IMG/VR virus record: IMGVR_UViG_3300029288_004944
Span: 64,001 to 128,000 of that record
From: a virus
Taxonomy: Duplodnaviria; Caudoviricetes
Strand: one strand, 5' to 3'
Length of the DNA stretch: 64,000 nucleotides
Shown: positions 1 through 64,000 of the stretch, one piece after another
Layout of the letters: each line of letters opens with the position of its first letter
Position numbering within the stretch: position 1 is the stretch's first letter
The notes under the pieces: model-generated
Told to the model about the DNA's origin: nothing
Seen by the model: only the letters and a program-made list of their open reading frames with translations
Database searches by the model: none
Translations under genes and position numbers: made by a program

Positions 1-1072
1 TGCCTTCCACTAATTTTAAAAATGGCTTATCAGCACACTCAATAGCAAGAGAACTTTTGTCTTTAAATACTTCATTCTTTTGCATTTGTTGAGTCAATTC
101 TAACTCTCTTTCTCTGCCCGGTGGACGAGTATGCCATATAAGATCTAATGATCCCCACCCAATATCATATTGTGGAAATTCGGCATGAAGCAAATTAAAC
201 TTTTCCTGCACAGAAATTGCCATAAGCATTACATCTCTAAATCTACCCATAAACTTCTCATCACTAAAAGACTTTGGATCGTGTGGCAATATAACCTGCA
301 CAGGACTACTATTTAATCCTACTCCACATAGACATTGTCTCCTAAACCATTCATTTACAGGAAAATCATCCCAAGCCATTGCATGGACAGCCCTATATTC
401 CTGAAAACCCACAAACCTCATATTCCACTTTTTCAAGAAATTATATGTACCCTCATGCAAAACTGCCTGTCTTGCTTGCGTATCCTCATAATCGCCCTCA
501 CCCAAATGAATATAATTAAAATCAATTATCTCAGCAATCCTATATCCACCCATCCGAACTCTTAATGCAAAATCACACTCAACTTGATGAACTAAATTTT
601 CATCCCAACCACCCACATTTTTATATGTCTCTTTTCTTAACGCCCAGCATCCGCCAAGTATCCATTGCACTTCTTTATATCCATCCCTTATTATATAATC
701 ACTTCTTCCTGACATGTGCGGCCCGATCATTCCAATTTCAGGATATTTATCAAAATATAATTCAAATATTCTATTCCATCCATGATTAATAATAACACAA
801 TCAGATTCCAAATGAATTATACAATCATATTGAGCAAGATCAAATGCCCTATTAAATGTTGCAGATACTCCCATATTTTTTTCATTCTTAAAGATCTTAA
901 TACGGGGATCTTTTAATCCATTCAAATATTCTCCTACACCAACATCGGGAGAACAATCATCCACAATTATAATCTCAAAAGGATCTACACTATTCTTTAA
1001 AACAGATTCAACACACTTTTTCAAATAATCCGGCCTGTTATATACTGCAATACAAATTGAACTGCCCAACAT
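1..1072 (-). CDS. GT2-family glycosyltransferase, partial (runs off the window; not in the ORF track)
   Basis: Manual translation from ATG at 1072 (TAATG overlap): MLGSSICIAVYNRPDYLKKCVESV...IIIVDDCS...HLESD...GGWDE...FLKKWN...WDDFPVN; open to the window edge. Confidence 0.9.
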   Translation of the reverse strand, partial: MLGSSICIAVYNRPDYLKKCVESVLKNSVDPFEIIIVDDCSPDVGVGEYLNGLKDPRIKIFKNEKNMGVSATFNRAFDLAQYDCIIHLESDCVIINHGWNRIFELYFDKYPEIGMIGPHMSGRSDYIIRDGYKEVQWILGGCWALRKETYKNVGGWDENLVHQVECDFALRVRMGGYRIAEIIDFNYIHLGEGDYEDTQARQAVLHEGTYNFLKKWNMRFVGFQEYRAVHAMAWDDFPVNEWFRRQCLCGVGLNSSPVQVILPHDPKSFSDEKFMGRFRDVMLMAISVQEKFNLLHAEFPQYDIGWGSLDLIWHTRPPGRERELELTQQMQKNEVFKDKSSLAIECADKPFLKLVEG

Positions 1073-1848
1073 TATGGCCTCCCATTCGTTCTTACTCTCT
1101 CTTTCGCATTATAGTACTCACGCAAACAATTACCACACCTACTACAAGAATATTGACCCTTATATCCACAAGCATACACATAAGGATTATCTTTGAATAT
1201 TGCCATTACCTCATCAATCTTTTCCTGCTTTGGGCACCAATAGCTATTTAATGTTCTTTTTTTCCACATATAACAATCTTTATATTGCTCAGGTATTGTT
1301 TCATTATAATAAGCCATAAATGTTAAAACTACCGGAGTAGGCCTTACACCATCATTTTGAGTATAATACTTTATAGCCGGTTTTACAATATTTTCTATAT
1401 TCCACATAGAAGTCCTAATTCTGACAAACATTAGATTCTCCCAAGAAAAAACTTTATGAAAATCTGTATCTGTCATTTTACCAGGATTTATCGTCAATAC
1501 AACAGGCCCTGGAAAATCAGAAAGATTGGCAGGAATTGCTGTATTAAAAAAATAATCTTTGTACTGCTTGGCTGTTTTTTCAACTAATTCTCTTTGATTA
1601 TTTGAATCATTGCCATCATTTACACGCACAATTCTCCCCTTAGCCATTTCTTTAGTTGGGATATGAGGCAAATTCTCATCTAATGGCTCCAAATATGAAC
1701 GCCCCGACTGAAAAAAGCAGTCATCACAATTATTTGGACATCTTCCTGTTTGTGGTATACACTCTATTATACCTGAACCTTTTACCTTAGGATTCCACTT
1801 CCATTCTTCACTAAATAATTCTACGCCATTATTTATATCTCCACCCAT
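1072..1848 (-). CDS. Atypical radical-SAM-like Fe-S protein
   Basis: CPNNCDDC (CxxxCxxC) near the N-terminus, C-terminal CSRCGNC. Confidence 0.55.
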   Translation of the reverse strand: MGGDINNGVELFSEEWKWNPKVKGSGIIECIPQTGRCPNNCDDCFFQSGRSYLEPLDENLPHIPTKEMAKGRIVRVNDGNDSNNQRELVEKTAKQYKDYFFNTAIPANLSDFPGPVVLTINPGKMTDTDFHKVFSWENLMFVRIRTSMWNIENIVKPAIKYYTQNDGVRPTPVVLTFMAYYNETIPEQYKDCYMWKKRTLNSYWCPKQEKIDEVMAIFKDNPYVYACGYKGQYSCSRCGNCLREYYNAKERVRTNGRP

Positions 1849-1861
1849 AATATACCTCCCC

Positions 1862-2083
1862 TTATTTTAAATTCAATTCATTTGCTTTAAATAATTTTTT
1901 CACTATTTCTTCGTTTGCCACAACTTCACTCATATCGGCTCGCCACCATATCTTTTCGCCACTTATAGTTTCTATTAAAATTTGTGGGTGATCACAATAC
2001 GCTATCATTCTTCCCACTTCATTTATTCCACCTACTCCCCACTTAATTGCAATTAATTTTCCAAAATCCTTTTCGTCTAACAT
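1862..2083 (-). CDS. Hypothetical protein
   Basis: 73-aa ORF with GGAG SD directly downstream of the promoter at 2112-2140. Confidence 0.6.
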   Translation of the reverse strand: MLDEKDFGKLIAIKWGVGGINEVGRMIAYCDHPQILIETISGEKIWWRADMSEVVANEEIVKKLFKANELNLK

Positions 2084-2111
2084 TTAACCACTCCTTTATT
2101 TCAACATATCC

Positions 2112-2140
2112 ATTATAGCACATAATATGTCATTTGTCAA
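2112..2140 (-). promoter_or_regulatory. Sigma70 promoter TTGACA-N17-TATAAT with extended -10 TG
   Basis: Minus strand TTGACAAATGACATATTATGTGCTATAAT; identical 29-mer at 38089-38117. Confidence 0.9.
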
Positions 2141-2156
2141 ATCTTTCCTATCTTTT

Positions 2157-3392
2157 CTATTTTGAATAAAAATCATTAAAGATTTTATCCCTATACATTA
2201 CAATCTCTTCTGCTGTTAAATGGCTTGTAGAAACCATTGCCCTATACTCTCCACTCCTACCTTTCATATAAGAATCATCATAAGATGTATCTCTTAATTT
2301 GATGTCATATTTATCCATATTTTCTCTTATAGTTGTCCCCGGATATGGGTAAAAAATATTGGCATCAAGACCATCCATACCTATACTCTTTGCCCTTTCA
2401 ATCCATTTCATTGTTTCAGCAATAGTCTCATGGCTTTCGCCCGGCAATCCTATTATAAAAAATGTCTTAATAATAAGCCCTGCATCTTTACACCTTTGAA
2501 TTATTTCCATATTCTTCTCAACGCTTGTCCTTTTGTTTACCATATCAAGCATTTTCTGAGATCCACTTTCACATCCAAATCCCACGTGAACACATCCTGT
2601 ATCTTTCATTATTTTAAGTTTTTCCAATGTTGTCGTGTCATCTCCACGAATCAAGCATCTGTAAATCATACCTTTCTTTAACAAATGCTCTCCTATACGT
2701 TTTACCCTGTCTTGATCCAAAGTAAACACATCATCCTGAAAAACAACTGCTCTATAACCCATATCATATAAAAGATCAATCTCTTTAATTACATTCTCCA
2801 CAGAATTTCTTCTTATCTTTCCTTTCCACATCGAACAAGAATTACAGAACGCACAATCCCACGCACATCCCCTACTTGACATAATAGATGTCGCAAGCCG
2901 ATCGCCCACATAATACTTATAACTCTTTAAATCAACAGCATTAAAATCCGGCATGGGCAAAGTTGCCATATCCTTTACATACATCCCCTCAATTATCCTA
3001 CTATATGGCTTTCGGCCCAATTCTATTTGACGAACAAGATACGACAGGGCATGCTCCCCTTCTCCCTTAACCACATAATCAAAATAATCTAAACACTCCT
3101 GCGGTCTAACCGTGGGGTGAACGCCACCGGCCACCAAAACAGACTTAGGATAGAGTTCTTTTAAACGTGTAGCGATTTTAATGGCGTAGGGGTATTGGGG
3201 GGTTGTTAAAGATAAACCATATATATCAGCCTGCTCATTAAATTCTTCATAATTATCTCCGGTCAAATGTCTCACAACCACATCATACCCGTCCTGCTTT
3301 AAAAATGCAGAAAGATACAATAACCCTAAAGGCGTATTAACTTTTTCATCCATTAAAAAAGGACTTGGTGTTTCTATTAAAATTATTTTCAT
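2157..3392 (-). CDS. Cobalamin-binding (class B) radical SAM protein, probable methyltransferase
   Basis: N-terminal PLGLLYL / GGVHPT / GEGE B12-binding domain, SRGCAWDCAFC motif, GCESGS, IIGLPGE. Confidence 0.9.
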   Translation of the reverse strand: MKIILIETPSPFLMDEKVNTPLGLLYLSAFLKQDGYDVVVRHLTGDNYEEFNEQADIYGLSLTTPQYPYAIKIATRLKELYPKSVLVAGGVHPTVRPQECLDYFDYVVKGEGEHALSYLVRQIELGRKPYSRIIEGMYVKDMATLPMPDFNAVDLKSYKYYVGDRLATSIMSSRGCAWDCAFCNSCSMWKGKIRRNSVENVIKEIDLLYDMGYRAVVFQDDVFTLDQDRVKRIGEHLLKKGMIYRCLIRGDDTTTLEKLKIMKDTGCVHVGFGCESGSQKMLDMVNKRTSVEKNMEIIQRCKDAGLIIKTFFIIGLPGESHETIAETMKWIERAKSIGMDGLDANIFYPYPGTTIRENMDKYDIKLRDTSYDDSYMKGRSGEYRAMVSTSHLTAEEIVMYRDKIFNDFYSK

Positions 3393-3667
3393 TCATTCCT
3401 CCATCTTGGTTTTTTTATTATATCACCATTTTCATTATAAAATTCTTGTTTAATCATTTTACCGCTTTCATACCATTTACGTATCAAAATATTGCCATTG
3501 GAATAAAAACCTTCAAAAGCAGGAAGATCATTATCTCTATGATATTGACCATATTTCCACCAAAAAAGACAACCAATGTTGCCATTAGGCCAATAACCAA
3601 TATATCTTGGTTTATCTGATTGATCATCAGGCCCAAGGCGTTTTATAATATCTTGTTTTATGTCCAT
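3389..3667 (-). CDS. MDIKQD-leader MORN-variant repeat protein (copy 1)
   Basis: Shared leader; YWPNG..HRDNDLPA..SNG..WY repeats. Confidence 0.8.
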   Translation of the reverse strand: MDIKQDIIKRLGPDDQSDKPRYIGYWPNGNIGCLFWWKYGQYHRDNDLPAFEGFYSNGNILIRKWYESGKMIKQEFYNENGDIIKKPRWRNE

Positions 3668-4344
3668 TTTAATTTACCACCTGCCATTATCAATTCTCTT
3701 GTTTTCACTACACCAACATTTGCGATCATATCTATTATAGATAGGCCGGGAATAAATTCTCCATACCTTTGAGTATATTTCGGTGTAGTATATTCTGAAA
3801 ACATAACCTTAATACCTGCTTTTTCAAATTTATCCATTTCTAAATATTTTCTACCACTTGGCCCAGATAGATAAGTATCTGCACCAACCTTTCTACAAAT
3901 AGAAATAAGTCTGTCAGTTCCGCTACTATCATTTTTACCACACGATTCAAAAACAGGCCTGAGTATCATCAACATATCCATTAATCTTCGTATCATCTCT
4001 TTTGTTGCAACTGATAATAATGTATTATTTTCAAAATTAGTATCTTTAAATAAATCCCATATTAATTTATTATCCTTCCCATAATAATCTTTAATAACAT
4101 TAAGATGCCTATACCACCAATAACAATTATCAATTTTTGTTTCTTCTATTGTTTGACCGAAATTACCAACAACAGGAATTGTTAACCATTTTGCCCCCTT
4201 ATCTGTTTTAATTTTTGTTCTATTATGATATCCCCCTTTTTTGAATTGAACGTTCTCTAAAATTACGAAAATATCCGATTGAGAAATTTTGTAGAAGAAA
4301 CCTGCATGGGGTAAATAGTCGGGTTGATGAATAGCAACAATCAT
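3658..4344 (-). CDS. WbqC-family protein
   Basis: AIHQPDYLP, NRTKIK, WLTIPV, YLSGPSGRKY, LSIID. Confidence 0.9.
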   Translation of the reverse strand: MIVAIHQPDYLPHAGFFYKISQSDIFVILENVQFKKGGYHNRTKIKTDKGAKWLTIPVVGNFGQTIEETKIDNCYWWYRHLNVIKDYYGKDNKLIWDLFKDTNFENNTLLSVATKEMIRRLMDMLMILRPVFESCGKNDSSGTDRLISICRKVGADTYLSGPSGRKYLEMDKFEKAGIKVMFSEYTTPKYTQRYGEFIPGLSIIDMIANVGVVKTRELIMAGGKLKWT

Positions 4345-6038
4345 TGTTTCCTCTTTTTATCCATTTTATAATCTTCTTCAATACTCCATTTTTTCTTGCC
4401 ACTCAATAACTCAGGATCCATATCTAAAAAATTATCTACCCCACCTAATACACGATTATCTCTTACTAAATCTACAACATCTTTCTCTCTATTAGTTCCA
4501 AGAGCAACAATGTTTCTAACTATCTCACAATTGTGATCTTGCACTGTAATCTTTTCAGTTTCTTTATTTAATTGTAATTGTGCAAATAATTGTTTACGGA
4601 ACATTTGATTCAATGGAAAATCATCCCAAAACATCATAAGAGGACTCTTGTAGTGAAAATACCCCAAATAAAATAAATTCCATTTTTTCAAAAATTCAAA
4701 AGCACCTCTATTAAAAGGCTCTTTTCTTTTATCCATTTGTTCTTCACTTAATGTCTTAATATGCTCATCATCCAAATGAGTCCAAGTCATACCTTTTAAT
4801 AATCCAACTCTATATCCACACAACCGAACTTTATAACAGTAATCTACCTCAAGATTTCCTGAAAACAATGCTTCATCCCATCCACCCAACTTATCAAAAA
4901 TTTCTCTTCTTGTCATCCAAATTCCGCCCATACAAAAGTCCACTTCATCAAAAATTCCCCTGTCAAGTCTTAAATGATGTCCTGGCTTATCCGGAGCCAA
5001 TATGCCAATTTCAGGATGTTCATCCATAACCTTAGCCATCTCATTAATCCAATCATTCTTATCAACCGTAATATCGCTTTCAATATGCACAAGGTACTTT
5101 CCATACGAACATTTAAAAGCCTTATTAAAATTCTGAGCAGGTCCGTGACAATCATTCTCATACCACACATTGATTCCATAATTCTTAGATTCAAAATCAC
5201 GAAGGACATTTTTTGTTGCTTCATCAGATGCATTATCCACAATGGTCATTCTATAATAATCAGAATTCCTATCTATAATGTCATTTAAAGTGGTTTTAAG
5301 GCTTTCTGGGCGGTTATAAGAAACAAGACAAACACTAACAGGGTATTTATCCCACTCTTTAACTTTAAGACCTTCCGGAGATATAATATGATTATAGTCT
5401 TTTGAGCCAGCCCCTGCCTTTAAAGGATCGGGATCTCTCTTTGTATAAAATTCATATTTATTTATTCTATCAATCTCATCCATATAACCAAAATGATGTA
5501 TTCTAACACAAGAATTTTTTAGTACATCACAACCAATAACCTCAGGAGAAACCGGGTTAGAATGGGCTATCACATCTCTTGGTCTCCATTCAAAATTATA
5601 TCTATAAGCCCTAACTGCATTAACCCTGCTATAATTACCATCAATCCTATAATGCTGCTCATCATTCCAATGATAAAAAAATGGAAAAGAATAAGCACGT
5701 GTTTCAGGCGTTGAACTCTCTATCAACTTTCTAATATCTTGTTCTTTACCCTCTTCAAACAATTCATCACCATCAAGCCATACAATAAAATCAGGATTAA
5801 ACTGTTTAACCTGATCATGCAAAAAATTCCAATCTCTCCCTCCATGGTAAGGTTTGTTTTGAAAAAATCTGAAATATTGTTTAAATTTATCTTTACTTGC
5901 ATCACACGCTTCGCCCGTTCCATCGGTTGATCCATCATCTAAAATCAATACACCATCCACGATCTTAGACATTTGATCCATTAATCTTGGCATATATTTA
6001 ACAACATTTTTTATTCGCATTAAACCAAAAATAATCAT
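4341..6038 (-). CDS. Two-domain GT2 glycosyltransferase fusion (likely start 6038)
   Basis: Domain 1 DDGSTDGT / WLDGDE / HFGY; domain 2 SYNRP / DNAS / HIESD / GGWDE; SD GAGG before the ATG at 6038. Confidence 0.85.
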   Translation of the reverse strand: MIIFGLMRIKNVVKYMPRLMDQMSKIVDGVLILDDGSTDGTGEACDASKDKFKQYFRFFQNKPYHGGRDWNFLHDQVKQFNPDFIVWLDGDELFEEGKEQDIRKLIESSTPETRAYSFPFFYHWNDEQHYRIDGNYSRVNAVRAYRYNFEWRPRDVIAHSNPVSPEVIGCDVLKNSCVRIHHFGYMDEIDRINKYEFYTKRDPDPLKAGAGSKDYNHIISPEGLKVKEWDKYPVSVCLVSYNRPESLKTTLNDIIDRNSDYYRMTIVDNASDEATKNVLRDFESKNYGINVWYENDCHGPAQNFNKAFKCSYGKYLVHIESDITVDKNDWINEMAKVMDEHPEIGILAPDKPGHHLRLDRGIFDEVDFCMGGIWMTRREIFDKLGGWDEALFSGNLEVDYCYKVRLCGYRVGLLKGMTWTHLDDEHIKTLSEEQMDKRKEPFNRGAFEFLKKWNLFYLGYFHYKSPLMMFWDDFPLNQMFRKQLFAQLQLNKETEKITVQDHNCEIVRNIVALGTNREKDVVDLVRDNRVLGGVDNFLDMDPELLSGKKKWSIEEDYKMDKKRKQ

Positions 6039-6919
6039 ATTATTCCTCTCCATTCTTTTTTTATATTCTCCCACATAGAAATATACCCTTCTAACCATTC
6101 AGCACATGGCCTATGAATATCGATCATATTTCTTTGTTCATCATTCATTAATCCTGAATCCCTAATCAATTTCCACTTACAAGCCATATATGCCCTACTC
6201 TTAATTGTTAAATATTCATCTTTCATCTTCGCTACAGCAGGATCTTCTTTTGTTCTTGTACCATTAACAGCATCCCACTCAACACTCCATGAAACAGGGT
6301 ACATAGATTTAGGCAGAGCATTAAACTCAGCATACAACTTTTGAATACCTGCCAATTTACAAACCAAATACATATCACTATCATAAGACTGATACACTAT
6401 ACCACCATCAAAATAATCTACATCAGATTCAATCCTGTTACGAATCTCTTTATTAAATTCAACACCATCATTCAATTTTGGAATAACAACATCTTTAAAT
6501 CTATGGTAAAAATCACAAATAGACTTTATATGCACATCTTTCTCAATAAACCATCCATATGGAATATTAAAACAATACTTTCCCCAATCTTCTTGTGGTC
6601 TAAACTCTCTTGCAAATTGCGTCCAGTCTTTTCTATTAGGACAAATATCCGAATCAAATACATACAACAAATTACTCTTAGATTGATTTATTCCGTAATT
6701 ATATGCCTCCGGAACTCCAAACCTACGTGGCAAATGTAATATCCTAATTCTTGGATCCTGCAATATTTTAAACCATTCTTGTGTCTGTGGCAACGCTTCA
6801 TTATCAAGAATAATCAACTCAAAATCCTCTGTAGTATTCTTAAATACCTGATCTACGCCATGCTTTAGCATATCCAAATCATTGTCGATCCACGAAAAAA
6901 GAGTAATAACACTAACCAT
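6035..6919 (-). CDS. GT2-family glycosyltransferase (divergent)
   Basis: FELIILDN, AYNYGI, FDSD motif. Confidence 0.7.
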   Translation of the reverse strand: MVSVITLFSWIDNDLDMLKHGVDQVFKNTTEDFELIILDNEALPQTQEWFKILQDPRIRILHLPRRFGVPEAYNYGINQSKSNLLYVFDSDICPNRKDWTQFAREFRPQEDWGKYCFNIPYGWFIEKDVHIKSICDFYHRFKDVVIPKLNDGVEFNKEIRNRIESDVDYFDGGIVYQSYDSDMYLVCKLAGIQKLYAEFNALPKSMYPVSWSVEWDAVNGTRTKEDPAVAKMKDEYLTIKSRAYMACKWKLIRDSGLMNDEQRNMIDIHRPCAEWLEGYISMWENIKKEWRGII

Positions 6920-7830
6920 TATTTATCTCCTTTAGGATAATACCATTGTGATAACCCACACTTCCAATCGTGGCAATCTTCACACATATCTCCTTTAAAA
7001 ATGCCTCGCACTTGCTCATCCCTACGTTTCTTTAATTTATTCCATGCCTGCTGTATTGTCATATTCTTTATATTACCAACAGGATAATTACCACCCCAAT
7101 CAGCATCGCACTGTATTATATTCCCATTTGAATGTATTGATATAGTTCTCATAATCCAAGGACATGGGAATCTTTTTACTTTGGCATTTCTTAACTCACT
7201 CATTTTAACACCATTCTTTCCCCATTCAAGAGCACGCCTTACCTTAACTGTTGCACCATGTTCTGTCCAATACTTTATAAAATATTTTTCTTCATGCTTA
7301 TTTTTTTCCGAAACAATAAATTGCAATACAATCTCCGGATTTTTCCATTCTTTATACTCTTTTAATAATATAGCACTCTTAATATTGTAGTCAACTTCAC
7401 TAAAATCTCCACCACACCTAATCTTATTATATGTATCTTCTGTAAAAGCATCCACACCAATAATAATCTTATCAAGACCTACGTTGTGCAACTTAGAAAA
7501 TACATCATAGGACAACAACATTCCGTTCGTATTCAACGATACATTCTTAATCCCTGATTTTTTTGCACTCTCAACCATTTTTATAATTTTATCTCTAAGC
7601 AATAATGGCTCTCCCATAAGAGCCGGCCACAATATTGTATTAGGATGTTCTGCCACCTCTAAAACAATCTTATTATATAATTTCATATCTAACATTTGCG
7701 GTTTTCTTTTTAAATCTTTCTGAGGACAAATTGAACAATGCAAATTACAAGAATTGGTTGGCTCAACTACAACCATAGCAGGAAAATCATAATCCATATT
7801 CCAAGTATCAGGATACTCTATTTTTTTCAT
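6919..7830 (-). CDS. Radical SAM protein with SPASM/twitch domain
   Basis: CNLHCSIC, GEPLL, NTNG, C-terminal CPW...QCD...CEDC. Confidence 0.9.
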   Translation of the reverse strand: MKKIEYPDTWNMDYDFPAMVVVEPTNSCNLHCSICPQKDLKRKPQMLDMKLYNKIVLEVAEHPNTILWPALMGEPLLLRDKIIKMVESAKKSGIKNVSLNTNGMLLSYDVFSKLHNVGLDKIIIGVDAFTEDTYNKIRCGGDFSEVDYNIKSAILLKEYKEWKNPEIVLQFIVSEKNKHEEKYFIKYWTEHGATVKVRRALEWGKNGVKMSELRNAKVKRFPCPWIMRTISIHSNGNIIQCDADWGGNYPVGNIKNMTIQQAWNKLKKRRDEQVRGIFKGDMCEDCHDWKCGLSQWYYPKGDK

Positions 7831-8768
7831 TTAACCCCCGTTTCCTTCAAAACTTTTGTATAATTATATCCCCACGAACGATACTTGCGATCCCTACAAT
7901 CTCTGCAAAAAGGAATATTATCCCACTTATTATTAATCATACTCTCTCTAATTTTAGTTAATTCTTTACCTACCCAAACATCATGCAAAGAAAGATCCTT
8001 TATATTGCCCATCACAACATTACTTGACATATCATAAAGACAAAACTTTATATTACCATTTACATCCACCTCTATTCTTTCAAAAGGATAGGGACAAACA
8101 TTTTCATTGTTTTCCATAATAGGCTCTTGATTATTTGAATCTCTTTCATTTAAGATGTCATACACCAGGTATTTACGTATTATCACATAATCCACACCAA
8201 AATCATACCAAAACTTTTCTATATCTTTAATCTTATCTTCCACCAATTTTTGGTTAATTACACTAACAATAACTCTTGTCTTTGAATTAATCTCTTTTCT
8301 TTTATTCAATACATATCGAATATTCTCTGTAAGATTCTTCCATTTAAGCCCAAGACGTATTTTTTTATACATTTCCTCATCCATTGCATCTACGCTAAAT
8401 TCTATTACATCAATATTATTTCCCAACAGCATATCTGCAACCTGAACACCAATACGAGATCCATTGGTTATAATCCCCACCCCGCAACCTTTTTGTTTCG
8501 CATAGCACACAAAAGCCGTGGCTGTAGGATGTAAGAAAGGTTCTCCACCACCGGTAATACGAATAAACGCTTTATGCTCAGCACACTCATCCACTGTTTT
8601 CTTAAAGAGATCGAACGTCATAAATCGTGTACCTGCCTTTGCATACTTATCCCTAAGCCCTGAATTCTGCTTTGCATAAGGACAATGAATACATTCGGCA
8701 TTACAGACATAACTTATGGGAATATGTACCATACTTGGAAAATCGGGGCTCTTAATTTCATAAATCAT
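7827..8768 (-). CDS. Radical SAM protein with SPASM/twitch domain
   Basis: CNAECIHC, GGGEPFL, ITNG, CPYPF...FC...CRDC. Confidence 0.9.
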   Translation of the reverse strand: MIYEIKSPDFPSMVHIPISYVCNAECIHCPYAKQNSGLRDKYAKAGTRFMTFDLFKKTVDECAEHKAFIRITGGGEPFLHPTATAFVCYAKQKGCGVGIITNGSRIGVQVADMLLGNNIDVIEFSVDAMDEEMYKKIRLGLKWKNLTENIRYVLNKRKEINSKTRVIVSVINQKLVEDKIKDIEKFWYDFGVDYVIIRKYLVYDILNERDSNNQEPIMENNENVCPYPFERIEVDVNGNIKFCLYDMSSNVVMGNIKDLSLHDVWVGKELTKIRESMINNKWDNIPFCRDCRDRKYRSWGYNYTKVLKETGVK

Positions 8769-9475
8769 TTTCTTGTACTCCTTATTATATTTAGACTCTC
8801 CGGACCGCAGTTAAACAACAAATCTATAATAGATAAGTGTGATATAAAATCACCGTGCAACTGTGGATAAACCGGATGTATGTAATCCTGAAAATCAACC
8901 CTTATACCATTCTTTTCAAATAAACCAACATCAAGATAATTTTTACTTGCAGATGTAGCCAAATATCTATCGGCTTTGTGATATTGACATATCTTTAAAA
9001 GACGAACATTGCGATCTACATCATCTATACTATGATTCAATACCATTTCATAAGATCTTGAAAATTGTTTTACTTTATCCATACCTAAAACAAGACATAT
9101 CCATATTATCTGGCCAACCACCAAATCTTGAAGCATTATCCATTCATAATCTGTATACCATTTTTTGAATTCTAAAATTATTCTATCATAAAACTTAGAT
9201 TTTGAATAATTCTGTTTAATGGCTCCCACATGTTTATTTTTCCATTGCTTATCGTCATCTATTTCCACATCTTTAATTAATTGTCCAAAATTGTTCTTAA
9301 TTGGAACTGTAAGCCACTGCCATCCATCCTTAGTCTTAATCTTGTTCCTATTCCTCCACCCATGCTTATCATATTGAACCGTATCTAAAAATACAAACGT
9401 ATCGCACTGATCTATATAATCAAAATATCCTATCCATGGCAAATAACTTGGCTGTAATATACCTATTGTCTTCAT
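8765..9475 (-). CDS. WbqC-family protein
   Basis: ILQPSYLPW, WRNRNKIK, WLTVPI, LSIIDLLFN. Confidence 0.9.
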   Translation of the reverse strand: MKTIGILQPSYLPWIGYFDYIDQCDTFVFLDTVQYDKHGWRNRNKIKTKDGWQWLTVPIKNNFGQLIKDVEIDDDKQWKNKHVGAIKQNYSKSKFYDRIILEFKKWYTDYEWIMLQDLVVGQIIWICLVLGMDKVKQFSRSYEMVLNHSIDDVDRNVRLLKICQYHKADRYLATSASKNYLDVGLFEKNGIRVDFQDYIHPVYPQLHGDFISHLSIIDLLFNCGPESLNIIRSTRK

Positions 9476-10188
9476 TCTTTTCTCCTATACAATAAACCTA
9501 TCTCTGTTTCATAGAAACCTGCGTCATTTATAATTTGATTAAAAACAACGGGATTGTTTATTATATCCGAATTTGATTGGACATGAATTGTATTTTTATT
9601 CACTCCTGTCCCACCAATATAAATATAATGATTACAATGACTTAATATACTTTTCAATGTTTCATCTGCTTTTGGAGTATGCTGTAATACTTGTTCACAA
9701 TAAATTATATCATAATTTTCTTTCAAAGGAGAATCTGTCAATACTAAAAATTTCATATCATATTTTAAAAACTTATAATAGGCTTGGATCATTTTAAATA
9801 ATGGAGTATTCAAATCAGCCAATGTAACCTTAAAACCTTTTTCATAAAAATTAATAGTTTTCCATCCTACACCACAACCATAATCAAGAAACGTCTCACA
9901 CTCTGAACCAACACACTTAATAACATCCCCATTAAAACAACCACAAGAATCAGATGTTCCCCTATATTCTTCTTGCTCTTTAAAAACTGTACCCTTACTA
10001 TAAATATCTGATGTCAAATAAAAATCTTCTATATTTTTTCCACCATAATCTTTCCATTTCTGCAGAGCATCATTGTATAAAGCGTTAAGACTTTTTGGTT
10101 TGTTCTTTTCCAAATCCCTCCAATACCGATATTCATCATTAGATATTTTCCAATATTCTCTTGCAAATTCATGTACTGTTTTATTCAC
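9472..10188 (-). CDS. Class I SAM-dependent methyltransferase
   Basis: FLDYGCGVG motif I, YDIIYCEQVLQH. Confidence 0.8.
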   Translation of the reverse strand: MNKTVHEFAREYWKISNDEYRYWRDLEKNKPKSLNALYNDALQKWKDYGGKNIEDFYLTSDIYSKGTVFKEQEEYRGTSDSCGCFNGDVIKCVGSECETFLDYGCGVGWKTINFYEKGFKVTLADLNTPLFKMIQAYYKFLKYDMKFLVLTDSPLKENYDIIYCEQVLQHTPKADETLKSILSHCNHYIYIGGTGVNKNTIHVQSNSDIINNPVVFNQIINDAGFYETEIGLLYRRKE

Positions 10189-10958
10189 AAAGGCATCCTC
10201 ACAATATGTCCTTTTTCTGATTTTAAAACTATTATAGACTCTCCCAACCTACATCTCATGCCGGGATAAGGAGACATTGCTCTAAGTAATCTATTATTTT
10301 TTTCTATTGGGCTTTTCGTGTTCATATAAGAATCTTCTATCGTTCTTTTTCTATTATAAGAAGCAAATCTCTCATCTTGAGGACAACACTTACACCCCCT
10401 TACAACCCTCCCAATAGATTTCGCCACCATCTTTCCGGCCAACAATGCTAATTTCTTACGCAACGTTCCATCTGTTTCATTTTTTGAAATATTTATTTCT
10501 TTTTGCGAAATCCAACTTCCAAAATCCGGTTTCTCACTTTCTATAAAATGAAATGTAACTCCCGTTGTTTCTTCTCCATTCAAGATTGCCCATGTAGTGG
10601 GGGTGGCTCCTCTGTATTTAGGCAACAATGATGGGTGAACATTAATGGTGCCTAATCTTGGAATCCATATAATATTCATAGGTATGATCTGATTAAAAGA
10701 AGCAACCACCATTAAATCAGGATTAAGATGACGAATTAATTCCAACGTATCGTTGGAATGAAGATTAAGACCTTCGTATAATAAAACTTTTTTCTTTGCT
10801 ACATCGCATAATTGGTTGCACTTATAATAGGGAAAATCTCCAACGGGGTGAGGCGGAGTAATAACAGCCACAACAGATATGCCTCTCATAGACATTAAGG
10901 ATTTAAATACCTCATTACCAAAACCTGTCATACCAAACAATACTACTCTTGTTTTCAT
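10185..10958 (-). CDS. Formyltransferase (Fmt-like, probably a sugar N-formyltransferase)
   Basis: INVHPSLLPKYRGATP signature, glycan-cluster context. Confidence 0.85.
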   Translation of the reverse strand: MKTRVVLFGMTGFGNEVFKSLMSMRGISVVAVITPPHPVGDFPYYKCNQLCDVAKKKVLLYEGLNLHSNDTLELIRHLNPDLMVVASFNQIIPMNIIWIPRLGTINVHPSLLPKYRGATPTTWAILNGEETTGVTFHFIESEKPDFGSWISQKEINISKNETDGTLRKKLALLAGKMVAKSIGRVVRGCKCCPQDERFASYNRKRTIEDSYMNTKSPIEKNNRLLRAMSPYPGMRCRLGESIIVLKSEKGHIVRMPL

Positions 10959-11587
10959 TTATTCACCATAAAAAGAGATCTTAATGAATCATCTTTTCCT
11001 AAATTAGATACTTTACCCACACAACTCAAAATTTCTTCAACAGCATTGTTGTCACAGAATAAATCATTGAACCCTGATTGAAAATAAACAACATCTCCTA
11101 TGCGAACAACTTCTTTCAACATCTGTAAAGCATAATCCATATCTTTACCCCTTGTCAAGTGATGAAAAAGATTCATAAATAACACTATATCAGCACTCTC
11201 TTTAAAATTCTTAAAATACTCTAAATCAATAGATACATTCTTAGATTGAAGATCTAACCTATATTCAGAAGCAACAAGATTTACAATTTCAACCTTTTCT
11301 TTATTTATATCAAATGCAACCACTTTCGATCCTTTAAGAGCAAATAAATAACTAAAACAGCCAAAACTACACCCGAAATCAAAAACTTTTTTATCCTTCA
11401 CATTACCCATTGAATTTATAATCTTAGACTCACGTATAGAATGCTTTTGATAACCACTAAATCCTAAAAAAGGAACTTCTAATCCAATAGATTCTTTCTT
11501 ATCCGGAGTATTAGCATAATATTTTTCACAATATCCCAATATTTTATCTTTTATTATTTCAATTGTCATTTTAACCTTGGATTCCAT
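10955..11587 (-). CDS. Class I SAM-dependent methyltransferase
   Basis: VFDFGCSFG, DIVLFMNLFHH. Confidence 0.8.
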   Translation of the reverse strand: MESKVKMTIEIIKDKILGYCEKYYANTPDKKESIGLEVPFLGFSGYQKHSIRESKIINSMGNVKDKKVFDFGCSFGCFSYLFALKGSKVVAFDINKEKVEIVNLVASEYRLDLQSKNVSIDLEYFKNFKESADIVLFMNLFHHLTRGKDMDYALQMLKEVVRIGDVVYFQSGFNDLFCDNNAVEEILSCVGKVSNLGKDDSLRSLFMVNK

Positions 11588-12027
11588 TCTTTTAAAAACT
11601 CAGCAATATAATAAATATCATTTATTTCTTTTCGCATTCTTTCAAGGTCTTTATCTTGTATACTTTTCAACATAATATCTAACGACTTTCCAAGGTGATG
11701 AAATGTGCCCAAAACACCATCTATGGCCATCAATCTATCCCCAGGAGTATCTGCAACATCTAATTTCCACAACTCTACAATAATCATTTCATAAAAATGA
11801 TCAATACAGTACTGCAAATGATTTTCTCTTCCCTTAAAATTAGGAAATATTTTTTTAGATAACTCCAATATTTTTTCTTTATCATAATTTAAGAATTTAA
11901 TAGATAAAAAATCTTTTGTAAACCCATATAAAGACTCTTTTAACTTAACAGACAAAAGCCCATTAACATCTCCATCTATCTGACTTTGATAAAGTTTTTT
12001 AAAATCAAATAATCTTAGTTCATGCAT
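11566..12027 (-). CDS. Hypothetical protein
   Basis: 153-aa ORF overlapping both neighbours in the operon. Confidence 0.6.
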   Translation of the reverse strand: MHELRLFDFKKLYQSQIDGDVNGLLSVKLKESLYGFTKDFLSIKFLNYDKEKILELSKKIFPNFKGRENHLQYCIDHFYEMIIVELWKLDVADTPGDRLMAIDGVLGTFHHLGKSLDIMLKSIQDKDLERMRKEINDIYYIAEFLKEWNPRLK

Positions 12028-12761
12028 GATTTTATCCTCATTGATAAATCTTCTGCTTCAATATTTGGATTCCAATAATCAGGATGTTCCCTATCAATTG
12101 TTACCCCCATAATAAAAGGTAGATATTTAATTGAATACTTCTTTGCAATTTTTAACCAATAGTTATAATCTGCTCCGATTCTTCCCATTCGTTTATCTCT
12201 ACCACCTGATATATCAAAAGACCATTTACCAATATCCTCATATATTGCTCTTCTGTACATGACTTCCATATTTCCAAAATAATTCCCATATTTCAACAAA
12301 TAATCATAATCAACATCCTTTCTATTTGTAGCCCCAATAATTTCTTTTCTATTGGAATCTATATCACACAAAATAAAATCACCATACACAAGCCCAATAA
12401 GAGAATTGTTTTCTAAAAAATCTACACCAACCCTTATCTTTCCCTTACAAAACAAATCATCATCATCAAGATGAGATATATATTTACCCTTTGCGATCTT
12501 TAACCCATCATTTGCAGGCTCAACAGCATACTGCCCATTCTTTTGCTCTTCGGCTGCACTAATTTGTCGATTTATAAAATTTATTCTATCATCTTGTTTT
12601 TGTAATTTCTTGATTACATCCAATGTATCATCATCCGATTTATCATTAACAATAATTAATTCTATATTATTATAATCTTGATTTAATACACTACTTACAG
12701 CTCGTGGTAAAATCTTTGCCCTATTATATGTAGTCATAACCACACTTACACAAGGATTCAC
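12015..12761 (-). CDS. GT2-family glycosyltransferase
   Basis: VSVVMTTYNR, LIIVNDKSDD, HLDDDD, ADY. Confidence 0.9.
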   Translation of the reverse strand: MNPCVSVVMTTYNRAKILPRAVSSVLNQDYNNIELIIVNDKSDDDTLDVIKKLQKQDDRINFINRQISAAEEQKNGQYAVEPANDGLKIAKGKYISHLDDDDLFCKGKIRVGVDFLENNSLIGLVYGDFILCDIDSNRKEIIGATNRKDVDYDYLLKYGNYFGNMEVMYRRAIYEDIGKWSFDISGGRDKRMGRIGADYNYWLKIAKKYSIKYLPFIMGVTIDREHPDYWNPNIEAEDLSMRIKSCMN

Positions 12762-13504
12762 TTTATCTCTCCATACATATCAGCCGGAGGCATATCTTTT
12801 ATTTCTCCTCTCTTCTGTTTATGCAACCATTCTCTATAAATCTTATATTTCTGAGTATTCTCCATTCCCAATATAGGATCTTCCATCAAACTATGGGAAA
12901 ACCAATCCTGATGCCAAGCCTGAATCCAACCTGCATCCGTTACCGGTATTCGATAAAAATCAAGCCAACCTGCTCCATTTTTATCATATGAAAGATTGGG
13001 GGGTATTTTAGTTACAGTAGATCTTATCATATTAATAAAACCCAAAGGAACTACACCATACTTATCTTTCACTATAACTATCCTATCATTCTCACGTAAA
13101 TACTCAAAAGGCTCTTCTCTCAAACATCTATCCATTATCCACCCAACTTTTGGCATATGATCTAAAATATCTTGAAATGGACAAATATAATCTTTCTCGA
13201 TATATGCATCACATGGAATAAATGTCTGAAATTCAAAATAATTATACTCTTTCCAAAAATCCAACATTATATCACCAAAGGGCTTATTAAATCCATTATA
13301 CTGAAACTTTACCTCAAATGGCAATGAATGTAAATATTCCTTATTTTGCTCCAACTGTTTCAAATATTCTTCTGTGCCATCTATTGATCCATTATCCATT
13401 ACAACACATAAATGATTAGTCTTTACATTATTAAAATAACCACACAAACAAGCACGTGTATACTCAACCCTATTAAAATTTACAATCAAAGATACATTTC
13501 TCAT
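12758..13504 (-). CDS. GT2-like protein, FNRVEY paralog family
   Basis: FNRVEY, DNGSIDGT, ENTQKYKIY, DMY. Confidence 0.7.
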   Translation of the reverse strand: MRNVSLIVNFNRVEYTRACLCGYFNNVKTNHLCVVMDNGSIDGTEEYLKQLEQNKEYLHSLPFEVKFQYNGFNKPFGDIMLDFWKEYNYFEFQTFIPCDAYIEKDYICPFQDILDHMPKVGWIMDRCLREEPFEYLRENDRIVIVKDKYGVVPLGFINMIRSTVTKIPPNLSYDKNGAGWLDFYRIPVTDAGWIQAWHQDWFSHSLMEDPILGMENTQKYKIYREWLHKQKRGEIKDMPPADMYGEIK

Positions 13505-14100
13505 TTAACCTCTCTTATCACTTCAAAAGCCTCAGCATATGGAGCATTTATCTGCAAACCTCTTGTTTGAGCAAGACCATATACAAATTGCTTTGCATTC
13601 TTAAAATAAGACCTATGAGCCTGAGACTTATATTGCTTCATTGCTTGTATCTTTTTATCAAGTTGGCTTTTCTTTAACACATAAAAACAATCAGTATCAA
13701 ATGTTTGATTATTCCAAGGCAATTCATATCCCAAAATTGTAGTTTCTTTAAACGCTCTGAAAGCCTCATTTCTCACCACTTCATGATCTTGATGAGTATC
13801 GTGAGAATTTGGCACAAAAACAAGATCATAATTATCCTTTGCTGCAACCACCATATAATCTAAAACTATTTGCCTTTCTTTGTCCAAATATCTTGGATCG
13901 GACACATTAAAACAATGACCATTATTAACACCAAACACCCTCACTGCATTTTCAAATTCTTCTCGAAATCCATAAGGTGGGAGAGTAAAAGCATAATAAT
14001 TTATATACCACCCTTCCTCTTTTAATCTTGCAATCGTACCTCCACAACCTATCTCCCCATCATCTGCGTGGGCTGCATAAACTATTGCTTTTCTTTTCAC
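13501..14100 (-). CDS. PIG-L/LmbE-family deacetylase
   Basis: AHADDGEIGCGG, DTHQDH, YKSQ, AEAF. Confidence 0.9.
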   Translation of the reverse strand: MKRKAIVYAAHADDGEIGCGGTIARLKEEGWYINYYAFTLPPYGFREEFENAVRVFGVNNGHCFNVSDPRYLDKERQIVLDYMVVAAKDNYDLVFVPNSHDTHQDHEVVRNEAFRAFKETTILGYELPWNNQTFDTDCFYVLKKSQLDKKIQAMKQYKSQAHRSYFKNAKQFVYGLAQTRGLQINAPYAEAFEVIREVK

Positions 14101-14579
14101 ATTTTCTCCTTTGTTGCTCTCACTTCTATGCTATTAGTACCAAACTCGCCCGAAGATTTAATTACAAAACCACTTTCAAATATATCCTTTTTTAATCTTG
14201 ACAAATCAAATCCATTTTTTGCCGATAAATAAATATCGCCATGATTCATCAAACTAAAAATCGGCAATGTCCAATAAAACCATTTTTTATTATAATCTGT
14301 TTCCCCCAAAAACTGATGCATAGATTTAATCAAATCAGGAACCTGAACATAAAGAATGCCACCAAACTTAAGAACACGGTACCAATCTTTAAGAGATCGA
14401 AGCCATTCATCGTTTGTAAAATACTGAACAACATGGCTCGCAAAAATTTCATCCACTGTTTCATTACTAAACGGCAATGGTTTCGTTATATCTACACGAA
14501 GATCGGCTTTTTCACTATACAAATCTATATTTAAATAACCCTCTTTAATATCATTCCAACAACCTAAATTCAACTTCAC
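14097..14579 (-). CDS. Methyltransferase type 11
   Basis: KLNLGC, LPF, ASHV, YRVLKFGG, VPD. Confidence 0.85.
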   Translation of the reverse strand: MKLNLGCWNDIKEGYLNIDLYSEKADLRVDITKPLPFSNETVDEIFASHVVQYFTNDEWLRSLKDWYRVLKFGGILYVQVPDLIKSMHQFLGETDYNKKWFYWTLPIFSLMNHGDIYLSAKNGFDLSRLKKDIFESGFVIKSSGEFGTNSIEVRATKEKM

Positions 14580-15052
14580 TTTGTCACCTCCACCTGCATA
14601 CTTGCCTGACCTACATGGCGAGATGCAATCACTTTAAATCCCTCTTCTTCTAATTCTTTACTTAATTTCTCTATATCAAATCCGTTACGATGAAAATCAT
14701 ATTCATCCTTTTGGGCTCCATATATTGGCATAATTCTATAATTCCACTTACGTTCATGGTTCGGCTCATCAAGAAAATCTTTACACATTTTAGGAAAATC
14801 AGGACATTCTATAAACAATTTACCGCCAAATTTAAGAACACGGTACCAATCTTTCTTTACAACTTTCCACTCTTCTTTACTAAAATGCTCTATAACATGA
14901 CTTGCAAATATTTCATCAACAGAATTTACATCAAAAGGTAATGATTTTCGCAAATCAAGTTTTACATCTACATCTTCAACAGCATCTATATTAAGATAAC
15001 CCTCTTTTTTAATAGGACCACTACCTAAATTAAGTTTCATTATTTCTCCCAT
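14576..15052 (-). CDS. Methyltransferase type 11 (tandem paralog)
   Basis: KLNLGSG, ASHVIEH, YRVLKFGG, CPD. Confidence 0.85.
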   Translation of the reverse strand: MGEIMKLNLGSGPIKKEGYLNIDAVEDVDVKLDLRKSLPFDVNSVDEIFASHVIEHFSKEEWKVVKKDWYRVLKFGGKLFIECPDFPKMCKDFLDEPNHERKWNYRIMPIYGAQKDEYDFHRNGFDIEKLSKELEEEGFKVIASRHVGQASMQVEVTK

Positions 15053-15933
15053 TGCTTTCTAATCAGATAGGAATCTAATGACTCCTTACCTGCATAATGA
15101 TCCTGAGCATTATTTTTCCATTCATTATACAAGTTAATTACTTTATTCGCATAAAACAATCCTTCTTTTTTGCGATCTATATTCATATCTTTATACATAT
15201 CCGGCTCAACCTCTATTGCAGTATTAAGATTTCTTATTTTCTGACCATTGTAGATCTTATATTTTTCAGTATTCTCCAAATATAAAGGGCCTCTTTCCCC
15301 GCACCACTTAAGTTCCATATGAGATCTTCCTCTCTTATATCCTGTATTATCAATATCAATATAATGAAATGCCCTGCTTGCCAAACCACGATCCTTAATG
15401 TAGCCGGCCTTTTCAATCAAACAAGATCTCATTAAATTTAAAGATCCATCCATTGTGGCATTAATAATCATCACTCTCTTGCCTACCCTTTCAAATTCCT
15501 CTTTCGTTCCAGGGAAAAAACCTGTTTCATTTGAAATAATACCTATATCTTTAAACGTATCCATCATTTCTTCATTCCACTCTAACCACTGATAAGGCAC
15601 CATTACATCATCCATCCATTCTCCCAAAAACTCCAAATCCGGATGATCTGACATTGCTTGACGCCAAAAATGATTTAATGCCCCGCCCACATAGTAATTT
15701 TTATCTAAATGCATAAATTTTATTTCAAATGGTAAAGACTTTAAAAAATCTTGTCTACTCTCCAATTCTTTTAAAAACTCAGCAGTACCATCGGTAGAAG
15801 CATTATCAAGCAAATATAGATAGTGTGGCTGAGCAGTATTCACACAATAATATAAAAAACTTACAGCCGAATACTCAACTCTATTAAAGTTTATCATACC
15901 TACTGCACTTCTTATATTCTTGTCACCACTCAT
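15040..15933 (-). CDS. GT2-like protein, FNRVEY paralog family
   Basis: FNRVEY, DNASTDGT, MDD, ENTEKYKIY. Confidence 0.7.
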   Translation of the reverse strand: MSGDKNIRSAVGMINFNRVEYSAVSFLYYCVNTAQPHYLYLLDNASTDGTAEFLKELESRQDFLKSLPFEIKFMHLDKNYYVGGALNHFWRQAMSDHPDLEFLGEWMDDVMVPYQWLEWNEEMMDTFKDIGIISNETGFFPGTKEEFERVGKRVMIINATMDGSLNLMRSCLIEKAGYIKDRGLASRAFHYIDIDNTGYKRGRSHMELKWCGERGPLYLENTEKYKIYNGQKIRNLNTAIEVEPDMYKDMNIDRKKEGLFYANKVINLYNEWKNNAQDHYAGKESLDSYLIRKQWEK

Positions 15934-16718
15934 ATTACATTCCCCTTCTTTAACATAGATTTAAATTCTTTCATATTCTCTTCGGCTGAAACAATACGAG
16001 CATCCATTGACATTTTATACATATCGGAATCTATTGGGACACCCTTATACAATAAACCAATCACTTGATTATAATAAATTTGATACTTTGGCGTACCAAA
16101 TAAATCTATTATGCTTGATCCACTTCCACACTGATCTGCCCCTATTTTGGCACACCCTATCTTATAGCCGCATTCTTTGATCTTTTCATATCCATGTTGC
16201 CAATAATCTGTACGCGAATTATAACCCATCTTTGGATATAAACTACGACGCAACAAATGTATGGGGGCATCTATCCAAGCATCCATTGCAACATTGCCGT
16301 TGGCTCCAAACACTTTATGATGTTTATCAAACCCATTATTGATATTAACAACGCCCAACGATGGCTCTTTTTCAAGTATATCTGTAAGGAATAATAACCA
16401 ATCTTTTGGCACTGCACACTTATCATTCACTGTGGCCATATACTCACACTTATCATCTGTTTTATTATATAACACATCAATGGCCATTCCGGGCTGACCA
16501 TTTTTAGATAAAAATTCAAAATATATCTTAAACGGCAATCTTCTCAAAAAAGTATCACTCATTAACATCTGCAAAAACTCTTTAGAACCATCATGAGAAT
16601 CATTATCTATTATATACAGATCATGTGGTTGCTGAGTATTTAAAAAATAATAAAATAAAGTTTCTCTCAAATATTCCACTTTATTAAAAGAAATAATACA
16701 AGAACTTATTTTTGCCAT
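15930..16718 (-). CDS. GT2-like protein, FNRVEY paralog family
   Basis: FNKVEY, DNDSHDGS, KYQIY, DMY. Confidence 0.7.
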   Translation of the reverse strand: MAKISSCIISFNKVEYLRETLFYYFLNTQQPHDLYIIDNDSHDGSKEFLQMLMSDTFLRRLPFKIYFEFLSKNGQPGMAIDVLYNKTDDKCEYMATVNDKCAVPKDWLLFLTDILEKEPSLGVVNINNGFDKHHKVFGANGNVAMDAWIDAPIHLLRRSLYPKMGYNSRTDYWQHGYEKIKECGYKIGCAKIGADQCGSGSSIIDLFGTPKYQIYYNQVIGLLYKGVPIDSDMYKMSMDARIVSAEENMKEFKSMLKKGNVI

Positions 16719-17611
16719 TGCCTCAAAAACTCCTCTTCGTCTTCTTTTGTTATCCCCGTATCTAATGTAGCCGATGGAATATTTTTTCTATCAAGTAATC
16801 TATCCTGAGCCTCAAACCATTCTCTTGGCTCATCTTTTAATATATGTACTTCGCCATCTTGTTCCCATTCCAATACACCCGATATCTGATCATATAATTT
16901 TCTCGGATAAAGGCAAAAAATTCTCTTAACCATTAAACATTGTTTCTTGTACTTTTGCGACGCTTCCTTGCCTTCCGGTAAATCATATACCTTTTCCATG
17001 ATCTGGGAAGGATCTACTGCCGTAATATACCCTAAATTCCTAATATTGCCATAATAATTACTATCTGTTTGACCATAAACATTATTTTCATAATATCCTA
17101 TCTTTTCTATAATCTCAGATTTCATTAATTGACATTCATCATTAAAATCAAATAATCCCCAACTATCAGTATCCTTTTCTCCCAAATACTTAACACCAAA
17201 TTTTTCAGTGGCAGGTGTTCCCCAATGTCTATCATCAGGTGAAATAATAGCAGAATGAGGCACTACTGAAAGTATTTTAATAAATCTTTCAATCCAATTA
17301 TTACAAACAAGCGTATCATCATGAACTAACCCCAAATATTTAACCTGATCTTTAAACGTTCTCATAAAAAGATTCTGAGGCCGAAAAAGACCATAATTTT
17401 TCTTAAAATACCAAACTCTTAGATCAATATTATGATGATTAAAATTATTAGTCTTTTCTAAATCTTTCAACCATTCTTTTGTACCATCAGTTGAGCCATT
17501 ATCAACAATCACAAGTATATGAGGATTCCTCGTATACTCATAATAATATTTTAAACATATCTTTAAATAATCAAGTCTATTCCACGTTGGGATTAAAACT
17601 GCTGTGTCCAT
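16706..17611 (-). CDS. GT2-family glycosyltransferase
   Basis: IPTWNR, VDNGSTDGT, VHDD. Confidence 0.8.
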   Translation of the reverse strand: MDTAVLIPTWNRLDYLKICLKYYYEYTRNPHILVIVDNGSTDGTKEWLKDLEKTNNFNHHNIDLRVWYFKKNYGLFRPQNLFMRTFKDQVKYLGLVHDDTLVCNNWIERFIKILSVVPHSAIISPDDRHWGTPATEKFGVKYLGEKDTDSWGLFDFNDECQLMKSEIIEKIGYYENNVYGQTDSNYYGNIRNLGYITAVDPSQIMEKVYDLPEGKEASQKYKKQCLMVKRIFCLYPRKLYDQISGVLEWEQDGEVHILKDEPREWFEAQDRLLDRKNIPSATLDTGITKEDEEEFLRQWQK

Positions 17612-18427
17612 TTATTTATCTCCCAAATTATCAATAAAATTCCATTTTGCCCTATAATATCCCCATCCCACACTTGAAACTTGCGAACAAAATCTTTCAA
17701 AATCTGCATTAGGAGATGTTTTATTATTTGTACCTAAAATTGCAGGATACTTTCTGCCAAAAGGCTTTCTCAGTTTTTCCATAGCAGGATTATTTAAAAT
17801 TTTTCTATTATCAAATCCGGACCATATAATAGATCTGCGATAATCATCATCGGCAGGAATAAAAAACATATTCTCATCCATCATCCCCTTGCCACACCTA
17901 CAATATTGTTCCAACTTTAACATATTGCTATCATTAAAATTCTGCATATACTCACTCAATAAAAAATATCTTTCTTTAATCTCATTCACAATATCTTTTG
18001 TAAAAAATGTTTCATAGAACAACCCTAAACTCAAATCATTACAAACAGCATCGACACAATCAGGGTCTATAACCCTATCACTTTCAATAAACAAATAAAC
18101 ATCAGTAGATGCATTACAAATACCGTCATTAAAACCACCAGAATACCCTGTATTTTTTAAATTACGTACAATTCTAACCCTCTCATCATTATTTACAATC
18201 TTTTCAATCGCACTCATTGTGTCCTTAGGACATTCATTATCAATAAGAATTAACTCAAAATTATGTTGCGTGTTCAAAAAAGACTTAACCACTTGTTCGG
18301 CCTCAGATGGAATATTGTTGCTTGGACAAAATGCCGAAATAATAGAAACTTTACCTTTAACCAATTCCCTTGCTTTATCGACAATCTCTTCTTTCCTTTT
18401 TTCAGAAATAGTTTCTATCCTATTCAT
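17612..18427 (-). CDS. GT2-family glycosyltransferase (divergent)
   Basis: FELILIDN, NTGYSGGFNDG, IESD, RAKW. Confidence 0.7.
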   Translation of the reverse strand: MNRIETISEKRKEEIVDKARELVKGKVSIISAFCPSNNIPSEAEQVVKSFLNTQHNFELILIDNECPKDTMSAIEKIVNNDERVRIVRNLKNTGYSGGFNDGICNASTDVYLFIESDRVIDPDCVDAVCNDLSLGLFYETFFTKDIVNEIKERYFLLSEYMQNFNDSNMLKLEQYCRCGKGMMDENMFFIPADDDYRRSIIWSGFDNRKILNNPAMEKLRKPFGRKYPAILGTNNKTSPNADFERFCSQVSSVGWGYYRAKWNFIDNLGDK

Positions 18428-18932
18428 TATTACCTCGTATCAATGACATTATGATATAATCCCAATATTTACCTTTTCTAAAAATTGCCTGTTTATATTT
18501 ACCCTCTTTTTTAAATCCCACGTTATCATAAATCTTTATAGCCTTTTTATTATACTCTAAAACACAAAGCCATAATCTATGCATATTTAAAAAATTAAAA
18601 CAATAATCTACAACCATTTTCATAGTCTCAGTTCCAAAACCCTGCCCTCTATGCTCAGGCGATATGTCGCATCCCACTCTCATACTTCTATTTATATAAT
18701 CTATCTCATCCATTCTAATAACTCCAATTCTTTTAGAATCATCGTAAACTATAAAATATTTTTTATTTTTAGAATTAACTAAATCACTATACCATTCTCT
18801 TTGCTTTTCCGATGAAATCATACCTATATATGTTAAATTCATCCATGTAGATTCATCATTTCTAAGAGATCTTAAAAATTCAAGATCGGTAAATTCCAAT
18901 GACCTCATCTTTATATTTTTAAAAGTATACAT
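18420..18932 (-). CDS. GNAT N-acetyltransferase (RimL/PseH-like)
   Basis: HRGQGFG, NKKAIKIY, GFKKEG. Confidence 0.9.
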   Translation of the reverse strand: MYTFKNIKMRSLEFTDLEFLRSLRNDESTWMNLTYIGMISSEKQREWYSDLVNSKNKKYFIVYDDSKRIGVIRMDEIDYINRSMRVGCDISPEHRGQGFGTETMKMVVDYCFNFLNMHRLWLCVLEYNKKAIKIYDNVGFKKEGKYKQAIFRKGKYWDYIIMSLIRGNNE

Positions 18933-20050
18933 TATATTTCCTTCATAGTAGAATTTATTGCTTCCATAATAAAATCTCTGTCAATTTGATTAATCCACCA
19001 TCCTGTTGGTATAGCACATTGTTTATAATAAAATTCTGTCGCTCCCGAAACATCTTTTGGTAAGTTCTTAAAGACCGTTAATTCAGTATTCAGCCTATGA
19101 ACTTTTGAACACATTACACCCTTTTGATTTAATTTATCAAGGAAATTATCTCTTTTATCCTTTCCACCATCTATAAATATCGTATAAAACCAATAATTTG
19201 GGTTAGACCTCGGATCAATACGTCTCAAAGAAATACCTTTTACATTCTTTAATTCCTGATTAAAAAATTCTACATTATTCTTGGTAGTTGTAATTAAATT
19301 ATCTATCCATTTAAGATTTTCAATTCCTATTGTAGCAGCCACATCGTTTAAGTGATATTTATATCCTGATTCTATCACATCATCATCACAACGAGCATCC
19401 TTACCTTTTGAATTATTTCGAGGCAATCCATACCATCTTAATAACTTGCCTTTTTCATAATCCTCTTTATTACGACAAACTAAACACCCTCCGTCCCCTG
19501 TATTGATATATTTAATCGCTTGAAAGGAGAAACAAGTAAAATCAGAAAAATTACCCACCTGTTTCTGATCATATAAAGATCCTAACGCTTGGCAAGCATC
19601 CTCTATCACAGGAATACCATATTTTTTACCTATCTTATTGAGGAATTCAAGATAATAGGGCACTCCACCATAATGAACTGTAATAATAGCCTTTGTTTTA
19701 GATGTAATCCTTTTTTCTACACTTTCAAGATTTATATTTCCGGTGTCCGACTCACAATCAGCCCAAACAGGAATTGCTCCTGCCTCTAAAATAGGACTAT
19801 TGGTTGCAAAACAAGTCATAGGATTTGAAATTACTTCATCACCATAACTAACACCTGCCAATCTTAGAGCAAGACGTATTGCAGAAGTTCCTGAATTAAC
19901 AGTTAAGACATTTTCACACCCAATATATTTTTTTAAATCTTCTTCAAAATCTTTAACCCGAGGACCTTCACCTAAAAATCCACTTCTCATTGTCTCTTCA
20001 ATCGGTTTCATTATATTTGGGGCTGTAAATACTTTAAATAATGGCAACAT
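18932..20050 (-). CDS. DegT/DnrJ/EryC1/StrS PLP-dependent sugar aminotransferase
   Basis: NSGTSA, VIEDACQA, FSFQAIK, GDGG. Confidence 0.92.
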   Translation of the reverse strand: MLPLFKVFTAPNIMKPIEETMRSGFLGEGPRVKDFEEDLKKYIGCENVLTVNSGTSAIRLALRLAGVSYGDEVISNPMTCFATNSPILEAGAIPVWADCESDTGNINLESVEKRITSKTKAIITVHYGGVPYYLEFLNKIGKKYGIPVIEDACQALGSLYDQKQVGNFSDFTCFSFQAIKYINTGDGGCLVCRNKEDYEKGKLLRWYGLPRNNSKGKDARCDDDVIESGYKYHLNDVAATIGIENLKWIDNLITTTKNNVEFFNQELKNVKGISLRRIDPRSNPNYWFYTIFIDGGKDKRDNFLDKLNQKGVMCSKVHRLNTELTVFKNLPKDVSGATEFYYKQCAIPTGWWINQIDRDFIMEAINSTMKEI

Positions 20051-20061
20051 TTTTCCTCCAA

Positions 20062-20841
20062 TTATCTTTTTTCATAAATAAAACATCTTCTTTTGTCCAT
20101 CCAATCCAAACTCTTCTCCATTTCTTTTACAGGTATAACTTTACCACTACTCCATAAATTAAACTTTTCTTCCCAAAATTTTCTTGTAGCAAATGTGATA
20201 TGGGTTTCATCTCTCATATCACTGCTAAATTCATAATCATTGGCAAATATGCTGAAATTAAGCCAAATAGTAAAATATAAATACTTCTTACTCACTCTTA
20301 GCATTTCTTTAAATCCTGCCTCAGCCTGACTTAATGTTATGTGCTCAAATAATTCTCTTCCAATAACCATGTCAAATTCATTATCTTTAAATGGCAAAGA
20401 AACAACATCTGCCACAGAAACATACTCCCTCACTTGCTCAACACAATTTTTTATTCCATACTCACTATAATCTACCCCAACAGCATCCACACCTAAGTCA
20501 CGCAAAAAATGAACTAAAAATCCCTGACCACAACCAACATCTAATATTCTTTTATTTTCTCCCACAATATTCTTTATAATAGTAGGATGCCTACCCTCCG
20601 TTATCTGTTTTGCTTCTAATGTATTATTAAATGGCCACCACTTATAATCATTAAACCATTTCTCATCATACTTAGATGAATCAGTGGGATTTTGATTGGC
20701 AGGATAAAAACCAAAATCTATGTGGCTTGACATAAAACATTTCCAACACTTTTTAAAAAAACACTTATCACATATGGTTGTTAGTTTCTGCATTGGATTA
20801 TCGTTTGAGTTATCTTTTTTAAGCATTTTTCTTACCCTCAT
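20062..20841 (-). CDS. Class I SAM-dependent methyltransferase (start uncertain, about 20841)
   Basis: ILDVGCGQG, LPFKDNEFD, FEH; GGAGA SD before the ATG at 20841. Confidence 0.8.
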   Translation of the reverse strand: MRVRKMLKKDNSNDNPMQKLTTICDKCFFKKCWKCFMSSHIDFGFYPANQNPTDSSKYDEKWFNDYKWWPFNNTLEAKQITEGRHPTIIKNIVGENKRILDVGCGQGFLVHFLRDLGVDAVGVDYSEYGIKNCVEQVREYVSVADVVSLPFKDNEFDMVIGRELFEHITLSQAEAGFKEMLRVSKKYLYFTIWLNFSIFANDYEFSSDMRDETHITFATRKFWEEKFNLWSSGKVIPVKEMEKSLDWMDKRRCFIYEKR

Positions 20842-21739
20842 TTTGTTTTCTCCATTCATTTTGAAATTCCTGATTTGGAGGCAAACTATCCCATGGCTCC
20901 CATTGTCCCTTCCAATCAAAAAAATCTAACAGGATCTCCCATTTTAATCTAAAATAATTAAAAGCATCGTGTGTTAGGATCTTGCGAGAATCAATAAAAT
21001 TAGATCCCATAGAAGCATTCTTATGTTCAACTTCAACACCTTCTGCAATTGCTATTCTATAACCAACCAATCTACATAGTAAACTCAATTCAAAATCCTC
21101 TGTACCATAAAAATACCCCGGATCCCAAAACATACCCGGGGTTATAATGTGTCTCTCAAAATCGGCCAAATGCCTTAATTTCTCAGGATTAGCCGTAATT
21201 GATCTCATAACTGCTATCTTGTGTGTTAATTCCTCTTTACGACCGGCAAAATACTCAGAAACACGATTTATAACCTTTCTATGAACATATTGACACCACC
21301 CCATCATAATATCCACTTCTTTATAATTCGTGCGTTGTACCCTATAAGACTGCCCTGCATTGCCCATTGCACAGACCATCCCAACCTCAGGATACTCTAC
21401 ACTATATCTCAACATCTTAGATGTCCAATCATCTGTCTTAATAACCACATCAGAATCTAATCTAAATATATAATCCGTAGTACAAGCCAATAAACCCTGA
21501 TGATTTGCCACATTAACACCTAAATTCTCTTTATTTATAATCCGCTTCCTATCAATACCCAAACTATTGTCCTGCAACCGCCACTTATCTAAATATAACG
21601 AAATTTCAGGAGAAGCACCATTATCTATAATAATAAATTCATAAGGTGGTAAGGTATGACTCTCAACACTCTCTACAAATTCTTTAAAACCTTGTATGTC
21701 CAATGTTTTACAAACAGCAGCAAAAACAGATACTTTCAT
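20819..21739 (-). CDS. GT2-family glycosyltransferase
   Basis: IIIDNG, ENLGV, LDSD, GTEDFE, RLKW...WDSLPPN. Confidence 0.85.
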   Translation of the reverse strand: MKVSVFAAVCKTLDIQGFKEFVESVESHTLPPYEFIIIDNGASPEISLYLDKWRLQDNSLGIDRKRIINKENLGVNVANHQGLLACTTDYIFRLDSDVVIKTDDWTSKMLRYSVEYPEVGMVCAMGNAGQSYRVQRTNYKEVDIMMGWCQYVHRKVINRVSEYFAGRKEELTHKIAVMRSITANPEKLRHLADFERHIITPGMFWDPGYFYGTEDFELSLLCRLVGYRIAIAEGVEVEHKNASMGSNFIDSRKILTHDAFNYFRLKWEILLDFFDWKGQWEPWDSLPPNQEFQNEWRKQNEGKKNA

Positions 21740-22203
21740 TTTGTTACCTCTATGTCTATGCCAAAATCTTTTTCAACACATTTCATAACTTTAAATCCTA
21801 CCTCTTCCAAAGATTCTGAAATCTTTTTAGCATCAAAACCCTGCTTATGAAATTGACCTTCATCCTGTTGCCCACCAAAAATAGACATAACTTTTTGACT
21901 ATCCCATTCACCCAACTCACGTTTTCTTATAAACTCTTTCGCACAAGCAAAAAAATCCGGAATTTTGATCCATAAATATCCACCATACTTAAGCACTCTA
22001 TACCAATCTTTCCGAATTACATCCCACTCACGACGACTAAAATGCTCTACAATATTAAGAGCCTGCATCCAATCAACTGAATTATCAGGAAAAGGCAACG
22101 GCAATCTCAAATCATGTTTAAGATCTGCCTTGGAATTATACAAGTCTACATTGACGCCATCTTTCAATAAATCTTCCCCACAACCAAGATTAATTCGGCT
22201 CAT
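21736..22203 (-). CDS. Methyltransferase type 11 (third paralog)
   Basis: INLGCG, LPFPDNSVD, VEHF, YRVLKYGG. Confidence 0.85.
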   Translation of the reverse strand: MSRINLGCGEDLLKDGVNVDLYNSKADLKHDLRLPLPFPDNSVDWMQALNIVEHFSRREWDVIRKDWYRVLKYGGYLWIKIPDFFACAKEFIRKRELGEWDSQKVMSIFGGQQDEGQFHKQGFDAKKISESLEEVGFKVMKCVEKDFGIDIEVTK

Positions 22204-22216
22204 CCTTTCCCCTTAT

Positions 22217-22474
22217 TCATACTTTCCACATTGTAATGTTCATAACAGGTACACGTATAACCTCAATCTTATTCTCTTCCGTATTTTCTTGTCCTTCTAT
22301 TGTACGGTTTTCTTTAAAAACTAATCCGAATTCATCTATATCAGATAATGTTAAATTACAAAAAGGTCCAGCATCTTTAACCACTATAGCACGTATAGCC
22401 TCAGATTTACCAATATAGTTCCTAAAAAAATCCTCACGTTTCTTTTTTTCTAAATAATATTCTTTATCATACAT
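22217..22474 (-). CDS. Hypothetical protein
   Basis: 85-aa ORF in the gene run. Confidence 0.55.
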   Translation of the reverse strand: MYDKEYYLEKKKREDFFRNYIGKSEAIRAIVVKDAGPFCNLTLSDIDEFGLVFKENRTIEGQENTEENKIEVIRVPVMNITMWKV

Positions 22475-22476
22475 TT

Positions 22477-22851
22477 CTATACTCCACTATGATATTTTTT
22501 AACAGACAAATAAGGTAAAACATACTTTTTATAAGCCTTCACCACTTTTATATCTTCTTTATATTGCTCTTTTGCTTCATTTAGTGCATTTTTATACTCT
22601 TCTTTGTATGTCTTTAACAACCTTTCCGCATTGATACAGTATAGTCTGTAATGAAACTCATTGGAAGAAAGAGGTCTAACAGGCTCATACAAAGTACTAT
22701 CTAACTCGCCCCTAAAATCTCTATAACATCTTTCTGCATTACCAACTATTCTATCACATCTCTTAATAATGGGCTTCATTGCTTTTTCGTGGGCTTCGTC
22801 TGCTAATTCTATTATCTTTACAAACTTTTTAAATTCTTCCATTCTTCTCAT
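22477..22851 (-). CDS. Hypothetical protein
   Basis: 124-aa helical ORF. Confidence 0.55.
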   Translation of the reverse strand: MRRMEEFKKFVKIIELADEAHEKAMKPIIKRCDRIVGNAERCYRDFRGELDSTLYEPVRPLSSNEFHYRLYCINAERLLKTYKEEYKNALNEAKEQYKEDIKVVKAYKKYVLPYLSVKKYHSGV

Positions 22852-22870
22852 TGTTTATCCTTTTATCACC

Positions 22871-23041
22871 CTATTTCTTTATCCATACAGGATAACCATT
22901 ACCCGCCAACATTCCTTGCTCATATCCCAATTCAGCCATTCTTAAACATTTTTGTTTATCAACTATGATACCAAAACATATTCCAAATACTATACCAATA
23001 ATAATCAAATAAACAGCAATCATTTCTTTTAAATCGAACAT
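22871..23041 (-). CDS. Small membrane protein (not in the ORF track)
   Basis: MFDLKEMIAVYLIIIGIVFGICFGIIV...; 56 aa; GGGGG SD. Confidence 0.55.
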   Translation of the reverse strand: MFDLKEMIAVYLIIIGIVFGICFGIIVDKQKCLRMAELGYEQGMLAGNGYPVWIKK

Positions 23042-23053
23042 AACATCCCCCTT

Positions 23054-24055
23054 TTATTTTAACCCCAATTTCGTTCTTATCTTTGCCTCAATTTCTTTGC
23101 ATATATCTTTATTCTCTTTTAAATATGCTCTTGCATTTTCTTGTCCTTGTCCGATCTTTTGCCCATTATATGCAAGCCATGATCCACTCTTTTCTATTAT
23201 ACCCTGCTCTGTCCCTAAATCCAAAATACAACCCTCTTTTGATATGCCCTGCCCATAAATAATATCGAATTCCGCTTTTCTGAAAGGGGGAGCAACTTTA
23301 TTTTTCTTTACTGTCATTTTAACCCTATTACCTATTTCAATATCTCCATTTTTAATTGCTTCCACTCTTCTAATATCCAATCTTACCGATGCATAGAACT
23401 TTAAAGCCCTGCCACCGGGAGTTACTTCCGGATTACCAAACATCATACCGACTTTCTCTCTTAATTGATTAATAAATATCATACAAGTTTTTGTTTTACT
23501 TATAGAAGATGTTAATTTTCTCAAAGCCTGAGACATCAACCTTGCCTGCAAGGCCATCTGTTGATCACCCATTTCTCCTTCAATTTCTGCCCTTGGCACA
23601 AGTGCTGCAACCGAATCTAATACTACAACATCTACGGCTCCGCTATTTACAAGAGTCTCTACAATTTCCAATGCCTGTTCGGCGGAATCGGGCTGAGAAA
23701 CAAGGAGATCATCGATATTAACTCCAAGTTTTTGGGCATAGGAGGGGTCAAGGGCGTGTTCTACATCTATAAATGCCACAGAGCCTCCCAACTTTTGAGC
23801 CTCAGCAATAATATGCAAAGTTAGTGTCGTCTTGCCTGAAGCATCGGGACCAAATATCTCTACAACCCTGCCACGTGGAACACCACCAATACCAAGAGCC
23901 ACATCGAGCGTTAATGCTCCCGTAGGAATTGCCTCTACGTGTGCCACACGATTATCACCCAACTTCATTATTGAACCTTTTCCAAACTGTTTCTCTATCT
24001 CGGCAATCGCAATATCTAATACCTTACTCTTACCACCATCTTTTTCTTCTGTCAT
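23054..24055 (-). CDS. recA: Recombinase RecA (likely start 24055)
   Basis: [39 protein letters not shown]. Confidence 0.97.
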
Positions 24056-24071
24056 ATAATTTATTCCCCCT

Positions 24072-24246
24072 TTATCTCGTTCTATATCTCGGAAACCATC
24101 TCCTACCAATAAACTCTTGATAATGACAATGCTTACAAACTTTATAACAATTTAAAGCACACTTCTTTCCATCTAATATTATTGGTTCATTACAATATAT
24201 CCAATAGTGATTACAATGGAAGTTTCCCCCTTTTATATTTTTTCAT
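24072..24246 (-). pseudogene. Frameshifted Cys-rich microprotein
   Basis: SD plus ATG at 24246; a one-base shift in the A6 or G5 run joins it to ...GNFHCNHYWIYC...[11 protein letters not shown]... Confidence 0.4.
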
Positions 24247-24247
24247 T

Positions 24248-25135
24248 TTACCTCCTCGTTAAAAAACATATTATTATTGTCATTAAACCAACAATTATAA
24301 ACCAAATTAAATGATTCTTTTCTTTAAACCACTCGATAATATTATTCCACATATTTAAAAACCAATTAGATTTTATATTCTTAGACTTGGTATCCACAAG
24401 ATTCCACATATCATAAGCATATAAAGATATATAGTCATAACTAAGATAACAATATCCTTTATCACCAAATGAAGTTCCCCAACTATTCTTTACTTTAAAT
24501 AAATTTTTACTATCATCATACCCAACCACTGTCAAAGCATGCCCCCCAACACAACCTTCTTTTGAAGTATCGGGTAATGGAACAAGACCATCACTATTTG
24601 TATTAAAAAAACTATCATAAAGAGCCACAGCAATAAAAGCAGGTCCGTGTTCATATATGGATTGCTTTAACTCATCCACATTATTTATTCTCGCATATGC
24701 ACTTATTCTATAATTATATGCTTCATCTTTTAATATTTTTATCTTTTCTTGTGTTATCCTTGAAGCATTACTTAAACTATATGGCAAACTTAATTCCAAA
24801 CAATCTCCATTACTAACAAGAAAATCCATTGCATCCCTTGGGTACATTCCGTCAATACCAAGATCAGGCCTTTGAAGATATATCCAATCAGGCGAAAAAA
24901 TCAAATTTTCCTTAATATCAATCTTCTCTTCATATTCTTTAATTGCGGACAGTGCAAATGCTACACAAGATCCTTTTTGCCCCTGATCTCTTACTGACTG
25001 CATTTGAGATGTATAATCTATCAATGATGGAATTTGCAAAATATCTTTAACAAAATAATCTGCTATCTTGTAATCTCTATTATCTATTTTGTCTTTTAAA
25101 GCACCTAATGAATATTTATTTTTTTTCTCCAACAT
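24248..25135 (-). CDS. Papain-like C1 cysteine peptidase with C-terminal membrane anchor
   Basis: DQGQKGSCVAF, GGHA, KNSWG; terminal hydrophobic helix. Confidence 0.9.
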   Translation of the reverse strand: MLEKKNKYSLGALKDKIDNRDYKIADYFVKDILQIPSLIDYTSQMQSVRDQGQKGSCVAFALSAIKEYEEKIDIKENLIFSPDWIYLQRPDLGIDGMYPRDAMDFLVSNGDCLELSLPYSLSNASRITQEKIKILKDEAYNYRISAYARINNVDELKQSIYEHGPAFIAVALYDSFFNTNSDGLVPLPDTSKEGCVGGHALTVVGYDDSKNLFKVKNSWGTSFGDKGYCYLSYDYISLYAYDMWNLVDTKSKNIKSNWFLNMWNNIIEWFKEKNHLIWFIIVGLMTIIICFLTRR

Positions 25136-25484
25136 TATTTACTCCTCTTTTTTCATTTACTTCAAATATTATTTCTCTTTCTTTATCATATTTACACCAA
25201 TCTTCACAAACAGAGGAATTTAAATAAAGATTTATTTCTGGAAATTTATCCCACAATGCTTTCTCTACTAAAATTTCTCTATCTGAAATTTTTGTACTAA
25301 ATACAGCATCATAATCCTCTTCATTTGTAAGTACCTCAATATATACATCAAGGTTATTACTCTGCATAATAATACAATTTAGCAAGGGAAGATCTTTAAA
25401 TTGATTTATTACAAGATTTTTAATTTCTTCTTTTACGCCTTCCAACCTTTCAAGACATTCTTTACAAAGAATACCCATATTCAC
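25116..25484 (-). CDS. Hypothetical protein
   Basis: 122-aa ORF. Confidence 0.55.
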   Translation of the reverse strand: MNMGILCKECLERLEGVKEEIKNLVINQFKDLPLLNCIIMQSNNLDVYIEVLTNEEDYDAVFSTKISDREILVEKALWDKFPEINLYLNSSVCEDWCKYDKEREIIFEVNEKRGVNNVGEKK

Positions 25485-25485
25485 C

Positions 25486-25596
25486 TCATTTTTTATCTCT
25501 TATACTACCACATTTCCTACATTGCCACTTTAAACCTTTTTTAACCGTTTTCCATCTGTTATTTCCACAAGTACAAGGCTCATTTTTACTTTTCAT
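25486..25596 (-). CDS. Zinc-ribbon microprotein (not in the ORF track)
   Basis: MKSKNEPCTCG...WQCRKCG; strong GGAGG SD. Confidence 0.55.
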   Translation of the reverse strand: MKSKNEPCTCGNNRWKTVKKGLKWQCRKCGSIRDKK

Positions 25597-25609
25597 ACTA
25601 TCCTCCCCC

Positions 25610-26677
25610 TTATAAATATAACTCTCTCAATTTATTTTCATTCTTTTCTACCCACTCAATAATCTGATCATAACCTAAATCGATTCCAACACGTGGTTTC
25701 CATCCTGTATATTGTTCAATCTTCCTATTGTCTGAAATATATATGCAGTGATCGGCTTTCCTGTGTTGTGGCTCATATTCCACTTTTTTATTAATCCCAA
25801 ATTTATCTTTTAACAAATTTGTGGCTTCTATTAGTGATAACGTATTCTTTGCCCCTCCCCCCGCGTTAAATACCTGCCCTGCGCACTTATCTATATTTTG
25901 AATTTCCAAATCAACAAGATTACAAATATCATCAATAAATAACACATCTCTAACTTGTTTACCATTCCATCCAATATACTTTAATGGTAATTGCAACTGA
26001 AATGCTATCGCCCACCATGCAACCCATCCCTGATCCGATATGCCCCATTGCCTTGGGCCTGCAAGACAACTCCATCTATTAACAACCGTCTTTACTCCAA
26101 ACGCATCATAATACTCTTGACACATTAAATCAGACATAATCTTTGATAATCCATATATACTATGCTGCCCACCATCAACACTAAATTCATTTGAAAATCC
26201 ATAATCAGGATTAAATCCTGCCACAATATCTGACGTCATTGCTTCATCCCACACCCACCTTGTCGCCAATTCTTTTCTTGGGAAAGCATTGATCCTATCA
26301 CCTGAAAAGGTTTTATTAGTCGACCAAAATATTAAAGCACTTCCGTGCTTACGACAAAATTCCAACACATTCATAACCCCGGGAATAGTATTATTAGCAA
26401 GATCATACACCGGATTACCATATCCTAACGTTGCCGATGGTTGAGCAGAACACTCACAAATCACATCTATATTGTGAGGTAATTTATTAAAATCTTCCAT
26501 ACACCTAATATCCCCATGTATAAATGTAATATTACGCTTCTTAAAATCAGGCAAGTTAAATTCCCCACCTCTCCTCACTAAATTATCCATTACAATAACA
26601 TCATTGCCTTTTTCTTGAAAATAAGTCGCCAAATTTGCACCAACAAATCCTGCTCCACCGGTAATTAAAATTTTCAC
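25610..26677 (-). CDS. NAD-dependent epimerase, CDP-paratose 2-epimerase (RfbE)-like
   Basis: TGGAGFVG, STNK, YGLSK, DQGWV, GKQVRD. Confidence 0.85.
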   Translation of the reverse strand: MKILITGGAGFVGANLATYFQEKGNDVIVMDNLVRRGGEFNLPDFKKRNITFIHGDIRCMEDFNKLPHNIDVICECSAQPSATLGYGNPVYDLANNTIPGVMNVLEFCRKHGSALIFWSTNKTFSGDRINAFPRKELATRWVWDEAMTSDIVAGFNPDYGFSNEFSVDGGQHSIYGLSKIMSDLMCQEYYDAFGVKTVVNRWSCLAGPRQWGISDQGWVAWWAIAFQLQLPLKYIGWNGKQVRDVLFIDDICNLVDLEIQNIDKCAGQVFNAGGGAKNTLSLIEATNLLKDKFGINKKVEYEPQHRKADHCIYISDNRKIEQYTGWKPRVGIDLGYDQIIEWVEKNENKLRELYL

Positions 26678-26883
26678 TCTAAGCCTCCTATTTTTATTTC
26701 TTCTAAAAATTCATGACAATTACCACAATACTTATATTTAATATCATTTGGATTATAACTTGTCATTCCACAAACATTGCAAGTTATACTATTACCATTG
26801 ATCCTATACAATAAACTATTATTCTTCATTATCAACTTTCTAAAACATCTAATAACAAAATCTTTTAATTTCCCACACTTCAT
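26674..26883 (-). CDS. Small zinc-finger protein
   Basis: CNVCGMTSYNPND...YCGNCH. Confidence 0.6.
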   Translation of the reverse strand: MKCGKLKDFVIRCFRKLIMKNNSLLYRINGNSITCNVCGMTSYNPNDIKYKYCGNCHEFLEEIKIGGLE

Positions 26884-27034
26884 TTTTTCTCCAATTCTTT
26901 CGGCTCATTTATCTTTCTTACTATTTCCATTAATTTATTAACCACATCAACTACATACTTTTCAGAAGCCTCTGTTTTTATTTTCAAGCCTGCTCTCAAT
27001 AAGGGATGCTTTACTTCAATATAATATTTATTAT

Positions 27035-27877
27035 TCATTTTTTCTCCATATCCCCAGAAACAAAGGGTATTTCTTCCCAATCATGATTTTTCCTTATTTT
27101 AAGATTTTTTTCATGCACAGATTTCAGTAAACTGTAATCCAAATCAAGATCTTTATATAAACCCATAAGAGCAACCATGTCCTTATAAAAACATTTTCCA
27201 CCATATCCCTTAGATGTAGTTACGTCTAAATGTGAATCATGTATTCTTTTGTCTGCTACCACCATTTTTTTAACTTCTTCATATTTAATTCCCAATTTCT
27301 CACACAAAGCATACATCTCATTTGCAAAAATAACCTTTGTAGACAAAAAACAGTTAGCCATATATTTTACCATTTCAGCCGTAGTTAGATCAGTACCAAA
27401 TATGGGAGTCTTTGAAAACCCATGCATTCTATATAAATCCATAACTCTAATTCTCACTCTATCATTATCTGATCCTACCACTACCCTATCCGTATTCACA
27501 AAATCTTCCAAATAATTGGCCTCAGTTAAAAACTCAGGATTAAAACAAAAATTACAATCAGGATATTTTTTAGAATAATTGCGTGTTGTGCCAGGAACAA
27601 CTGTTGACTTAATTGTAATAATCTTATCCGTACTTTTAGCATAATATGAAATTTCCTCCATATTCTCATCTATAATAGATAGATCAATCTTATTATCTTT
27701 ATACAGAGTAGGTAGACACACAAAAATATGTTCAGCAAACTTTACCACACTTTCAAGAGTGTCAGATTCCTGAAACTTATCATAATATTTTATATCACAA
27801 AACTTCTTAAACCCATACTCGACAGCATTCCCGACAATTCCTTTGCCAATAATCCCTATATTCTTACCTGCAATCAT
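27035..27877 (-). CDS. UDP-glucose/GDP-mannose dehydrogenase family, short form
   Basis: GKGIVG, KSTVVPG, NPEFL, AEMVKY, GYGGKCF; C-terminal domain absent. Confidence 0.88.
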   Translation of the reverse strand: MIAGKNIGIIGKGIVGNAVEYGFKKFCDIKYYDKFQESDTLESVVKFAEHIFVCLPTLYKDNKIDLSIIDENMEEISYYAKSTDKIITIKSTVVPGTTRNYSKKYPDCNFCFNPEFLTEANYLEDFVNTDRVVVGSDNDRVRIRVMDLYRMHGFSKTPIFGTDLTTAEMVKYMANCFLSTKVIFANEMYALCEKLGIKYEEVKKMVVADKRIHDSHLDVTTSKGYGGKCFYKDMVALMGLYKDLDLDYSLLKSVHEKNLKIRKNHDWEEIPFVSGDMEKK

Positions 27878-28842
27878 TACACTCCTCCTCTATGAAATTC
27901 CGGAAAAATATCATACACACACCAATCATTCGTTGTTTTCAATTGTTCAATAGTCTTTTTATACGCATTAATGTCTCTACCATACAACCACTTCATATAA
28001 ATCTTCATAAACCCCGTATTTATAGGTATTGTTCCCCATAACGTTGCCCAACCATTAATTCCGGTTTTTAATCCATAAGTCTTATCTACATCCCAAAAAT
28101 TACACAATCTTGACCATTTGGCCCTAAAATAATTAGCCGACTTATTAGCCCAAGCATCTCTATTGGGATTCCATCCGGCCTTATTACTTGCCTCTTTATG
28201 TATAGCCACAACATCTTTGATCATGGCAAGATCTTTTCCTGACCACCTAACAGCAAGAGAATAATCAAAATCTTCAAATCCATAAAAATAATTAGGATCG
28301 GCGTATCCTCCACCACCATTTAAATATTCTCCTGTAGATATTGAATCATCATTCATTATAGAATAAAAATTATTCATATAATCAATTGTCTTGCGTGGGA
28401 TTAACATACAATAGGTAATCAAAATATCCGTATTTATATAATCACCCATATCGATCTGATTACCGTGAGCATAGCTATAAGTACCAACAATACCAACATT
28501 TTCTGAATGCTTTTCATAGCATTCAATTAATTTTTGATCCCATTCTTCTTTTATGTCAATATCCGTATCACATCTTAATATATATTCACATTGGGCTTTT
28601 TTCATTGCCAAATTCATACCTTTGCCCAAACCAATATTTGCTCTGTTAGTTATTACTTTAATTTTATCATTTTTTAGACTGTTAAGATATTTAGATATTG
28701 AACCATCTTCGCTATTATCAGAAATAACGATCTCATAGGGATTTTTAGTATATTTTGGAATATCGGAAATAAACTTATAAAAATCTTCACGCAGTACGTG
28801 TTCCACAGCACAAATAGAAACTTTTGGAAATGTATACGGCAT
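27877..28842 (-). CDS. GT2-family glycosyltransferase
   Basis: ISDN, NIGLGKGMN, CDTD, GFEDFD, RAKW. Confidence 0.85.
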   Translation of the reverse strand: MPYTFPKVSICAVEHVLREDFYKFISDIPKYTKNPYEIVISDNSEDGSISKYLNSLKNDKIKVITNRANIGLGKGMNLAMKKAQCEYILRCDTDIDIKEEWDQKLIECYEKHSENVGIVGTYSYAHGNQIDMGDYINTDILITYCMLIPRKTIDYMNNFYSIMNDDSISTGEYLNGGGGYADPNYFYGFEDFDYSLAVRWSGKDLAMIKDVVAIHKEASNKAGWNPNRDAWANKSANYFRAKWSRLCNFWDVDKTYGLKTGINGWATLWGTIPINTGFMKIYMKWLYGRDINAYKKTIEQLKTTNDWCVYDIFPEFHRGGV

Positions 28843-28869
28843 TTATTCTCCTTTCTTTCAAACAATTAT

Positions 28870-28898
28870 AGTATAGCATACAAATTATCATTTGTCAA
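28870..28898 (-). promoter_or_regulatory. Sigma70 promoter TTGACA-N17-TATACT (TG extended)
   Basis: TTGACAAATGATAATTTGTATGCTATACT. Confidence 0.8.
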
Positions 28899-28904
28899 AT
28901 TATC

Positions 28905-29201
28905 TTAACTTTTATTAATAGAAACAGTAAAACCAAAGCCTACGATTGTAATAATAACACCCACCCAAAATAAAATTGGAACAAGAAAAATTCTAACAAT
29001 TCCAAATGCAATTCCACTGCTTAACATTGGATGTTGCTGAACAGAATCTACTAACATCTTTATACCACCGTACCCTGCCCACATCAATGAAAAGAAAATA
29101 ATCGTTATCAAACCTAAGAACATAATCAACAATCCAAGCAATGTAGCAATTCTATCCCAATTTCTCTTTCTTTTATATGCCTTCATATTTACTTCGAGCA
29201 T
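28905..29201 (-). CDS. Two-TM membrane protein
   Basis: Two long hydrophobic segments. Confidence 0.65.
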   Translation of the reverse strand: MLEVNMKAYKRKRNWDRIATLLGLLIMFLGLITIIFFSLMWAGYGGIKMLVDSVQQHPMLSSGIAFGIVRIFLVPILFWVGVIITIVGFGFTVSINKS

Positions 29202-29214
29202 TTTACCTCCATTT

Positions 29215-29487
29215 TTATTTTAAATATTTTTTGCTCCATTTGCCATATCTTGAAAAAAGCATCATACATATGTTAGAAATATCTACCAACTCCAACAAAA
29301 ATTTATCACTTTTCTCTCCCTCTATATTTCTCCATTCGAGATATTCTTCATCAAGTTTCTTTTCAAGAAAAGACATATCATTTAAACTGTCATCCCAACC
29401 ACTTTTATGTCCATCATGCAATCTTAACACTTGCTCCATCTTCTCTGCAAATCTTTTTACAGCAGGCCTTAATACTATTTTACTCAT
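29215..29487 (-). CDS. MazG-like all-alpha NTP pyrophosphatase-like protein
   Basis: KLDEEYLE...ELVDISN acidic motif pattern. Confidence 0.5.
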   Translation of the reverse strand: MSKIVLRPAVKRFAEKMEQVLRLHDGHKSGWDDSLNDMSFLEKKLDEEYLEWRNIEGEKSDKFLLELVDISNICMMLFSRYGKWSKKYLK

Positions 29488-29777
29488 TTATCCCCCTTAG
29501 TTAGACTAAAAGTCCTAACATTTTTCAAATACTCATATTTACCGGTTTTTGCTAATGCCTCTAACTTTTCATCAATAGCACTAACCAATTTAGCCTTATT
29601 CTCATTTGCGGCCCTACTTGATTTATCCCATTCGGCAATTTTTTTAAGATCAGGATTACTTTTCTTGTGCTCATCTACTTTAAAATGTTCAAAATCTCTA
29701 ACCTTTAATATCTCAATAGTAAGCCTCTCCATTAAAAATCCAACTCCCTCAACACCGATCAATGATTTACTCTTCAT
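29484..29777 (-). CDS. Hypothetical protein
   Basis: 97-aa helical ORF. Confidence 0.55.
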   Translation of the reverse strand: MKSKSLIGVEGVGFLMERLTIEILKVRDFEHFKVDEHKKSNPDLKKIAEWDKSSRAANENKAKLVSAIDEKLEALAKTGKYEYLKNVRTFSLTKGDK

Positions 29778-30055
29778 AGTTCCTTATCTCCCTTTTTAAA
29801 ATATTTATCAAAATTCTTATCATCTGTATACCATTTTTCTAACTCAAAAAAACCACATTCTTCGGCGCAAGCCAAACCATCCCAAGATCTTATTCTACTC
29901 CCATCACAAAACTTGCTCTTCTTATTATCACACCTCACTTCTCCATCAAACGATTGTTTATGTTTACACCAATGACAATGCATTCCATTCTTATTGCCGA
30001 GCCACGACATTGCAACTTTTGACCATTTTTCAGAAATTTTATTTACTTTTCTCAT
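29774..30055 (-). CDS. Cys-rich hypothetical protein
   Basis: CHWC...C...C...CAEEC. Confidence 0.55.
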   Translation of the reverse strand: MRKVNKISEKWSKVAMSWLGNKNGMHCHWCKHKQSFDGEVRCDNKKSKFCDGSRIRSWDGLACAEECGFFELEKWYTDDKNFDKYFKKGDKEL

Positions 30056-30894
30056 CTCATTACTCCAGGAGATGCATCCTTCAACTCATTATCTTCTGGC
30101 AACTTGCCACCACATATGGGAACACCATCATACATATTTGGGCTTGGATTAAATAACTTCCCCATTTTATGAGCATTCATATATTTGGCATATGTTTTAT
30201 ATTTATTTGTTCCCTCCAATCCCAATATTGGATTTATATCAAGCATTTTATTTTCAAACGAAGGATGGTTACATACAATCCAACCTGCTTGCTGTAAAGA
30301 TCCGTACCAAAACACAGGAGCCATTATACCACGAGTATCCATAAATCCAACATCTTTGATCGCAGACTTACGCATTAACTGACTATGTCCATTAAATCCG
30401 TGACCTTGTTTATTACAAATAAGTATTGTCTTTCCATTTTCAGTTAAAACTCTCGCAGGATCCATTTTAACCACATTATCAAAAAATGGTTTACCATCAG
30501 CAGTCATAATTAATCCTGTCTTAGGTATAGCATCCATTATATCCTCATATTCTTTTAACCATTCTTTTTCCACTATGATATCGTTTAACACTCTACCATA
30601 ATATTGAATATCCTCTCTATCCATATATTTCTGCCAAAATTCATTCACAGGCCTCGCATACAGTTCGTTCTTATCATAAAAAGTGTAATGAACTTCTATG
30701 TAAGGATATTCTCTTTCAAGAAAAGAACTTTCCTGTAAATACTTTAAAAATTCAGCAGTTCCGTCCATTGATCCATTATCTACAATTTCAAGTACATGAG
30801 GATTTGTAGTGTTTTGCAAATAATTCCATAATACGGTCTTTGTATACTCAACTCTATTAAAATTTAGAAATAGTACAGCACTTTTTTTATCCAC
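30052..30894 (-). CDS. GT2-like protein, FNRVEY paralog family
   Basis: FNRVEY, DNGSMDGT, LND, EGTNKYKTY, NMY. Confidence 0.72.
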   Translation of the reverse strand: MDKKSAVLFLNFNRVEYTKTVLWNYLQNTTNPHVLEIVDNGSMDGTAEFLKYLQESSFLEREYPYIEVHYTFYDKNELYARPVNEFWQKYMDREDIQYYGRVLNDIIVEKEWLKEYEDIMDAIPKTGLIMTADGKPFFDNVVKMDPARVLTENGKTILICNKQGHGFNGHSQLMRKSAIKDVGFMDTRGIMAPVFWYGSLQQAGWIVCNHPSFENKMLDINPILGLEGTNKYKTYAKYMNAHKMGKLFNPSPNMYDGVPICGGKLPEDNELKDASPGVMR

Positions 30895-30907
30895 ACAACC
30901 TCCCTAT

Positions 30908-31153
30908 TTATTTTATTTCTTTCATATAATCTTTCATTCTGTTTATCTCTTTTTCCAATGCATCATTAAACTCCTGTTCTGTCTGCACCTCATCGGGAGA
31001 ATACCATTCTAATTTACCATCAGGAAATTTAATCCTGATAGTTTCTTTTCTACCGAGAATCTCAGGCAGAAAAGATGCCATTTCAAAAACTTCACCTTTA
31101 GCCGCTTCCATTGTTTTATATCTTAGGACATAGACAGAATCGCCCTTTTTCAT
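30908..31153 (-). CDS. Hypothetical protein (SH3-like pattern)
   Basis: MKKGDSVYV...IKFPDG. Confidence 0.5.
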   Translation of the reverse strand: MKKGDSVYVLRYKTMEAAKGEVFEMASFLPEILGRKETIRIKFPDGKLEWYSPDEVQTEQEFNDALEKEINRMKDYMKEIK

Positions 31154-31782
31154 TTTATATCACCCTTTAATACTTTTTGTATAACATCGGCAACAGGGCC
31201 AACATCACACACCTTTTTACACCAATACCTTCCTGAACTTCCCGTCATATCCCACAATGCATCCACAGAAAAACCGGATTTATTCAATAATGCCCTTGTT
31301 TGTGCATGATTAGTCACAATAACATGATCGGGAATTCCTATATAACATTCATGTGGAATCATTAAAACTAACTTACCCCCCACTTTCAGCACTCTATTTG
31401 CTTCATATAAGGCTATTAGTGGAGAAATTGTATGCTCTAAAATCTCCCACATTATAACACCATCAAACATATTACTTGCCCAAGGTAATTCATGAACATC
31501 TCCAATTACTATTGATCCACCAATCCATTCGCCATATTTCTCAATCGCTTTCTTCTTTTCCACTTCGTTTATGGTTATACCAAACACAATTTTATCTTGA
31601 TTATGCAATTCATTCATGGCTACACCCGTTCCACAACCAATATCCAAAATTATTTTACAGTCATTTAAATAATCTAAATTACCCTTTCCAAGAGGCAAAG
31701 AAAGATCTTCTGTTCCACGATCCCTGTCTGCCATTTCCTTGGGCATTAACTTTAAATATCTATTCCACTTTTCTTGATCCAT
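31150..31782 (-). CDS. Class I SAM-dependent methyltransferase
   Basis: ILDIGCGTG, GDVHELP, ILEH, RVLKVGG. Confidence 0.88.
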   Translation of the reverse strand: MDQEKWNRYLKLMPKEMADRDRGTEDLSLPLGKGNLDYLNDCKIILDIGCGTGVAMNELHNQDKIVFGITINEVEKKKAIEKYGEWIGGSIVIGDVHELPWASNMFDGVIMWEILEHTISPLIALYEANRVLKVGGKLVLMIPHECYIGIPDHVIVTNHAQTRALLNKSGFSVDALWDMTGSSGRYWCKKVCDVGPVADVIQKVLKGDIK

Positions 31783-31796
31783 TATATACTCCTATA

Positions 31797-32153
31797 TCAA
31801 ATTCTATCACATATCATTTTTAATCTTTCTTCCTGAATTCTTTCACTTTCAGCATGTACCTCACAAAATCCAACTTCAATATCATTTATTAAATGAACAA
31901 ATTCTTTTTCATTTCCGCTCCTAACAGTAACTTTACAACCAAAAATTTCAGCCAAATTCGGAATATCTGTATACTTATTAAATACATGCCAATCAAGTAT
32001 ATAACTACCACTTGCTCTTAAATCAATTTCAAGTTTAATAATCTCAACTCGGGCTTTTCTTTCTGCTAAAACTATTGCAATTGCTATATTAGGATCATCT
32101 TCTTTTATCTTGCCCTCAGACCAACGATTAATTATTGTTTGAATTATATCCAC
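31797..32153 (-). CDS. Hypothetical protein with a degenerate MDIKQD-like leader
   Basis: N-terminus MDIIQTIINRWSEGKIKEDDP. Confidence 0.5.
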   Translation of the reverse strand: MDIIQTIINRWSEGKIKEDDPNIAIAIVLAERKARVEIIKLEIDLRASGSYILDWHVFNKYTDIPNLAEIFGCKVTVRSGNEKEFVHLINDIEVGFCEVHAESERIQEERLKMICDRI

Positions 32154-32170
32154 TATATCTCCCCATTAAA

Positions 32171-32749
32171 CTAACAATATCTCGTATCATTAACCACAAT
32201 ATTTCTGGAAGCAAAATAATCTGATATACAAATACAATACTCAAGCAAGTTCTCAGGCAAAGGACATCTATCAGCCTGCCAATGAGACATATGTACTTCT
32301 ATTAGATCCTGAATACGCCTTGAATGCTTAAAAGGTTTCTGACCGACAATTATACTACCATAAATGGGATGCAACTCAAAAGAACCATTCAACTTTCTTG
32401 AAAAATCAGTTTCTTTGTAGTATTTCCAATCCGGAGAATCTACTACCCCCTGCATTGTAATATCCAACATCCCAATATCGTGCATTAAAGATGCTGCAAT
32501 TAAAATATTATAGTCATCCCCTGTAATTTTAAATTCTCTTGCCAACTCATGAGCAAACCATACTGTTCTCTTTAAGTGAGTTATAATATCCCTGTCCTGC
32601 TCATGATATTTCCCTGACAAAGATGATGGTTGAACTAATAATTGTTCTTCATAGGCTTTAAATATCCTTTCTACATTGCTACGAATTACATCATCCTTAA
32701 TCAATCCCAGTTCTTCTTTAAAAACAACTAAAATATCTTCACTCATCAA
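32171..32749 (-). CDS. HD-domain phosphohydrolase
   Basis: PSS..GKYH...H...HDIG...H...H...SD. Confidence 0.8.
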   Translation of the reverse strand: MMSEDILVVFKEELGLIKDDVIRSNVERIFKAYEEQLLVQPSSLSGKYHEQDRDIITHLKRTVWFAHELAREFKITGDDYNILIAASLMHDIGMLDITMQGVVDSPDWKYYKETDFSRKLNGSFELHPIYGSIIVGQKPFKHSRRIQDLIEVHMSHWQADRCPLPENLLEYCICISDYFASRNIVVNDTRYC

Positions 32750-32770
32750 TTACTCCTTTATATTACTATA

Positions 32771-33175
32771 TTACTCTTCCGGAACTTCAAAATCGTTAGA
32801 GTGATCACAATTCTCATCTACACTTTGTTTTGTATTAGAATTATCAGCAGAACTTGCAGATCCTTCGCTCTTCTTAGATGATAATATTTGAATAGAACTG
32901 GCTTCCAACTGAGATTGTCGTTTATACATTCCTTTATTATTTTTATATGAATCACAACGATACCTTCCTCCAACCATTACAAGCATACCTTTCTTTAGAA
33001 TCTTTGACAATGCATCTGCTCGTGCATAAGAAACAACATCGACAAACATGTTGACATCTTTACCTGCAAAATAATCCGAAACCCCAAGAGAAAACTTTAC
33101 CACAGGCGTCTGCTTTGCCGTAAACTGCAATTCAGCGTCTGCCACCAAATACCCACATATTGCTCCAAAAAACAT
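32771..33175 (-). CDS. ssb: Single-stranded DNA-binding protein
   Basis: GYLVADAEL, LKKGMLVMVGG, acidic tail. Confidence 0.8.
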   Translation of the reverse strand: MFFGAICGYLVADAELQFTAKQTPVVKFSLGVSDYFAGKDVNMFVDVVSYARADALSKILKKGMLVMVGGRYRCDSYKNNKGMYKRQSQLEASSIQILSSKKSEGSASSADNSNTKQSVDENCDHSNDFEVPEE

Positions 33176-33203
33176 TATTCCTCCCTTAATCTTTTATTTT
33201 TTA

Positions 33204-33899
33204 CTATCCTTTTATAATCTGTACCAATAATTTATTGATTACATCCAAATCAACTTCTTTTTGCAACTTTGTATTATTATAAGCATCATTTAATTCTCTA
33301 TTTAATTCGTTATATCTCTTAACAATATCTTCATATTCAACTTCATAGTTCTTAATTTTAAGCAAATAGTCAGCATTTTTTCTTGGAAGCACAATTTCCC
33401 CATCTCTTAGATATTCAATACCCTCTTCCATTAATCTAACCATATTAAGAGCATTTTTGCTTAACCAACCATATTTTTCAATTAATTCTTTTCTTTTTGC
33501 TCCTGTCTTTTTATTAACCGTACTAATCGCCAAAAACTCTCCTTGGGCATACCCCCTAAAACACCTATAAATCTGCTCAGCCCCTAAAAATAATGCACGA
33601 TTATTCCTAATAATTTTACCACGATAATCCATACGTAAAATACAAGGATCTGAAATATAAAGTATTTCAAGAATATTTGGATTACATTCTGACGCTAATT
33701 TAAAAAAATCCTTTATAGGGTAATATACAGCATCTTCAACACTATCTCTTAATTCTTTTGGAGTAATAAGACATAAATGTTCTTCTAATGTCGGTAGCCA
33801 CACTCCTCTTATATCTCTATCAGATGTAAGAGTAGCAGTTCCATACGAATGTGAGCCCGACAAAACTTCATATATTATATTTTTATTTCCTGTATCCAT
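33204..33899 (-). CDS. Pol-beta superfamily nucleotidyltransferase (RlaP/YcgL-like)
   Basis: GSHSYG...SDRDIRG, NPNILE. Confidence 0.8.
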   Translation of the reverse strand: MDTGNKNIIYEVLSGSHSYGTATLTSDRDIRGVWLPTLEEHLCLITPKELRDSVEDAVYYPIKDFFKLASECNPNILEILYISDPCILRMDYRGKIIRNNRALFLGAEQIYRCFRGYAQGEFLAISTVNKKTGAKRKELIEKYGWLSKNALNMVRLMEEGIEYLRDGEIVLPRKNADYLLKIKNYEVEYEDIVKRYNELNRELNDAYNNTKLQKEVDLDVINKLLVQIIKG

Positions 33900-33910
33900 T
33901 ATTCCTTCCT

Positions 33911-34399
33911 TTATCTAACATTAGGCATAACAGCGCCCATTTGTTTTGAATCTTGCAAAACAGTCCAGTCATGACTCATTATTTCAGCCTCTTTATTTGA
34001 AATAAAATAAGTGGTATCATCTTTTGAACCTTTCAATATTTTACTCATTATAGTTTGCTCAACATCCGGTATTGGAATATAAATATGGGCAATATACCAA
34101 TTAAAATTTTTGGAATAAGGATTATCATCTGCTATCCTATAAATAATACTTACATAATAATAATCGAACAAGGGATCTTTCCCGTGTTTTGTAATCTGTG
34201 CCTTATATGATCCTTTTCGACAAAATAAAAATGTCCACACCTCCAAAAACATATCAAATGTAAAAGAAGATCTAAAAGGAATACCACCATCCATTATTGT
34301 ACTAAATGGCCATTGAATATAGGATGTAGTATATACCCTTGGCAAATCAGAAATATCGTCTTCTCCAAGTTTTTTAATTATCTCATCTTTCATATCCAT
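33911..34399 (-). CDS. Hypothetical protein with an MDIKQD-type leader on a non-MORN body
   Basis: MDMKDEIIKKLGEDDISDLPR aligns without gaps to the 3389-3667 leader. Confidence 0.65.
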   Translation of the reverse strand: MDMKDEIIKKLGEDDISDLPRVYTTSYIQWPFSTIMDGGIPFRSSFTFDMFLEVWTFLFCRKGSYKAQITKHGKDPLFDYYYVSIIYRIADDNPYSKNFNWYIAHIYIPIPDVEQTIMSKILKGSKDDTTYFISNKEAEIMSHDWTVLQDSKQMGAVMPNVR

Positions 34400-34410
34400 A
34401 AAAAATCCTT

Positions 34411-34602
34411 TTATTTCTTCTTAAATTTCTTACATTTTTCTCTCATTTTCATTTCTTTAAATGCATCACTAACAGAACAGACCGCAGGACTTTTTGCTTT
34501 TTTTACATTACCAATCTTCCCCATTTGTTTTATAATCTTATCACATCCCCACCCAAGTTCAATATTACCATTTTTTCTTATGTGCACAAAAATTTTAGAC
34601 AT
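34411..34602 (-). CDS. Small basic hypothetical protein
   Basis: 63-aa ORF with GGGGG SD. Confidence 0.5.
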   Translation of the reverse strand: MSKIFVHIRKNGNIELGWGCDKIIKQMGKIGNVKKAKSPAVCSVSDAFKEMKMREKCKKFKKK

Positions 34603-34616
34603 ATATCCCCCTGTTT

Positions 34617-34718
34617 ATAAAACGGTAAGACTCTTGGCAGTATAATTAGCGGAACGAAATACCATAATAGCATACTGCTGTATTATGATAACCCTAACAA
34701 AAGCCTTTAACCGCCTAT
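34617..34718 (-). ncRNA. Unassigned structured RNA (rod with potential pseudoknot)
   Basis: Nested helices with several G-U pairs valid only on the minus strand; loop GCAGTAT complementary to bulge ATACTGC. Confidence 0.6.
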
Positions 34719-34725
34719 TTTTCAA

Positions 34726-34926
34726 CTAACATATATGATCAGTTACAACCTCATCCACCGGCTGTTCATAACTATAATCCCTATTGGCATCCATTTTAAC
34801 AGCCGAACCCAATGCTCCCTGTATCTGTTCAACAATACCCTTACAAGACTTCCCAAGATTCTGACCCTCAGGTAAAGATATATCCACTTTCCCCATTCTA
34901 TCTATCCTTATTTTTACAATCGCCAT
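34726..34926 (-). CDS. DUF2997-like protein
   Basis: IRIDRMGKV...GKSC...ALG pattern; adjacent to DUF1257 and AAA genes. Confidence 0.65.
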   Translation of the reverse strand: MAIVKIRIDRMGKVDISLPEGQNLGKSCKGIVEQIQGALGSAVKMDANRDYSYEQPVDEVVTDHIC

Positions 34927-34942
34927 ACTAACCTCCCCTTTT

Positions 34943-35275
34943 TTATCCTACTTCAATCTCCATAAGAATGTCTTCATTGATATTGTCATCCCTTTGTATT
35001 ACACCACTCATATTTTCCGCAATGCTGTAAACCATTCTATGAGCATATTCCCTTAAAAACTTATAAGCATCGGAACTTGTTCTGCCATAACACACATAAA
35101 GCCCTTGACTATTCTTTTTAAAACCAAAACTACCACAATTAATGTCCACCTCTTGCACATCATTGTGCTCTCTAATAGTCCCACCCTCTTTAACCTCGTG
35201 GCCCATTTCTGTCAAGATGCTCTTCAAACAATCCAAATCCCTAATCTCCGTCTCTACCTTTGCTACATAACTCAT
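34943..35275 (-). CDS. DUF1257 (Ycf35)-like protein
   Basis: MSYVAKVETEIRDLDCL...LTEMG...FGFKKN..GLY. Confidence 0.7.
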   Translation of the reverse strand: MSYVAKVETEIRDLDCLKSILTEMGHEVKEGGTIREHNDVQEVDINCGSFGFKKNSQGLYVCYGRTSSDAYKFLREYAHRMVYSIAENMSGVIQRDDNINEDILMEIEVG

Positions 35276-35302
35276 AATACCTCCTTTTTATTTAAAAACT
35301 TT

Positions 35303-36838
35303 TTACACTACTTTTCTTTTTGCAAGCATTGCTCTTGTACCTTGGCCATCTTTATTAATGTGTACCCAATCACGTAAAAATTCTATATCTTCTCTTGCTG
35401 TTTCATATATAGGAACAGTATCCCTAACAGCCTTAATCAAATGAGTATCATCCAATTCTTTCTTTTCATAAAAAGCCATAACCAATGCAGTCTTTACAAC
35501 CTGCTCAATTTCGGCTCCTGTAAAATTATTTGTAGCCTGCATTAACTGTTCAAGATTATATTTCTTGGGATCTCTTTTTCTTTTAATTAAATGAATTGCA
35601 AATATAGCCATACGCTCAATTTCATCAGGAAGATCTACAAAAAATATTCCATCCCATCTACCGCTTCTTTTTAACTCAGGGGGCAATAATGAAATATTAT
35701 TTGCAGTTGCAACTAAAATAACATCTGATTTTTTATCCTGCATCCAAGACAAGAATGTTCCGACAACTCTTGCAGACGTTCCACCATCAGAAAAATTACT
35801 TGACTGTACTCCGGATAAACCTTTTTCCATTTCATCTATAAAAAGCACACAAGGAGCAATTGCCTCAATTGTTGCCAACACATTACGAGTATTACTTTCT
35901 GAACTACCTACGGTTGAACTAAACAACTTTCCTATATCTAATCTTATCATAGGCAAACCCCATATACTTGCCATTGCCTTACAAGCCAAACTCTTTCCAA
36001 CACCGGGAATACCTACAAGCATCAACCCTTTAGGCTTGTCCAATCCAAATTTTTCAGCCTCAGATGTAAATATATTCTTTCTACTTTTAAGCCAAAATTT
36101 AAGATCATCCATTCCACCAACATTATCCATATTCTCAGGAATTCCCACATAGTCAAGAAAACCTGTCTTATAAATAATTTGTTTTTTAATATCCCTCAAC
36201 ATTTCAACGTTTACATTACCATATTTATTTAAACTCAAACCTGCAGAAGAAGAAACTTCTGTCTTAGTTAAGCCTTGGGATGCACTAATTACATCGTGCA
36301 TTTCATCTTCCGATAAAACCTTGAATTTTTTCTTTATAGATACACACCCATCTTCTATTTTACGATACATATCCTCCAATTCTTCTTTTGAAGGCAATGG
36401 CCACTCAATAAGCATAAAAGTTCTCTGCCAATCAGGTGGTAAAATATTACACGTATGCACAAACATAAAGATAATCTTGGTTTTTCGCCACATTTCCTGC
36501 ATGGTAGACATTGCCATCAAATCAGGCTGAGGTCTTGCTGCCGAAGATCCACATAATTGTGGAACATCACGAATTATCAATATTGTTTTCTCTTGCTGAC
36601 CTATCTTTTTTTCAATTTCTTTTAACGCAGGAACAAATCCTTGTGTGGTAGGAGAAACTTCTTTTGTTCCCCTTAAACGTAAACCTGTTCCCAATGACCA
36701 TTCCCATACATTTTTTTTCTCTTTATCATTACCATACTTTGTGTCAAACTCATCCATAAACAATTCCATATCAGGAGCCACGACATATATAAAAGGAACT
36801 GTCGTTTCAATCATGTGTTTCAAATCATCTTTTTCCAT
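35303..36838 (-). CDS. Ycf46-like AAA+ ATPase
   Basis: VGGMDDLK, GIPGVGKS, FIDEMEK, ATAN, RSGRWD. Confidence 0.88.
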   Translation of the reverse strand: MEKDDLKHMIETTVPFIYVVAPDMELFMDEFDTKYGNDKEKKNVWEWSLGTGLRLRGTKEVSPTTQGFVPALKEIEKKIGQQEKTILIIRDVPQLCGSSAARPQPDLMAMSTMQEMWRKTKIIFMFVHTCNILPPDWQRTFMLIEWPLPSKEELEDMYRKIEDGCVSIKKKFKVLSEDEMHDVISASQGLTKTEVSSSAGLSLNKYGNVNVEMLRDIKKQIIYKTGFLDYVGIPENMDNVGGMDDLKFWLKSRKNIFTSEAEKFGLDKPKGLMLVGIPGVGKSLACKAMASIWGLPMIRLDIGKLFSSTVGSSESNTRNVLATIEAIAPCVLFIDEMEKGLSGVQSSNFSDGGTSARVVGTFLSWMQDKKSDVILVATANNISLLPPELKRSGRWDGIFFVDLPDEIERMAIFAIHLIKRKRDPKKYNLEQLMQATNNFTGAEIEQVVKTALVMAFYEKKELDDTHLIKAVRDTVPIYETAREDIEFLRDWVHINKDGQGTRAMLAKRKVV

Positions 36839-36862
36839 ATCTCTCTCCCCCTATTTTTGTCT

Positions 36863-37183
36863 CTATATTTCCTTACCGGTTTTATAATTTAATACCACAA
36901 ATTCTTTAAAATCTTTCTTTGAAAAAAGTTCTTTACCTGTTTTACCATATCTCTTTTTCTTAATCAATCTACCGTTTCTATACCATTTAAGAGTTTTAAT
37001 ATTTCCGTTCGGCCAATAATGCTCATATGCAGGCAAATCATTATCACGGTGAAAATCACCTTTTTGATTACGCCAATGACGATAATAAAGGCTACCATTC
37101 TGCCAAAATTTCATTTCTGTTGGTTTGTCGTTATCGGCAATATCAGGCCCAAGACGTTTTATAATATCTTGCTTTATATCCAT
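36863..37183 (-). CDS. MDIKQD-leader MORN-variant repeat protein (copy 2)
   Basis: Shared leader; HRDNDLPA, YWPNG. Confidence 0.8.
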   Translation of the reverse strand: MDIKQDIIKRLGPDIADNDKPTEMKFWQNGSLYYRHWRNQKGDFHRDNDLPAYEHYWPNGNIKTLKWYRNGRLIKKKRYGKTGKELFSKKDFKEFVVLNYKTGKEI

Positions 37184-37194
37184 GCATCCCCATC

Positions 37195-38058
37195 CTATCT
37201 TATTACTCTTTTTTTATGTTTCTTTCTATGACAATCTTCACACAGTGTTATTCCATTGTTAACATCCCACAATGGTTCATACATCATTGCTGCTGTATAG
37301 AGATCGAATAGAGATAGATTGCCTTTTATCTCTTTCATGAAACTTGAAAAAGATCTCTTATTGTGGTGTGCATTTAAATTACCACCACTATCATCCCCAC
37401 ACTCTTGACACGTGTATCCATCTTTCTTAAAAATATCTGTACGCCATTGATCATATTTTAAAGAATTTCTTATCAATTGTATAACGGGTGTTATACCACC
37501 CTTCCAATTACCATTTTTTTCACCTTTACTTAATTCTGAATGTTTTCGTATTGTTTCTTCTGATGGATGTTTACCCACATGAGATTCTGATTGTTTTATT
37601 CTTGTTTCTTCTGATGGATGTTTATGCCAATTACAATTCTTTTCACCCTTTTGCGATTCTGATTTTTTCTTTTTCCATTCTTCTGTATGAGATTTACCAT
37701 AATTATGATTTTTTTCACCACATTGAGATTTTGATATTTTTTGTCTTGTTTCTTCTGTGAGAGAATGTCCCATCAAAGATTCTGATTGTTTTCGTTTTGA
37801 TTCCTCTGTGCGAATCTTACCCTTATGTGATTTTGAATTTTTTCTATTGTGTTCTTCTGATGGGTGTTTACCAATCTTATCATGTCCTTTTATATATTTA
37901 CATTCATAACCCATCTTAGTATATTTTGAACGTAATTGATTGCAACCACAAGGGCATAAAATTTGAATAGATAAACACTCATCACAAACTTCTTTTTTAT
38001 TGGGCTTTAATGTACCATCATTGGATTTATGACAAGATTTAATTCTACAATGCATCAT
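37195..38058 (-). CDS. Free-standing HNH homing endonuclease with NUMOD3 repeats (likely start 38058)
   Basis: CPCGC, repeated GKHPSEETR.K.S units, CQECG...NAHH...NGITLCEDCH. Confidence 0.88.
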   Translation of the reverse strand: MMHCRIKSCHKSNDGTLKPNKKEVCDECLSIQILCPCGCNQLRSKYTKMGYECKYIKGHDKIGKHPSEEHNRKNSKSHKGKIRTEESKRKQSESLMGHSLTEETRQKISKSQCGEKNHNYGKSHTEEWKKKKSESQKGEKNCNWHKHPSEETRIKQSESHVGKHPSEETIRKHSELSKGEKNGNWKGGITPVIQLIRNSLKYDQWRTDIFKKDGYTCQECGDDSGGNLNAHHNKRSFSSFMKEIKGNLSLFDLYTAAMMYEPLWDVNNGITLCEDCHRKKHKKRVIR

Positions 38059-38088
38059 ATAAACATTCTCCCTATTTCTTACACACAT

Positions 38089-38117
38089 ATTATAGCACAT
38101 AATATGTCATTTGTCAA
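38089..38117 (-). promoter_or_regulatory. Sigma70 promoter, identical to 2112-2140
   Basis: TTGACAAATGACATATTATGTGCTATAAT. Confidence 0.9.
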
Positions 38118-38120
38118 GTG

Positions 38121-39329
38121 CTATGCTGTTTTTTCTATTATTATTATCGGATTACAAGCCTCAATTACCATATCTTTTGTAATCTTAATAGATGACTGCT
38201 TATTTCCAATATCAAACATAGGAGCAAGCAATATCTTTTCCATAATACTACGCAAACTCCTTGCTCCGGTCTCTCTTTTAATCGCTTCTGTTGCAATTGC
38301 ATCAATAGAATCTTTTTCAAATGTTAAAACAATGCCTGCCATTTTAAATATTTCAATATATTGACTTACAAGGGAATTCTTAGGCTCAGTTAGAATCTTT
38401 ACAAGATCTTCCCTGCTCAATGAATGCAAAGATAATGTAATGGGTAGCCTGCCCAAAAACTCAGGAATCATCCCAAACTCTTTAAAATCTTCATAGGACA
38501 CTTTCTGATATAAATCATCTTTAGACAATTCTTTTTTAAACTCGGATGTAAATCCCAAAATACCATTTTTCTGCACGCGTTTCTTAATAATTTCTTCTAT
38601 GCCCTCAAATGAACCACCACAAACAAACAAAATATTTTTTGTATCCATCATCATAGTTTCAACAGAATATGATTTTTTTACCCCCTCTTTTGGAATTTCA
38701 ACAATTGAACCTTCAAGCATTTTTAATAAAGCCTGTTGAACTCCTTCACCCGATGGATCCCTACCAAAATGCCTGCTTGGCCCGGAACTTGCTATCTTGT
38801 CCACTTCATCAATATATACAATACCCTGCTCAGCCAACTCCATATCTCCATTAGAGGCTGTATAAAGCCGTTTAAGAACATTCTCAACATCTTCACCCAC
38901 ATATCCCGATTGTGTTAAACTCGTGGCATCTGCAACAGCAAAAGGAACGTTTAAAATACGAGACAATGTTTTAAGAAGGAATGTTTTACCAACACCTGTT
39001 GGACCTAACATTAATATATTGGACTTTTCAATTTCAATGTTAGAATGAGAATTTATCCTTTTATAATGATTATAAGATGCAACCGATAATATCTTTTTGG
39101 CTTCATCTTGTCCTATAACATATTCTTGCAATTTATTGTAAATATCCTTCGGCAATAAATTCAATTCAACAAATCGTTTCTTTTTAACCTGATTTTTTTC
39201 CACAACAGTTTTAAAAAAAGTTCTTAGACAATCATAACAAATATGAATAACCCTACCATCGTCTATCTCTTTTGATATAGTTTTACTCTCATCAACTATA
39301 TCTCCGTGAAAATCACAATTAACCAACAT
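38121..39329 (-). CDS. clpX: ATP-dependent Clp protease ATP-binding subunit ClpX
   Basis: VIGQDEAK, GPTGVGKT, GYVGEDVE, DEVDK, GEGVQQALLK, LGF loop, TGARSL. Confidence 0.95.
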   Translation of the reverse strand: MLVNCDFHGDIVDESKTISKEIDDGRVIHICYDCLRTFFKTVVEKNQVKKKRFVELNLLPKDIYNKLQEYVIGQDEAKKILSVASYNHYKRINSHSNIEIEKSNILMLGPTGVGKTFLLKTLSRILNVPFAVADATSLTQSGYVGEDVENVLKRLYTASNGDMELAEQGIVYIDEVDKIASSGPSRHFGRDPSGEGVQQALLKMLEGSIVEIPKEGVKKSYSVETMMMDTKNILFVCGGSFEGIEEIIKKRVQKNGILGFTSEFKKELSKDDLYQKVSYEDFKEFGMIPEFLGRLPITLSLHSLSREDLVKILTEPKNSLVSQYIEIFKMAGIVLTFEKDSIDAIATEAIKRETGARSLRSIMEKILLAPMFDIGNKQSSIKITKDMVIEACNPIIIIEKTA

Positions 39330-39357
39330 TATTTCCTCCCCCTATTTTAATTAAGTT

Positions 39358-39458
39358 ATGGCTCTACTGAGAACACGCCAGACCGTCGGAATAGCGGAAT
39401 TGCGTTTCAATGCTCGCAAATTGGATTTATACCGATATTCATCGCCCAATAGAGCCAT
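39358..39458 (-). ncRNA. Structured leader or small RNA between the promoter and clpX
   Basis: 14-bp closing helix ATGGCTCTATTGGG/CTCAGTAGAGCCAT with internal helices; GC-richer than its surroundings. Confidence 0.5.
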
Positions 39459-39473
39459 TACCCATTTGTATAT

Positions 39474-39502
39474 ATTATATCACACTTTTAAACAAAAGTC
39501 AA
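39474..39502 (-). promoter_or_regulatory. Sigma70 promoter TTGACT-N17-TATAAT (TG extended)
   Basis: TTGACTTTTGTTTAAAAGTGTGATATAAT. Confidence 0.85.
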
Positions 39503-39510
39503 GAAAAATC

Positions 39511-39810
39511 TTAAACATAATCCATTAATAAATCTTCATCATCTATATATTCAATTAATCTTCCATCCGTTCTATATTCTTCTCTTTTAACAAGTACACC
39601 ATTCTTATACCATTGACGAGATAGAATGATGCCTGATTCATAAAACTCTTCATAGGCAGGGAGATCTTTATCTCTATGATAGTTTCCACATTTATCGTAC
39701 CATTTAAAATAACGAATCTTACCATTAGGCCAATATACAACTTGTGATGGTTTATCATTGTCAATAATATCAGGCCCAAGACGTTTTATGATATCTTGTT
39801 TTATATCCAT
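39511..39810 (-). CDS. MDIKQD-leader MORN-variant repeat protein (copy 3)
   Basis: Shared leader; YWPNG, HRDKDLPA, WYKNG. Confidence 0.8.
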   Translation of the reverse strand: MDIKQDIIKRLGPDIIDNDKPSQVVYWPNGKIRYFKWYDKCGNYHRDKDLPAYEEFYESGIILSRQWYKNGVLVKREEYRTDGRLIEYIDDEDLLMDYV

Positions 39811-39816
39811 ATTTCA

Positions 39817-40800
39817 CTATCTCTCCATAAAATAATCAACCATATCTTTTACACTCTGTTGATCAGATATTTTTGGCTCCCAACCAATTAATGAATTTAT
39901 CTTTTCATAACTTCCCAACAAAATAGGTACATCGCTCGGTCTCATCCTGCTTTGATCTATAACACACTGAATACCTGTAATACCACGATTAAAAAATTCA
40001 TTTACTAACATATCAAGCCACTCTCTCATTGTTTTTGTCTTACCCGATGCAATATTTATTACATTACCAATTATATTAATATCATCTTTACACAATCTTT
40101 CACTTAACCACCAATATGCTCTGACAATATCCCTAACATCGGTTAAATCTCTTTTAGCATCAAGATTACCTATATTAATAGATAATTTTTCTCCACGTTT
40201 CAAGAGATCGCACAATTGTTTTGTCCAATTTGAAATAGCAGCCTCAGTACCCTGCCTTGGCCCAAAATGATTGAATGCCCTTGAAACAACAGCCTTGATC
40301 CCATAGCTATGGACATATTGCAACACCAACGATTCTGCTGATATTTTAGAAACAGCATAAGGAGACAAAGGTCTTAATGGATTTGTTTCTTTAATAGGAA
40401 CTTCATTTTCTAACACTAAGCCATACTCTTCCGAACTACCGGCTACAAGCAATACACTCTGCGGAGAATAAAGCCTTATAGCATCAAGCACGTTCAATGT
40501 TCCCAATACATTAACCTTAATAAAATCCTCAGGATACATAAAAGATTTGTCAACAGCAATCAATGCAGCCAAATGAAATATTCTGTCCGGTTGGATTTCT
40601 TTAATAGTTTTATGTACCTCATCTCTATTGCAAATATCAACTATTTTTAATTTTATCTCATCTTGAACATGCTTAATCCGAGAAAAATCATTTACATAGT
40701 CTATACCATAAATTTCGGCATCAGGATCTACATTATCTAAAATATAATCTACCAAATGACTCCCTGCAAAACCACACACACCCGTAATCAATACTTTCAT
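39817..40800 (-). CDS. GDP-mannose 4,6-dehydratase / GDP-4-keto-6-deoxymannose reductase-like SDR
   Basis: TGVCGFAG, SSEEYG, SPYAVSK, GNLDAKRD, RPSDV. Confidence 0.88.
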   Translation of the reverse strand: MKVLITGVCGFAGSHLVDYILDNVDPDAEIYGIDYVNDFSRIKHVQDEIKLKIVDICNRDEVHKTIKEIQPDRIFHLAALIAVDKSFMYPEDFIKVNVLGTLNVLDAIRLYSPQSVLLVAGSSEEYGLVLENEVPIKETNPLRPLSPYAVSKISAESLVLQYVHSYGIKAVVSRAFNHFGPRQGTEAAISNWTKQLCDLLKRGEKLSINIGNLDAKRDLTDVRDIVRAYWWLSERLCKDDINIIGNVINIASGKTKTMREWLDMLVNEFFNRGITGIQCVIDQSRMRPSDVPILLGSYEKINSLIGWEPKISDQQSVKDMVDYFMER

Positions 40801-40832
40801 TCCATCCTCCTATTTATATTTAACATTTATCT

Positions 40833-41624
40833 TTAATCACAATATTTTCTAACTTTGATTACTGGTGGAGATTTATGTTTATGAGAATTGTCTCTATATC
40901 TAATACTTATAAACTTAACCATATCATTTATTGGCTGTTTACAAGTACCAGTCATATGCTCCTTTATTGATTGTTCCATCTCATTATAACTATATCCCAA
41001 TTCTTTCTCATCTGTTTGTCCTTCCCATAATCCGGCACTCGGAACCCTGTCTATCATTTCCTCCGTAATAACATCCTTATCCCTAAAATAATCCAACAAC
41101 TGATAAACTTCACTCTTAAACAATTCTCCTATCGGAAATATATCTGCAAGAGCATCCCCACCCTTTGTATCATATCCTATATAATCCTCTGATAAATTTC
41201 CTGTCCCAACAACTCTAACTCTTTTATTTAACTCAGCATTCAATTCCCAAGCAATACCATAGAGCATACACATTCTTGATCTTGAACGAGCATTACCTTG
41301 ATTAACTTTATTAATTTCTTTTTTATCAAAAATACTACTCAGTCCTTTAGTTATCTCATCAGCAATATTACTAATATCTGCAGCAATTTCATGTATTCCC
41401 AATCTTTCACAAATATCGCGAGATTTTAAATTGAATGTTAGCCTATCATGTACATTATATGGCATATGAACACCATATACATTATTTATTCCCAATGCTT
41501 CTGTGCATAATATAGCAACTAACGTTGAATCAGCTCCACCACTCATTCCTATCACAGCAACATCCATATTATTTCTAATATCCACATTCATCTTTACCAT
41601 CAACTCTTCTATATCTTTAATCAT
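40833..41624 (-). CDS. nadE: NH3-dependent NAD+ synthetase
   Basis: GMSGGADS, GNARSR, TKGGD, PSAGLWEGQTDE. Confidence 0.93.
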   Translation of the reverse strand: MIKDIEELMVKMNVDIRNNMDVAVIGMSGGADSTLVAILCTEALGINNVYGVHMPYNVHDRLTFNLKSRDICERLGIHEIAADISNIADEITKGLSSIFDKKEINKVNQGNARSRSRMCMLYGIAWELNAELNKRVRVVGTGNLSEDYIGYDTKGGDALADIFPIGELFKSEVYQLLDYFRDKDVITEEMIDRVPSAGLWEGQTDEKELGYSYNEMEQSIKEHMTGTCKQPINDMVKFISIRYRDNSHKHKSPPVIKVRKYCD

Positions 41625-41635
41625 TTAAGTTCCCC

Positions 41636-41680
41636 CTATTTTATATTAAACACACTTTTCAAATAATTCAAATAATTTTC
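41636..41680 (-). repeat. Orphan duplicate of the pncB 3' end
   Basis: Encodes ENYLNYLKSVFNIK*, compared with the pncB end EDYLNYLKKVFNIEDK* (42442-42492). Confidence 0.8.
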
Positions 41681-42455
41681 ATACATCTCCATCCCTTATG
41701 ATGTTTTCGTTTTCCACTTGCGACTGAATACATATGTCCTACTCCCAACCTATGCTTTTTACAAAATCTATATAAACCATTGACTATATATTTTTTATCT
41801 TGTGGATCAAAAACTTCCCATTGTTTCACATTGGGAGGACTATACCTACTTCTAACTTTTCTTAATTTTCTTTTTTGATACTCCGTCCATTTGTGTCCTC
41901 TATTTTTAATGATATTTTCATTTTTGTAAATTTTGTATGATGTTTTCCCAACATAGAACCTTTCCATAGTCCGTTTTTAAAATTTTCTTTTTTTGTTAAA
42001 GAAATCTTTTTTTTAATTTCTTTAGTTTTTGGTATTCCTTTCCAATATCTACAATTATGTTCTTTTATTTTTTGTTTTGATTTTTCTGTATGCTTATAAT
42101 GAGAAATTCCATCCCCTCCATCGGATAAATTTAAAAGAACACCCAAGCCAAGATCTTTTCTACCTATAATCTTTATTAAATTCATCTCTATTTCATATGC
42201 CCTTCTATCATTTAAACCACAAATAACTTTTTCACAAATTGGAAATAATCCATCATTCAATATTTTTCTAATTTTTTGATTTTTAGGATGAGCAAAATTA
42301 CTTTTTTTAGCCATATTAACATGCTTATTCATTCTCAATCCTGTGCCTTTACCAACATAAAAAGGCTCATAATCAAATTTAAATTTATCATATCTATATT
42401 CACCCGACTTACGAGGATCCAATAAAACATAAACATATCTATTATTTATCTTCAA
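41668..42455 (-). mobile_element. GIY-YIG-like homing endonuclease with NUMOD3 repeats, split by a -1 frameshift near 41903-41907
   Basis: YVYVLLDPR...FYVGKG...R...E...LLN..GGDG; NUMOD3 unit continues as RGHKWTEYQKRKL in the overlapping frame; ends KHHKGW. Confidence 0.8.
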
Positions 42456-43599
42456 TGTTGAACACCTTCTTTAAATAATTTAAATAATCTTCATCTTTAC
42501 ACATTTGTTTAGATAGAGTATCGGAAATCTTTGCCACAGAACAACCATTACATTGTGCCATTTTAATTACAATATTTAAAGGACAAAACGAAAAGTCATT
42601 CATTAAATTCGTACCTATTCCAAATGCTGTATTTATCTTCCCCTTATATCTCTCTGCCAATTCTATTGCCTTTGGGAATGTTAAACCATCACTAAATACA
42701 GCAGTCTTTGTCATTGGGTCTATTTTTAATTTCTTATAATGTTCTATGAGTTTATCACACCATACAAAAGGATCACCGCTATCATGTCTTGCCCCATCAA
42801 ATAATTTTGCAAAATATTTATCAAAATCATTTAAAAAGGCATCCATTCCCAACGTATCTGACAAAGCAATTCCAAGATCTCCCCTATATTCATCTGCCCA
42901 AGTTTGAAATGCGAATTTTTGGCTATCTCTTATTCTCACAAATGCCTGACAGGCCTGAATAAATTCGTGTGCCATCGTTCCAATCGGAGAAATGCCGTAC
43001 TTCTTAGCAAGATAAACATTGCTTGTTCCTGTAAATCTATATGGTAATGTTTTTCTAAACAGTTCTCCTATAATATAATGCTGCCATTCAAAAGAATATC
43101 TTCTACGAGTTCCAAAATCAGAAAATTTAAAATTATCATCAGCCTTATGGTTTATTAATTCTATCTTTTCTGTTAGTCTCTCTTGACCAACTCCGGGCAC
43201 TGCTTTATTTCTAAAATAAACTTCATTTATAATTGCAAGTACAGGGACCTCAAAATATATTGTACTTAACCATGGGCCAACTATATTTAATCCAAACTGC
43301 CCATGATACGATGTTATTTGTACACATTTTGAATCTAATTTTAACAATTTTAAAAACTCCAAATAACTTGGTTTAAACCATCCTAATTTTCTTAAATACT
43401 TAATTTCATCATCTTGAAATCTTAAATTACAAAGATTGTCTATTTCTGCTATTATTTCGCTCGTATATGGAGTTAAATCAACATCTTCATTCCTGCATTT
43501 AAACGTATATTCAACCATAGCATCAGGAAACTTATGAAACACTACTTGACCCATCGTAAACTTGTATAAATCTGTATCTAAAAGAGACTTTATAATCAT
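42442..43599 (-). CDS. pncB: Nicotinate phosphoribosyltransferase
   Basis: LLDTDLYK, DFGTRRR, GTMAHE, RHDSGDP, VFSDGL, FGIGT, KISD. Confidence 0.95.
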   Translation of the reverse strand: MIIKSLLDTDLYKFTMGQVVFHKFPDAMVEYTFKCRNEDVDLTPYTSEIIAEIDNLCNLRFQDDEIKYLRKLGWFKPSYLEFLKLLKLDSKCVQITSYHGQFGLNIVGPWLSTIYFEVPVLAIINEVYFRNKAVPGVGQERLTEKIELINHKADDNFKFSDFGTRRRYSFEWQHYIIGELFRKTLPYRFTGTSNVYLAKKYGISPIGTMAHEFIQACQAFVRIRDSQKFAFQTWADEYRGDLGIALSDTLGMDAFLNDFDKYFAKLFDGARHDSGDPFVWCDKLIEHYKKLKIDPMTKTAVFSDGLTFPKAIELAERYKGKINTAFGIGTNLMNDFSFCPLNIVIKMAQCNGCSVAKISDTLSKQMCKDEDYLNYLKKVFNIEDK

Positions 43600-43623
43600 A
43601 TTTCCTCCAATTCCTATCCTCTA

Positions 43624-43911
43624 TTATTTTTTACTTTTGTATTTCTTTGGGTGAATTGTATTTAGAACATAAACTATCGTACCATTATTGTCATTGTACA
43701 CCACGATCTTACGTGGATAAAGACCTATAAATTTTAAATCTATTTCATTAGCGGTGTCAGACATGCGATCTTTAACCCATTGTTTACCATGTCCATCATT
43801 GCTAACTGTCTCTATAAAATCACCCTTAGTAGTTGCCCCAACATATCGCAACCCCATTCCAAAATATCCCCAATTAGTCAATTTTTGTCTCTTCTTCAAT
43901 TTCTCCTCCAT
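43624..43911 (-). CDS. Hypothetical protein
   Basis: 95-aa ORF. Confidence 0.5.
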   Translation of the reverse strand: MEEKLKKRQKLTNWGYFGMGLRYVGATTKGDFIETVSNDGHGKQWVKDRMSDTANEIDLKFIGLYPRKIVVYNDNNGTIVYVLNTIHPKKYKSKK

Positions 43912-44333
43912 TCCCTTAATTTATGTATGGCATAACAATCAGCATCCCTTTCCGAAAATTGTCCCCTACAATTATAATATCTATACCCTCTTCTGTGCTT
44001 TGCCTGCCACAAATGACGCAGTTCATGAGCCATTAAGTAAACCAACACTTCTTCCGTTGTAAACAATTTATATCCTGATAAATATCCTTTACCTTTAACG
44101 TCTACATCCTGTCCGTTATCAATTGGAAATTTGATCTTATCGCCTATCCTTATTACAACATAAGGACTAAAATTACCATGATAACTACACCCATTATAAT
44201 AACATCTACCACAAAAACCATTCTTTGAATTCTTAACACCTATCTCAAAATTAGACAGTCCGGAAGGTCTTACAAACTTAATAATTTCCTTAATACTCTT
44301 ATTATCAAACTTGGTATAGTTTTTAAGTTTCAC
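43896..44333 (-). CDS. Zincin-like metallopeptidase-motif protein
   Basis: AHELRH (HExxH) with downstream SERDAD. Confidence 0.65.
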   Translation of the reverse strand: MKLKNYTKFDNKSIKEIIKFVRPSGLSNFEIGVKNSKNGFCGRCYYNGCSYHGNFSPYVVIRIGDKIKFPIDNGQDVDVKGKGYLSGYKLFTTEEVLVYLMAHELRHLWQAKHRRGYRYYNCRGQFSERDADCYAIHKLREWRRN

Positions 44334-44346
44334 TTAACCCCTCCAA

Positions 44347-44673
44347 TTAAAGATTTAACATTCCAATAAATTTATACTTTATATTTGGAACACTTACACC
44401 GTTAACCTTCTTTGGATCATTCCAATAATTAAAAATTGTTGCCACAGCAAACTCTTTTTCATCTGTACTATTAATCACTACTGCAAATTCTTTTTTATCT
44501 TCATCTGTAAATTTCATAACCATTAATTCCTGATCTTTCTTTAATTTTACCCCTTTTTTCTTTATCTCTCTTGAAGCAGCATCAACAAACATTCCCCCAA
44601 AAAGACCTAAGGATTCTTGTTGATCTATTGCTGAAAAAAATATTCCCCTGAGTGTTTCTTGTTTTATTTCCAT
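44347..44673 (-). CDS. Hypothetical protein
   Basis: 108-aa ORF. Confidence 0.5.
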   Translation of the reverse strand: MEIKQETLRGIFFSAIDQQESLGLFGGMFVDAASREIKKKGVKLKKDQELMVMKFTDEDKKEFAVVINSTDEKEFAVATIFNYWNDPKKVNGVSVPNIKYKFIGMLNL

Positions 44674-44980
44674 TTATTGTTCCTTTAAAAATTCTTTTCT
44701 ACTTTTTCTTAAAATACGCCTAATTTGTTTTAAGTGCTTTGCCTTTTTTACTTTTTCCAAAACTTTCAATAAAAACGGTATGTCCGAAAAACACATTGTT
44801 TCCATTAAACCTCCATCATTTTAATGCTTTATTTTGAATCCACAGTAAAATACAAATTTACACCGGCAACGATTAAAAATGTTCCTAATATAAAAGATGC
44901 AAGAGATCCATACCTTCCCCCAATATAAGAAAATATACAACCCAATATGATAGCCAAAATATCCTCAATTTTTCTTTTAT

Positions 44981-45271
44981 TCATTTAATTTTTTCCTTTT
45001 TTAAGATTTTGTATTCTCCTTTATCCCATCCTACTCCCATAATATCATTTAAATCACAATAATACATATTTCCTGATTTTGCCAAATCTATCTCTCTTTT
45101 ATTTCCTGTTTCAGAAACATACTGACTAAAAGAAGATAAACAATAATTTACCCAAGAACCCTCTTTTAATATTTTATAAAAATTAGATATAGATGTCGCC
45201 TGACCAATAACACGGCATTGTTTACCATCTTTATAAAATTGTCCATATCCATAAACTTTTAATTTTCTCAT
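44981..45271 (-). CDS. Hypothetical protein (likely start 45271)
   Basis: AAGGAG SD before MRKLKV, downstream of the promoter. Confidence 0.55.
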   Translation of the reverse strand: MRKLKVYGYGQFYKDGKQCRVIGQATSISNFYKILKEGSWVNYCLSSFSQYVSETGNKREIDLAKSGNMYYCDLNDIMGVGWDKGEYKILKKEKIK

Positions 45272-45314
45272 TTCTTCTCCTTTGTACTTAAATCCCATAT
45301 CCCATCCTACATAT

Positions 45315-45343
45315 ATTATAGCATACTTTATGGTAAAAGTCAA
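45315..45343 (-). promoter_or_regulatory. Sigma70 promoter TTGACT-N17-TATAAT with conserved leader
   Basis: TTGACTTTTACCATAAAGTATGCTATAAT, followed by ATATGTAGGATGGGATATGGGATTTAA. Confidence 0.85.
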
Positions 45344-45353
45344 GAAAAAAATG

Positions 45354-46967
45354 CTATATGTCTAAACTAAGTTGACAAACAGAATCTTTAATCCTTTTTT
45401 CTGCGATCTTAATATACTCAGGATTGAGTTCAATACCTACATAATTTCTTCCAAGTTGTTTTGCCACCATACCCGTTGTTCCTGCTCCCATAAATGGATC
45501 AAGCACTATTCCGGGATTAAACTTTTCTCCACAACCACAATCACTATAACTATTAAACTCTTTAACATTCTGTTCTGTATTTCCTGAATATGCAGAATTC
45601 TGATTACTCTCTACATGCTTTACTCCTCCTATTGGAGGAACTTTTTCTATTCCCACTACTTTATATATCTTTTCTCTTGGCAAACCACATTTTGAACATA
45701 CTTCTTTTGGACAACCGGCATTAATACATCTTTCAGGTATTTCAGGGGCAAACACGGCAAAATGGGCTCCTGAAAAAGATTTTGTTGTAATATCCCACAC
45801 TGTCCTCATATTACGGCCATTTCTTTTTTTATATTCTTCTTCTAAATTATCATATCCTTTATACTTTCTCGGTTGACTCATCGTATTAGCATGAACTCCC
45901 TCAGGAAAATACTCATCCTTAGAATATTTATTTTCATTATTTCCCCTACATTCCCTTTTTAAAGATTCAATATTTAAAGATTCAAATTGCTGTTCAAAAT
46001 AATAATCATTGCCTGACCAAAAACTATACTTTATCTTGCCCGTACCTTCACAACGACTGCATCTATCTTCACTATTCCTATAAATTCTTGCCCTTGGACT
46101 ACTAAAAAGTTCAGAATCCTCTTTTGAAATCTTGGTATCACATTCTGCCTCTTTACAATTAGGACAGTCTTTCCATCCCCAATCTTGTCCCTCTACCCCA
46201 CTTACCCCCAATGGCTGTTTATCTACAATTTTCAAAGTTTTCTTATTTACCCAATACTGCACACTATTGGATTTTGTAAAATAAAAAATATATTCAAAGT
46301 CGACGGTAAATCGATCATCAGCAGAGTCTGGCATACAGTTTCTTTTGTACCAACATATCGTATTTCTACGAATCCAACCACGATCAGACATTCCTATTAC
46401 AAAACGTTCAGGAATACCCATAAGGGATTTAACCGGTATATTACTTTGCACTTTATCATATCTACCAAGTTGCCCAAGGCCTTCTGCATTACCTAAATTA
46501 CTTTTTGCACTATTCGATGCATTATTATTATAACTGTCACCTATATTCCAAAACATTACACCTGTTTTTTTCAATACCCTTTTAATCTCATCACATATCT
46601 GCCACAAATGATCCAAATACAACTGATATGATGGCTCCAACCCAAGTTCTCCTCTCCACGCCCCACACACAGAACAAAAATTACCACTATTTGCCTTATT
46701 TAGATCAGCAATCTTTTCGTACTTATTTCCATTAAGATCACCCTTATCATTACGATATTCATTGCCACATCTCTTTAATTCATCTCCCCATACATGCTGA
46801 CACCCTTCTTTTCCTCCCCACACCTGCGGATTAGTTTTGTACGATCTCAATCCGAAATAGGGCGGAGAAGTGACAACGCAATCAATACTTTCGTTTGGAA
46901 TAGTCTTTAATACTTCCAACGTATTACCTGAAAGTATTTTATTTGTAATATCCTCAATTGTTTTCAT
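45354..46967 (-). CDS. N4/N6 DNA methyltransferase (beta class) with Cys-rich insertions
   Basis: VTSPPY, HFAVF, LDPFMGAGTT, GIELN. Confidence 0.9.
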   Translation of the reverse strand: MKTIEDITNKILSGNTLEVLKTIPNESIDCVVTSPPYFGLRSYKTNPQVWGGKEGCQHVWGDELKRCGNEYRNDKGDLNGNKYEKIADLNKANSGNFCSVCGAWRGELGLEPSYQLYLDHLWQICDEIKRVLKKTGVMFWNIGDSYNNNASNSAKSNLGNAEGLGQLGRYDKVQSNIPVKSLMGIPERFVIGMSDRGWIRRNTICWYKRNCMPDSADDRFTVDFEYIFYFTKSNSVQYWVNKKTLKIVDKQPLGVSGVEGQDWGWKDCPNCKEAECDTKISKEDSELFSSPRARIYRNSEDRCSRCEGTGKIKYSFWSGNDYYFEQQFESLNIESLKRECRGNNENKYSKDEYFPEGVHANTMSQPRKYKGYDNLEEEYKKRNGRNMRTVWDITTKSFSGAHFAVFAPEIPERCINAGCPKEVCSKCGLPREKIYKVVGIEKVPPIGGVKHVESNQNSAYSGNTEQNVKEFNSYSDCGCGEKFNPGIVLDPFMGAGTTGMVAKQLGRNYVGIELNPEYIKIAEKRIKDSVCQLSLDI

Positions 46968-47247
46968 ATTTCTTAGCCTCTCTTTAAAACAATTCCATTT
47001 GTTTTTCTTCTATGATGTCTTTCTTTATAAATATACTTATATCTTCTTTTGTTATTAAGTCTGCCCTTTCCTGTTCTTTTGTAATATATGGCTTACAATA
47101 TTTCTGCATATCAAAATTAACCATCACTTGATTACTGACAAATTCCTCTTACAATCTTTGATCTCTCCTACAAACTTTCCATCTGCCCTTTCCGGCATAA
47201 ATGTATAAAATTTATCATAAGCCATACGTATAATAGATTTTTTCTTT

Positions 47248-47574
47248 TTATTCGTCACCATTCTTTGTCTCCTTTGGCCATTCCCCATTATTATCTTTTA
47301 ATTGATATTTTTCACATATGGCACATTTTCTCATATTATACTTACCTTCAACTGCTTCCCACTCGTGTTCTTCCTCGTTCTCCTTGCACAACTTTTGAGA
47401 TGAATAAGACACAGAAACAGAACAAGACACACTAAACATTTTTCCACATTTGCCACACTCAACATCTTCTATATCTCCATCTGACATGTGCATTTCCCAA
47501 CTATCATTATCTTCGTAACCACAATAAGGACACGTTATATCATCAGTAAAATCACAATCTATATCATTGCTCAT
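47248..47574 (-). CDS. Zinc-ribbon protein
   Basis: CPYCG...CGKCG...HEW...CAIC. Confidence 0.65.
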   Translation of the reverse strand: MSNDIDCDFTDDITCPYCGYEDNDSWEMHMSDGDIEDVECGKCGKMFSVSCSVSVSYSSQKLCKENEEEHEWEAVEGKYNMRKCAICEKYQLKDNNGEWPKETKNGDE

Positions 47575-47598
47575 TTTATTTCTCCTTTTCTACATTAT

Positions 47599-47940
47599 TT
47601 ATTCTATATTACCCCACCCTTTTGGAAATAATTTCTTCATATAATCATAACATTTTTGGCATAGCATCTTCTCCTGCAATTCCGGTATTACATATTTTTC
47701 CCACTCTTCGTTTGGGACCATAAACATATCCGGCCATTTCTTGCCACATCTCCCACACAGATTTGGGATTATAACGTAAGGTATTCTATCATATTTTTCA
47801 AATACTCCATCTTCTTCCGATGTAATGCCACAACCACATCCAATCAACTGTCCACCACAATTAGGACAAGTTTCCATATCACAACCAAATTCATGCAAAT
47901 GACCTTCTTTTACTCCACAATCATGGCACGTTTTCTTCAT
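47599..47940 (-). CDS. Cys-rich zinc-finger protein
   Basis: CHDCG..H..GCD.E.CPNCGGQLIGCGC; CGRC; CQKC. Confidence 0.65.
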   Translation of the reverse strand: MKKTCHDCGVKEGHLHEFGCDMETCPNCGGQLIGCGCGITSEEDGVFEKYDRIPYVIIPNLCGRCGKKWPDMFMVPNEEWEKYVIPELQEKMLCQKCYDYMKKLFPKGWGNIE

Positions 47941-48365
47941 TTTAACTCCCCTTCATTTTTTTGTAATTTTTCTTTATCATGAAACTCCAATGCCTTTATA
48001 TCAAACTTAGCCTCAATAGCCTTTCTTAGTGGTCCTGACAATGATTCTTCAACCTTTCCCAATATCTCATCTGAAATACTTCTTTCTATCGCATCTCCGA
48101 TTGTTTCCCTAACCTGAATCTGCATCATTGAAAGCATATCGCGAGCCATTCTCTCAAAATCTTCTCCAACCTGATAATTTTCAAAAGACCAATGCCCTTT
48201 AATACATTTAATTTTTAAAAGTCTTTTTGTACGCTTGGTAATAGGAACATAGCAGGGGAATCCAAAAAGATTGAATTTAAAATAACCCAACGCCCTTTCT
48301 TTAATATCAGTGGAAGCAGTTACTCCATCAGGAAGTTCTTTTATAAAACTATCAAATATACCCAC
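47937..48365 (-). CDS. Hypothetical protein
   Basis: 142-aa ORF. Confidence 0.5.
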   Translation of the reverse strand: MGIFDSFIKELPDGVTASTDIKERALGYFKFNLFGFPCYVPITKRTKRLLKIKCIKGHWSFENYQVGEDFERMARDMLSMMQIQVRETIGDAIERSISDEILGKVEESLSGPLRKAIEAKFDIKALEFHDKEKLQKNEGELK

Positions 48366-51047
48366 TTTACCCCCCCTTATTCCTTTTCCACTCCGCCTAA
48401 ATATATTATCCCCTGATCTGAGCCTTCCGGCTGAAAATCAGAATCTGCATTATCCATTGTTCCATTAACAAATTCCACAAGACCATCCACATCCTCAAAA
48501 TCATCCTCTACCTCAAACTCAACAATCACTTTTACTGTCTTCATTTAATCTCCTTTATCAGTCTCTCTACTCCCCCATAGCCTCACATATCATCTTATTC
48601 GCCTCATCTTTATTCTCAACCGCCACTTTCAAAAACTCATTTTGTGTCAATGTTTTCATATTATACCTCTATATGCCGACATTCTTAGCATTTGTAATAG
48701 CCATTAATAACTCATCTGCTGATACGGTTAGGATTGTATCCTCAAATTTTAAAACTACCATACTACTTCTGTTCCAATGACTTTGTATAATTAATTTGTA
48801 TTCTTTGCTTGGTAAACACTCTTTATTATCTCTTTCATAAACATCAATTTCGTTCGTGCTTTTTAATTTACTCATTTGACCTCCGAGTTAATTTTAATCC
48901 AACCAAACCTTTAAATGCTTTTGAAACCCTTAACAAATTTTTATATACTACACAAATTTTTCTATCTTTACATTTTTTACACAAACAATTATCTTTAGTA
49001 GGTTTTTTACTTTTCATTCGATCCCCTCCTTACTATTTATTCAGCGATCCCATCCCATACTGCCAAAACCAATAAAAACACAAGCCAAATACCAAAACCA
49101 AATATTGCCATTATTTAGATATGGGAAATACATGACACCCAAAATAATCCCATATGCAAAAAAACTTCTCAATATTCCTTTTATCATTTATCTCTCCTTA
49201 TATTTTATTTAACTTCATTCAAATATATGACACTATTCTATCTTAATACCCATTTCATCCTCAACATATTTTTTATAAAATAAATTTCGTTCAATCTCTT
49301 TCTTTTTATATCGAGCATACTCCAAGATATCGCACTTTTTTCTTATCTGTTCTTCGGTCAATTTCTTTCTTTTCTTACTTACGCTTAAAGTTATCTTCCA
49401 TGCAACATTAAAAAGCGAACTACGATCTTTAATTTTCCTAAATCTTATCTTTTTAATATTATAATCTCTAATTTCATCTAAATCAATATAACTATTTATA
49501 TTTTGCAATAAATACTTCTTTGCAACCCTTTCATCCAAATAGGATGTATTCACCATCATTATCACTATATATTTTTTCATTTTCCATCCTTCACCCAAAA
49601 AGTTCCGCTCCAACTATCCCATTCTTCTTTCTGCTTCTTACCACATCTCAGACACTTTCTATGGCATAAACTATATTCATCTTTCTTCGTTTCCCATTTA
49701 TGCCCCAACAATAAGCAAACCAATTTTTTCATTTGATCTCCTTTATTAATCTCGTTGCTTTATGGTTTGCATAACAAATATTAAATTGTCCACATTTCCC
49801 ATCTATACATTCCTCATTCGCTACACTAAATTTAGAAACTTTACAATTTTTGTTTGCACTCCGACAAAAAGCCTTCCAACTTATCACTCTTAAACAATGC
49901 AAAATTTCTTTTATATCTTCGTTCATTTTATTTCTCCTTATCTATCATTATATAATTTTATTAATCTTTCTTTATCTTCTGATCTTGCTATATAACTCCC
50001 ATAACTATTTCTTGCCGTACCCCCACAGGTCAATATACCAAAAACTGTATTTAAAATTATTTCTATACCCCTAAATTCATCACCTAATTTTTCCTCCCAC
50101 AATAACGCTATCTTATTATTTGCACAAGGATAAAAATCTTCAACTATTTCATACCAACCTTTTAAAGTTTCAGGATTAAAATTACCATAAAAATGCAATC
50201 GTCTACCATATAAATTTTTTGTCATTTTTGCAAAATCCTTTCTTGTTTCAGGACTTTTGATTTTTAATGCCCTATAAGTATCCCACCCATTATTAATAAA
50301 AACTTTTTTCGTTGTAAGGTATTTTTTTAAAAACATATTTAGATCTTCTTTATTTTTTATCCTTGGATAATTCATTATAACCCTCCTTCCCCAACCTTGC
50401 CAACGCCTTCCAATTTTGTTTAATATGTCTCTTTGCCATTTTTGACATATGACCATAACTTTTCTGTGCAGATTTTATATCAATATCCTCAGGATTAATT
50501 CCAATGGAGAGAAATTTACTTTTTAATAATTTAAGAGTAATCATTTGATTCCTTCCTTACTATTTTATATTAAACTTATAATCCTTTGACATCCCTACAA
50601 AATTATCACAATCCCATTTAAAAATTCCTACCTTACTTGGCTTAAAATATTCATAACTCTGACCACCACTATAATTCTTAGGAATTGCCATAAATCTATA
50701 ACAATGCTTTCTTAATACACATTTTTTATTTTTACACATTATCATTTCTGGCATTATTTATCCTCTACATAAATTGGTTGCTTTTGAACTGCTTCAACTA
50801 TTATATTGCTTGCTTCGGCAACACACTCTGAGCCAGAAGTATCTATGTTTAGATACTTCACTTTTTTATACCCCTGTTTCTCGTAAAACTCTTTCGGCAA
50901 CAGTTTGATAAGTTCGTTGTCAAGAGAATGGTCGGCGATGGCCTGTTTTAATCGCTCTTCAATATTAATTTCCATTTGTTTGTCCTCAATTTGCCAATAG
51001 TCTAAATTAATTGCTTCAAGAAAACTTTTCTGCTCAACCTCTTTCAT
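48366..51047 (-). other. Run of tightly packed small hypothetical ORFs (about 40-170 aa), several Cys-rich
   Basis: ORFs 48669-48875, 49233-49613, 49729-49926, 49938-50456, 50350-50544, 50560-50754, 50754-51047 plus shorter ones with SD motifs. Confidence 0.55.
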
Positions 51048-51994
51048 TTTGCCTCCCCTAAATATACTATACTCCCCTTTTCTAACTTAATCTCCTCGTC
51101 TCCACGACTAACGATTATCTCATTGTCCTTATTTTTCTCACTTATCTCATAGGCCACGACATCGCGTTTCTGAGATATTTTCGGCGTATTCTTTGCCTCT
51201 TCCATAAAAGAAAAACTTTCCTGATTACATCTATTTCTCGCCCTCTCACAGTATTGCTCAGAAATGTCAATACCAACATAATTTCGTTTTAGATCTTTGG
51301 CCACTTTGCACGTCGTGCCTGTACCGGAAAACGGATCCAAAACCGTGTTGCCCTGATAAGAGTAGAACTTCAGTAATCTTCTTGGTAATTCCTCCGGAAA
51401 TGGAGCAGGATGACTCCTGTCGGATTCTGTCATAAAATACCAAGCGTTCTTACTCCAAACCATAAACTCTTCCTTGGTTATATCAATTTTATCTTTATTC
51501 CCCACCAATGAAGGATTGTCTTTATATGCCACAATTATATATTCAATAAATGACCTCATATAAGGATTAGACGGCGATAAAAATGATCCCCACGCTGTAG
51601 ATCCCATACAAAATATGCTCATTGTTTCATCCGTTGCTTTTATCCAAGTCACAATTTCTCTTATCGTAAATCCTGCTTTACTTAAACAATTAATATAATC
51701 CGGCAAAAAAGGCAAATATTTCTGAGATTTTGGAGTATTTGGATTATTCCCAAGAACAGGTATATTAATTGCAATACGACCACCATCTACTAATACCCTA
51801 TAAGATTGCGTTATCCATTCCTGAGTAAACTTCCAATATTCATCATACGCCATATTGTCATCCCATGTTGAGCCATAGTCCTTTCCAACATTATAAGGTG
51901 GGCTCGTTATAACCATTTCAACGCTATTCTCAGGCATCTTAGCCATTATCTCACGACAGTCACCCAAATGTATCTTATTAATAAATTCATTCAT
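51044..51994 (-). CDS. N4/N6 DNA methyltransferase (likely start 51994)
   Basis: [23 protein letters not shown]. Confidence 0.9.
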
Positions 51995-52382
51995 TATTTT
52001 TCCCCTTAAAATAGTCTTCAAGAATTTGTCTATGATCAAAAGCGATAGCCATTGGTAAATCATCTTTTCCAAAAACACTTATACTGCCGGCATCATCTCC
52101 TGCATTCAATTTTCCCACTCCCTTGGCTGTAAATACAACCGTAATGGTGTGCCCTCTCGGATCTCTATTAAGATCTGAATAAACATGAAATTGCCTTAAA
52201 TCTTTAAGTTCAAGACATGTTTCTTCTTTCATTTCTCTAATTGCCGTTTCTTCTACGCTTTCACCGTACTCAACAAACCCTCCGGGAATAGCCCAACCAT
52301 AAGGAGGATTTTTTCTTTCTATAAGAATAATGCCTTTGGGCATTTCAATAATCACATCACTTGTAATACTTATATGTTTCAT
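51987..52382 (-). CDS. Nudix hydrolase (ADP-ribose pyrophosphatase-like)
   Basis: [38 protein letters not shown]. Confidence 0.88.
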
Positions 52383-52396
52383 TTTGATCTCCTTAA

Positions 52397-52543
52397 TTAT
52401 TCTCCATCATAAATTACAGAACCGTATCCCTTTTTTCTTAATGCTTTATCTCTCTTTTTACAATAATGACAATGTTTGTGAAATGTTTCAATCTTATCAT
52501 TATTATTTTTACACTTTTTACAACATTTTTCAGTTAATTTCAC
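52397..52543 (-). CDS. Cys-rich microprotein (not in the ORF track)
   Basis: GTG start, 48 aa, CCKKC...HCHYC. Confidence 0.45.
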
Positions 52544-54182
52544 ATTGTCTCCTTTATCTTATTTTCTATCTTTAAATTTTTTAAACACTCGGTTATTGCA
52601 TCCCACTTACAGCAACCGACAAAAGTTCCTAAATATCCATATCCTGCGACGTGCAAATTATAATGTGAATCATTCCGTGAGAAATGTTCCACATAAATAT
52701 CATTCATCTTTATTTTTAATCTTTGTCGTTCTATCCTACAAGATGATTTACACATATTGTGTATTGCCATCATATCACTCCTTTATATATCCGTTCTTTT
52801 TTAAATAAATCCACATTTCTGCAAGGGCTTGGGATAGAGATTTGTTTTCAAATTCCGGGGTAGCCAACCTATGAAACCAACTATAACAAACACGATATTC
52901 ATTATCTGAAATTTTACAAAAATCTAAACAGTAAAAATAGTTTTCAAATTTTATACTTGTTGGCAACTCTTTCAAGATTTCATCTGAAAGGGGGGCAGGT
53001 AAAATAGTTACAACCATTTCATATTTTTTTATATTTTCGGTTAAGTCTAAAATACTCCCCTTCTTGAAAAATATATGACTAAATTCAGTTTCACAGTCCC
53101 ATCCCTCTCTATCCATCAAGGCAGCAATTGATGGGGGTACACAATATTTAGTCATTACTCCTCCTCTTATTATTTAAATTTTTAATAAAAGCATATATGT
53201 CATCAAAGCAACTACCTGCAAAAATCGTGTTGGCCTCAGGGAAAAAAGCATATTGCCTCCAAGCAGGAAACCATTTAATTATTCCCAACAAATGATGACC
53301 AACTATTGAAACAACATTCCATTTTTCAGATTTACCTTCATAGGTTTCATCTTGTTCAAAATTTATCCACTTTGACATTATTCTCTCCTCAATAATTATT
53401 CCCATCTCTTCCATCGTAATATGATTCTACTCCGTGAAATTCATCACACACTGATTTCCTTATTCTATACCAACCCTTTTTATTCCGGCCAAGCAATCCC
53501 ATTTTTACCATCTTTAAACATATAGGAGAAGCCCAAGCAGAATGATAATTCCCACCCTTCAATGTCCTTCCAAGTTCAGTCGGACTTACAAACCTTTTAC
53601 TTTCAGAAGCAAGAGAATATAAAAAATCAAATATCATTCTCTCGTCATGACTCAATGTAACATCTCTATCATTAACAGTAAAATCCATTGATCCCCCTCA
53701 TTTCTACCGAATTCTTTTTACTATAATTATACTCCCCGTATCTGTTATAATCGCCATTCTATTATCATTTCCATACTCAGGACTCCATTGATCTACCACA
53801 CACATTGCATTTGGATATTTTGAATGTATCTTATCCCATAAAATTTTATCCACTTCTTCCACTAAAAATAATCCCAAAACAATAAGTACCATAACCATTA
53901 TAAGAGAAACTATCCCCACTTTTAATGCTTCCATTTTTTTCATTCTCTTATCCTCCTATTTTTCTTTATCCATTCTATAAAACTCGGAAAATCAAATGCC
54001 CAAAATACAGCAATAGGAATATAAAAACCCATGCAAGATAAAGCCATAAGTGTTATATAAAAAGGAAAAGGAAACATTCCCCTAAATAGAGCATTTAATC
54101 CCATAACAAATGCAAGTATAAAAAGAACAGTTCCAAAAATCCCACTTATAGTAAAAATCCAAGAACATAAACTTCTTTTCAT
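52540..54182 (-). other. Run of small hypothetical ORFs, including a possible winged helix (53389-53688) and two membrane proteins (53704-53943, 53940-54182)
   Basis: Overlapping minus-strand ORFs; SPTELG..MVKMGLL...GWY helix-wing pattern; hydrophobic segments. Confidence 0.55.
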
Positions 54183-54194
54183 CTTTTTATCCCC

Positions 54195-54776
54195 CTAATC
54201 TCTATACAATTGTTCACAATCTATGTGTAATTCAACCATCGCAGGAACTAATTCCTTTATTTCAAGTCCATCCCTTATTCTATCACGGATCATTGTTGAT
54301 GATATATCTATTTCTTTAATTCTTGAAAAAATAATATTACCAATACTCTCATATGGAAAATCCCCTAAAATAAATTTAGGTCTATTAAATACCACAAATT
54401 GACATTCTTTCAACAAATCTTTATAGTCTTTCCATTTAGGTATGCCAATCAAAGAATCAGATCCTGCAATAAAATATATGTCGGCCTTTGTCTTTCTCTT
54501 AAAATATCGCACAATATCAATAGTATATGACTTTCCCTTTCTTTTCGATTCAATATCCGAAACCGAAAAATCAGGATGGCCAAAAATCGCAAGTGAAACC
54601 ATTTTATATCTATGAGAAAATGATACGATAGGGAGAGATTTGAAATGAGGAATAAAAGAAGGAATAAATATAACTTTATTTAAATGAAGTCTTTCCATTG
54701 CTATCTTTGCTATTTCCATATGCCCATTATGTATAGGATTGAACGTTCCCCCAAATAAACCAATTCTTTCCTTCAT
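54195..54776 (-). CDS. nadD: Nicotinate-nucleotide adenylyltransferase
   Basis: GGTFNPIHNGH, SYTID, AGSDS, ISSTMIR. Confidence 0.93.
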   Translation of the reverse strand: MKERIGLFGGTFNPIHNGHMEIAKIAMERLHLNKVIFIPSFIPHFKSLPIVSFSHRYKMVSLAIFGHPDFSVSDIESKRKGKSYTIDIVRYFKRKTKADIYFIAGSDSLIGIPKWKDYKDLLKECQFVVFNRPKFILGDFPYESIGNIIFSRIKEIDISSTMIRDRIRDGLEIKELVPAMVELHIDCEQLYRD

Positions 54777-54803
54777 TCTAAACTCCCCCTGTAATATTTA
54801 AGT

Positions 54804-54912
54804 TGGACCCGGCAGGACTCGAACCTACGTCTTTTGGAGACATACAGAAAATTGTGCACATTCTCAGTATATCTTTATTCCAGTTATGGCTTTGCCAATC
54901 GCCCACAGGCCC
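54804..54912 (-). tRNA. Aberrant tRNA-like RNA (109 nt; anticodon arm expanded, identity unclear)
   Basis: Acceptor GGGCCTG/CGGGTCC+A, D-arm GGC-GATTGGCAAA-GCC, T-arm GTAGG-TTCGAGT-CCTGC. Confidence 0.7.
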
Positions 54913-54917
54913 ATCAA

Positions 54918-55103
54918 CTACCATTGCACCAAATCTTCATCACGATTTTCTAATCTCTTAATTAAATCCTTTATATAGCCTTGAACGATCATAGATGCAC
55001 CCTTTTCTCTTTCTTTTAAAATAGAACCATTGCCTACAGATTCTTTTTCAACTTTTAAATCGTTTTTCAATCCTTTTATTAAATGATCCAATTCCATGCT
55101 CAT
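54918..55103 (-). CDS. Hypothetical protein
   Basis: 61-aa ORF with SD. Confidence 0.5.
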   Translation of the reverse strand: MSMELDHLIKGLKNDLKVEKESVGNGSILKEREKGASMIVQGYIKDLIKRLENRDEDLVQW

Positions 55104-55154
55104 ATTACCCCCTACTTTTCTAATATTTTAAGTACTATAAATAATCTTCCACTA

Positions 55155-55355
55155 TTAATACATTATTGCATTACATGATATCTTCATCCTACTTTTTTCA
55201 TCTCTCTGTACTGCCACTGTATTACCATTAATCCAAACAAATTGTTTAACACCATCTTGATAACTTCTCTCAAGTCCAAATTCGCATATTTTAGCAAAAA
55301 CTTGTAGTATTTCGCTCTTTGTTGCCAATCTCATTCTACCTTTTATTTCGCCCAT
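55155..55355 (-). CDS. Hypothetical protein
   Basis: First ORF after the promoter, GGGGG SD. Confidence 0.55.
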   Translation of the reverse strand: MGEIKGRMRLATKSEILQVFAKICEFGLERSYQDGVKQFVWINGNTVAVQRDEKSRMKISCNAIMY

Positions 55356-55398
55356 TTAATTCCCCCTTTCTTTAAATCCCTTATCTCATCCTACACAT

Positions 55399-55427
55399 AT
55401 TATAACATACTTTTAATCTAAAGTCAA
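55399..55427 (-). promoter_or_regulatory. Sigma70 promoter TTGACT-N17-TATAAT with conserved leader
   Basis: TTGACTTTAGATTAAAAGTATGTTATAAT, followed by ATGTGTAGGATGAGATAAGGGATTTAA. Confidence 0.85.
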
Positions 55428-55443
55428 GGGAAATCTTTTCCAC

Positions 55444-56982
55444 TTAAAATAATTCCATTTGATCACTACTTTTTTCCCTTTTATCACCTTTGATCACTTT
55501 TTTACTTTTTGATTCAACTTTCACTACTCCTTTTTGTCTATTGTTTTGAACATCTGACCAATATTTCAATCTTGCTTCGGAAATTTTACAATACTCTTTC
55601 TCTTTCTCTATTGCAATATACTTTCTACCCAAGTTCCCACATGCTATTGCCGTAGTTCCAGATCCTGAAAAAAGATCAATTACTATTCCATTTTTAGAAC
55701 AAACCAAATTAACAAGATACTCCATTAATGCTATCGGCTTCACACACGGATGAATGTTCTTTGCTTTTAGAGCATTTATATTATTATCCATGGTTCTTTT
55801 TTCTACCGAACATTTTCTACCAATACCCCCTGAATTTAATTCAGATTTCCTTAAAGGAAGTTCTTCTAATCCCTCATTTTTTTCACGCACACCTGCTTTT
55901 GCACAATAAAAAAATCTGGAAGCACCCCCAATATCTCCGTATGTTTCCATTAAATATTGATTATTAAACTTTCCATATATACCATGAGGACTTTGATACT
56001 TACCCATAGTTTTATCTCTTTTATGTAAGTTAGGAGACATATATCCACTTTTCAATATACCTGTTTGAATATCTAATTCTTTACCTGCTTCCTCATCAAA
56101 AATTATATTAGAAGGAAAACGACCTTCATTCGAACTTAATACATTTTTTGCACATATATCTCCATGCGAAGGTTTATTTGTATTATAATTTCCTCCCCTT
56201 ATATCTGTTTGAGTGCCAAATCTTGCACTTTCTTTATCCTCTTCATTTTTATATCCTATTCTTGTCCCATCAATATTAATTCCACCCGTACCCCATTTCA
56301 AAACATTAAGAGCAACAGTATTCTCTGACAAAGGCTTTCGAGCAACCACGATGGGCTCACATGCAGGTTTAAGAGCAGTTCCCCATCCTTCCCATTCGGA
56401 ATTACCTTTATCTTTTATTCTGTTTGTTTTGAAAATTCCATAATCAACAGTATCATATTTTTCTTTATTGTTATGCCTCTCATTTCCATCTGGTGCTATA
56501 TAATTTCCAACAATCTCTCTATTGTTCCCCTGTAATTTATCAATCGCCTTTCCTATATTCAAACTTTTTGGAAATCCTTGCGAATATATCCACATCATAC
56601 AATCTCTTATTTCAAAACCGGCATCCTCAATCCCACATATCAACCTATGATGTGTCCTCGTACCACCAAAAGCAAGTAAAAAAGCACCTGGTTTTAAAAT
56701 TCTCAACAATTCATTACCCCACTCCTGACACCATTGTTGATAATTGTGCATATCTGATTTAAAAAATCTTGGCAAGATTTTAAAATTTTTCTTCACTTTT
56801 AAATCATTATCACCTTCTTCCCCTGCTCTACCAAATCTATCAAAACTATCCCATTCTTTACCCATAAATTCTAATCCGTATGGAGGATCTGTAATACAAG
56901 CGTCAATACTATTATCAGGTAATGTTTTCATAATTTCTATATTATCACCACATATAACCTCCCCTATAGGCAAATTACTCAT
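55444..56982 (-). CDS. N6-adenine DNA methyltransferase (likely start 56982)
   Basis: ITDPPY, GFPKS, ALKPA.EP, HPCVKP, DLFSGSGTT. Confidence 0.9.
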   Translation of the reverse strand: MSNLPIGEVICGDNIEIMKTLPDNSIDACITDPPYGLEFMGKEWDSFDRFGRAGEEGDNDLKVKKNFKILPRFFKSDMHNYQQWCQEWGNELLRILKPGAFLLAFGGTRTHHRLICGIEDAGFEIRDCMMWIYSQGFPKSLNIGKAIDKLQGNNREIVGNYIAPDGNERHNNKEKYDTVDYGIFKTNRIKDKGNSEWEGWGTALKPACEPIVVARKPLSENTVALNVLKWGTGGINIDGTRIGYKNEEDKESARFGTQTDIRGGNYNTNKPSHGDICAKNVLSSNEGRFPSNIIFDEEAGKELDIQTGILKSGYMSPNLHKRDKTMGKYQSPHGIYGKFNNQYLMETYGDIGGASRFFYCAKAGVREKNEGLEELPLRKSELNSGGIGRKCSVEKRTMDNNINALKAKNIHPCVKPIALMEYLVNLVCSKNGIVIDLFSGSGTTAIACGNLGRKYIAIEKEKEYCKISEARLKYWSDVQNNRQKGVVKVESKSKKVIKGDKREKSSDQMELF

Positions 56983-58249
56983 TGTCAATAGCCTCCTCTT
57001 TCTTGTTAAACTCCAAAGCAAGAGACTTCGCATCCCTTATTGTTTCTCCCATATCCATATATGCCCACGATCCATACCTACCTTTACTGTATATGTTTTT
57101 AGACATCAAGTATTCCTGAATTATATCCACTCGTTTTTTCCATCCCTTATCAAAAATTGTATATGCCGGATTCAAATAATCAACTATCGGCAATACAACA
57201 TTATTGCCATCTATCTCCAACGATTCAAGCATATTCACATCCGATACTAATCCCAACTTCTTATCCTTGTACATTGATATCTCAAAGGATACGACATCGT
57301 AATTATCAGGACAGGTAAACGTTGAAAAAGACTTCATAAAATATGCTCTCATAAAGGGCATTTTAGGATCAGATGCATAGATCCAATGCGTATTCAATGG
57401 ACTATTGTTCTTTGTTTTATAAATAAATGATAAAACATACATTGATGTATATTTCAAATTCTTTGCTGCCGATTTAACTTTATAGGGAGCATTCTTAATA
57501 TATTTTACCATATGGTGCAAAGGAATACTTGACACTATGGTTTCCCATTTTTCTTCAACACCATTCATTTTTATGATCTTTTTATCTACATCAATATACT
57601 CTATATTACAATTCAACAAACAATTATCTCTCTTTATTGTTTCAGCAATCTTATTTACAACCATTCCTGCCCCGCCCATTTGCGGATAATAAAATGAATC
57701 ATTATACCCTTTACTCCCGGACTCGGCTATCCTATTAGATTTTATTAACTCAATCTTTGTGTCAGGAAATCTCCAATATTTCTTGTTATATGGCGTAAAA
57801 AAATATTTCATCATTGCATTGCCGAACTTGCTTCGCATTGATCTACCTATACTTGATTCATCAAATCCTGATTTATTCCCTTTCTTTTGTGCCTTCAAGA
57901 AATCTTTTTCACACTCTCCTGCCACTTTCTTATTTAAATGTTTATAATTGGTCTGAAAGGGATAATCAATAACTTCCGGCTTATTAAATCCTTTACCTGA
58001 ATTATATATTCTTGCATGCCTTTCCTGCTTTATTAAATTACAACCCAATCCATTAAGCCAAGCAATATCATCCTCTTTCAATGAGTGAAAAATATGCCCG
58101 GCCCTGTCAATTACAATGCGATATCCGACTCCAACCGATCTGCAATAACCGCCAATATAAGGATCTCTTTCGATGATCCTATACTCTTTGCCTTTTAAAA
58201 AATGAGCAAAAGTTAAACCATAAAGTCCGCCACCAATTACGTGTATCAT
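56975..58249 (-). CDS. FAD-dependent oxidoreductase (UDP-galactopyranose mutase / protoporphyrinogen oxidase-like)
   Basis: IGGGLYG, ER..YIGG, GHIFH, FYYP..GG, GRYGSWAY.DM. Confidence 0.8.
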   Translation of the reverse strand: MIHVIGGGLYGLTFAHFLKGKEYRIIERDPYIGGYCRSVGVGYRIVIDRAGHIFHSLKEDDIAWLNGLGCNLIKQERHARIYNSGKGFNKPEVIDYPFQTNYKHLNKKVAGECEKDFLKAQKKGNKSGFDESSIGRSMRSKFGNAMMKYFFTPYNKKYWRFPDTKIELIKSNRIAESGSKGYNDSFYYPQMGGAGMVVNKIAETIKRDNCLLNCNIEYIDVDKKIIKMNGVEEKWETIVSSIPLHHMVKYIKNAPYKVKSAAKNLKYTSMYVLSFIYKTKNNSPLNTHWIYASDPKMPFMRAYFMKSFSTFTCPDNYDVVSFEISMYKDKKLGLVSDVNMLESLEIDGNNVVLPIVDYLNPAYTIFDKGWKKRVDIIQEYLMSKNIYSKGRYGSWAYMDMGETIRDAKSLALEFNKKEEAIDNE

Positions 58250-58532
58250 TTTTTCCTCTCTCTATAACAGATTCTATTATACTTACATTTTCATCATATT
58301 CTTCATGTCTAATGCGCCTATTATTTATATACCATGAACGGCCTCTAATTCTACCATCATCGTTATAAACCTCATAAGCAGGGAGATTACCATCTCTATG
58401 TATCAAACCAACCTCATTAAGCCATACTTTATATTGAATATTGCCATTTGGCCAATATCTAATCCTCGATGGTTTATCATTGTCAATAATGTCAGGCCCA
58501 AGACGTTTTATGATATCCTGCTTTATATCCAT
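58179..58532 (-). CDS. MDIKQD-leader MORN-variant repeat protein (copy 4)
   Basis: Shared leader; YWPNG, HRDGNLPA. Confidence 0.8.
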   Translation of the reverse strand: MDIKQDIIKRLGPDIIDNDKPSRIRYWPNGNIQYKVWLNEVGLIHRDGNLPAYEVYNDDGRIRGRSWYINNRRIRHEEYDENVSIIESVIERGKNDTRNWWRTLWFNFCSFFKRQRV

Positions 58533-58533
58533 A

Positions 58534-59061
58534 TTATTTTTTAGCCTTTTCTTCTCCCGACCACCACAATTTCTCTCTAACCATTTCCCCTATAATTGCA
58601 TAACCCACTATATCCTGCCACGTATCCACAGTAGGCTCATTGGTCGGTTTTTTATCATTTAAAACTAAATTCTCCAACCGATACACCTTATCCATAAGCC
58701 TTGTAGCAACGCCAACCAATCCTGTCATTGCAACATTCTTACCACTGTAATCCCTACCCTTATATTCAAGTAAATCCACAACATGCTTAAATACATCTTT
58801 AACATTTTTAAACTTGCCATACCCAAACTTATCATCTTGTGCTTTTATAAATCCACCAACAGCATCCATAGCAATTAAAAATAATGTTTGTTCAAGTTTT
58901 TTAGGATTTTTTAATAATTTCTTACTCAATAACTCCTCAAATAAAAAATTAATATTTTGCTCTAGTGCATAAATAATAATATTATAATCAAAATGACTAC
59001 ATGACTTACTAACTGTCCACTTAGCACATATACTTTCTGCTCCCTTACGATTAAAAGCCAT
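58534..59061 (-). CDS. DUF1599 (nucleotide-modification-associated) domain protein
   Basis: KGRDYS..N....GLVGV..RLMDKVYRL.NL...E...DT.QDIVGYAII. Confidence 0.75.
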   Translation of the reverse strand: MAFNRKGAESICAKWTVSKSCSHFDYNIIIYALEQNINFLFEELLSKKLLKNPKKLEQTLFLIAMDAVGGFIKAQDDKFGYGKFKNVKDVFKHVVDLLEYKGRDYSGKNVAMTGLVGVATRLMDKVYRLENLVLNDKKPTNEPTVDTWQDIVGYAIIGEMVREKLWWSGEEKAKK

Positions 59062-59312
59062 TAGTTTCCTCCTTCGATTGCATTAATACCCTTGGTTAAA
59101 TTTTCCACATATCCAATAATTACTTTTTCTAAATTTTGTATATCCCTCTCAATCGTATCCGGAGACGTTTCGGCCTTTACCATTTCTTTATTGATCTCCT
59201 CAATTCTTTCATTCTTACTTTTCAGATCAGATTCCACCTGCATTTTTTCAGACTTCTTTTCTTCAACCTTTTCTTTTAATGCCGAAATCTCCCTATCACT
59301 TGGCATACCCAT
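59061..59312 (-). CDS. Coiled-coil hypothetical protein
   Basis: Heptad-rich 83 aa. Confidence 0.55.
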   Translation of the reverse strand: MGMPSDREISALKEKVEEKKSEKMQVESDLKSKNERIEEINKEMVKAETSPDTIERDIQNLEKVIIGYVENLTKGINAIEGGN

Positions 59313-59327
59313 ACACTACCTCCCTTT

Positions 59328-59762
59328 TTATTTTTTAATCATACACTCTTCATTTTTAACAATTTTTACTATCTCATCATATATGTCTTGTCTAAACTCT
59401 AATTTTGTCCAATCAGCATGGCCTGCCCCTCCCCACCACATAACTATATTTTCATTACTCAAATCAAAAACTGTTTTTACGACAGTTTCAACTTCTAATA
59501 CATCCATTTCTTTATCACAATTTGAACATTTAATATGAATATGCACTCTTGTTTTTTCTTCATTAGATTTATCATCATCAACAAATTTTTTTATTTTATC
59601 ATATATATCTTTTCTAAATTCTACACTTGTAAATTTTGCATCACATGTTCCGCCATACCACATAATAATACCTTCATTAAGCAGATCATCCATTGACCTT
59701 CTCTCACGCCTAATCTCTTTCGTATCTTCTACATTCCCACACTTTGGACATTTAACATACAT
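59328..59762 (-). CDS. Tandem two-repeat zinc-ribbon protein
   Basis: Two units of KCxxC...L.NE.I.MW.GG...EFR.DIYD.I.K.V. Confidence 0.65.
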   Translation of the reverse strand: MYVKCPKCGNVEDTKEIRRERRSMDDLLNEGIIMWYGGTCDAKFTSVEFRKDIYDKIKKFVDDDKSNEEKTRVHIHIKCSNCDKEMDVLEVETVVKTVFDLSNENIVMWWGGAGHADWTKLEFRQDIYDEIVKIVKNEECMIKK

Positions 59763-59788
59763 TTTATTTACCCCCTATTTCTTTATTC

Positions 59789-60271
59789 CTAAACACTCAT
59801 ATTTTTCTTATGAAATACCTTATGCAAATAATTTACACAAAAATTTTTAATTTTGTTTAATGCTCTATATTTATTTTTTCCATTCACACCTATAATTCTT
59901 TTTGCACACATAACAGAAATGTTCTTAGAAACCTTATTCACATAATTATCAAGTTCTTCCTGACTAAATATCCTATATTCAGGAAATATCTGATCCTTTA
60001 AAAGTTTTACTATATCCTTAGTATTAAATTGATGTTGCGATGTGATTATGGAATGCAATACATTGGGTTCATTTAATTTTTCTACAAAATAATTAGCCTC
60101 TTCTGGTTTTCTCTTTAAACATATGGCAACAATAAGTTTATCTTTAAACCTGCCAAATGTTATAGAATCTGAAACACCATCAGTTAAAAGATCTTTAGCA
60201 CGCCGGGTAACATTTGCAATAACTCCCTGCTTTAATGCAATATCAATATCTTCATCTTTTATGTCGGGCAT
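59789..60271 (-). CDS. Hypothetical protein
   Basis: 160-aa ORF. Confidence 0.55.
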   Translation of the reverse strand: MPDIKDEDIDIALKQGVIANVTRRAKDLLTDGVSDSITFGRFKDKLIVAICLKRKPEEANYFVEKLNEPNVLHSIITSQHQFNTKDIVKLLKDQIFPEYRIFSQEELDNYVNKVSKNISVMCAKRIIGVNGKNKYRALNKIKNFCVNYLHKVFHKKNMSV

Positions 60272-60310
60272 ATTTACCCCCTTTTATGGCAATATTACCA
60301 TTTTTTATGT

Positions 60311-60622
60311 TTATTTTTTCCTAATTGTTCCATCTGCATAAATTTTAATATATGTACCTTTTGGAAAATCAACCGATACGATTCCTCTCATTCCATGCTT
60401 TTTCCCATCCTTAAATGTAATTATTGTAACCGATGAAGAACTGAAATTTCCCTGCATATAAGATGCATCACAATATTGGCCTTCGGCAACAAGTGTAGTT
60501 GATCTTATTTTATCCACAGCCATCATTTCATCACCCAATTTATTCGCTCCATAAAATAATACACCAAAAAATAATATAATACCAATCCAACATAAAATTA
60601 TTTCCACTGTTTCTTTCTTCAT
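60311..60622 (-). CDS. Membrane-anchored hypothetical protein
   Basis: N-terminal TM segment. Confidence 0.55.
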   Translation of the reverse strand: MKKETVEIILCWIGIILFFGVLFYGANKLGDEMMAVDKIRSTTLVAEGQYCDASYMQGNFSSSSVTIITFKDGKKHGMRGIVSVDFPKGTYIKIYADGTIRKK

Positions 60623-60636
60623 TTTAACCCCCTACC

Positions 60637-64000: not shown

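What the first reader, a model, noticed from the sequence alone, without database searches (positions are those of the whole stretch)
1..31782. Very large glycan synthesis and decoration island in a phage-like genome
Seen: 12 GT2-fold genes (13 domains), 7 SAM methyltransferases, a B12 radical SAM, two SPASM/twitch radical SAMs, two WbqC, a formyltransferase, a PIG-L deacetylase, a GNAT, a DegT aminotransferase, an RfbE-like epimerase and a sugar-nucleotide dehydrogenase. A Gmd/Rmd-like SDR (39817) and a flavin mutase-like enzyme (56975) lie further on. No flippase, Wzy, Wzz, ABC exporter or priming phosphoglycosyltransferase is in the window, and the GTs look soluble. Established: these families build and cap unusual O-antigen sugars (for example the Bordetella wbm locus). 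Inference: a cytoplasmic pathway that glycosylates virion proteins or hypermodifies DNA with amino-, formyl-, acyl- and methyl-decorated sugars.
Basis: partly seen in the sequence, partly recalled or inferred. Interest (0 to 1): 0.8.

Follow-up and report, generated by a model that had tools for sequence, protein, structure and literature searches.

The report
Giant sugar-building island in jumbo phage
An uncultured jumbo phage gives about 40 kb to a self-contained set of soluble enzymes that make rare decorated sugars and join them into glycans; it is far larger than the phage sugar clusters I could compare it with, and what the glycan is attached to is still unknown.

Summary
The window is bases 64001-128000 of a 139-kb IMG/VR phage contig. 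The contig has a portal and a terminase, the terminase is 34% identical to Bacillus phage G gp1, and CheckV rates it 45% complete.

All 17 GT2 domains of the contig lie in one 40.6-kb, 55-ORF block (window -8862 to 31782). The same block holds:
- 7 SAM methyltransferases and 4 radical SAM enzymes, one more than reported
- 2 WbqC genes, plus DegT, formyltransferase, a PseH-like GNAT and PIG-L
- 2 sugar nucleotidyltransferases and several SDRs

No protein on the contig has more than 3 predicted membrane helices, and there is no ABC-exporter signature with a Walker A motif. ThyS, C5-methylase, TET (control uninformative) and integrase were not found.

Three results are new:
- A collinear 12-gene core cassette (35-72% identity) occurs on two unrelated metagenome contigs.
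- WbqC folds like the cysteine ligase BshC (Z 14.9). It recurs beside PIG-L, or beside SPASM, dehydratase and DegT genes, in 53 viral contigs.
- RecA inside the island is 80% identical to a Candidatus Desantisbacteria RecA, a lineage with LpxC.

The acceptor is unproven. My estimates are virion proteins 0.45, host envelope 0.30, DNA 0.05. This scan has noted smaller phage glyco-islands on other DNA.

The parts
2..1072 (-). GT2 glycosyltransferase; the full gene is 384 aa and runs past the window start to contig 63918
   Evidence: PF00535 at 80 bits
1072..1848 (-). Fourth radical SAM enzyme, of a phage-specific GP88/DUF5131-like family
   Evidence: CX3CX2C at residues 37-44 plus a C-terminal Cys cluster. 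Atlas neighbours are 93-100% viral and labelled 'Radical SAM protein family', TM 0.88.
2112..2140 (-). Perfect sigma-70 consensus promoter with extended -10, in one of the few intergenic gaps of the island
   Evidence: 12 of 12 matches with TG. It lies in the 73-bp gap at 2084-2156.
2157..3392 (-). B12-binding radical SAM enzyme; a sugar C-methylase or rearrangement enzyme by inference
   Evidence: PF02310 plus PF04055. Best NCBIfam match is HpnJ at 162 bits, below its cut-off.
3389..3667 (-). Small MORN-like protein with the phage's shared N-terminal tag; not a glycan enzyme
3658..4344 (-). WbqC paralogue 2; BshC-like ligase fold by inference from its paralogue
   Evidence: PF08889 at 190 bits. 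36-38% identical to the other copy.
4341..6098 (-). Two-domain GT2 glycosyltransferase, 585 aa
   Evidence: Two PF00535 stretches
6035..6919 (-). GT2 glycosyltransferase; part of the conserved core cassette
   Evidence: PF00535. 51% identical to the L200 homologue.
6919..7830 (-). Radical SAM/SPASM enzyme; core cassette
   Evidence: PF04055 plus PF13186. 53% identical to the L200/L201 homologue.
7827..8768 (-). Radical SAM/SPASM (twitch-like) enzyme; core cassette
   Evidence: 53% identical to the L200/L201 homologue.
8765..9475 (-). WbqC paralogue 1; predicted ATP-dependent ligase that acylates an amino sugar
   Evidence: PF08889 at 243 bits. Model pLDDT 95. Best structural match is BshC: Z 14.9, rmsd 3.2, 224 of 236 residues. 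72% identical to P0404.
9472..10188 (-). Class I SAM methyltransferase
10185..10958 (-). Formyltransferase (Fmt/ArnA-like); N-formylation of an amino sugar by inference
   Evidence: PF00551 at 111 bits; NCBIfam
10955..11587 (-). Class I SAM methyltransferase
11566..12027 (-). 153-aa protein of unknown function inside the core block
   Evidence: No Pfam, PDB or Atlas relative
12015..12761 (-). GT2 glycosyltransferase with a DDDD motif; core cassette
   Evidence: PF00535 at 83 bits
12758..13504 (-). GT-A glycosyltransferase of the five-member paralogue subfamily (alignment A1)
   Evidence: Weak PF00535 (21 bits). 27-32% identical to paralogues.
13501..14100 (-). PIG-L/BshB-like de-N-acetylase; core cassette
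   Evidence: PF02585. BshB1 is the only NCBIfam match. 64% identical to the L201 homologue.
14097..15052 (-). Two tandem small SAM methyltransferases (14097-14579 and 14576-15052), 46% identical to each other
15040..17611 (-). Three tandem GT-A glycosyltransferases of the A1 subfamily (15040-15933, 15930-16718, 16706-17611)
   Evidence: PF00535. Model pLDDT 85 with a GT-A fold; nearest structures are TarP, TarS, RmlT and SpsA.
17612..18427 (-). GT2 glycosyltransferase
18420..18932 (-). GNAT N-acetyltransferase, PseH-like
   Evidence: TIGR03585 (PseH) at 98.5 bits, above its 93.1 cut-off
18932..20050 (-). DegT-family sugar aminotransferase; closest to PseC/LegC
   Evidence: PF01041 at 286 bits. 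54% identical to the L201 homologue.
20062..20919 (-). Class I SAM methyltransferase
20819..21739 (-). GT2 glycosyltransferase
21736..22203 (-). Small SAM methyltransferase, paralogue of those at 14097 and 14576
23054..24109 (-). RecA, host-derived and not a glycan gene; interrupts the island
   Evidence: PF00154 at 451 bits. 80% identical to the RecA of a Ca. Desantisbacteria MAG, which lies next to alaS there.
24248..25135 (-). Papain-family C1 peptidase with a C-terminal hydrophobic anchor; role unknown
   Evidence: PF00112
25610..26677 (-). SDR NDP-sugar epimerase/dehydratase
   Evidence: PF01370. No NCBIfam equivalog passes its cut-off.
27035..27877 (-). NDP-sugar dehydrogenase that lacks the C-terminal domain
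   Evidence: PF03721 plus PF00984 only. It covers profile positions 62-297 of 413. Translation shown.
27877..28842 (-). GT2 glycosyltransferase
28905..29201 (-). 98-aa protein with three hydrophobic segments; the only multi-pass membrane candidate in the island; function unknown
30052..30894 (-). GT-A glycosyltransferase of the A1 subfamily (the twelfth GT2-fold gene)
   Evidence: PF00535 at 19.7 bits. 26-33% identical to A1 paralogues.
31150..31782 (-). Class I SAM methyltransferase; right-hand end of the island
39817..40800 (-). Outlying NDP-sugar 4,6-dehydratase; closest to LegB, RmlB and Gmd
   Evidence: PF16363 at 246 bits
56975..58249 (-). Outlying UDP-galactopyranose-mutase-like flavoenzyme
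   Evidence: phmmer match to T. cruzi UGM (4dsg), E 3e-21

Best explanation
The island is a phage-borne, self-contained cytoplasmic glycan factory.

Shown by homology:
- Two sugar-1-phosphate nucleotidyltransferases activate sugars.
- 4,6-dehydratase, epimerase and reductase SDRs and a mutase-like flavoenzyme reshape them.
- A DegT aminotransferase installs an amine.

Inferred decoration steps:
- The amine is N-acetylated by the PseH-like GNAT or N-formylated by the formyltransferase.
- Alternatively it is acylated with an amino or carboxylic acid by the two WbqC enzymes. They have the fold of the cysteine ligase BshC.
- The PIG-L enzyme frees further amines from N-acetyl sugars, in a BshB/BshC-like pairing.
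- Seven SAM methyltransferases and four radical SAM enzymes add methyl groups or carry out radical rearrangements.

Inferred assembly: 17 soluble GT-A domains, most with an intact DxD-type motif, join the sugars into one or more long, non-repetitive, capped glycans.

Inferred by analogy only: the acceptor is most likely virion protein (capsid, tail or fibre). The particle would then carry its own sugar coat, as shown for chloroviruses, mimivirus fibrils and mycobacteriophages.
For: Viral origin.

Enzyme inventory.

Operon-like packing: 55 ORFs in 40,645 bp with only five gaps over 60 bp.

Old, diverged glycosyltransferase paralogues (20-33% identity), so the set is a maintained toolkit and not a recent duplication. 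Most domains keep a DxD-type motif. The GT-A fold model has pLDDT 85.

Island G+C of 0.31-0.35 matches the rest of the phage, so it is a long-term resident.

A collinear core cassette at 35-72% identity occurs on unrelated contigs of 47-49% G+C. That points to a functional unit under selection.

WbqC matches BshC with Z 14.9 over 224 of 236 residues. It recurs beside PIG-L, or beside SPASM, dehydratase and DegT genes, in 53 viral contigs.

The 139 kb holds no membrane or export component and no integrase.

Precedent: the virus-encoded machineries reviewed in PMC9614988 that combine nucleotide-sugar synthesis, multi-domain glycosyltransferases and methyltransferases all decorate virions. These are the Mimivirus 9-12-gene cluster and the PBCV-1 proteins A064R and A061L. 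Mycobacteriophage capsid and tail-tube glycosylation is cited in PMC12619734.
Against: No acceptor has been identified. No Ser/Thr-rich tract occurs in the virion proteins present, and no structural gene sits inside or next to the island.

Only about 45% of the genome is held, so membrane or export genes, or DNA-modification genes, could lie elsewhere.

The nearest relatives of the A1 glycosyltransferase subfamily include very large multi-GT2 proteins; the one that carries a name is bacterial, and such proteins resemble polysaccharide-assembly enzymes.

Sigma-70-consensus promoters in gaps at 2112-2140 and 28870-28898 suggest transcription by host RNA polymerase, possibly early.

The probable host lineage makes LPS.

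Some parts look damaged. There is an in-frame TAA 13 codons into the triple-GT2 gene, and the dehydrogenase is truncated.
Confidence: 0.45

Rival explanations
1. Host-envelope remodelling. The phage enzymes extend or replace the host's lipid-linked O-antigen, capsule or S-layer glycan on the cytoplasmic face of the membrane. The host supplies the priming transferase and the export machinery. The changed surface would block superinfection or hide receptors during a long infection.
For: Iyer et al. 2021 (PMC7824862, section 3.4.10) propose this role for the cyanophage sugar clusters. The enzyme families are those of O-antigen loci, and O-antigen glycosyltransferases are likewise soluble. Relatives of the A1 subfamily are giant multi-GT2 proteins (the one named is bacterial). 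The many methyltransferases fit the chain-capping step of ABC-transporter-dependent pathways (my own knowledge). RecA links the phage to Ca. Desantisbacteria, which has LpxC. Sigma-70-type promoters lie inside the island. Structural neighbours include TarP, a phage-encoded GT2 that modifies host wall teichoic acid.
Against: No membrane step, flippase, polymerase, ligase or exporter appears on 139 kb, and no integrase. As far as I know, proven phage modifications of host glycans use 1-3 genes in temperate phages. This island has 36 or more glycan genes. The cyanophage hypothesis has never been tested. Seventeen GT domains are far more than a repeat-unit polysaccharide needs.
Confidence: 0.3
2. 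DNA hypermodification. The glycosyltransferases attach decorated sugars to hydroxymethylated or otherwise activated bases of the phage genome, to evade restriction and CRISPR.
For: Phage GT-A enzymes do glycosylate DNA, with up to three hexoses (Pyle et al., 10.1101/2023.12.21.572611). BFVD hits at ranks 37 and 41 are 'TET-associated glycosyltransferase' proteins. A DNA N6/N4 methylase and a half sliding clamp fused to a sugar nucleotidyltransferase lie inside the island.
Against: No thymidylate-synthase-like hydroxymethylase, C5-methylase or TET match on 139 kb. Known DNA-glycan clusters have 1-2 glycosyltransferases next to those enzymes. This island has 17 domains plus formyl, acyl and methyl tailoring. 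Four N6/N4 DNA methylases elsewhere on the contig (three with clear Pfam matches), plus the one in the island, suggest that ordinary bases are available. The structural similarity is generic GT-A (TM about 0.45).
Confidence: 0.05
3. A different product. The island could make a soluble or lipid-linked glycoconjugate or an aminoglycoside-like metabolite. It could instead glycosylate non-virion phage or host proteins, and not build a coat at all.
For: B12 radical SAM, twitch/SPASM radical SAM, PIG-L deacetylase and DegT aminotransferase are also the hallmark set of aminoglycoside and cyclitol pathways. NCBIfam matches include AprD4 and HpnJ and BshB1. WbqC resembles BshC, which makes a small-molecule thiol.
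Against: Seventeen GT domains and two NDP-sugar activation routes point to an oligo- or polysaccharide. No cyclitol synthase or resistance gene was seen. No NCBIfam equivalog for such pathways reached its cut-off.
Confidence: 0.15

Closest known systems
Mimivirus fibril glycosylation cluster (R135-L143, 9-12 genes; PMC9614988)
   Same: It is virus-encoded and independent of the host. It combines a 4,6-dehydratase, a DegT-type aminotransferase (L136), an N-acetyltransferase (L142), several soluble glycosyltransferases and methyl or pyruvyl tailoring, and it makes bacterial-type 4-amino-4,6-dideoxy sugars.
   Different: It belongs to a eukaryotic giant virus, and its cluster includes the acceptor protein (R135). 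It has only about 5 glycosyltransferases and no radical SAM, WbqC, formyltransferase or PIG-L. In Mimivirus the glycan and its target have been shown by experiment. Here neither has.
Chlorovirus PBCV-1 capsid glycan machinery (A064R, A061L, A111/114R; PMC9614988)
   Same: It uses multi-domain soluble GT-A proteins (three domains in one polypeptide) together with separate SAM methyltransferases that cap terminal sugars. Synthesis is cytoplasmic.
   Different: The PBCV-1 genes are scattered, not in one island, and there are far fewer enzymes. The acceptor, the major capsid protein, is known.
Mycobacteriophage virion glycosylation (Che8, Corndog, Myrna; Freeman et al. 2023, known here only through PMC12619734)
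   Same: Tailed phages encode glycosyltransferases that coat capsid and tail-tube subunits.
   Different: Those phages carry only 2-4 glycosyltransferases and rely largely on host nucleotide sugars. Their acceptor sites are C-terminal extensions, and nothing comparable was found on this contig.
Cyanophage 'LPS' gene clusters (P-SSM2, 15-gene cluster; PMC7824862)
   Same: They are jumbo or large phage clusters of SDR epimerases/dehydratases, nucleotidyltransferases and several glycosyltransferase families. Their function is untested.
   Different: This island is about three times larger and lies in a phage G-like lineage. The review reports only 'smaller complements' for that group. This island also adds radical SAM, WbqC, formyl and PIG-L chemistry.
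Bacterial O-antigen loci for N-formyl or N-acyl amino sugars (Bordetella wbm, E. coli wbq; from my own knowledge)
   Same: They share the enzyme families: DegT, formyltransferase, WbqC, GT2 and methyltransferases.
   Different: Those loci are cellular and include a priming transferase, Wzx/Wzy or an ABC exporter, and a chain-length regulator. None of these is on this contig.
Bacillithiol and mycothiol synthesis (BshB/BshC, MshB/MshC)
   Same: A PIG-L-family deacetylase is paired with a class I tRNA-synthetase-like ligase that acylates the freed sugar amine. WbqC matches BshC with Z 14.9 and MshC with Z 7.2.
   Different: WbqC is half the length of BshC. It has no detectable sequence similarity to any solved structure. 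It sits in glycan clusters, not thiol clusters. Its substrate and its use of ATP are untested.

Membership tests
GT2 / GT-A glycosyltransferases | Match to PF00535 above the gathering score | tested here: met
   15 of the 17 domain matches pass the 23.3-bit cut-off. Two fall below it at 20.6 and 19.7 bits.
GT2 / GT-A glycosyltransferases | DxD-type metal/nucleotide motif and N-terminal D-x-x-S-x-D motif | tested here: met
   In the alignment of the 17 domains, 16 keep the last Asp of the motif. Eight have strict DxD and three have ExD. The domain at window 15930-16718 is degenerate, with NDK.
GT2 / GT-A glycosyltransferases | GT-A Rossmann-like fold | tested here: met
   The A1 subfamily model has pLDDT 85. 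Foldseek gives E about 1e-8 to 1e-9 against TarP, TarS, RmlT, SpsA and K4CP.
Virus-encoded virion glycosylation systems (Mimivirus, chlorovirus, mycobacteriophage) | Viral genome encodes its own soluble glycosyltransferases and nucleotide-sugar enzymes | tested here: met
Virus-encoded virion glycosylation systems (Mimivirus, chlorovirus, mycobacteriophage) | Identifiable acceptor: a structural gene in or beside the cluster, or Ser/Thr-rich or C-terminal acceptor tags on virion proteins | tested here: inconclusive
   No structural gene lies in the island. The highest Ser+Thr content in any 25-residue window is 44%. The capsid and tail genes are probably in the missing 55% of the genome.
Virus-encoded virion glycosylation systems (Mimivirus, chlorovirus, mycobacteriophage) | Glycan demonstrably attached to virion protein | not testable with these tools
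   This needs purified particles and glycoproteomics.
Bacterial O-antigen / capsule loci | Cellular chromosomal context | tested here: not met
   The contig is a phage contig with portal and terminase, all genes on one strand, and an IMG/VR record.
Bacterial O-antigen / capsule loci | Priming phosphoglycosyltransferase, Wzx/Wzy or an ABC exporter in the locus | tested here: not met
   No protein on the contig has more than 3 hydrophobic segments. No ABC signature occurs with a Walker A motif. This covers only the 139 kb held.
Phage DNA sugar-hypermodification clusters (hmC/hmU or 5mYOX based) | Base-activating enzyme (thymidylate-synthase-like hydroxymethylase, or C5-methylase plus TET/5mYOX) beside the glycosyltransferase | tested here: not met
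   PF00303 and PF00145 gave no match, and their controls rang. PF12851 gave no match, but its control rang nowhere, so that part is inconclusive.
Pseudaminic acid pathway (PseB, C, H, G, I, F) | PseH N-acetyltransferase | tested here: met
   TIGR03585 at 98.5 bits against a 93.1 cut-off
Pseudaminic acid pathway (PseB, C, H, G, I, F) | PseC and PseB equivalogs and the PseI (NeuB-type) synthase | tested here: not met
   PseC scores 220 bits against a 423 cut-off, and PseB 37 against 408. No PF03102 match on the contig. I therefore do not file the island as a pseudaminic acid pathway; only a PseH-like step is present.
dTDP-L-rhamnose pathway (RmlA-D) | All four equivalogs | tested here: not met
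   The RmlA-like (201 of 361 bits), RmlB-like (157 of 365) and RmlD-like (69 of 224) proteins are all below their cut-offs. No RmlC was detected.
BshC/MshC-like class I synthetase-fold ligases (proposed class for WbqC) | Shared catalytic-domain fold | tested here: met
   BshC 4wbd gives Z 14.9, rmsd 3.2 and 224 of 236 residues aligned. Class I LysRS gives Z 12.8 and MshC Z 7.2.
BshC/MshC-like class I synthetase-fold ligases (proposed class for WbqC) | ATP-dependent ligation of an acid to a sugar amine | not testable with these tools
   Only context supports it. WbqC sits beside PIG-L, or beside DegT and a dehydratase, in 53 viral contigs.
Phage G-like jumbo phages (group 3.2 of PMC7824862) | Terminase similarity to phage G | tested here: met
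   34% identity over 83% of the query, E 8e-49. Phage G is the only good hit among 50,697 phage records.

The most novel reading that the evidence does not exclude
This phage makes the most elaborate virus-encoded glycan known for any bacteriophage. The product would be a long, non-repetitive coat on the virion, made of amino sugars that are aminoacylated (by WbqC, a previously unassigned BshC-like ligase), formylated, acetylated and C- or O-methylated (partly by radical SAM chemistry). It would be a bacterial-virus counterpart of the mimivirus fibril glycocalyx. The WbqC/SPASM/DegT and PIG-L/WbqC modules would be a widespread and undescribed sugar-tailoring toolkit of phages.
Probability: 0.35. 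Interest if true: 0.8.

Novelty: new variant of a known kind. Interest (0 to 1): 0.6.

Why it matters
Phage-encoded glycan clusters are known, but they are small and almost none has been tested. This island has 36 or more glycan genes. By its enzyme content it would let a phage make a complex glycan without relying on host sugar-nucleotide pathways.

If the product coats the virion, sugar shielding becomes a general strategy of large phages, including phages of uncultured groundwater bacteria. That would affect how phage particles are recognised, grazed on, adsorbed and detected.

If the product remodels the host surface, this would be the most extensive such reprogramming known.

Independently of the target, the work gives a testable function for the uncharacterised WbqC family: acylation of sugar amines. 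It also defines a compact conserved cassette that can be expressed and assayed.

Tried and rejected
1. Finding sister phages. Terminase, B12 radical SAM and P0404 scans of IMG/VR gave no relative. The RecA scan gave at most 62% identity. A contig-end protein found nothing in the metagenomes. The lineage therefore looks isolated.

2. Extending the contig.

3. Host call from WbqC. The 44% match in the Desantisbacteria MAG is not special, because many proteins, most of them unnamed, score 45-57%. I rejected it as host evidence. The host call rests on RecA alone.

4. Synteny with Desantisbacteria loci. None was found around the WbqC or B12 radical SAM homologues there.

5. The suspicion that the Desantisbacteria RecA contig is itself a mis-binned phage fragment. 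I rejected this because recA is followed there by alaS, which is a chromosomal arrangement.

6. Ser/Thr mucin-like acceptor tags, a lead from earlier findings of this scan. None was found.

7. The cytidylyltransferase-like gene at 54195-54776 as a teichoic-acid or heptose enzyme. I rejected this: it is NadD.

8. The 328-aa neighbour at contig 54174-55160 as a sugar enzyme. It is NIF3-like, so the island's left edge is set at contig base 55138.

9. Inferring acceptor type from glycosyltransferase fold neighbours. The matches are generic GT-A with TM about 0.5 and carry no information about the acceptor.

10. The 153-aa ORF at 11566-12027 and the 98-aa membrane ORF. No relative was found.

11. 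LR756511 (a 595-kb published huge phage) and Flavobacterium phage immuto. Both carry only small clusters, namely a DegT-GNAT pair with a few neighbours and 12 genes respectively.

Full report
**Where the window lies.** The window is bases 64001-128000 of a single 139,457-bp IMG/VR virus record that CheckV rates 45% complete. That implies a genome of roughly 300 kb. Identical proteins also occur on a 216,802-bp contig in another collection. All of the roughly 200 ORFs lie on the minus strand. They cover 96% of the sequence, G+C is 0.30-0.36 and GC skew is about -0.38. A portal (contig 133-1791) and a large terminase (contig 2825-4483) match PHROG families. The terminase is 34% identical to gp1 of Bacillus phage G, which is the only good match among 50,697 phage records. 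The rest of the window holds typical jumbo-phage cargo:
- SSB, AAA+ and ClpX-like ATPases, and homing endonucleases
- a full NAD salvage set (NadE, NAPRTase, NadD)
- N6/N4 DNA methylases (four on the contig outside the island, three of them with clear Pfam matches in the window), SNF2 helicase, SbcCD and an anaerobic NrdD

No integrase was found.

**The observation.** A whole-contig search finds 17 GT2 domain matches, and all of them lie between contig 58396 and 94864. Two of the twelve in-window GT2 genes fall below the Pfam cut-off. They belong to a five-member paralogue subfamily whose other members pass it. A model of that subfamily (pLDDT 85) has a GT-A fold nearest to TarP, TarS, RmlT and SpsA. 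Most domains keep a DxD-type motif.

The island is larger than reported. It begins at contig 55138, which is 8.9 kb left of the window. That stretch holds:
- an RmlD-like reductase and an RmlA-like nucleotidyltransferase
- a 927-aa protein with three GT2 domains, plus a further GT2
- a second nucleotidyltransferase fused to the first two domains of a beta sliding clamp

Window 1072-1848, which has no Pfam match, carries a CX3CX2C motif. It belongs to a phage-specific radical-SAM-like family, so the island has four radical SAM enzymes. In total the island has 55 ORFs in 40,645 bp, with five gaps over 60 bp. About 36 of the ORFs are glycan-related. The remaining ORFs are RecA, a papain-like peptidase, a NUMOD3 endonuclease, a DNA methylase and small ORFs. 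Five other phage records of 216-481 kb, chosen because they contain a GT2, have only 3-7 GT2 matches each.

**What the enzymes say.** Only one NCBIfam equivalog passes its cut-off: the GNAT as PseH (98.5 against 93.1 bits). DegT is closest to PseC/LegC and the outlying dehydratase to LegB/RmlB/Gmd. The formyltransferase is closest to Fmt/ArnA, the B12 radical SAM to HpnJ, and PIG-L to BshB1. All of these are below their cut-offs. No NeuB/PseI is present and no RmlC was seen. The phage therefore makes its own variants and not a textbook pathway.

WbqC has no assigned function and no sequence relative in the PDB. A deep-alignment model (pLDDT 95) superposes on the bacillithiol cysteine ligase BshC with Z 14.9 over 224 of 236 residues. 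Class I LysRS follows at Z 12.8 and the mycothiol ligase MshC at Z 7.2. In 53 IMG/VR contigs, WbqC sits beside a PIG-L deacetylase, or beside SPASM radical SAM, 4,6-dehydratase and DegT genes. The PIG-L plus WbqC pair mirrors BshB plus BshC. I therefore infer that WbqC acylates a sugar amine with an amino or carboxylic acid. This rests on fold and context, not on an assay.

**A conserved core.** WbqC copy 1 has a 72% identical homologue on two JGI metagenome contigs of 47-49% G+C. These contigs carry the same genes in nearly the same order: GT2, DegT, small methyltransferase, GT2, PIG-L, methyltransferase, formyltransferase, WbqC, SPASM, SPASM, GT2. Identity is 35-72%. Several genes there are split or internally deleted. 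Window 6035-20050 is thus an expanded version of a transferable 12-gene cassette. The phage has added a GNAT, four more glycosyltransferases and two methyltransferases. The island's G+C equals that of the rest of the phage, and its glycosyltransferase paralogues are only 20-33% identical. It is an old, maintained part of the genome.

**Host.** RecA, inside the island and in the window's most G+C-rich 2-kb bin, is 80% identical to the RecA of a Candidatus Desantisbacteria MAG. The next bacteria reach about 71% and the best IMG/VR phage 62%. In that MAG recA is followed by alaS, which is a chromosomal arrangement. Both genomes held for the phylum have LpxC. The host is therefore probably an anaerobic, LPS-bearing groundwater bacterium. 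My confidence in this is moderate, because it rests on one gene.

**The target.** Nothing on the 139 kb is a polytopic membrane protein, and there is no ABC ATPase. For DNA modification there is no positive evidence, since ThyS-like, C5-methylase and TET searches were all negative. Published DNA-glycan clusters have one or two glycosyltransferases next to such enzymes. The clamp-nucleotidyltransferase fusion is unique among 5.8 billion proteins in its length range and is a genuine half clamp. On its own it does not indicate a DNA acceptor.

Between virion and host envelope the evidence is indirect. Every virus-encoded machinery that combines nucleotide-sugar synthesis, multi-domain glycosyltransferases and methyltransferases, and whose product is known, decorates the virion (PMC9614988; PMC12619734). 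As far as I know, proven host-glycan modification by phages uses a few genes in temperate phages. On the other side:
- no acceptor tag is visible
- sigma-70-consensus promoters lie in the island's gaps
- the glycosyltransferase relatives are giant multi-GT2 proteins, the one named being bacterial
- the host-envelope idea is the published hypothesis for cyanophage clusters

I put virion protein at 0.45, host envelope at 0.30, another product at 0.15 and DNA at 0.05.

**Novelty.** Phage sugar clusters are known. The review of 224 jumbo phages calls the 15-gene P-SSM2 cluster a major one of its kind and reports only smaller sets in phage G-type phages. Cultured Flavobacterium phages carry about 12 genes. 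This scan has noted many smaller phage glyco-islands on other DNA. This island is a much larger and chemically richer variant, with radical SAM, WbqC, formyl and PIG-L steps. It also yields a testable function for WbqC.

Noticed in passing
Left of the window: contig 60799-62154 (L007:10799-12154, minus strand): A 451-aa protein fuses the first two of the three domains of a bacterial beta sliding clamp (DnaN) to a complete mannose/heptose-1-phosphate-type nucleotidyltransferase. No other protein of 248-790 aa among 5.8 billion has this architecture. No other dnaN match is on the contig.
   Followed up: partly
Left of the window: contig about 60205-60246 (L007:10205-10246): The 927-aa triple-GT2 gene has an in-frame TAA 13 codons after what looks like its true start (MVKIIVPLFNGLQ*). 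The listed ORF restarts 4 codons later and lacks the first beta strand of domain 1. This could be a nonsense mutation, a sequencing error or read-through.
   Followed up: partly
window 23054-24109: RecA is 80% identical to the RecA of a Ca. Desantisbacteria MAG. The next bacteria are at about 71% and phages at 62% or less. It lies in the most G+C-rich 2-kb bin of the window. It looks like a recent host-to-phage transfer and is the only host clue.
   Followed up: yes
window 8765-9475 and 3658-4344; loci L202-L254: WbqC (PF08889, function unknown) folds like BshC and class I tRNA-synthetase catalytic domains. It recurs in 53 viral contigs next to PIG-L, or next to SPASM, dehydratase and DegT genes. 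This suggests an undescribed module for acylating sugar amines.
   Followed up: yes
L200:1-6066 and L201:1-8483 (JGI contigs Ga0066637_10010675 and Ga0210051_1010037): These contigs hold a collinear copy of the core cassette in a 47-49% G+C genome. Several genes there are split or internally deleted. That may be decay, or frameshift errors in the assemblies. Whether the carrier is a phage or a bacterium is unknown.
   Followed up: partly
window 24248-25135: A papain-family (C1) cysteine peptidase with a C-terminal hydrophobic anchor lies inside the island next to RecA. This is unusual for a phage, and its role (lysis, processing) is unknown.
   Followed up: no
window 27035-27877: The NDP-sugar dehydrogenase keeps its Rossmann and central domains but ends before the C-terminal nucleotide-sugar-binding domain. 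The two small ORFs that follow are unrelated; one is a zinc ribbon.
   Followed up: partly
window 2112-2140, 28870-28898, 38089-38117, 39474-39502 (minus strand): Perfect or near-perfect sigma-70 promoters with an extended -10 sit exactly in intergenic gaps, although promoter-like sites overall are no commoner than in shuffled sequence. A sigma-70 region-4 protein is encoded at contig 52530-53258.
   Followed up: no
window 40833-41624, 42442-43599, 54195-54776: A complete NAD+ salvage set: NadE, nicotinate phosphoribosyltransferase and NadD.
   Followed up: partly
window 45354-46967, 51044-52078, 55444-57033, and contig 56019-56702: Several paralogous N6/N4 DNA methyltransferases. One of them is embedded in the glycan island.
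   Followed up: no
window 56975-58249: The UDP-galactopyranose-mutase-like protein matches the eukaryotic-type enzyme of Trypanosoma cruzi best (E 3e-21), followed by other eukaryotic-type (about 510-residue) UGM structures. No prokaryotic-type (short) UGM appears among the matches.
   Followed up: no
window 37575-37758: A 72-bp tandem repeat (2.6 copies, 69% matches) lies inside the NUMOD3 homing-endonuclease gene. It corresponds to the repeated NUMOD3 motifs.
   Followed up: no
whole contig: Strand bias is extreme. All of the roughly 200 genes are on one strand and GC skew is -0.38 throughout. Two loci of the putative host MAG show the same direction of skew along their genes (0.18-0.24).
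   Followed up: no

What the first reader, a model, noticed from the sequence alone, without database searches (positions are those of the whole stretch)
34617..34718. Unannotated ~100-nt rod-shaped RNA with a perfect 7-bp loop-to-bulge pairing
Seen on the minus strand, nested helices: GGCGGT/ACCGTT, AAGGCTTTTG/CAAGAGTCTT (10 bp), TTAG-GG/CC-G-CTAA and TATCATAATA/TATTATGGTA (10 bp). At least five G-U pairs work only on the transcribed strand. The apical loop contains GCAGTAT, exactly complementary to ATACTGC in the 3' bulge, giving a pseudoknot or an alternative fold. The element lies just after the AAA/DUF1257/DUF2997 genes and just before the next SD. It has no long U-tail and is too large for a terminator. 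Inference: a novel ncRNA, conformational switch, ribozyme or RNase III-type processing site.
Basis: partly seen in the sequence, partly recalled or inferred. Interest (0 to 1): 0.7.

Follow-up and report, generated by a model that had tools for sequence, protein, structure and literature searches.

The report
Hairpin linking stop and next start
The gap between two small genes of an uncultured landfill jumbo phage can fold into a roughly 100-nt hairpin, but the fold is only modestly better than chance, has no second copy and does not align in the nearest relative. It is most likely an ordinary mRNA structure that ties translation of the downstream gene to the upstream one, not a new RNA class.

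Summary
The helices and the exact 7-nt loop-to-bulge complementarity are in the sequence as described.

- **Fold stability:** It is only -0.98 for the gene-defined 123-nt spacer.
- **Genome rank:** the element is the 30th most stable distinct 102-nt locus on its strand.
- **Known families:** there is no Rfam match, no second copy in the 139-kb contig, and no homologue in any collection.
- **Nearest relative:** in the only relative found, a groundwater contig about 90% identical on both flanks, the hairpin body is replaced by 234 unalignable letters.
- **Pseudoknot:** it is better read as a nested alternative helix, at -26.3 against -27.0 kcal/mol.
- **New observation:** the rod is closed by a helix between the last codons of the upstream ORF and the start codon of the next ORF. 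This stop-to-start pairing is the strongest of 46 spacers and depends on the rod.

Best reading (confidence about 0.35) is an intercistronic hairpin giving translational coupling by RNA unfolding, a known kind. A neutral structure is nearly as likely. An independent ncRNA or ribozyme is unlikely. Interest is low.

The parts
34726..34926 (-).
   Evidence: ORF list. No Pfam or PHROG hit. In the relative's contig the neighbouring 110-aa gene differs mostly at third codon positions, which supports these small genes being real.
34729..34740 (-). 5' arm of closing helix P0: the last four codons of the upstream ORF, core heptamer at 34731-34737
   Evidence: Pairs with 34598-34606 at probability 0.79, 0.54 and 0.39 in 190-, 351- and 516-nt contexts. 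Duplex energy is -7.7 kcal/mol.
34621..34716 (-). Rod-shaped hairpin (P1, P2, then P3+P4 or the alternative interior)
   Evidence: MFE -27.0, z -3.07 / -2.5. P1 and P2 have pair probability 0.999 in isolation, falling to 0.56-0.97 in longer contexts.
34660..34690 (-). Apical hairpin P4 (10 bp) with an 11-nt loop; the MFE adds 4 bp and a triloop inside the loop
   Evidence: Pair probability 0.84-0.91 in all contexts.
34672..34678 (-). Loop heptamer, 5' arm of the alternative helix
   Evidence: Exact complement of 34637-34643, P = 6.5e-4. The constrained fold gives -26.3 kcal/mol.
34637..34643 (-). 3' bulge heptamer, 3' arm of the alternative helix; it abuts the P2 3' arm, so the helix would stack on P2
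   Evidence: the alternative fold has pair probability 0.16.
34617..34620 (-). Short U-rich tail (four U, then A, U) directly after P1
   Evidence: Sequence. The tool's terminator scan did not call it.
34598..34611 (-). Shine-Dalgarno G-run (34607-34611) and start codon (34600-34602) of the next ORF; 3' arm of P0
   Evidence: The start codon is predicted unpaired with probability only 0.03-0.06. RBS accessibility ranks 25th lowest of 194 genes.
34411..34602 (-). Downstream ORF, 63 aa, no family assignment
   Evidence: No similarity to the upstream 66-aa protein.

Best explanation
The element is a cis-acting part of a polycistronic phage mRNA, not a separate RNA gene. The 96-nt rod acts as a clamp. 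It brings the end of the upstream 66-aa ORF and the ribosome-binding site of the downstream 63-aa ORF together, although they are 123 nt apart. A weak closing helix can then form, between the last codons before the UAG and the start codon with part of the Shine-Dalgarno run, and it hides the start codon. A ribosome finishing the upstream ORF sits on the 5' arm of that helix. Its footprint reaches the first bases of P1, so the downstream start is freed only when the upstream gene is translated. This is translational coupling by RNA unfolding.

Shown here, in silico only: the helices, their predicted probabilities, the dependence of start-codon masking on the rod, and the uniqueness of this arrangement among the phage's spacers.

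Inferred: that ribosomes open the structure and that downstream expression depends on it. The loop-to-bulge complementarity has no role in this model and remains unexplained.
For: - In 190- to 516-nt contexts the start codon region pairs with 34729-34737 at probability 0.39-0.79. Total pairing of the AUG is 0.6-0.96.
- The expected number of stop-region to RBS-region pairs is 11.0, the highest of 46 same-strand spacers of 40-300 nt. The next is 5.7 and most are near 0.
- Shuffling only the rod drops that score to a mean of 0.94 (1 of 200 shuffles reaches the native value). It also raises the AUG unpaired probability from 0.03 to 0.42.
- A perfect complement of 7 nt or more between an ORF end and an RBS occurs in 0.77% of all end/RBS combinations in this genome. 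Among the 73 adjacent pairs with gaps of 25 nt or more, only this one has it.
- The median intergenic gap in this genome is 14 nt, so a 123-nt gap would otherwise break the tight coupling that is usual here.
- The spacer bases that still align in the relative are those next to the stop codon (34716-34725) and the 24 nt holding the U-tail and SD (34603-34626).
- The mechanism is established elsewhere: rpmI-rplT at +52 nt spacing, f1 genes VII/IX, and MS2 coat-lysis (review PMC12548453).
Against: - All of the support is thermodynamic prediction, found post hoc.
- The closing helix is seven A-U/C-G pairs drawn from an AU repeat, which is low complexity and slips between two registers.
- With 73 gene pairs, about 0.56 such complements are expected by chance.
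- The rod is statistically modest: z -0.98 on the gene-defined spacer.
- P1 and P2 fall to probability 0.56 in a 516-nt context.
- The rod body is not kept in the nearest relative. No covariation test is possible.
- The model does not explain the 7-nt loop-to-bulge complementarity (P = 6.5e-4).
- RBS masking ranks only 25th of 194 genes.
Confidence: 0.35

Rival explanations
1. No selected function. This reading treats it as a lineage-specific, fast-evolving spacer, perhaps an indel scar or the remnant of a gained or lost small gene. It happens to fold because the mRNA strand is G+U-rich and AU-repetitive.
For: - z is only -0.98 for the gene-defined spacer and -0.36 for 211 nt.
- It is the 30th distinct locus genome-wide, and 24 of the 29 above it lie in coding sequence. 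It ranks 12th of 33 spacers.
- It is a singleton with no Rfam match.
- In the relative, 34627-34715 is replaced by 234 other letters while the flanks stay 89-94% identical.
- The minus strand folds 5.2 kcal/mol better than the plus strand everywhere in this genome.
Against: Three separate low-probability features fall in one spacer: the rod (about 4-5 of 250 shuffles on its own boundaries), the loop-to-bulge heptamer (6.5e-4), and the stop-to-start complement (0.77%). It is also the clear outlier for stop-to-start pairing. Third-position divergence of the flanks is about 30%, so failure to align at 80% does not prove that the hairpin is absent in the relative.
Confidence: 0.3
2. An mRNA-level punctuation mark at the end of the AAA module. 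It could be a weak intrinsic terminator or attenuator, an RNase III-type processing site, or a 3' stabilising hairpin that sets the ratio of upstream to downstream message.
For: - P1 is followed at once by four U, then A, U.
- P1+P2+P3, or P1+P2 plus the alternative helix, gives 23-25 bp of nearly continuous duplex. From my own knowledge, that is about the two helical turns RNase III needs, and it is interrupted by internal loops as in the intercistronic sites of phage T7.
- The phage has few canonical terminators.
Against: - The terminator scan does not call it.
- The hairpin is 96 nt, AU-rich and branched by internal loops. The U-run is short and is followed 10 nt later by a strong SD, so read-through is clearly intended.
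- The phage's own good terminator candidates are compact GC-rich stems with 5-7 U.
- Nothing here tests cleavage. The host and its RNases are unknown.
Confidence: 0.2
3. One reading: an independent structured ncRNA, a bistable switch, a riboswitch or a self-cleaving ribozyme.
For: - There are two nearly isoenergetic interiors (-27.0 against -26.3 kcal/mol).
- The heptamer complementarity is unlikely by chance.
- Stability is strand-specific.
Against: - No promoter of the phage's own very sharp promoter family lies here (PWM -29.6 bits against 40-50 for the 11 members).
- There is no terminator, no Rfam family, no paralogue and no homologue.
- The sequence is not retained at 80% or more in a relative whose flanks are about 90% identical.
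- Switching between the two interiors leaves P1, P2, the SD and the U-tail untouched, so it has no obvious output.
Confidence: 0.07
4. An internal sigma-70-type promoter with an extended -10 (hexamers at 34686-34691 and 34664-34669, 16-nt spacer, TG two bases upstream) that drives the downstream genes. On this reading the hairpin is incidental.
For: - The promoter scan lists it with 9 of 12 matches and the TG motif.
- Only 27 sites with an extended -10 and at least 4 of 6 matches in the -35 hexamer exist on this strand of the 139-kb contig.
Against: - It is not a member of the phage's promoter family. It ranks 5283rd by the full PWM and 357th by the -10 half, with 204 equal or better sites on the opposite strand.
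- The 10-mer it shares with type-B promoters is at chance level (7 matches against 5.2 expected).
- Promoter-like hits in this AT-rich region equal the shuffled expectation (23 against 21.7).
Confidence: 0.05

Closest known systems
Translational coupling by RNA unfolding (E. coli rpmI-rplT, phage f1 genes VII/IX, MS2 coat-lysis; review PMC12548453)
   Same: The downstream start is masked by pairing with sequence that ribosomes on the upstream ORF must occupy. The rpmI-rplT case shows that coupling works across a positive spacing of tens of nucleotides (+52 nt there).
   Different: The spacing here is 123 nt and is bridged by a dedicated 96-nt rod. The masking helix is short and AU-rich. Dependence on upstream translation is untested.
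Ribosome termination structure, RTS (Chemla et al. 2020, PMC7518266)
   Same: It is a stable mRNA structure downstream of a stop codon inside an operon that influences what the next cistron receives. The paper reports such structures after 18-66% of genes.
   Different: The RTS is a local fold (-6 kcal/mol or lower per 40-nt window) centred about 5 nt after the stop, and it insulates against re-initiation. Here the 40-nt windows just after the stop reach only -3.0 kcal/mol, because the 5' arms pair with partners 70-90 nt away.
Intercistronic RNase III processing hairpins of phage T7 (own knowledge, not tested here)
   Same: They are irregular hairpins with internal loops, about two helical turns long, between genes of a long phage transcript. 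They have no U-rich terminator tail.
   Different: The T7 sites are about 60 nt and form a recognisable repeated family within one genome. This element is a singleton, and no cleavage evidence exists.
Rho-independent terminators and attenuators
   Same: A hairpin is followed directly by a run of U.
   Different: The stem is far longer, AU-rich and interrupted. The U-run has four U. The scan did not call it, and the phage's clear terminator candidates look different.

Membership tests
Any Rfam 15 family | Covariance-model score at or above the family's gathering threshold | tested here: not met
   No match on the element at gathering thresholds across the window. At E <= 10 over 34300-35000 there are only three chance-level hits, all outside the element.
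Translational coupling by RNA unfolding | The downstream RBS or start codon is sequestered in secondary structure | tested here: met
   Prediction only. AUG unpaired probability is 0.03-0.06. RBS accessibility is 0.33 against a median of 0.53, ranking 25th of 194.
Translational coupling by RNA unfolding | The masking strand lies where ribosomes translating or terminating the upstream ORF occupy it | tested here: met
   The partner is 34729-34740, the last four codons before the UAG.
Translational coupling by RNA unfolding | Downstream translation depends on upstream translation | not testable with these tools
   This needs reporter fusions. No RNA or ribosome-profiling data are available.
Ribosome termination structure (RTS) | [quoted passage not shown] | tested here: not met
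   Windows starting from 2 nt before the stop codon to 16 nt after it reach only -3.0 to -3.1 kcal/mol. Values of -7 to -9.6 appear only at the apical hairpin, about 26-36 nt downstream.
Intrinsic terminator | A compact G+C-rich stem-loop immediately followed by a U-tract | tested here: not met
   Not called by the scan.
RNase III processing site | About 20 bp or more of quasi-continuous duplex | tested here: met
   23-25 bp in either fold, interrupted by bulges.
RNase III processing site | Specific cleavage by RNase III | not testable with these tools
   No RNA-end data are available and the host is unknown.
This phage's sigma-70-type promoter family (11 copies) | Consensus -35 hexamer, 17-nt conserved spacer and extended -10 | tested here: not met
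   PWM score is -29.6 bits against 40.6-50.3 for the members. The next best non-member scores 8.0.
H-type pseudoknot | Hairpin-loop bases pair with a downstream single strand while the hairpin stem stays formed and the linkers are long enough | tested here: inconclusive
   The complementarity is exact. It excludes P3. With P2 formed, a 7-nt linker (34691-34697) would have to span about 17 stacked bp, which is a geometric inference. No pseudoknot energy model was run.
Conserved structured ncRNA (riboswitch or ribozyme class) | Homologues with covarying base pairs | tested here: not met
   No homologue in the phage records, IMG/VR, JGI metagenomes or GTDB genomes. The only relative does not align across the rod.

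The most novel reading that the evidence does not exclude
The rod works as a prokaryotic shunt. A ribosome or 30S subunit terminating at the UAG is handed across the base of the hairpin to the SD and AUG held next to it, skipping 123 nt. This would be formally like the stop-plus-hairpin shunt on the cauliflower mosaic virus 35S leader, or the hairpin-assisted bypass in T4 gene 60 (both from my own knowledge). The bistable interior, loop-to-bulge helix against P3+P4, would tune how tightly the two sites are held.
Probability: 0.05. Interest if true: 0.6.

Novelty: new member of a known kind. Interest (0 to 1): 0.2.

Why it matters
If the coupling reading is right, it would be a clear natural case of a long hairpin used to keep two cistrons translationally coupled across a large gap. 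That is mildly useful for operon design and for annotating jumbo-phage mRNAs, but the principle is textbook. The main value of this check is negative. The element should not be counted as a new ncRNA, ribozyme or riboswitch candidate on present evidence. Its z-score is an example of how boundaries chosen to fit a fold inflate significance.

Tried and rejected
- **Rfam:** gathering and E <= 10 searches gave nothing on the element.
- **Homologues for covariation:** none found. I tried blastn against phage records, the AAA and 66-aa proteins in IMG/VR, the same two in JGI metagenomes, and exact patterns from the element and both flanks in IMG/VR and GTDB genomes.
  - The 5.8-billion-protein search found only itself for the 110-aa protein. 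For the AAA protein it found nothing closer than 48% identity.
  - The two loci retrieved (L002 at 40%, L003 at 43% AAA identity) have a different gene order and no match to the model.
  - The nearest cultured-phage AAA proteins are 37% identical or less.
- **Sequencing runs:** no RNA holder was listed, so there is no expression or end data. The 234 letters that replace the rod in run X4 are not printed by read laying and could not be fetched.
- **Promoter idea:** rejected by PWM and by the chance level of the shared 10-mer.
- **Short ORFs in the spacer:** the TTG-start 36-aa and ATG-start 31-aa ORFs have no SD and no family hit.
- **Tandem paralogues:** the idea that the two flanking small proteins are tandem paralogues was rejected by BLASTP.
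- **Translational bypass:** landing on the repeated octamer near the start codon enters a frame that stops after 7 codons, by reading, so the idea was dropped.
- **Failed run:** the first genome-wide fold scan timed out and was repeated with a coarser step.

Full report
**Context.** The window is bases 64001-128000 of a 139-kb IMG/VR virus record. CheckV puts completeness at 45%, so it is probably a jumbo phage. The only full holder is a landfill metagenome. By a heuristic gene call, 195 of 206 ORFs lie on the minus strand and the median gap is 14 nt. The mRNA strand is strongly G-over-C skewed: A 36.7, T 30.1, G 22.8, C 10.4%. The finding sits in a 123-nt gap (34603-34725) between a 66-aa ORF (34726-34926) and a 63-aa ORF (34411-34602), downstream of a 511-aa AAA ATPase (Pfam AAA, E 2e-29; phrog_8638, E 9e-124).

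- The four helices, five G-U pairs and the exact 7-nt loop/bulge complementarity are present.
- ViennaRNA gives -27.0 kcal/mol on the minus strand (z -3.07, 0 of 200 shuffles) and -14.7 (z -0.33) on the plus strand.
- P1 and P2 are near-certain in isolation (0.999) and P4 is at 0.84.

**Is it more than chance?** Only modestly.
- With boundaries set by the genes rather than by the fold, z is -1.3 or -0.98, with 31 of 200 shuffles as good. It is -0.36 for 211 nt. The drop comes from including the G-run of the Shine-Dalgarno sequence, which shuffles use for pairing.
- In a scan of all 102-nt windows of the 139-kb contig, the element is 49th of 8197 on its strand and the 30th distinct locus. Of the 29 above it, 24 lie in coding sequence.
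- Among 33 same-strand spacers it ranks 12th by z.
- Strand specificity is partly generic. Minus-strand windows average -14.5 kcal/mol against -9.3 for the plus strand, as expected when G is twice as common as C and can wobble-pair with U.
- The heptamer complementarity is the one feature with a small probability: 6.5e-4 when the interior unpaired bases are shuffled.

**Pseudoknot or alternative fold?** Forcing the heptamer helix gives a nested structure at -26.3 kcal/mol. In it the helix (8 pairs with one G-U) stacks directly on P2, and 19 nt bulge out on the 5' side. It holds 16% of the ensemble.
- As a pseudoknot it would exclude P3.
- With P2 in place, a 7-nt linker would have to span about 17 stacked base pairs. 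This is my geometric inference.
- So this is a bistable interior, not a knot. Either interior leaves P1, P2, the SD and the U-tail unchanged, so a switch has no evident output.

**Known families and copies.**
- Rfam gives nothing.
- A covariance model of the single sequence finds only itself in the whole contig and in two distant loci.
- BLAST within the genome finds one copy.
- The spacer carries a sigma-70-like site with an extended -10. The phage, however, has a very sharp promoter family of 11 minus-strand copies in two flavours, with PWM scores of 40-50 bits against 8 or less for everything else. The candidate scores -29.6.
- The shared 10-mer is at chance level.
- The terminator scan does not call the element. 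The phage's convincing terminator candidates are compact GC-rich stems with 5-7 U.

**Comparative evidence.**
- The one informative result comes from laying Logan contigs on the region. A 529-nt contig from a groundwater metagenome matches 34474-34626 (17 differences) and 34716-34851 (8 differences), but carries 234 other letters in place of 34627-34715.
- What is kept is the 10 nt after the stop codon and the 24 nt holding the P1 3' arm, the U-tail and the SD. What is not kept is the body of the rod.
- In the neighbouring 110-aa gene, 14 of the 19 listed differences fall at third codon positions (my count). The genes are therefore under purifying selection, and neutral divergence is about 30%.
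- An unconstrained spacer would thus fail the 80% alignment threshold anyway. The result shows lack of strong sequence constraint and a 145-nt length change, not proven absence of a hairpin.

**What the surroundings add.**
- In longer contexts the rod is extended by a closing helix. The last codons of the upstream ORF (34729-34740, ending just before the UAG at 34726-34728) pair with the start codon and part of the SD of the next ORF (34598-34611). This appears in both the MFE and the centroid. Pair probabilities are 0.79, 0.54 and 0.39 in 190-, 351- and 516-nt contexts, and the duplex energy is -7.7 kcal/mol.
- The AUG is predicted unpaired with probability 0.03-0.06. RBS accessibility is 0.33 against a genome median of 0.53, the 25th lowest of 194.
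- The expected number of stop-region to RBS-region pairs is 11.0, the top of 46 spacers. The next is 5.7 and most are near 0.
- Shuffling only the rod lowers this to a mean of 0.94 (1 of 200 shuffles reaches it) and frees the AUG to 0.42.
- A complement of 7 nt or more between an ORF end and an RBS occurs in 0.77% of all combinations in this genome. Of the 73 adjacent pairs, this is the only one that has it, though about 0.56 would be expected by chance.

**Mechanism proposed.** The rod clamps the stop and start sites together so that a weak helix can mask the start. A terminating ribosome occupies the 5' arm and frees the start. This is the RNA-unfolding model of translational coupling, documented for rpmI-rplT (+52 nt), f1 VII/IX and MS2 coat-lysis (PMC12548453).
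- It is not the local ribosome termination structure of Chemla et al. Its -6 kcal/mol criterion in a 40-nt window just after the stop is not met.
- I put this reading at about 0.35, a neutral structure at 0.30, a terminator, RNase III or stability hairpin at 0.20, an independent ncRNA, switch or ribozyme at 0.07, and a promoter at 0.05.
- The loop-to-bulge heptamer remains unexplained by the leading model.

**Verdict.** The hairpin is real in the sequence, but it is a marginally significant, singleton, non-conserved intercistronic structure. If it is functional, it most plausibly belongs to a known kind of cis-acting mRNA element. Interest is low.

Noticed in passing
window -35 starts (minus strand) at 55427, 45343, 39502, 38117, 28898, 2140; outside the window at G000 131008, 51005, 38213, 27314, 8592: There are eleven near-identical sigma-70-type promoters with a consensus -35, a 17-nt conserved spacer and an extended -10. 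They come in two flavours, 7 of type A and 4 of type B. PWM scores are 40-50 bits against 8 or less for the rest of the contig, so this is a very sharp, probably early, promoter family.
   Followed up: partly
window 55356-55443 and 45272-45353 (minus strand): Both spacers hold a type-B promoter inside a strand-specific hairpin (z -5.19 and -4.25; 0 of 200 shuffles). The pyrimidine-rich 5' arm, which runs into the -35 hexamer, pairs with the SD region of the next gene. Read-through transcripts would therefore have the SD masked, and promoter-initiated transcripts would not. The two copies differ in both arms in a way that keeps the pairing. These are better candidates for a regulatory RNA structure than the finding itself.
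   Followed up: partly
window 54804-54912 (minus strand): Rfam calls a tRNA (34.5 bits against a threshold of 29) spanning 109 nt, but ARAGORN finds no tRNA in the window. It is either an interrupted or unusual tRNA, or a false positive.
   Followed up: partly
G000 23437-23627 (outside the window), window 10114-10184: These are other spacers with strongly strand-specific predicted structure (z -4.64 and -3.43 on the mRNA strand). G000 4301-4402 is the most stable 102-nt window of the contig.
   Followed up: no
The 110-aa protein has only a weak PHROG hit (phrog_20456, E 0.005) and no relative among 5.8 billion proteins. The family labels rest on motif resemblance only.
   Followed up: partly
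window 33992-34026: A 35-nt stretch inside the 162-aa ORF is matched (5 differences) by high-depth contigs (52-105x) in three other landfill and groundwater runs, with unrelated sequence on both sides. It may be a short motif shared with an abundant unrelated organism, or a chance match.
   Followed up: no
whole contig: There is extreme coding-strand bias (195 of 206 heuristic ORFs on one strand) with G 22.8% against C 10.4% on the mRNA strand. As a result, every mRNA-strand window folds about 5 kcal/mol better than its complement. This confounds any 'G-U pairs work on one strand only' argument in this genome.
   Followed up: yes
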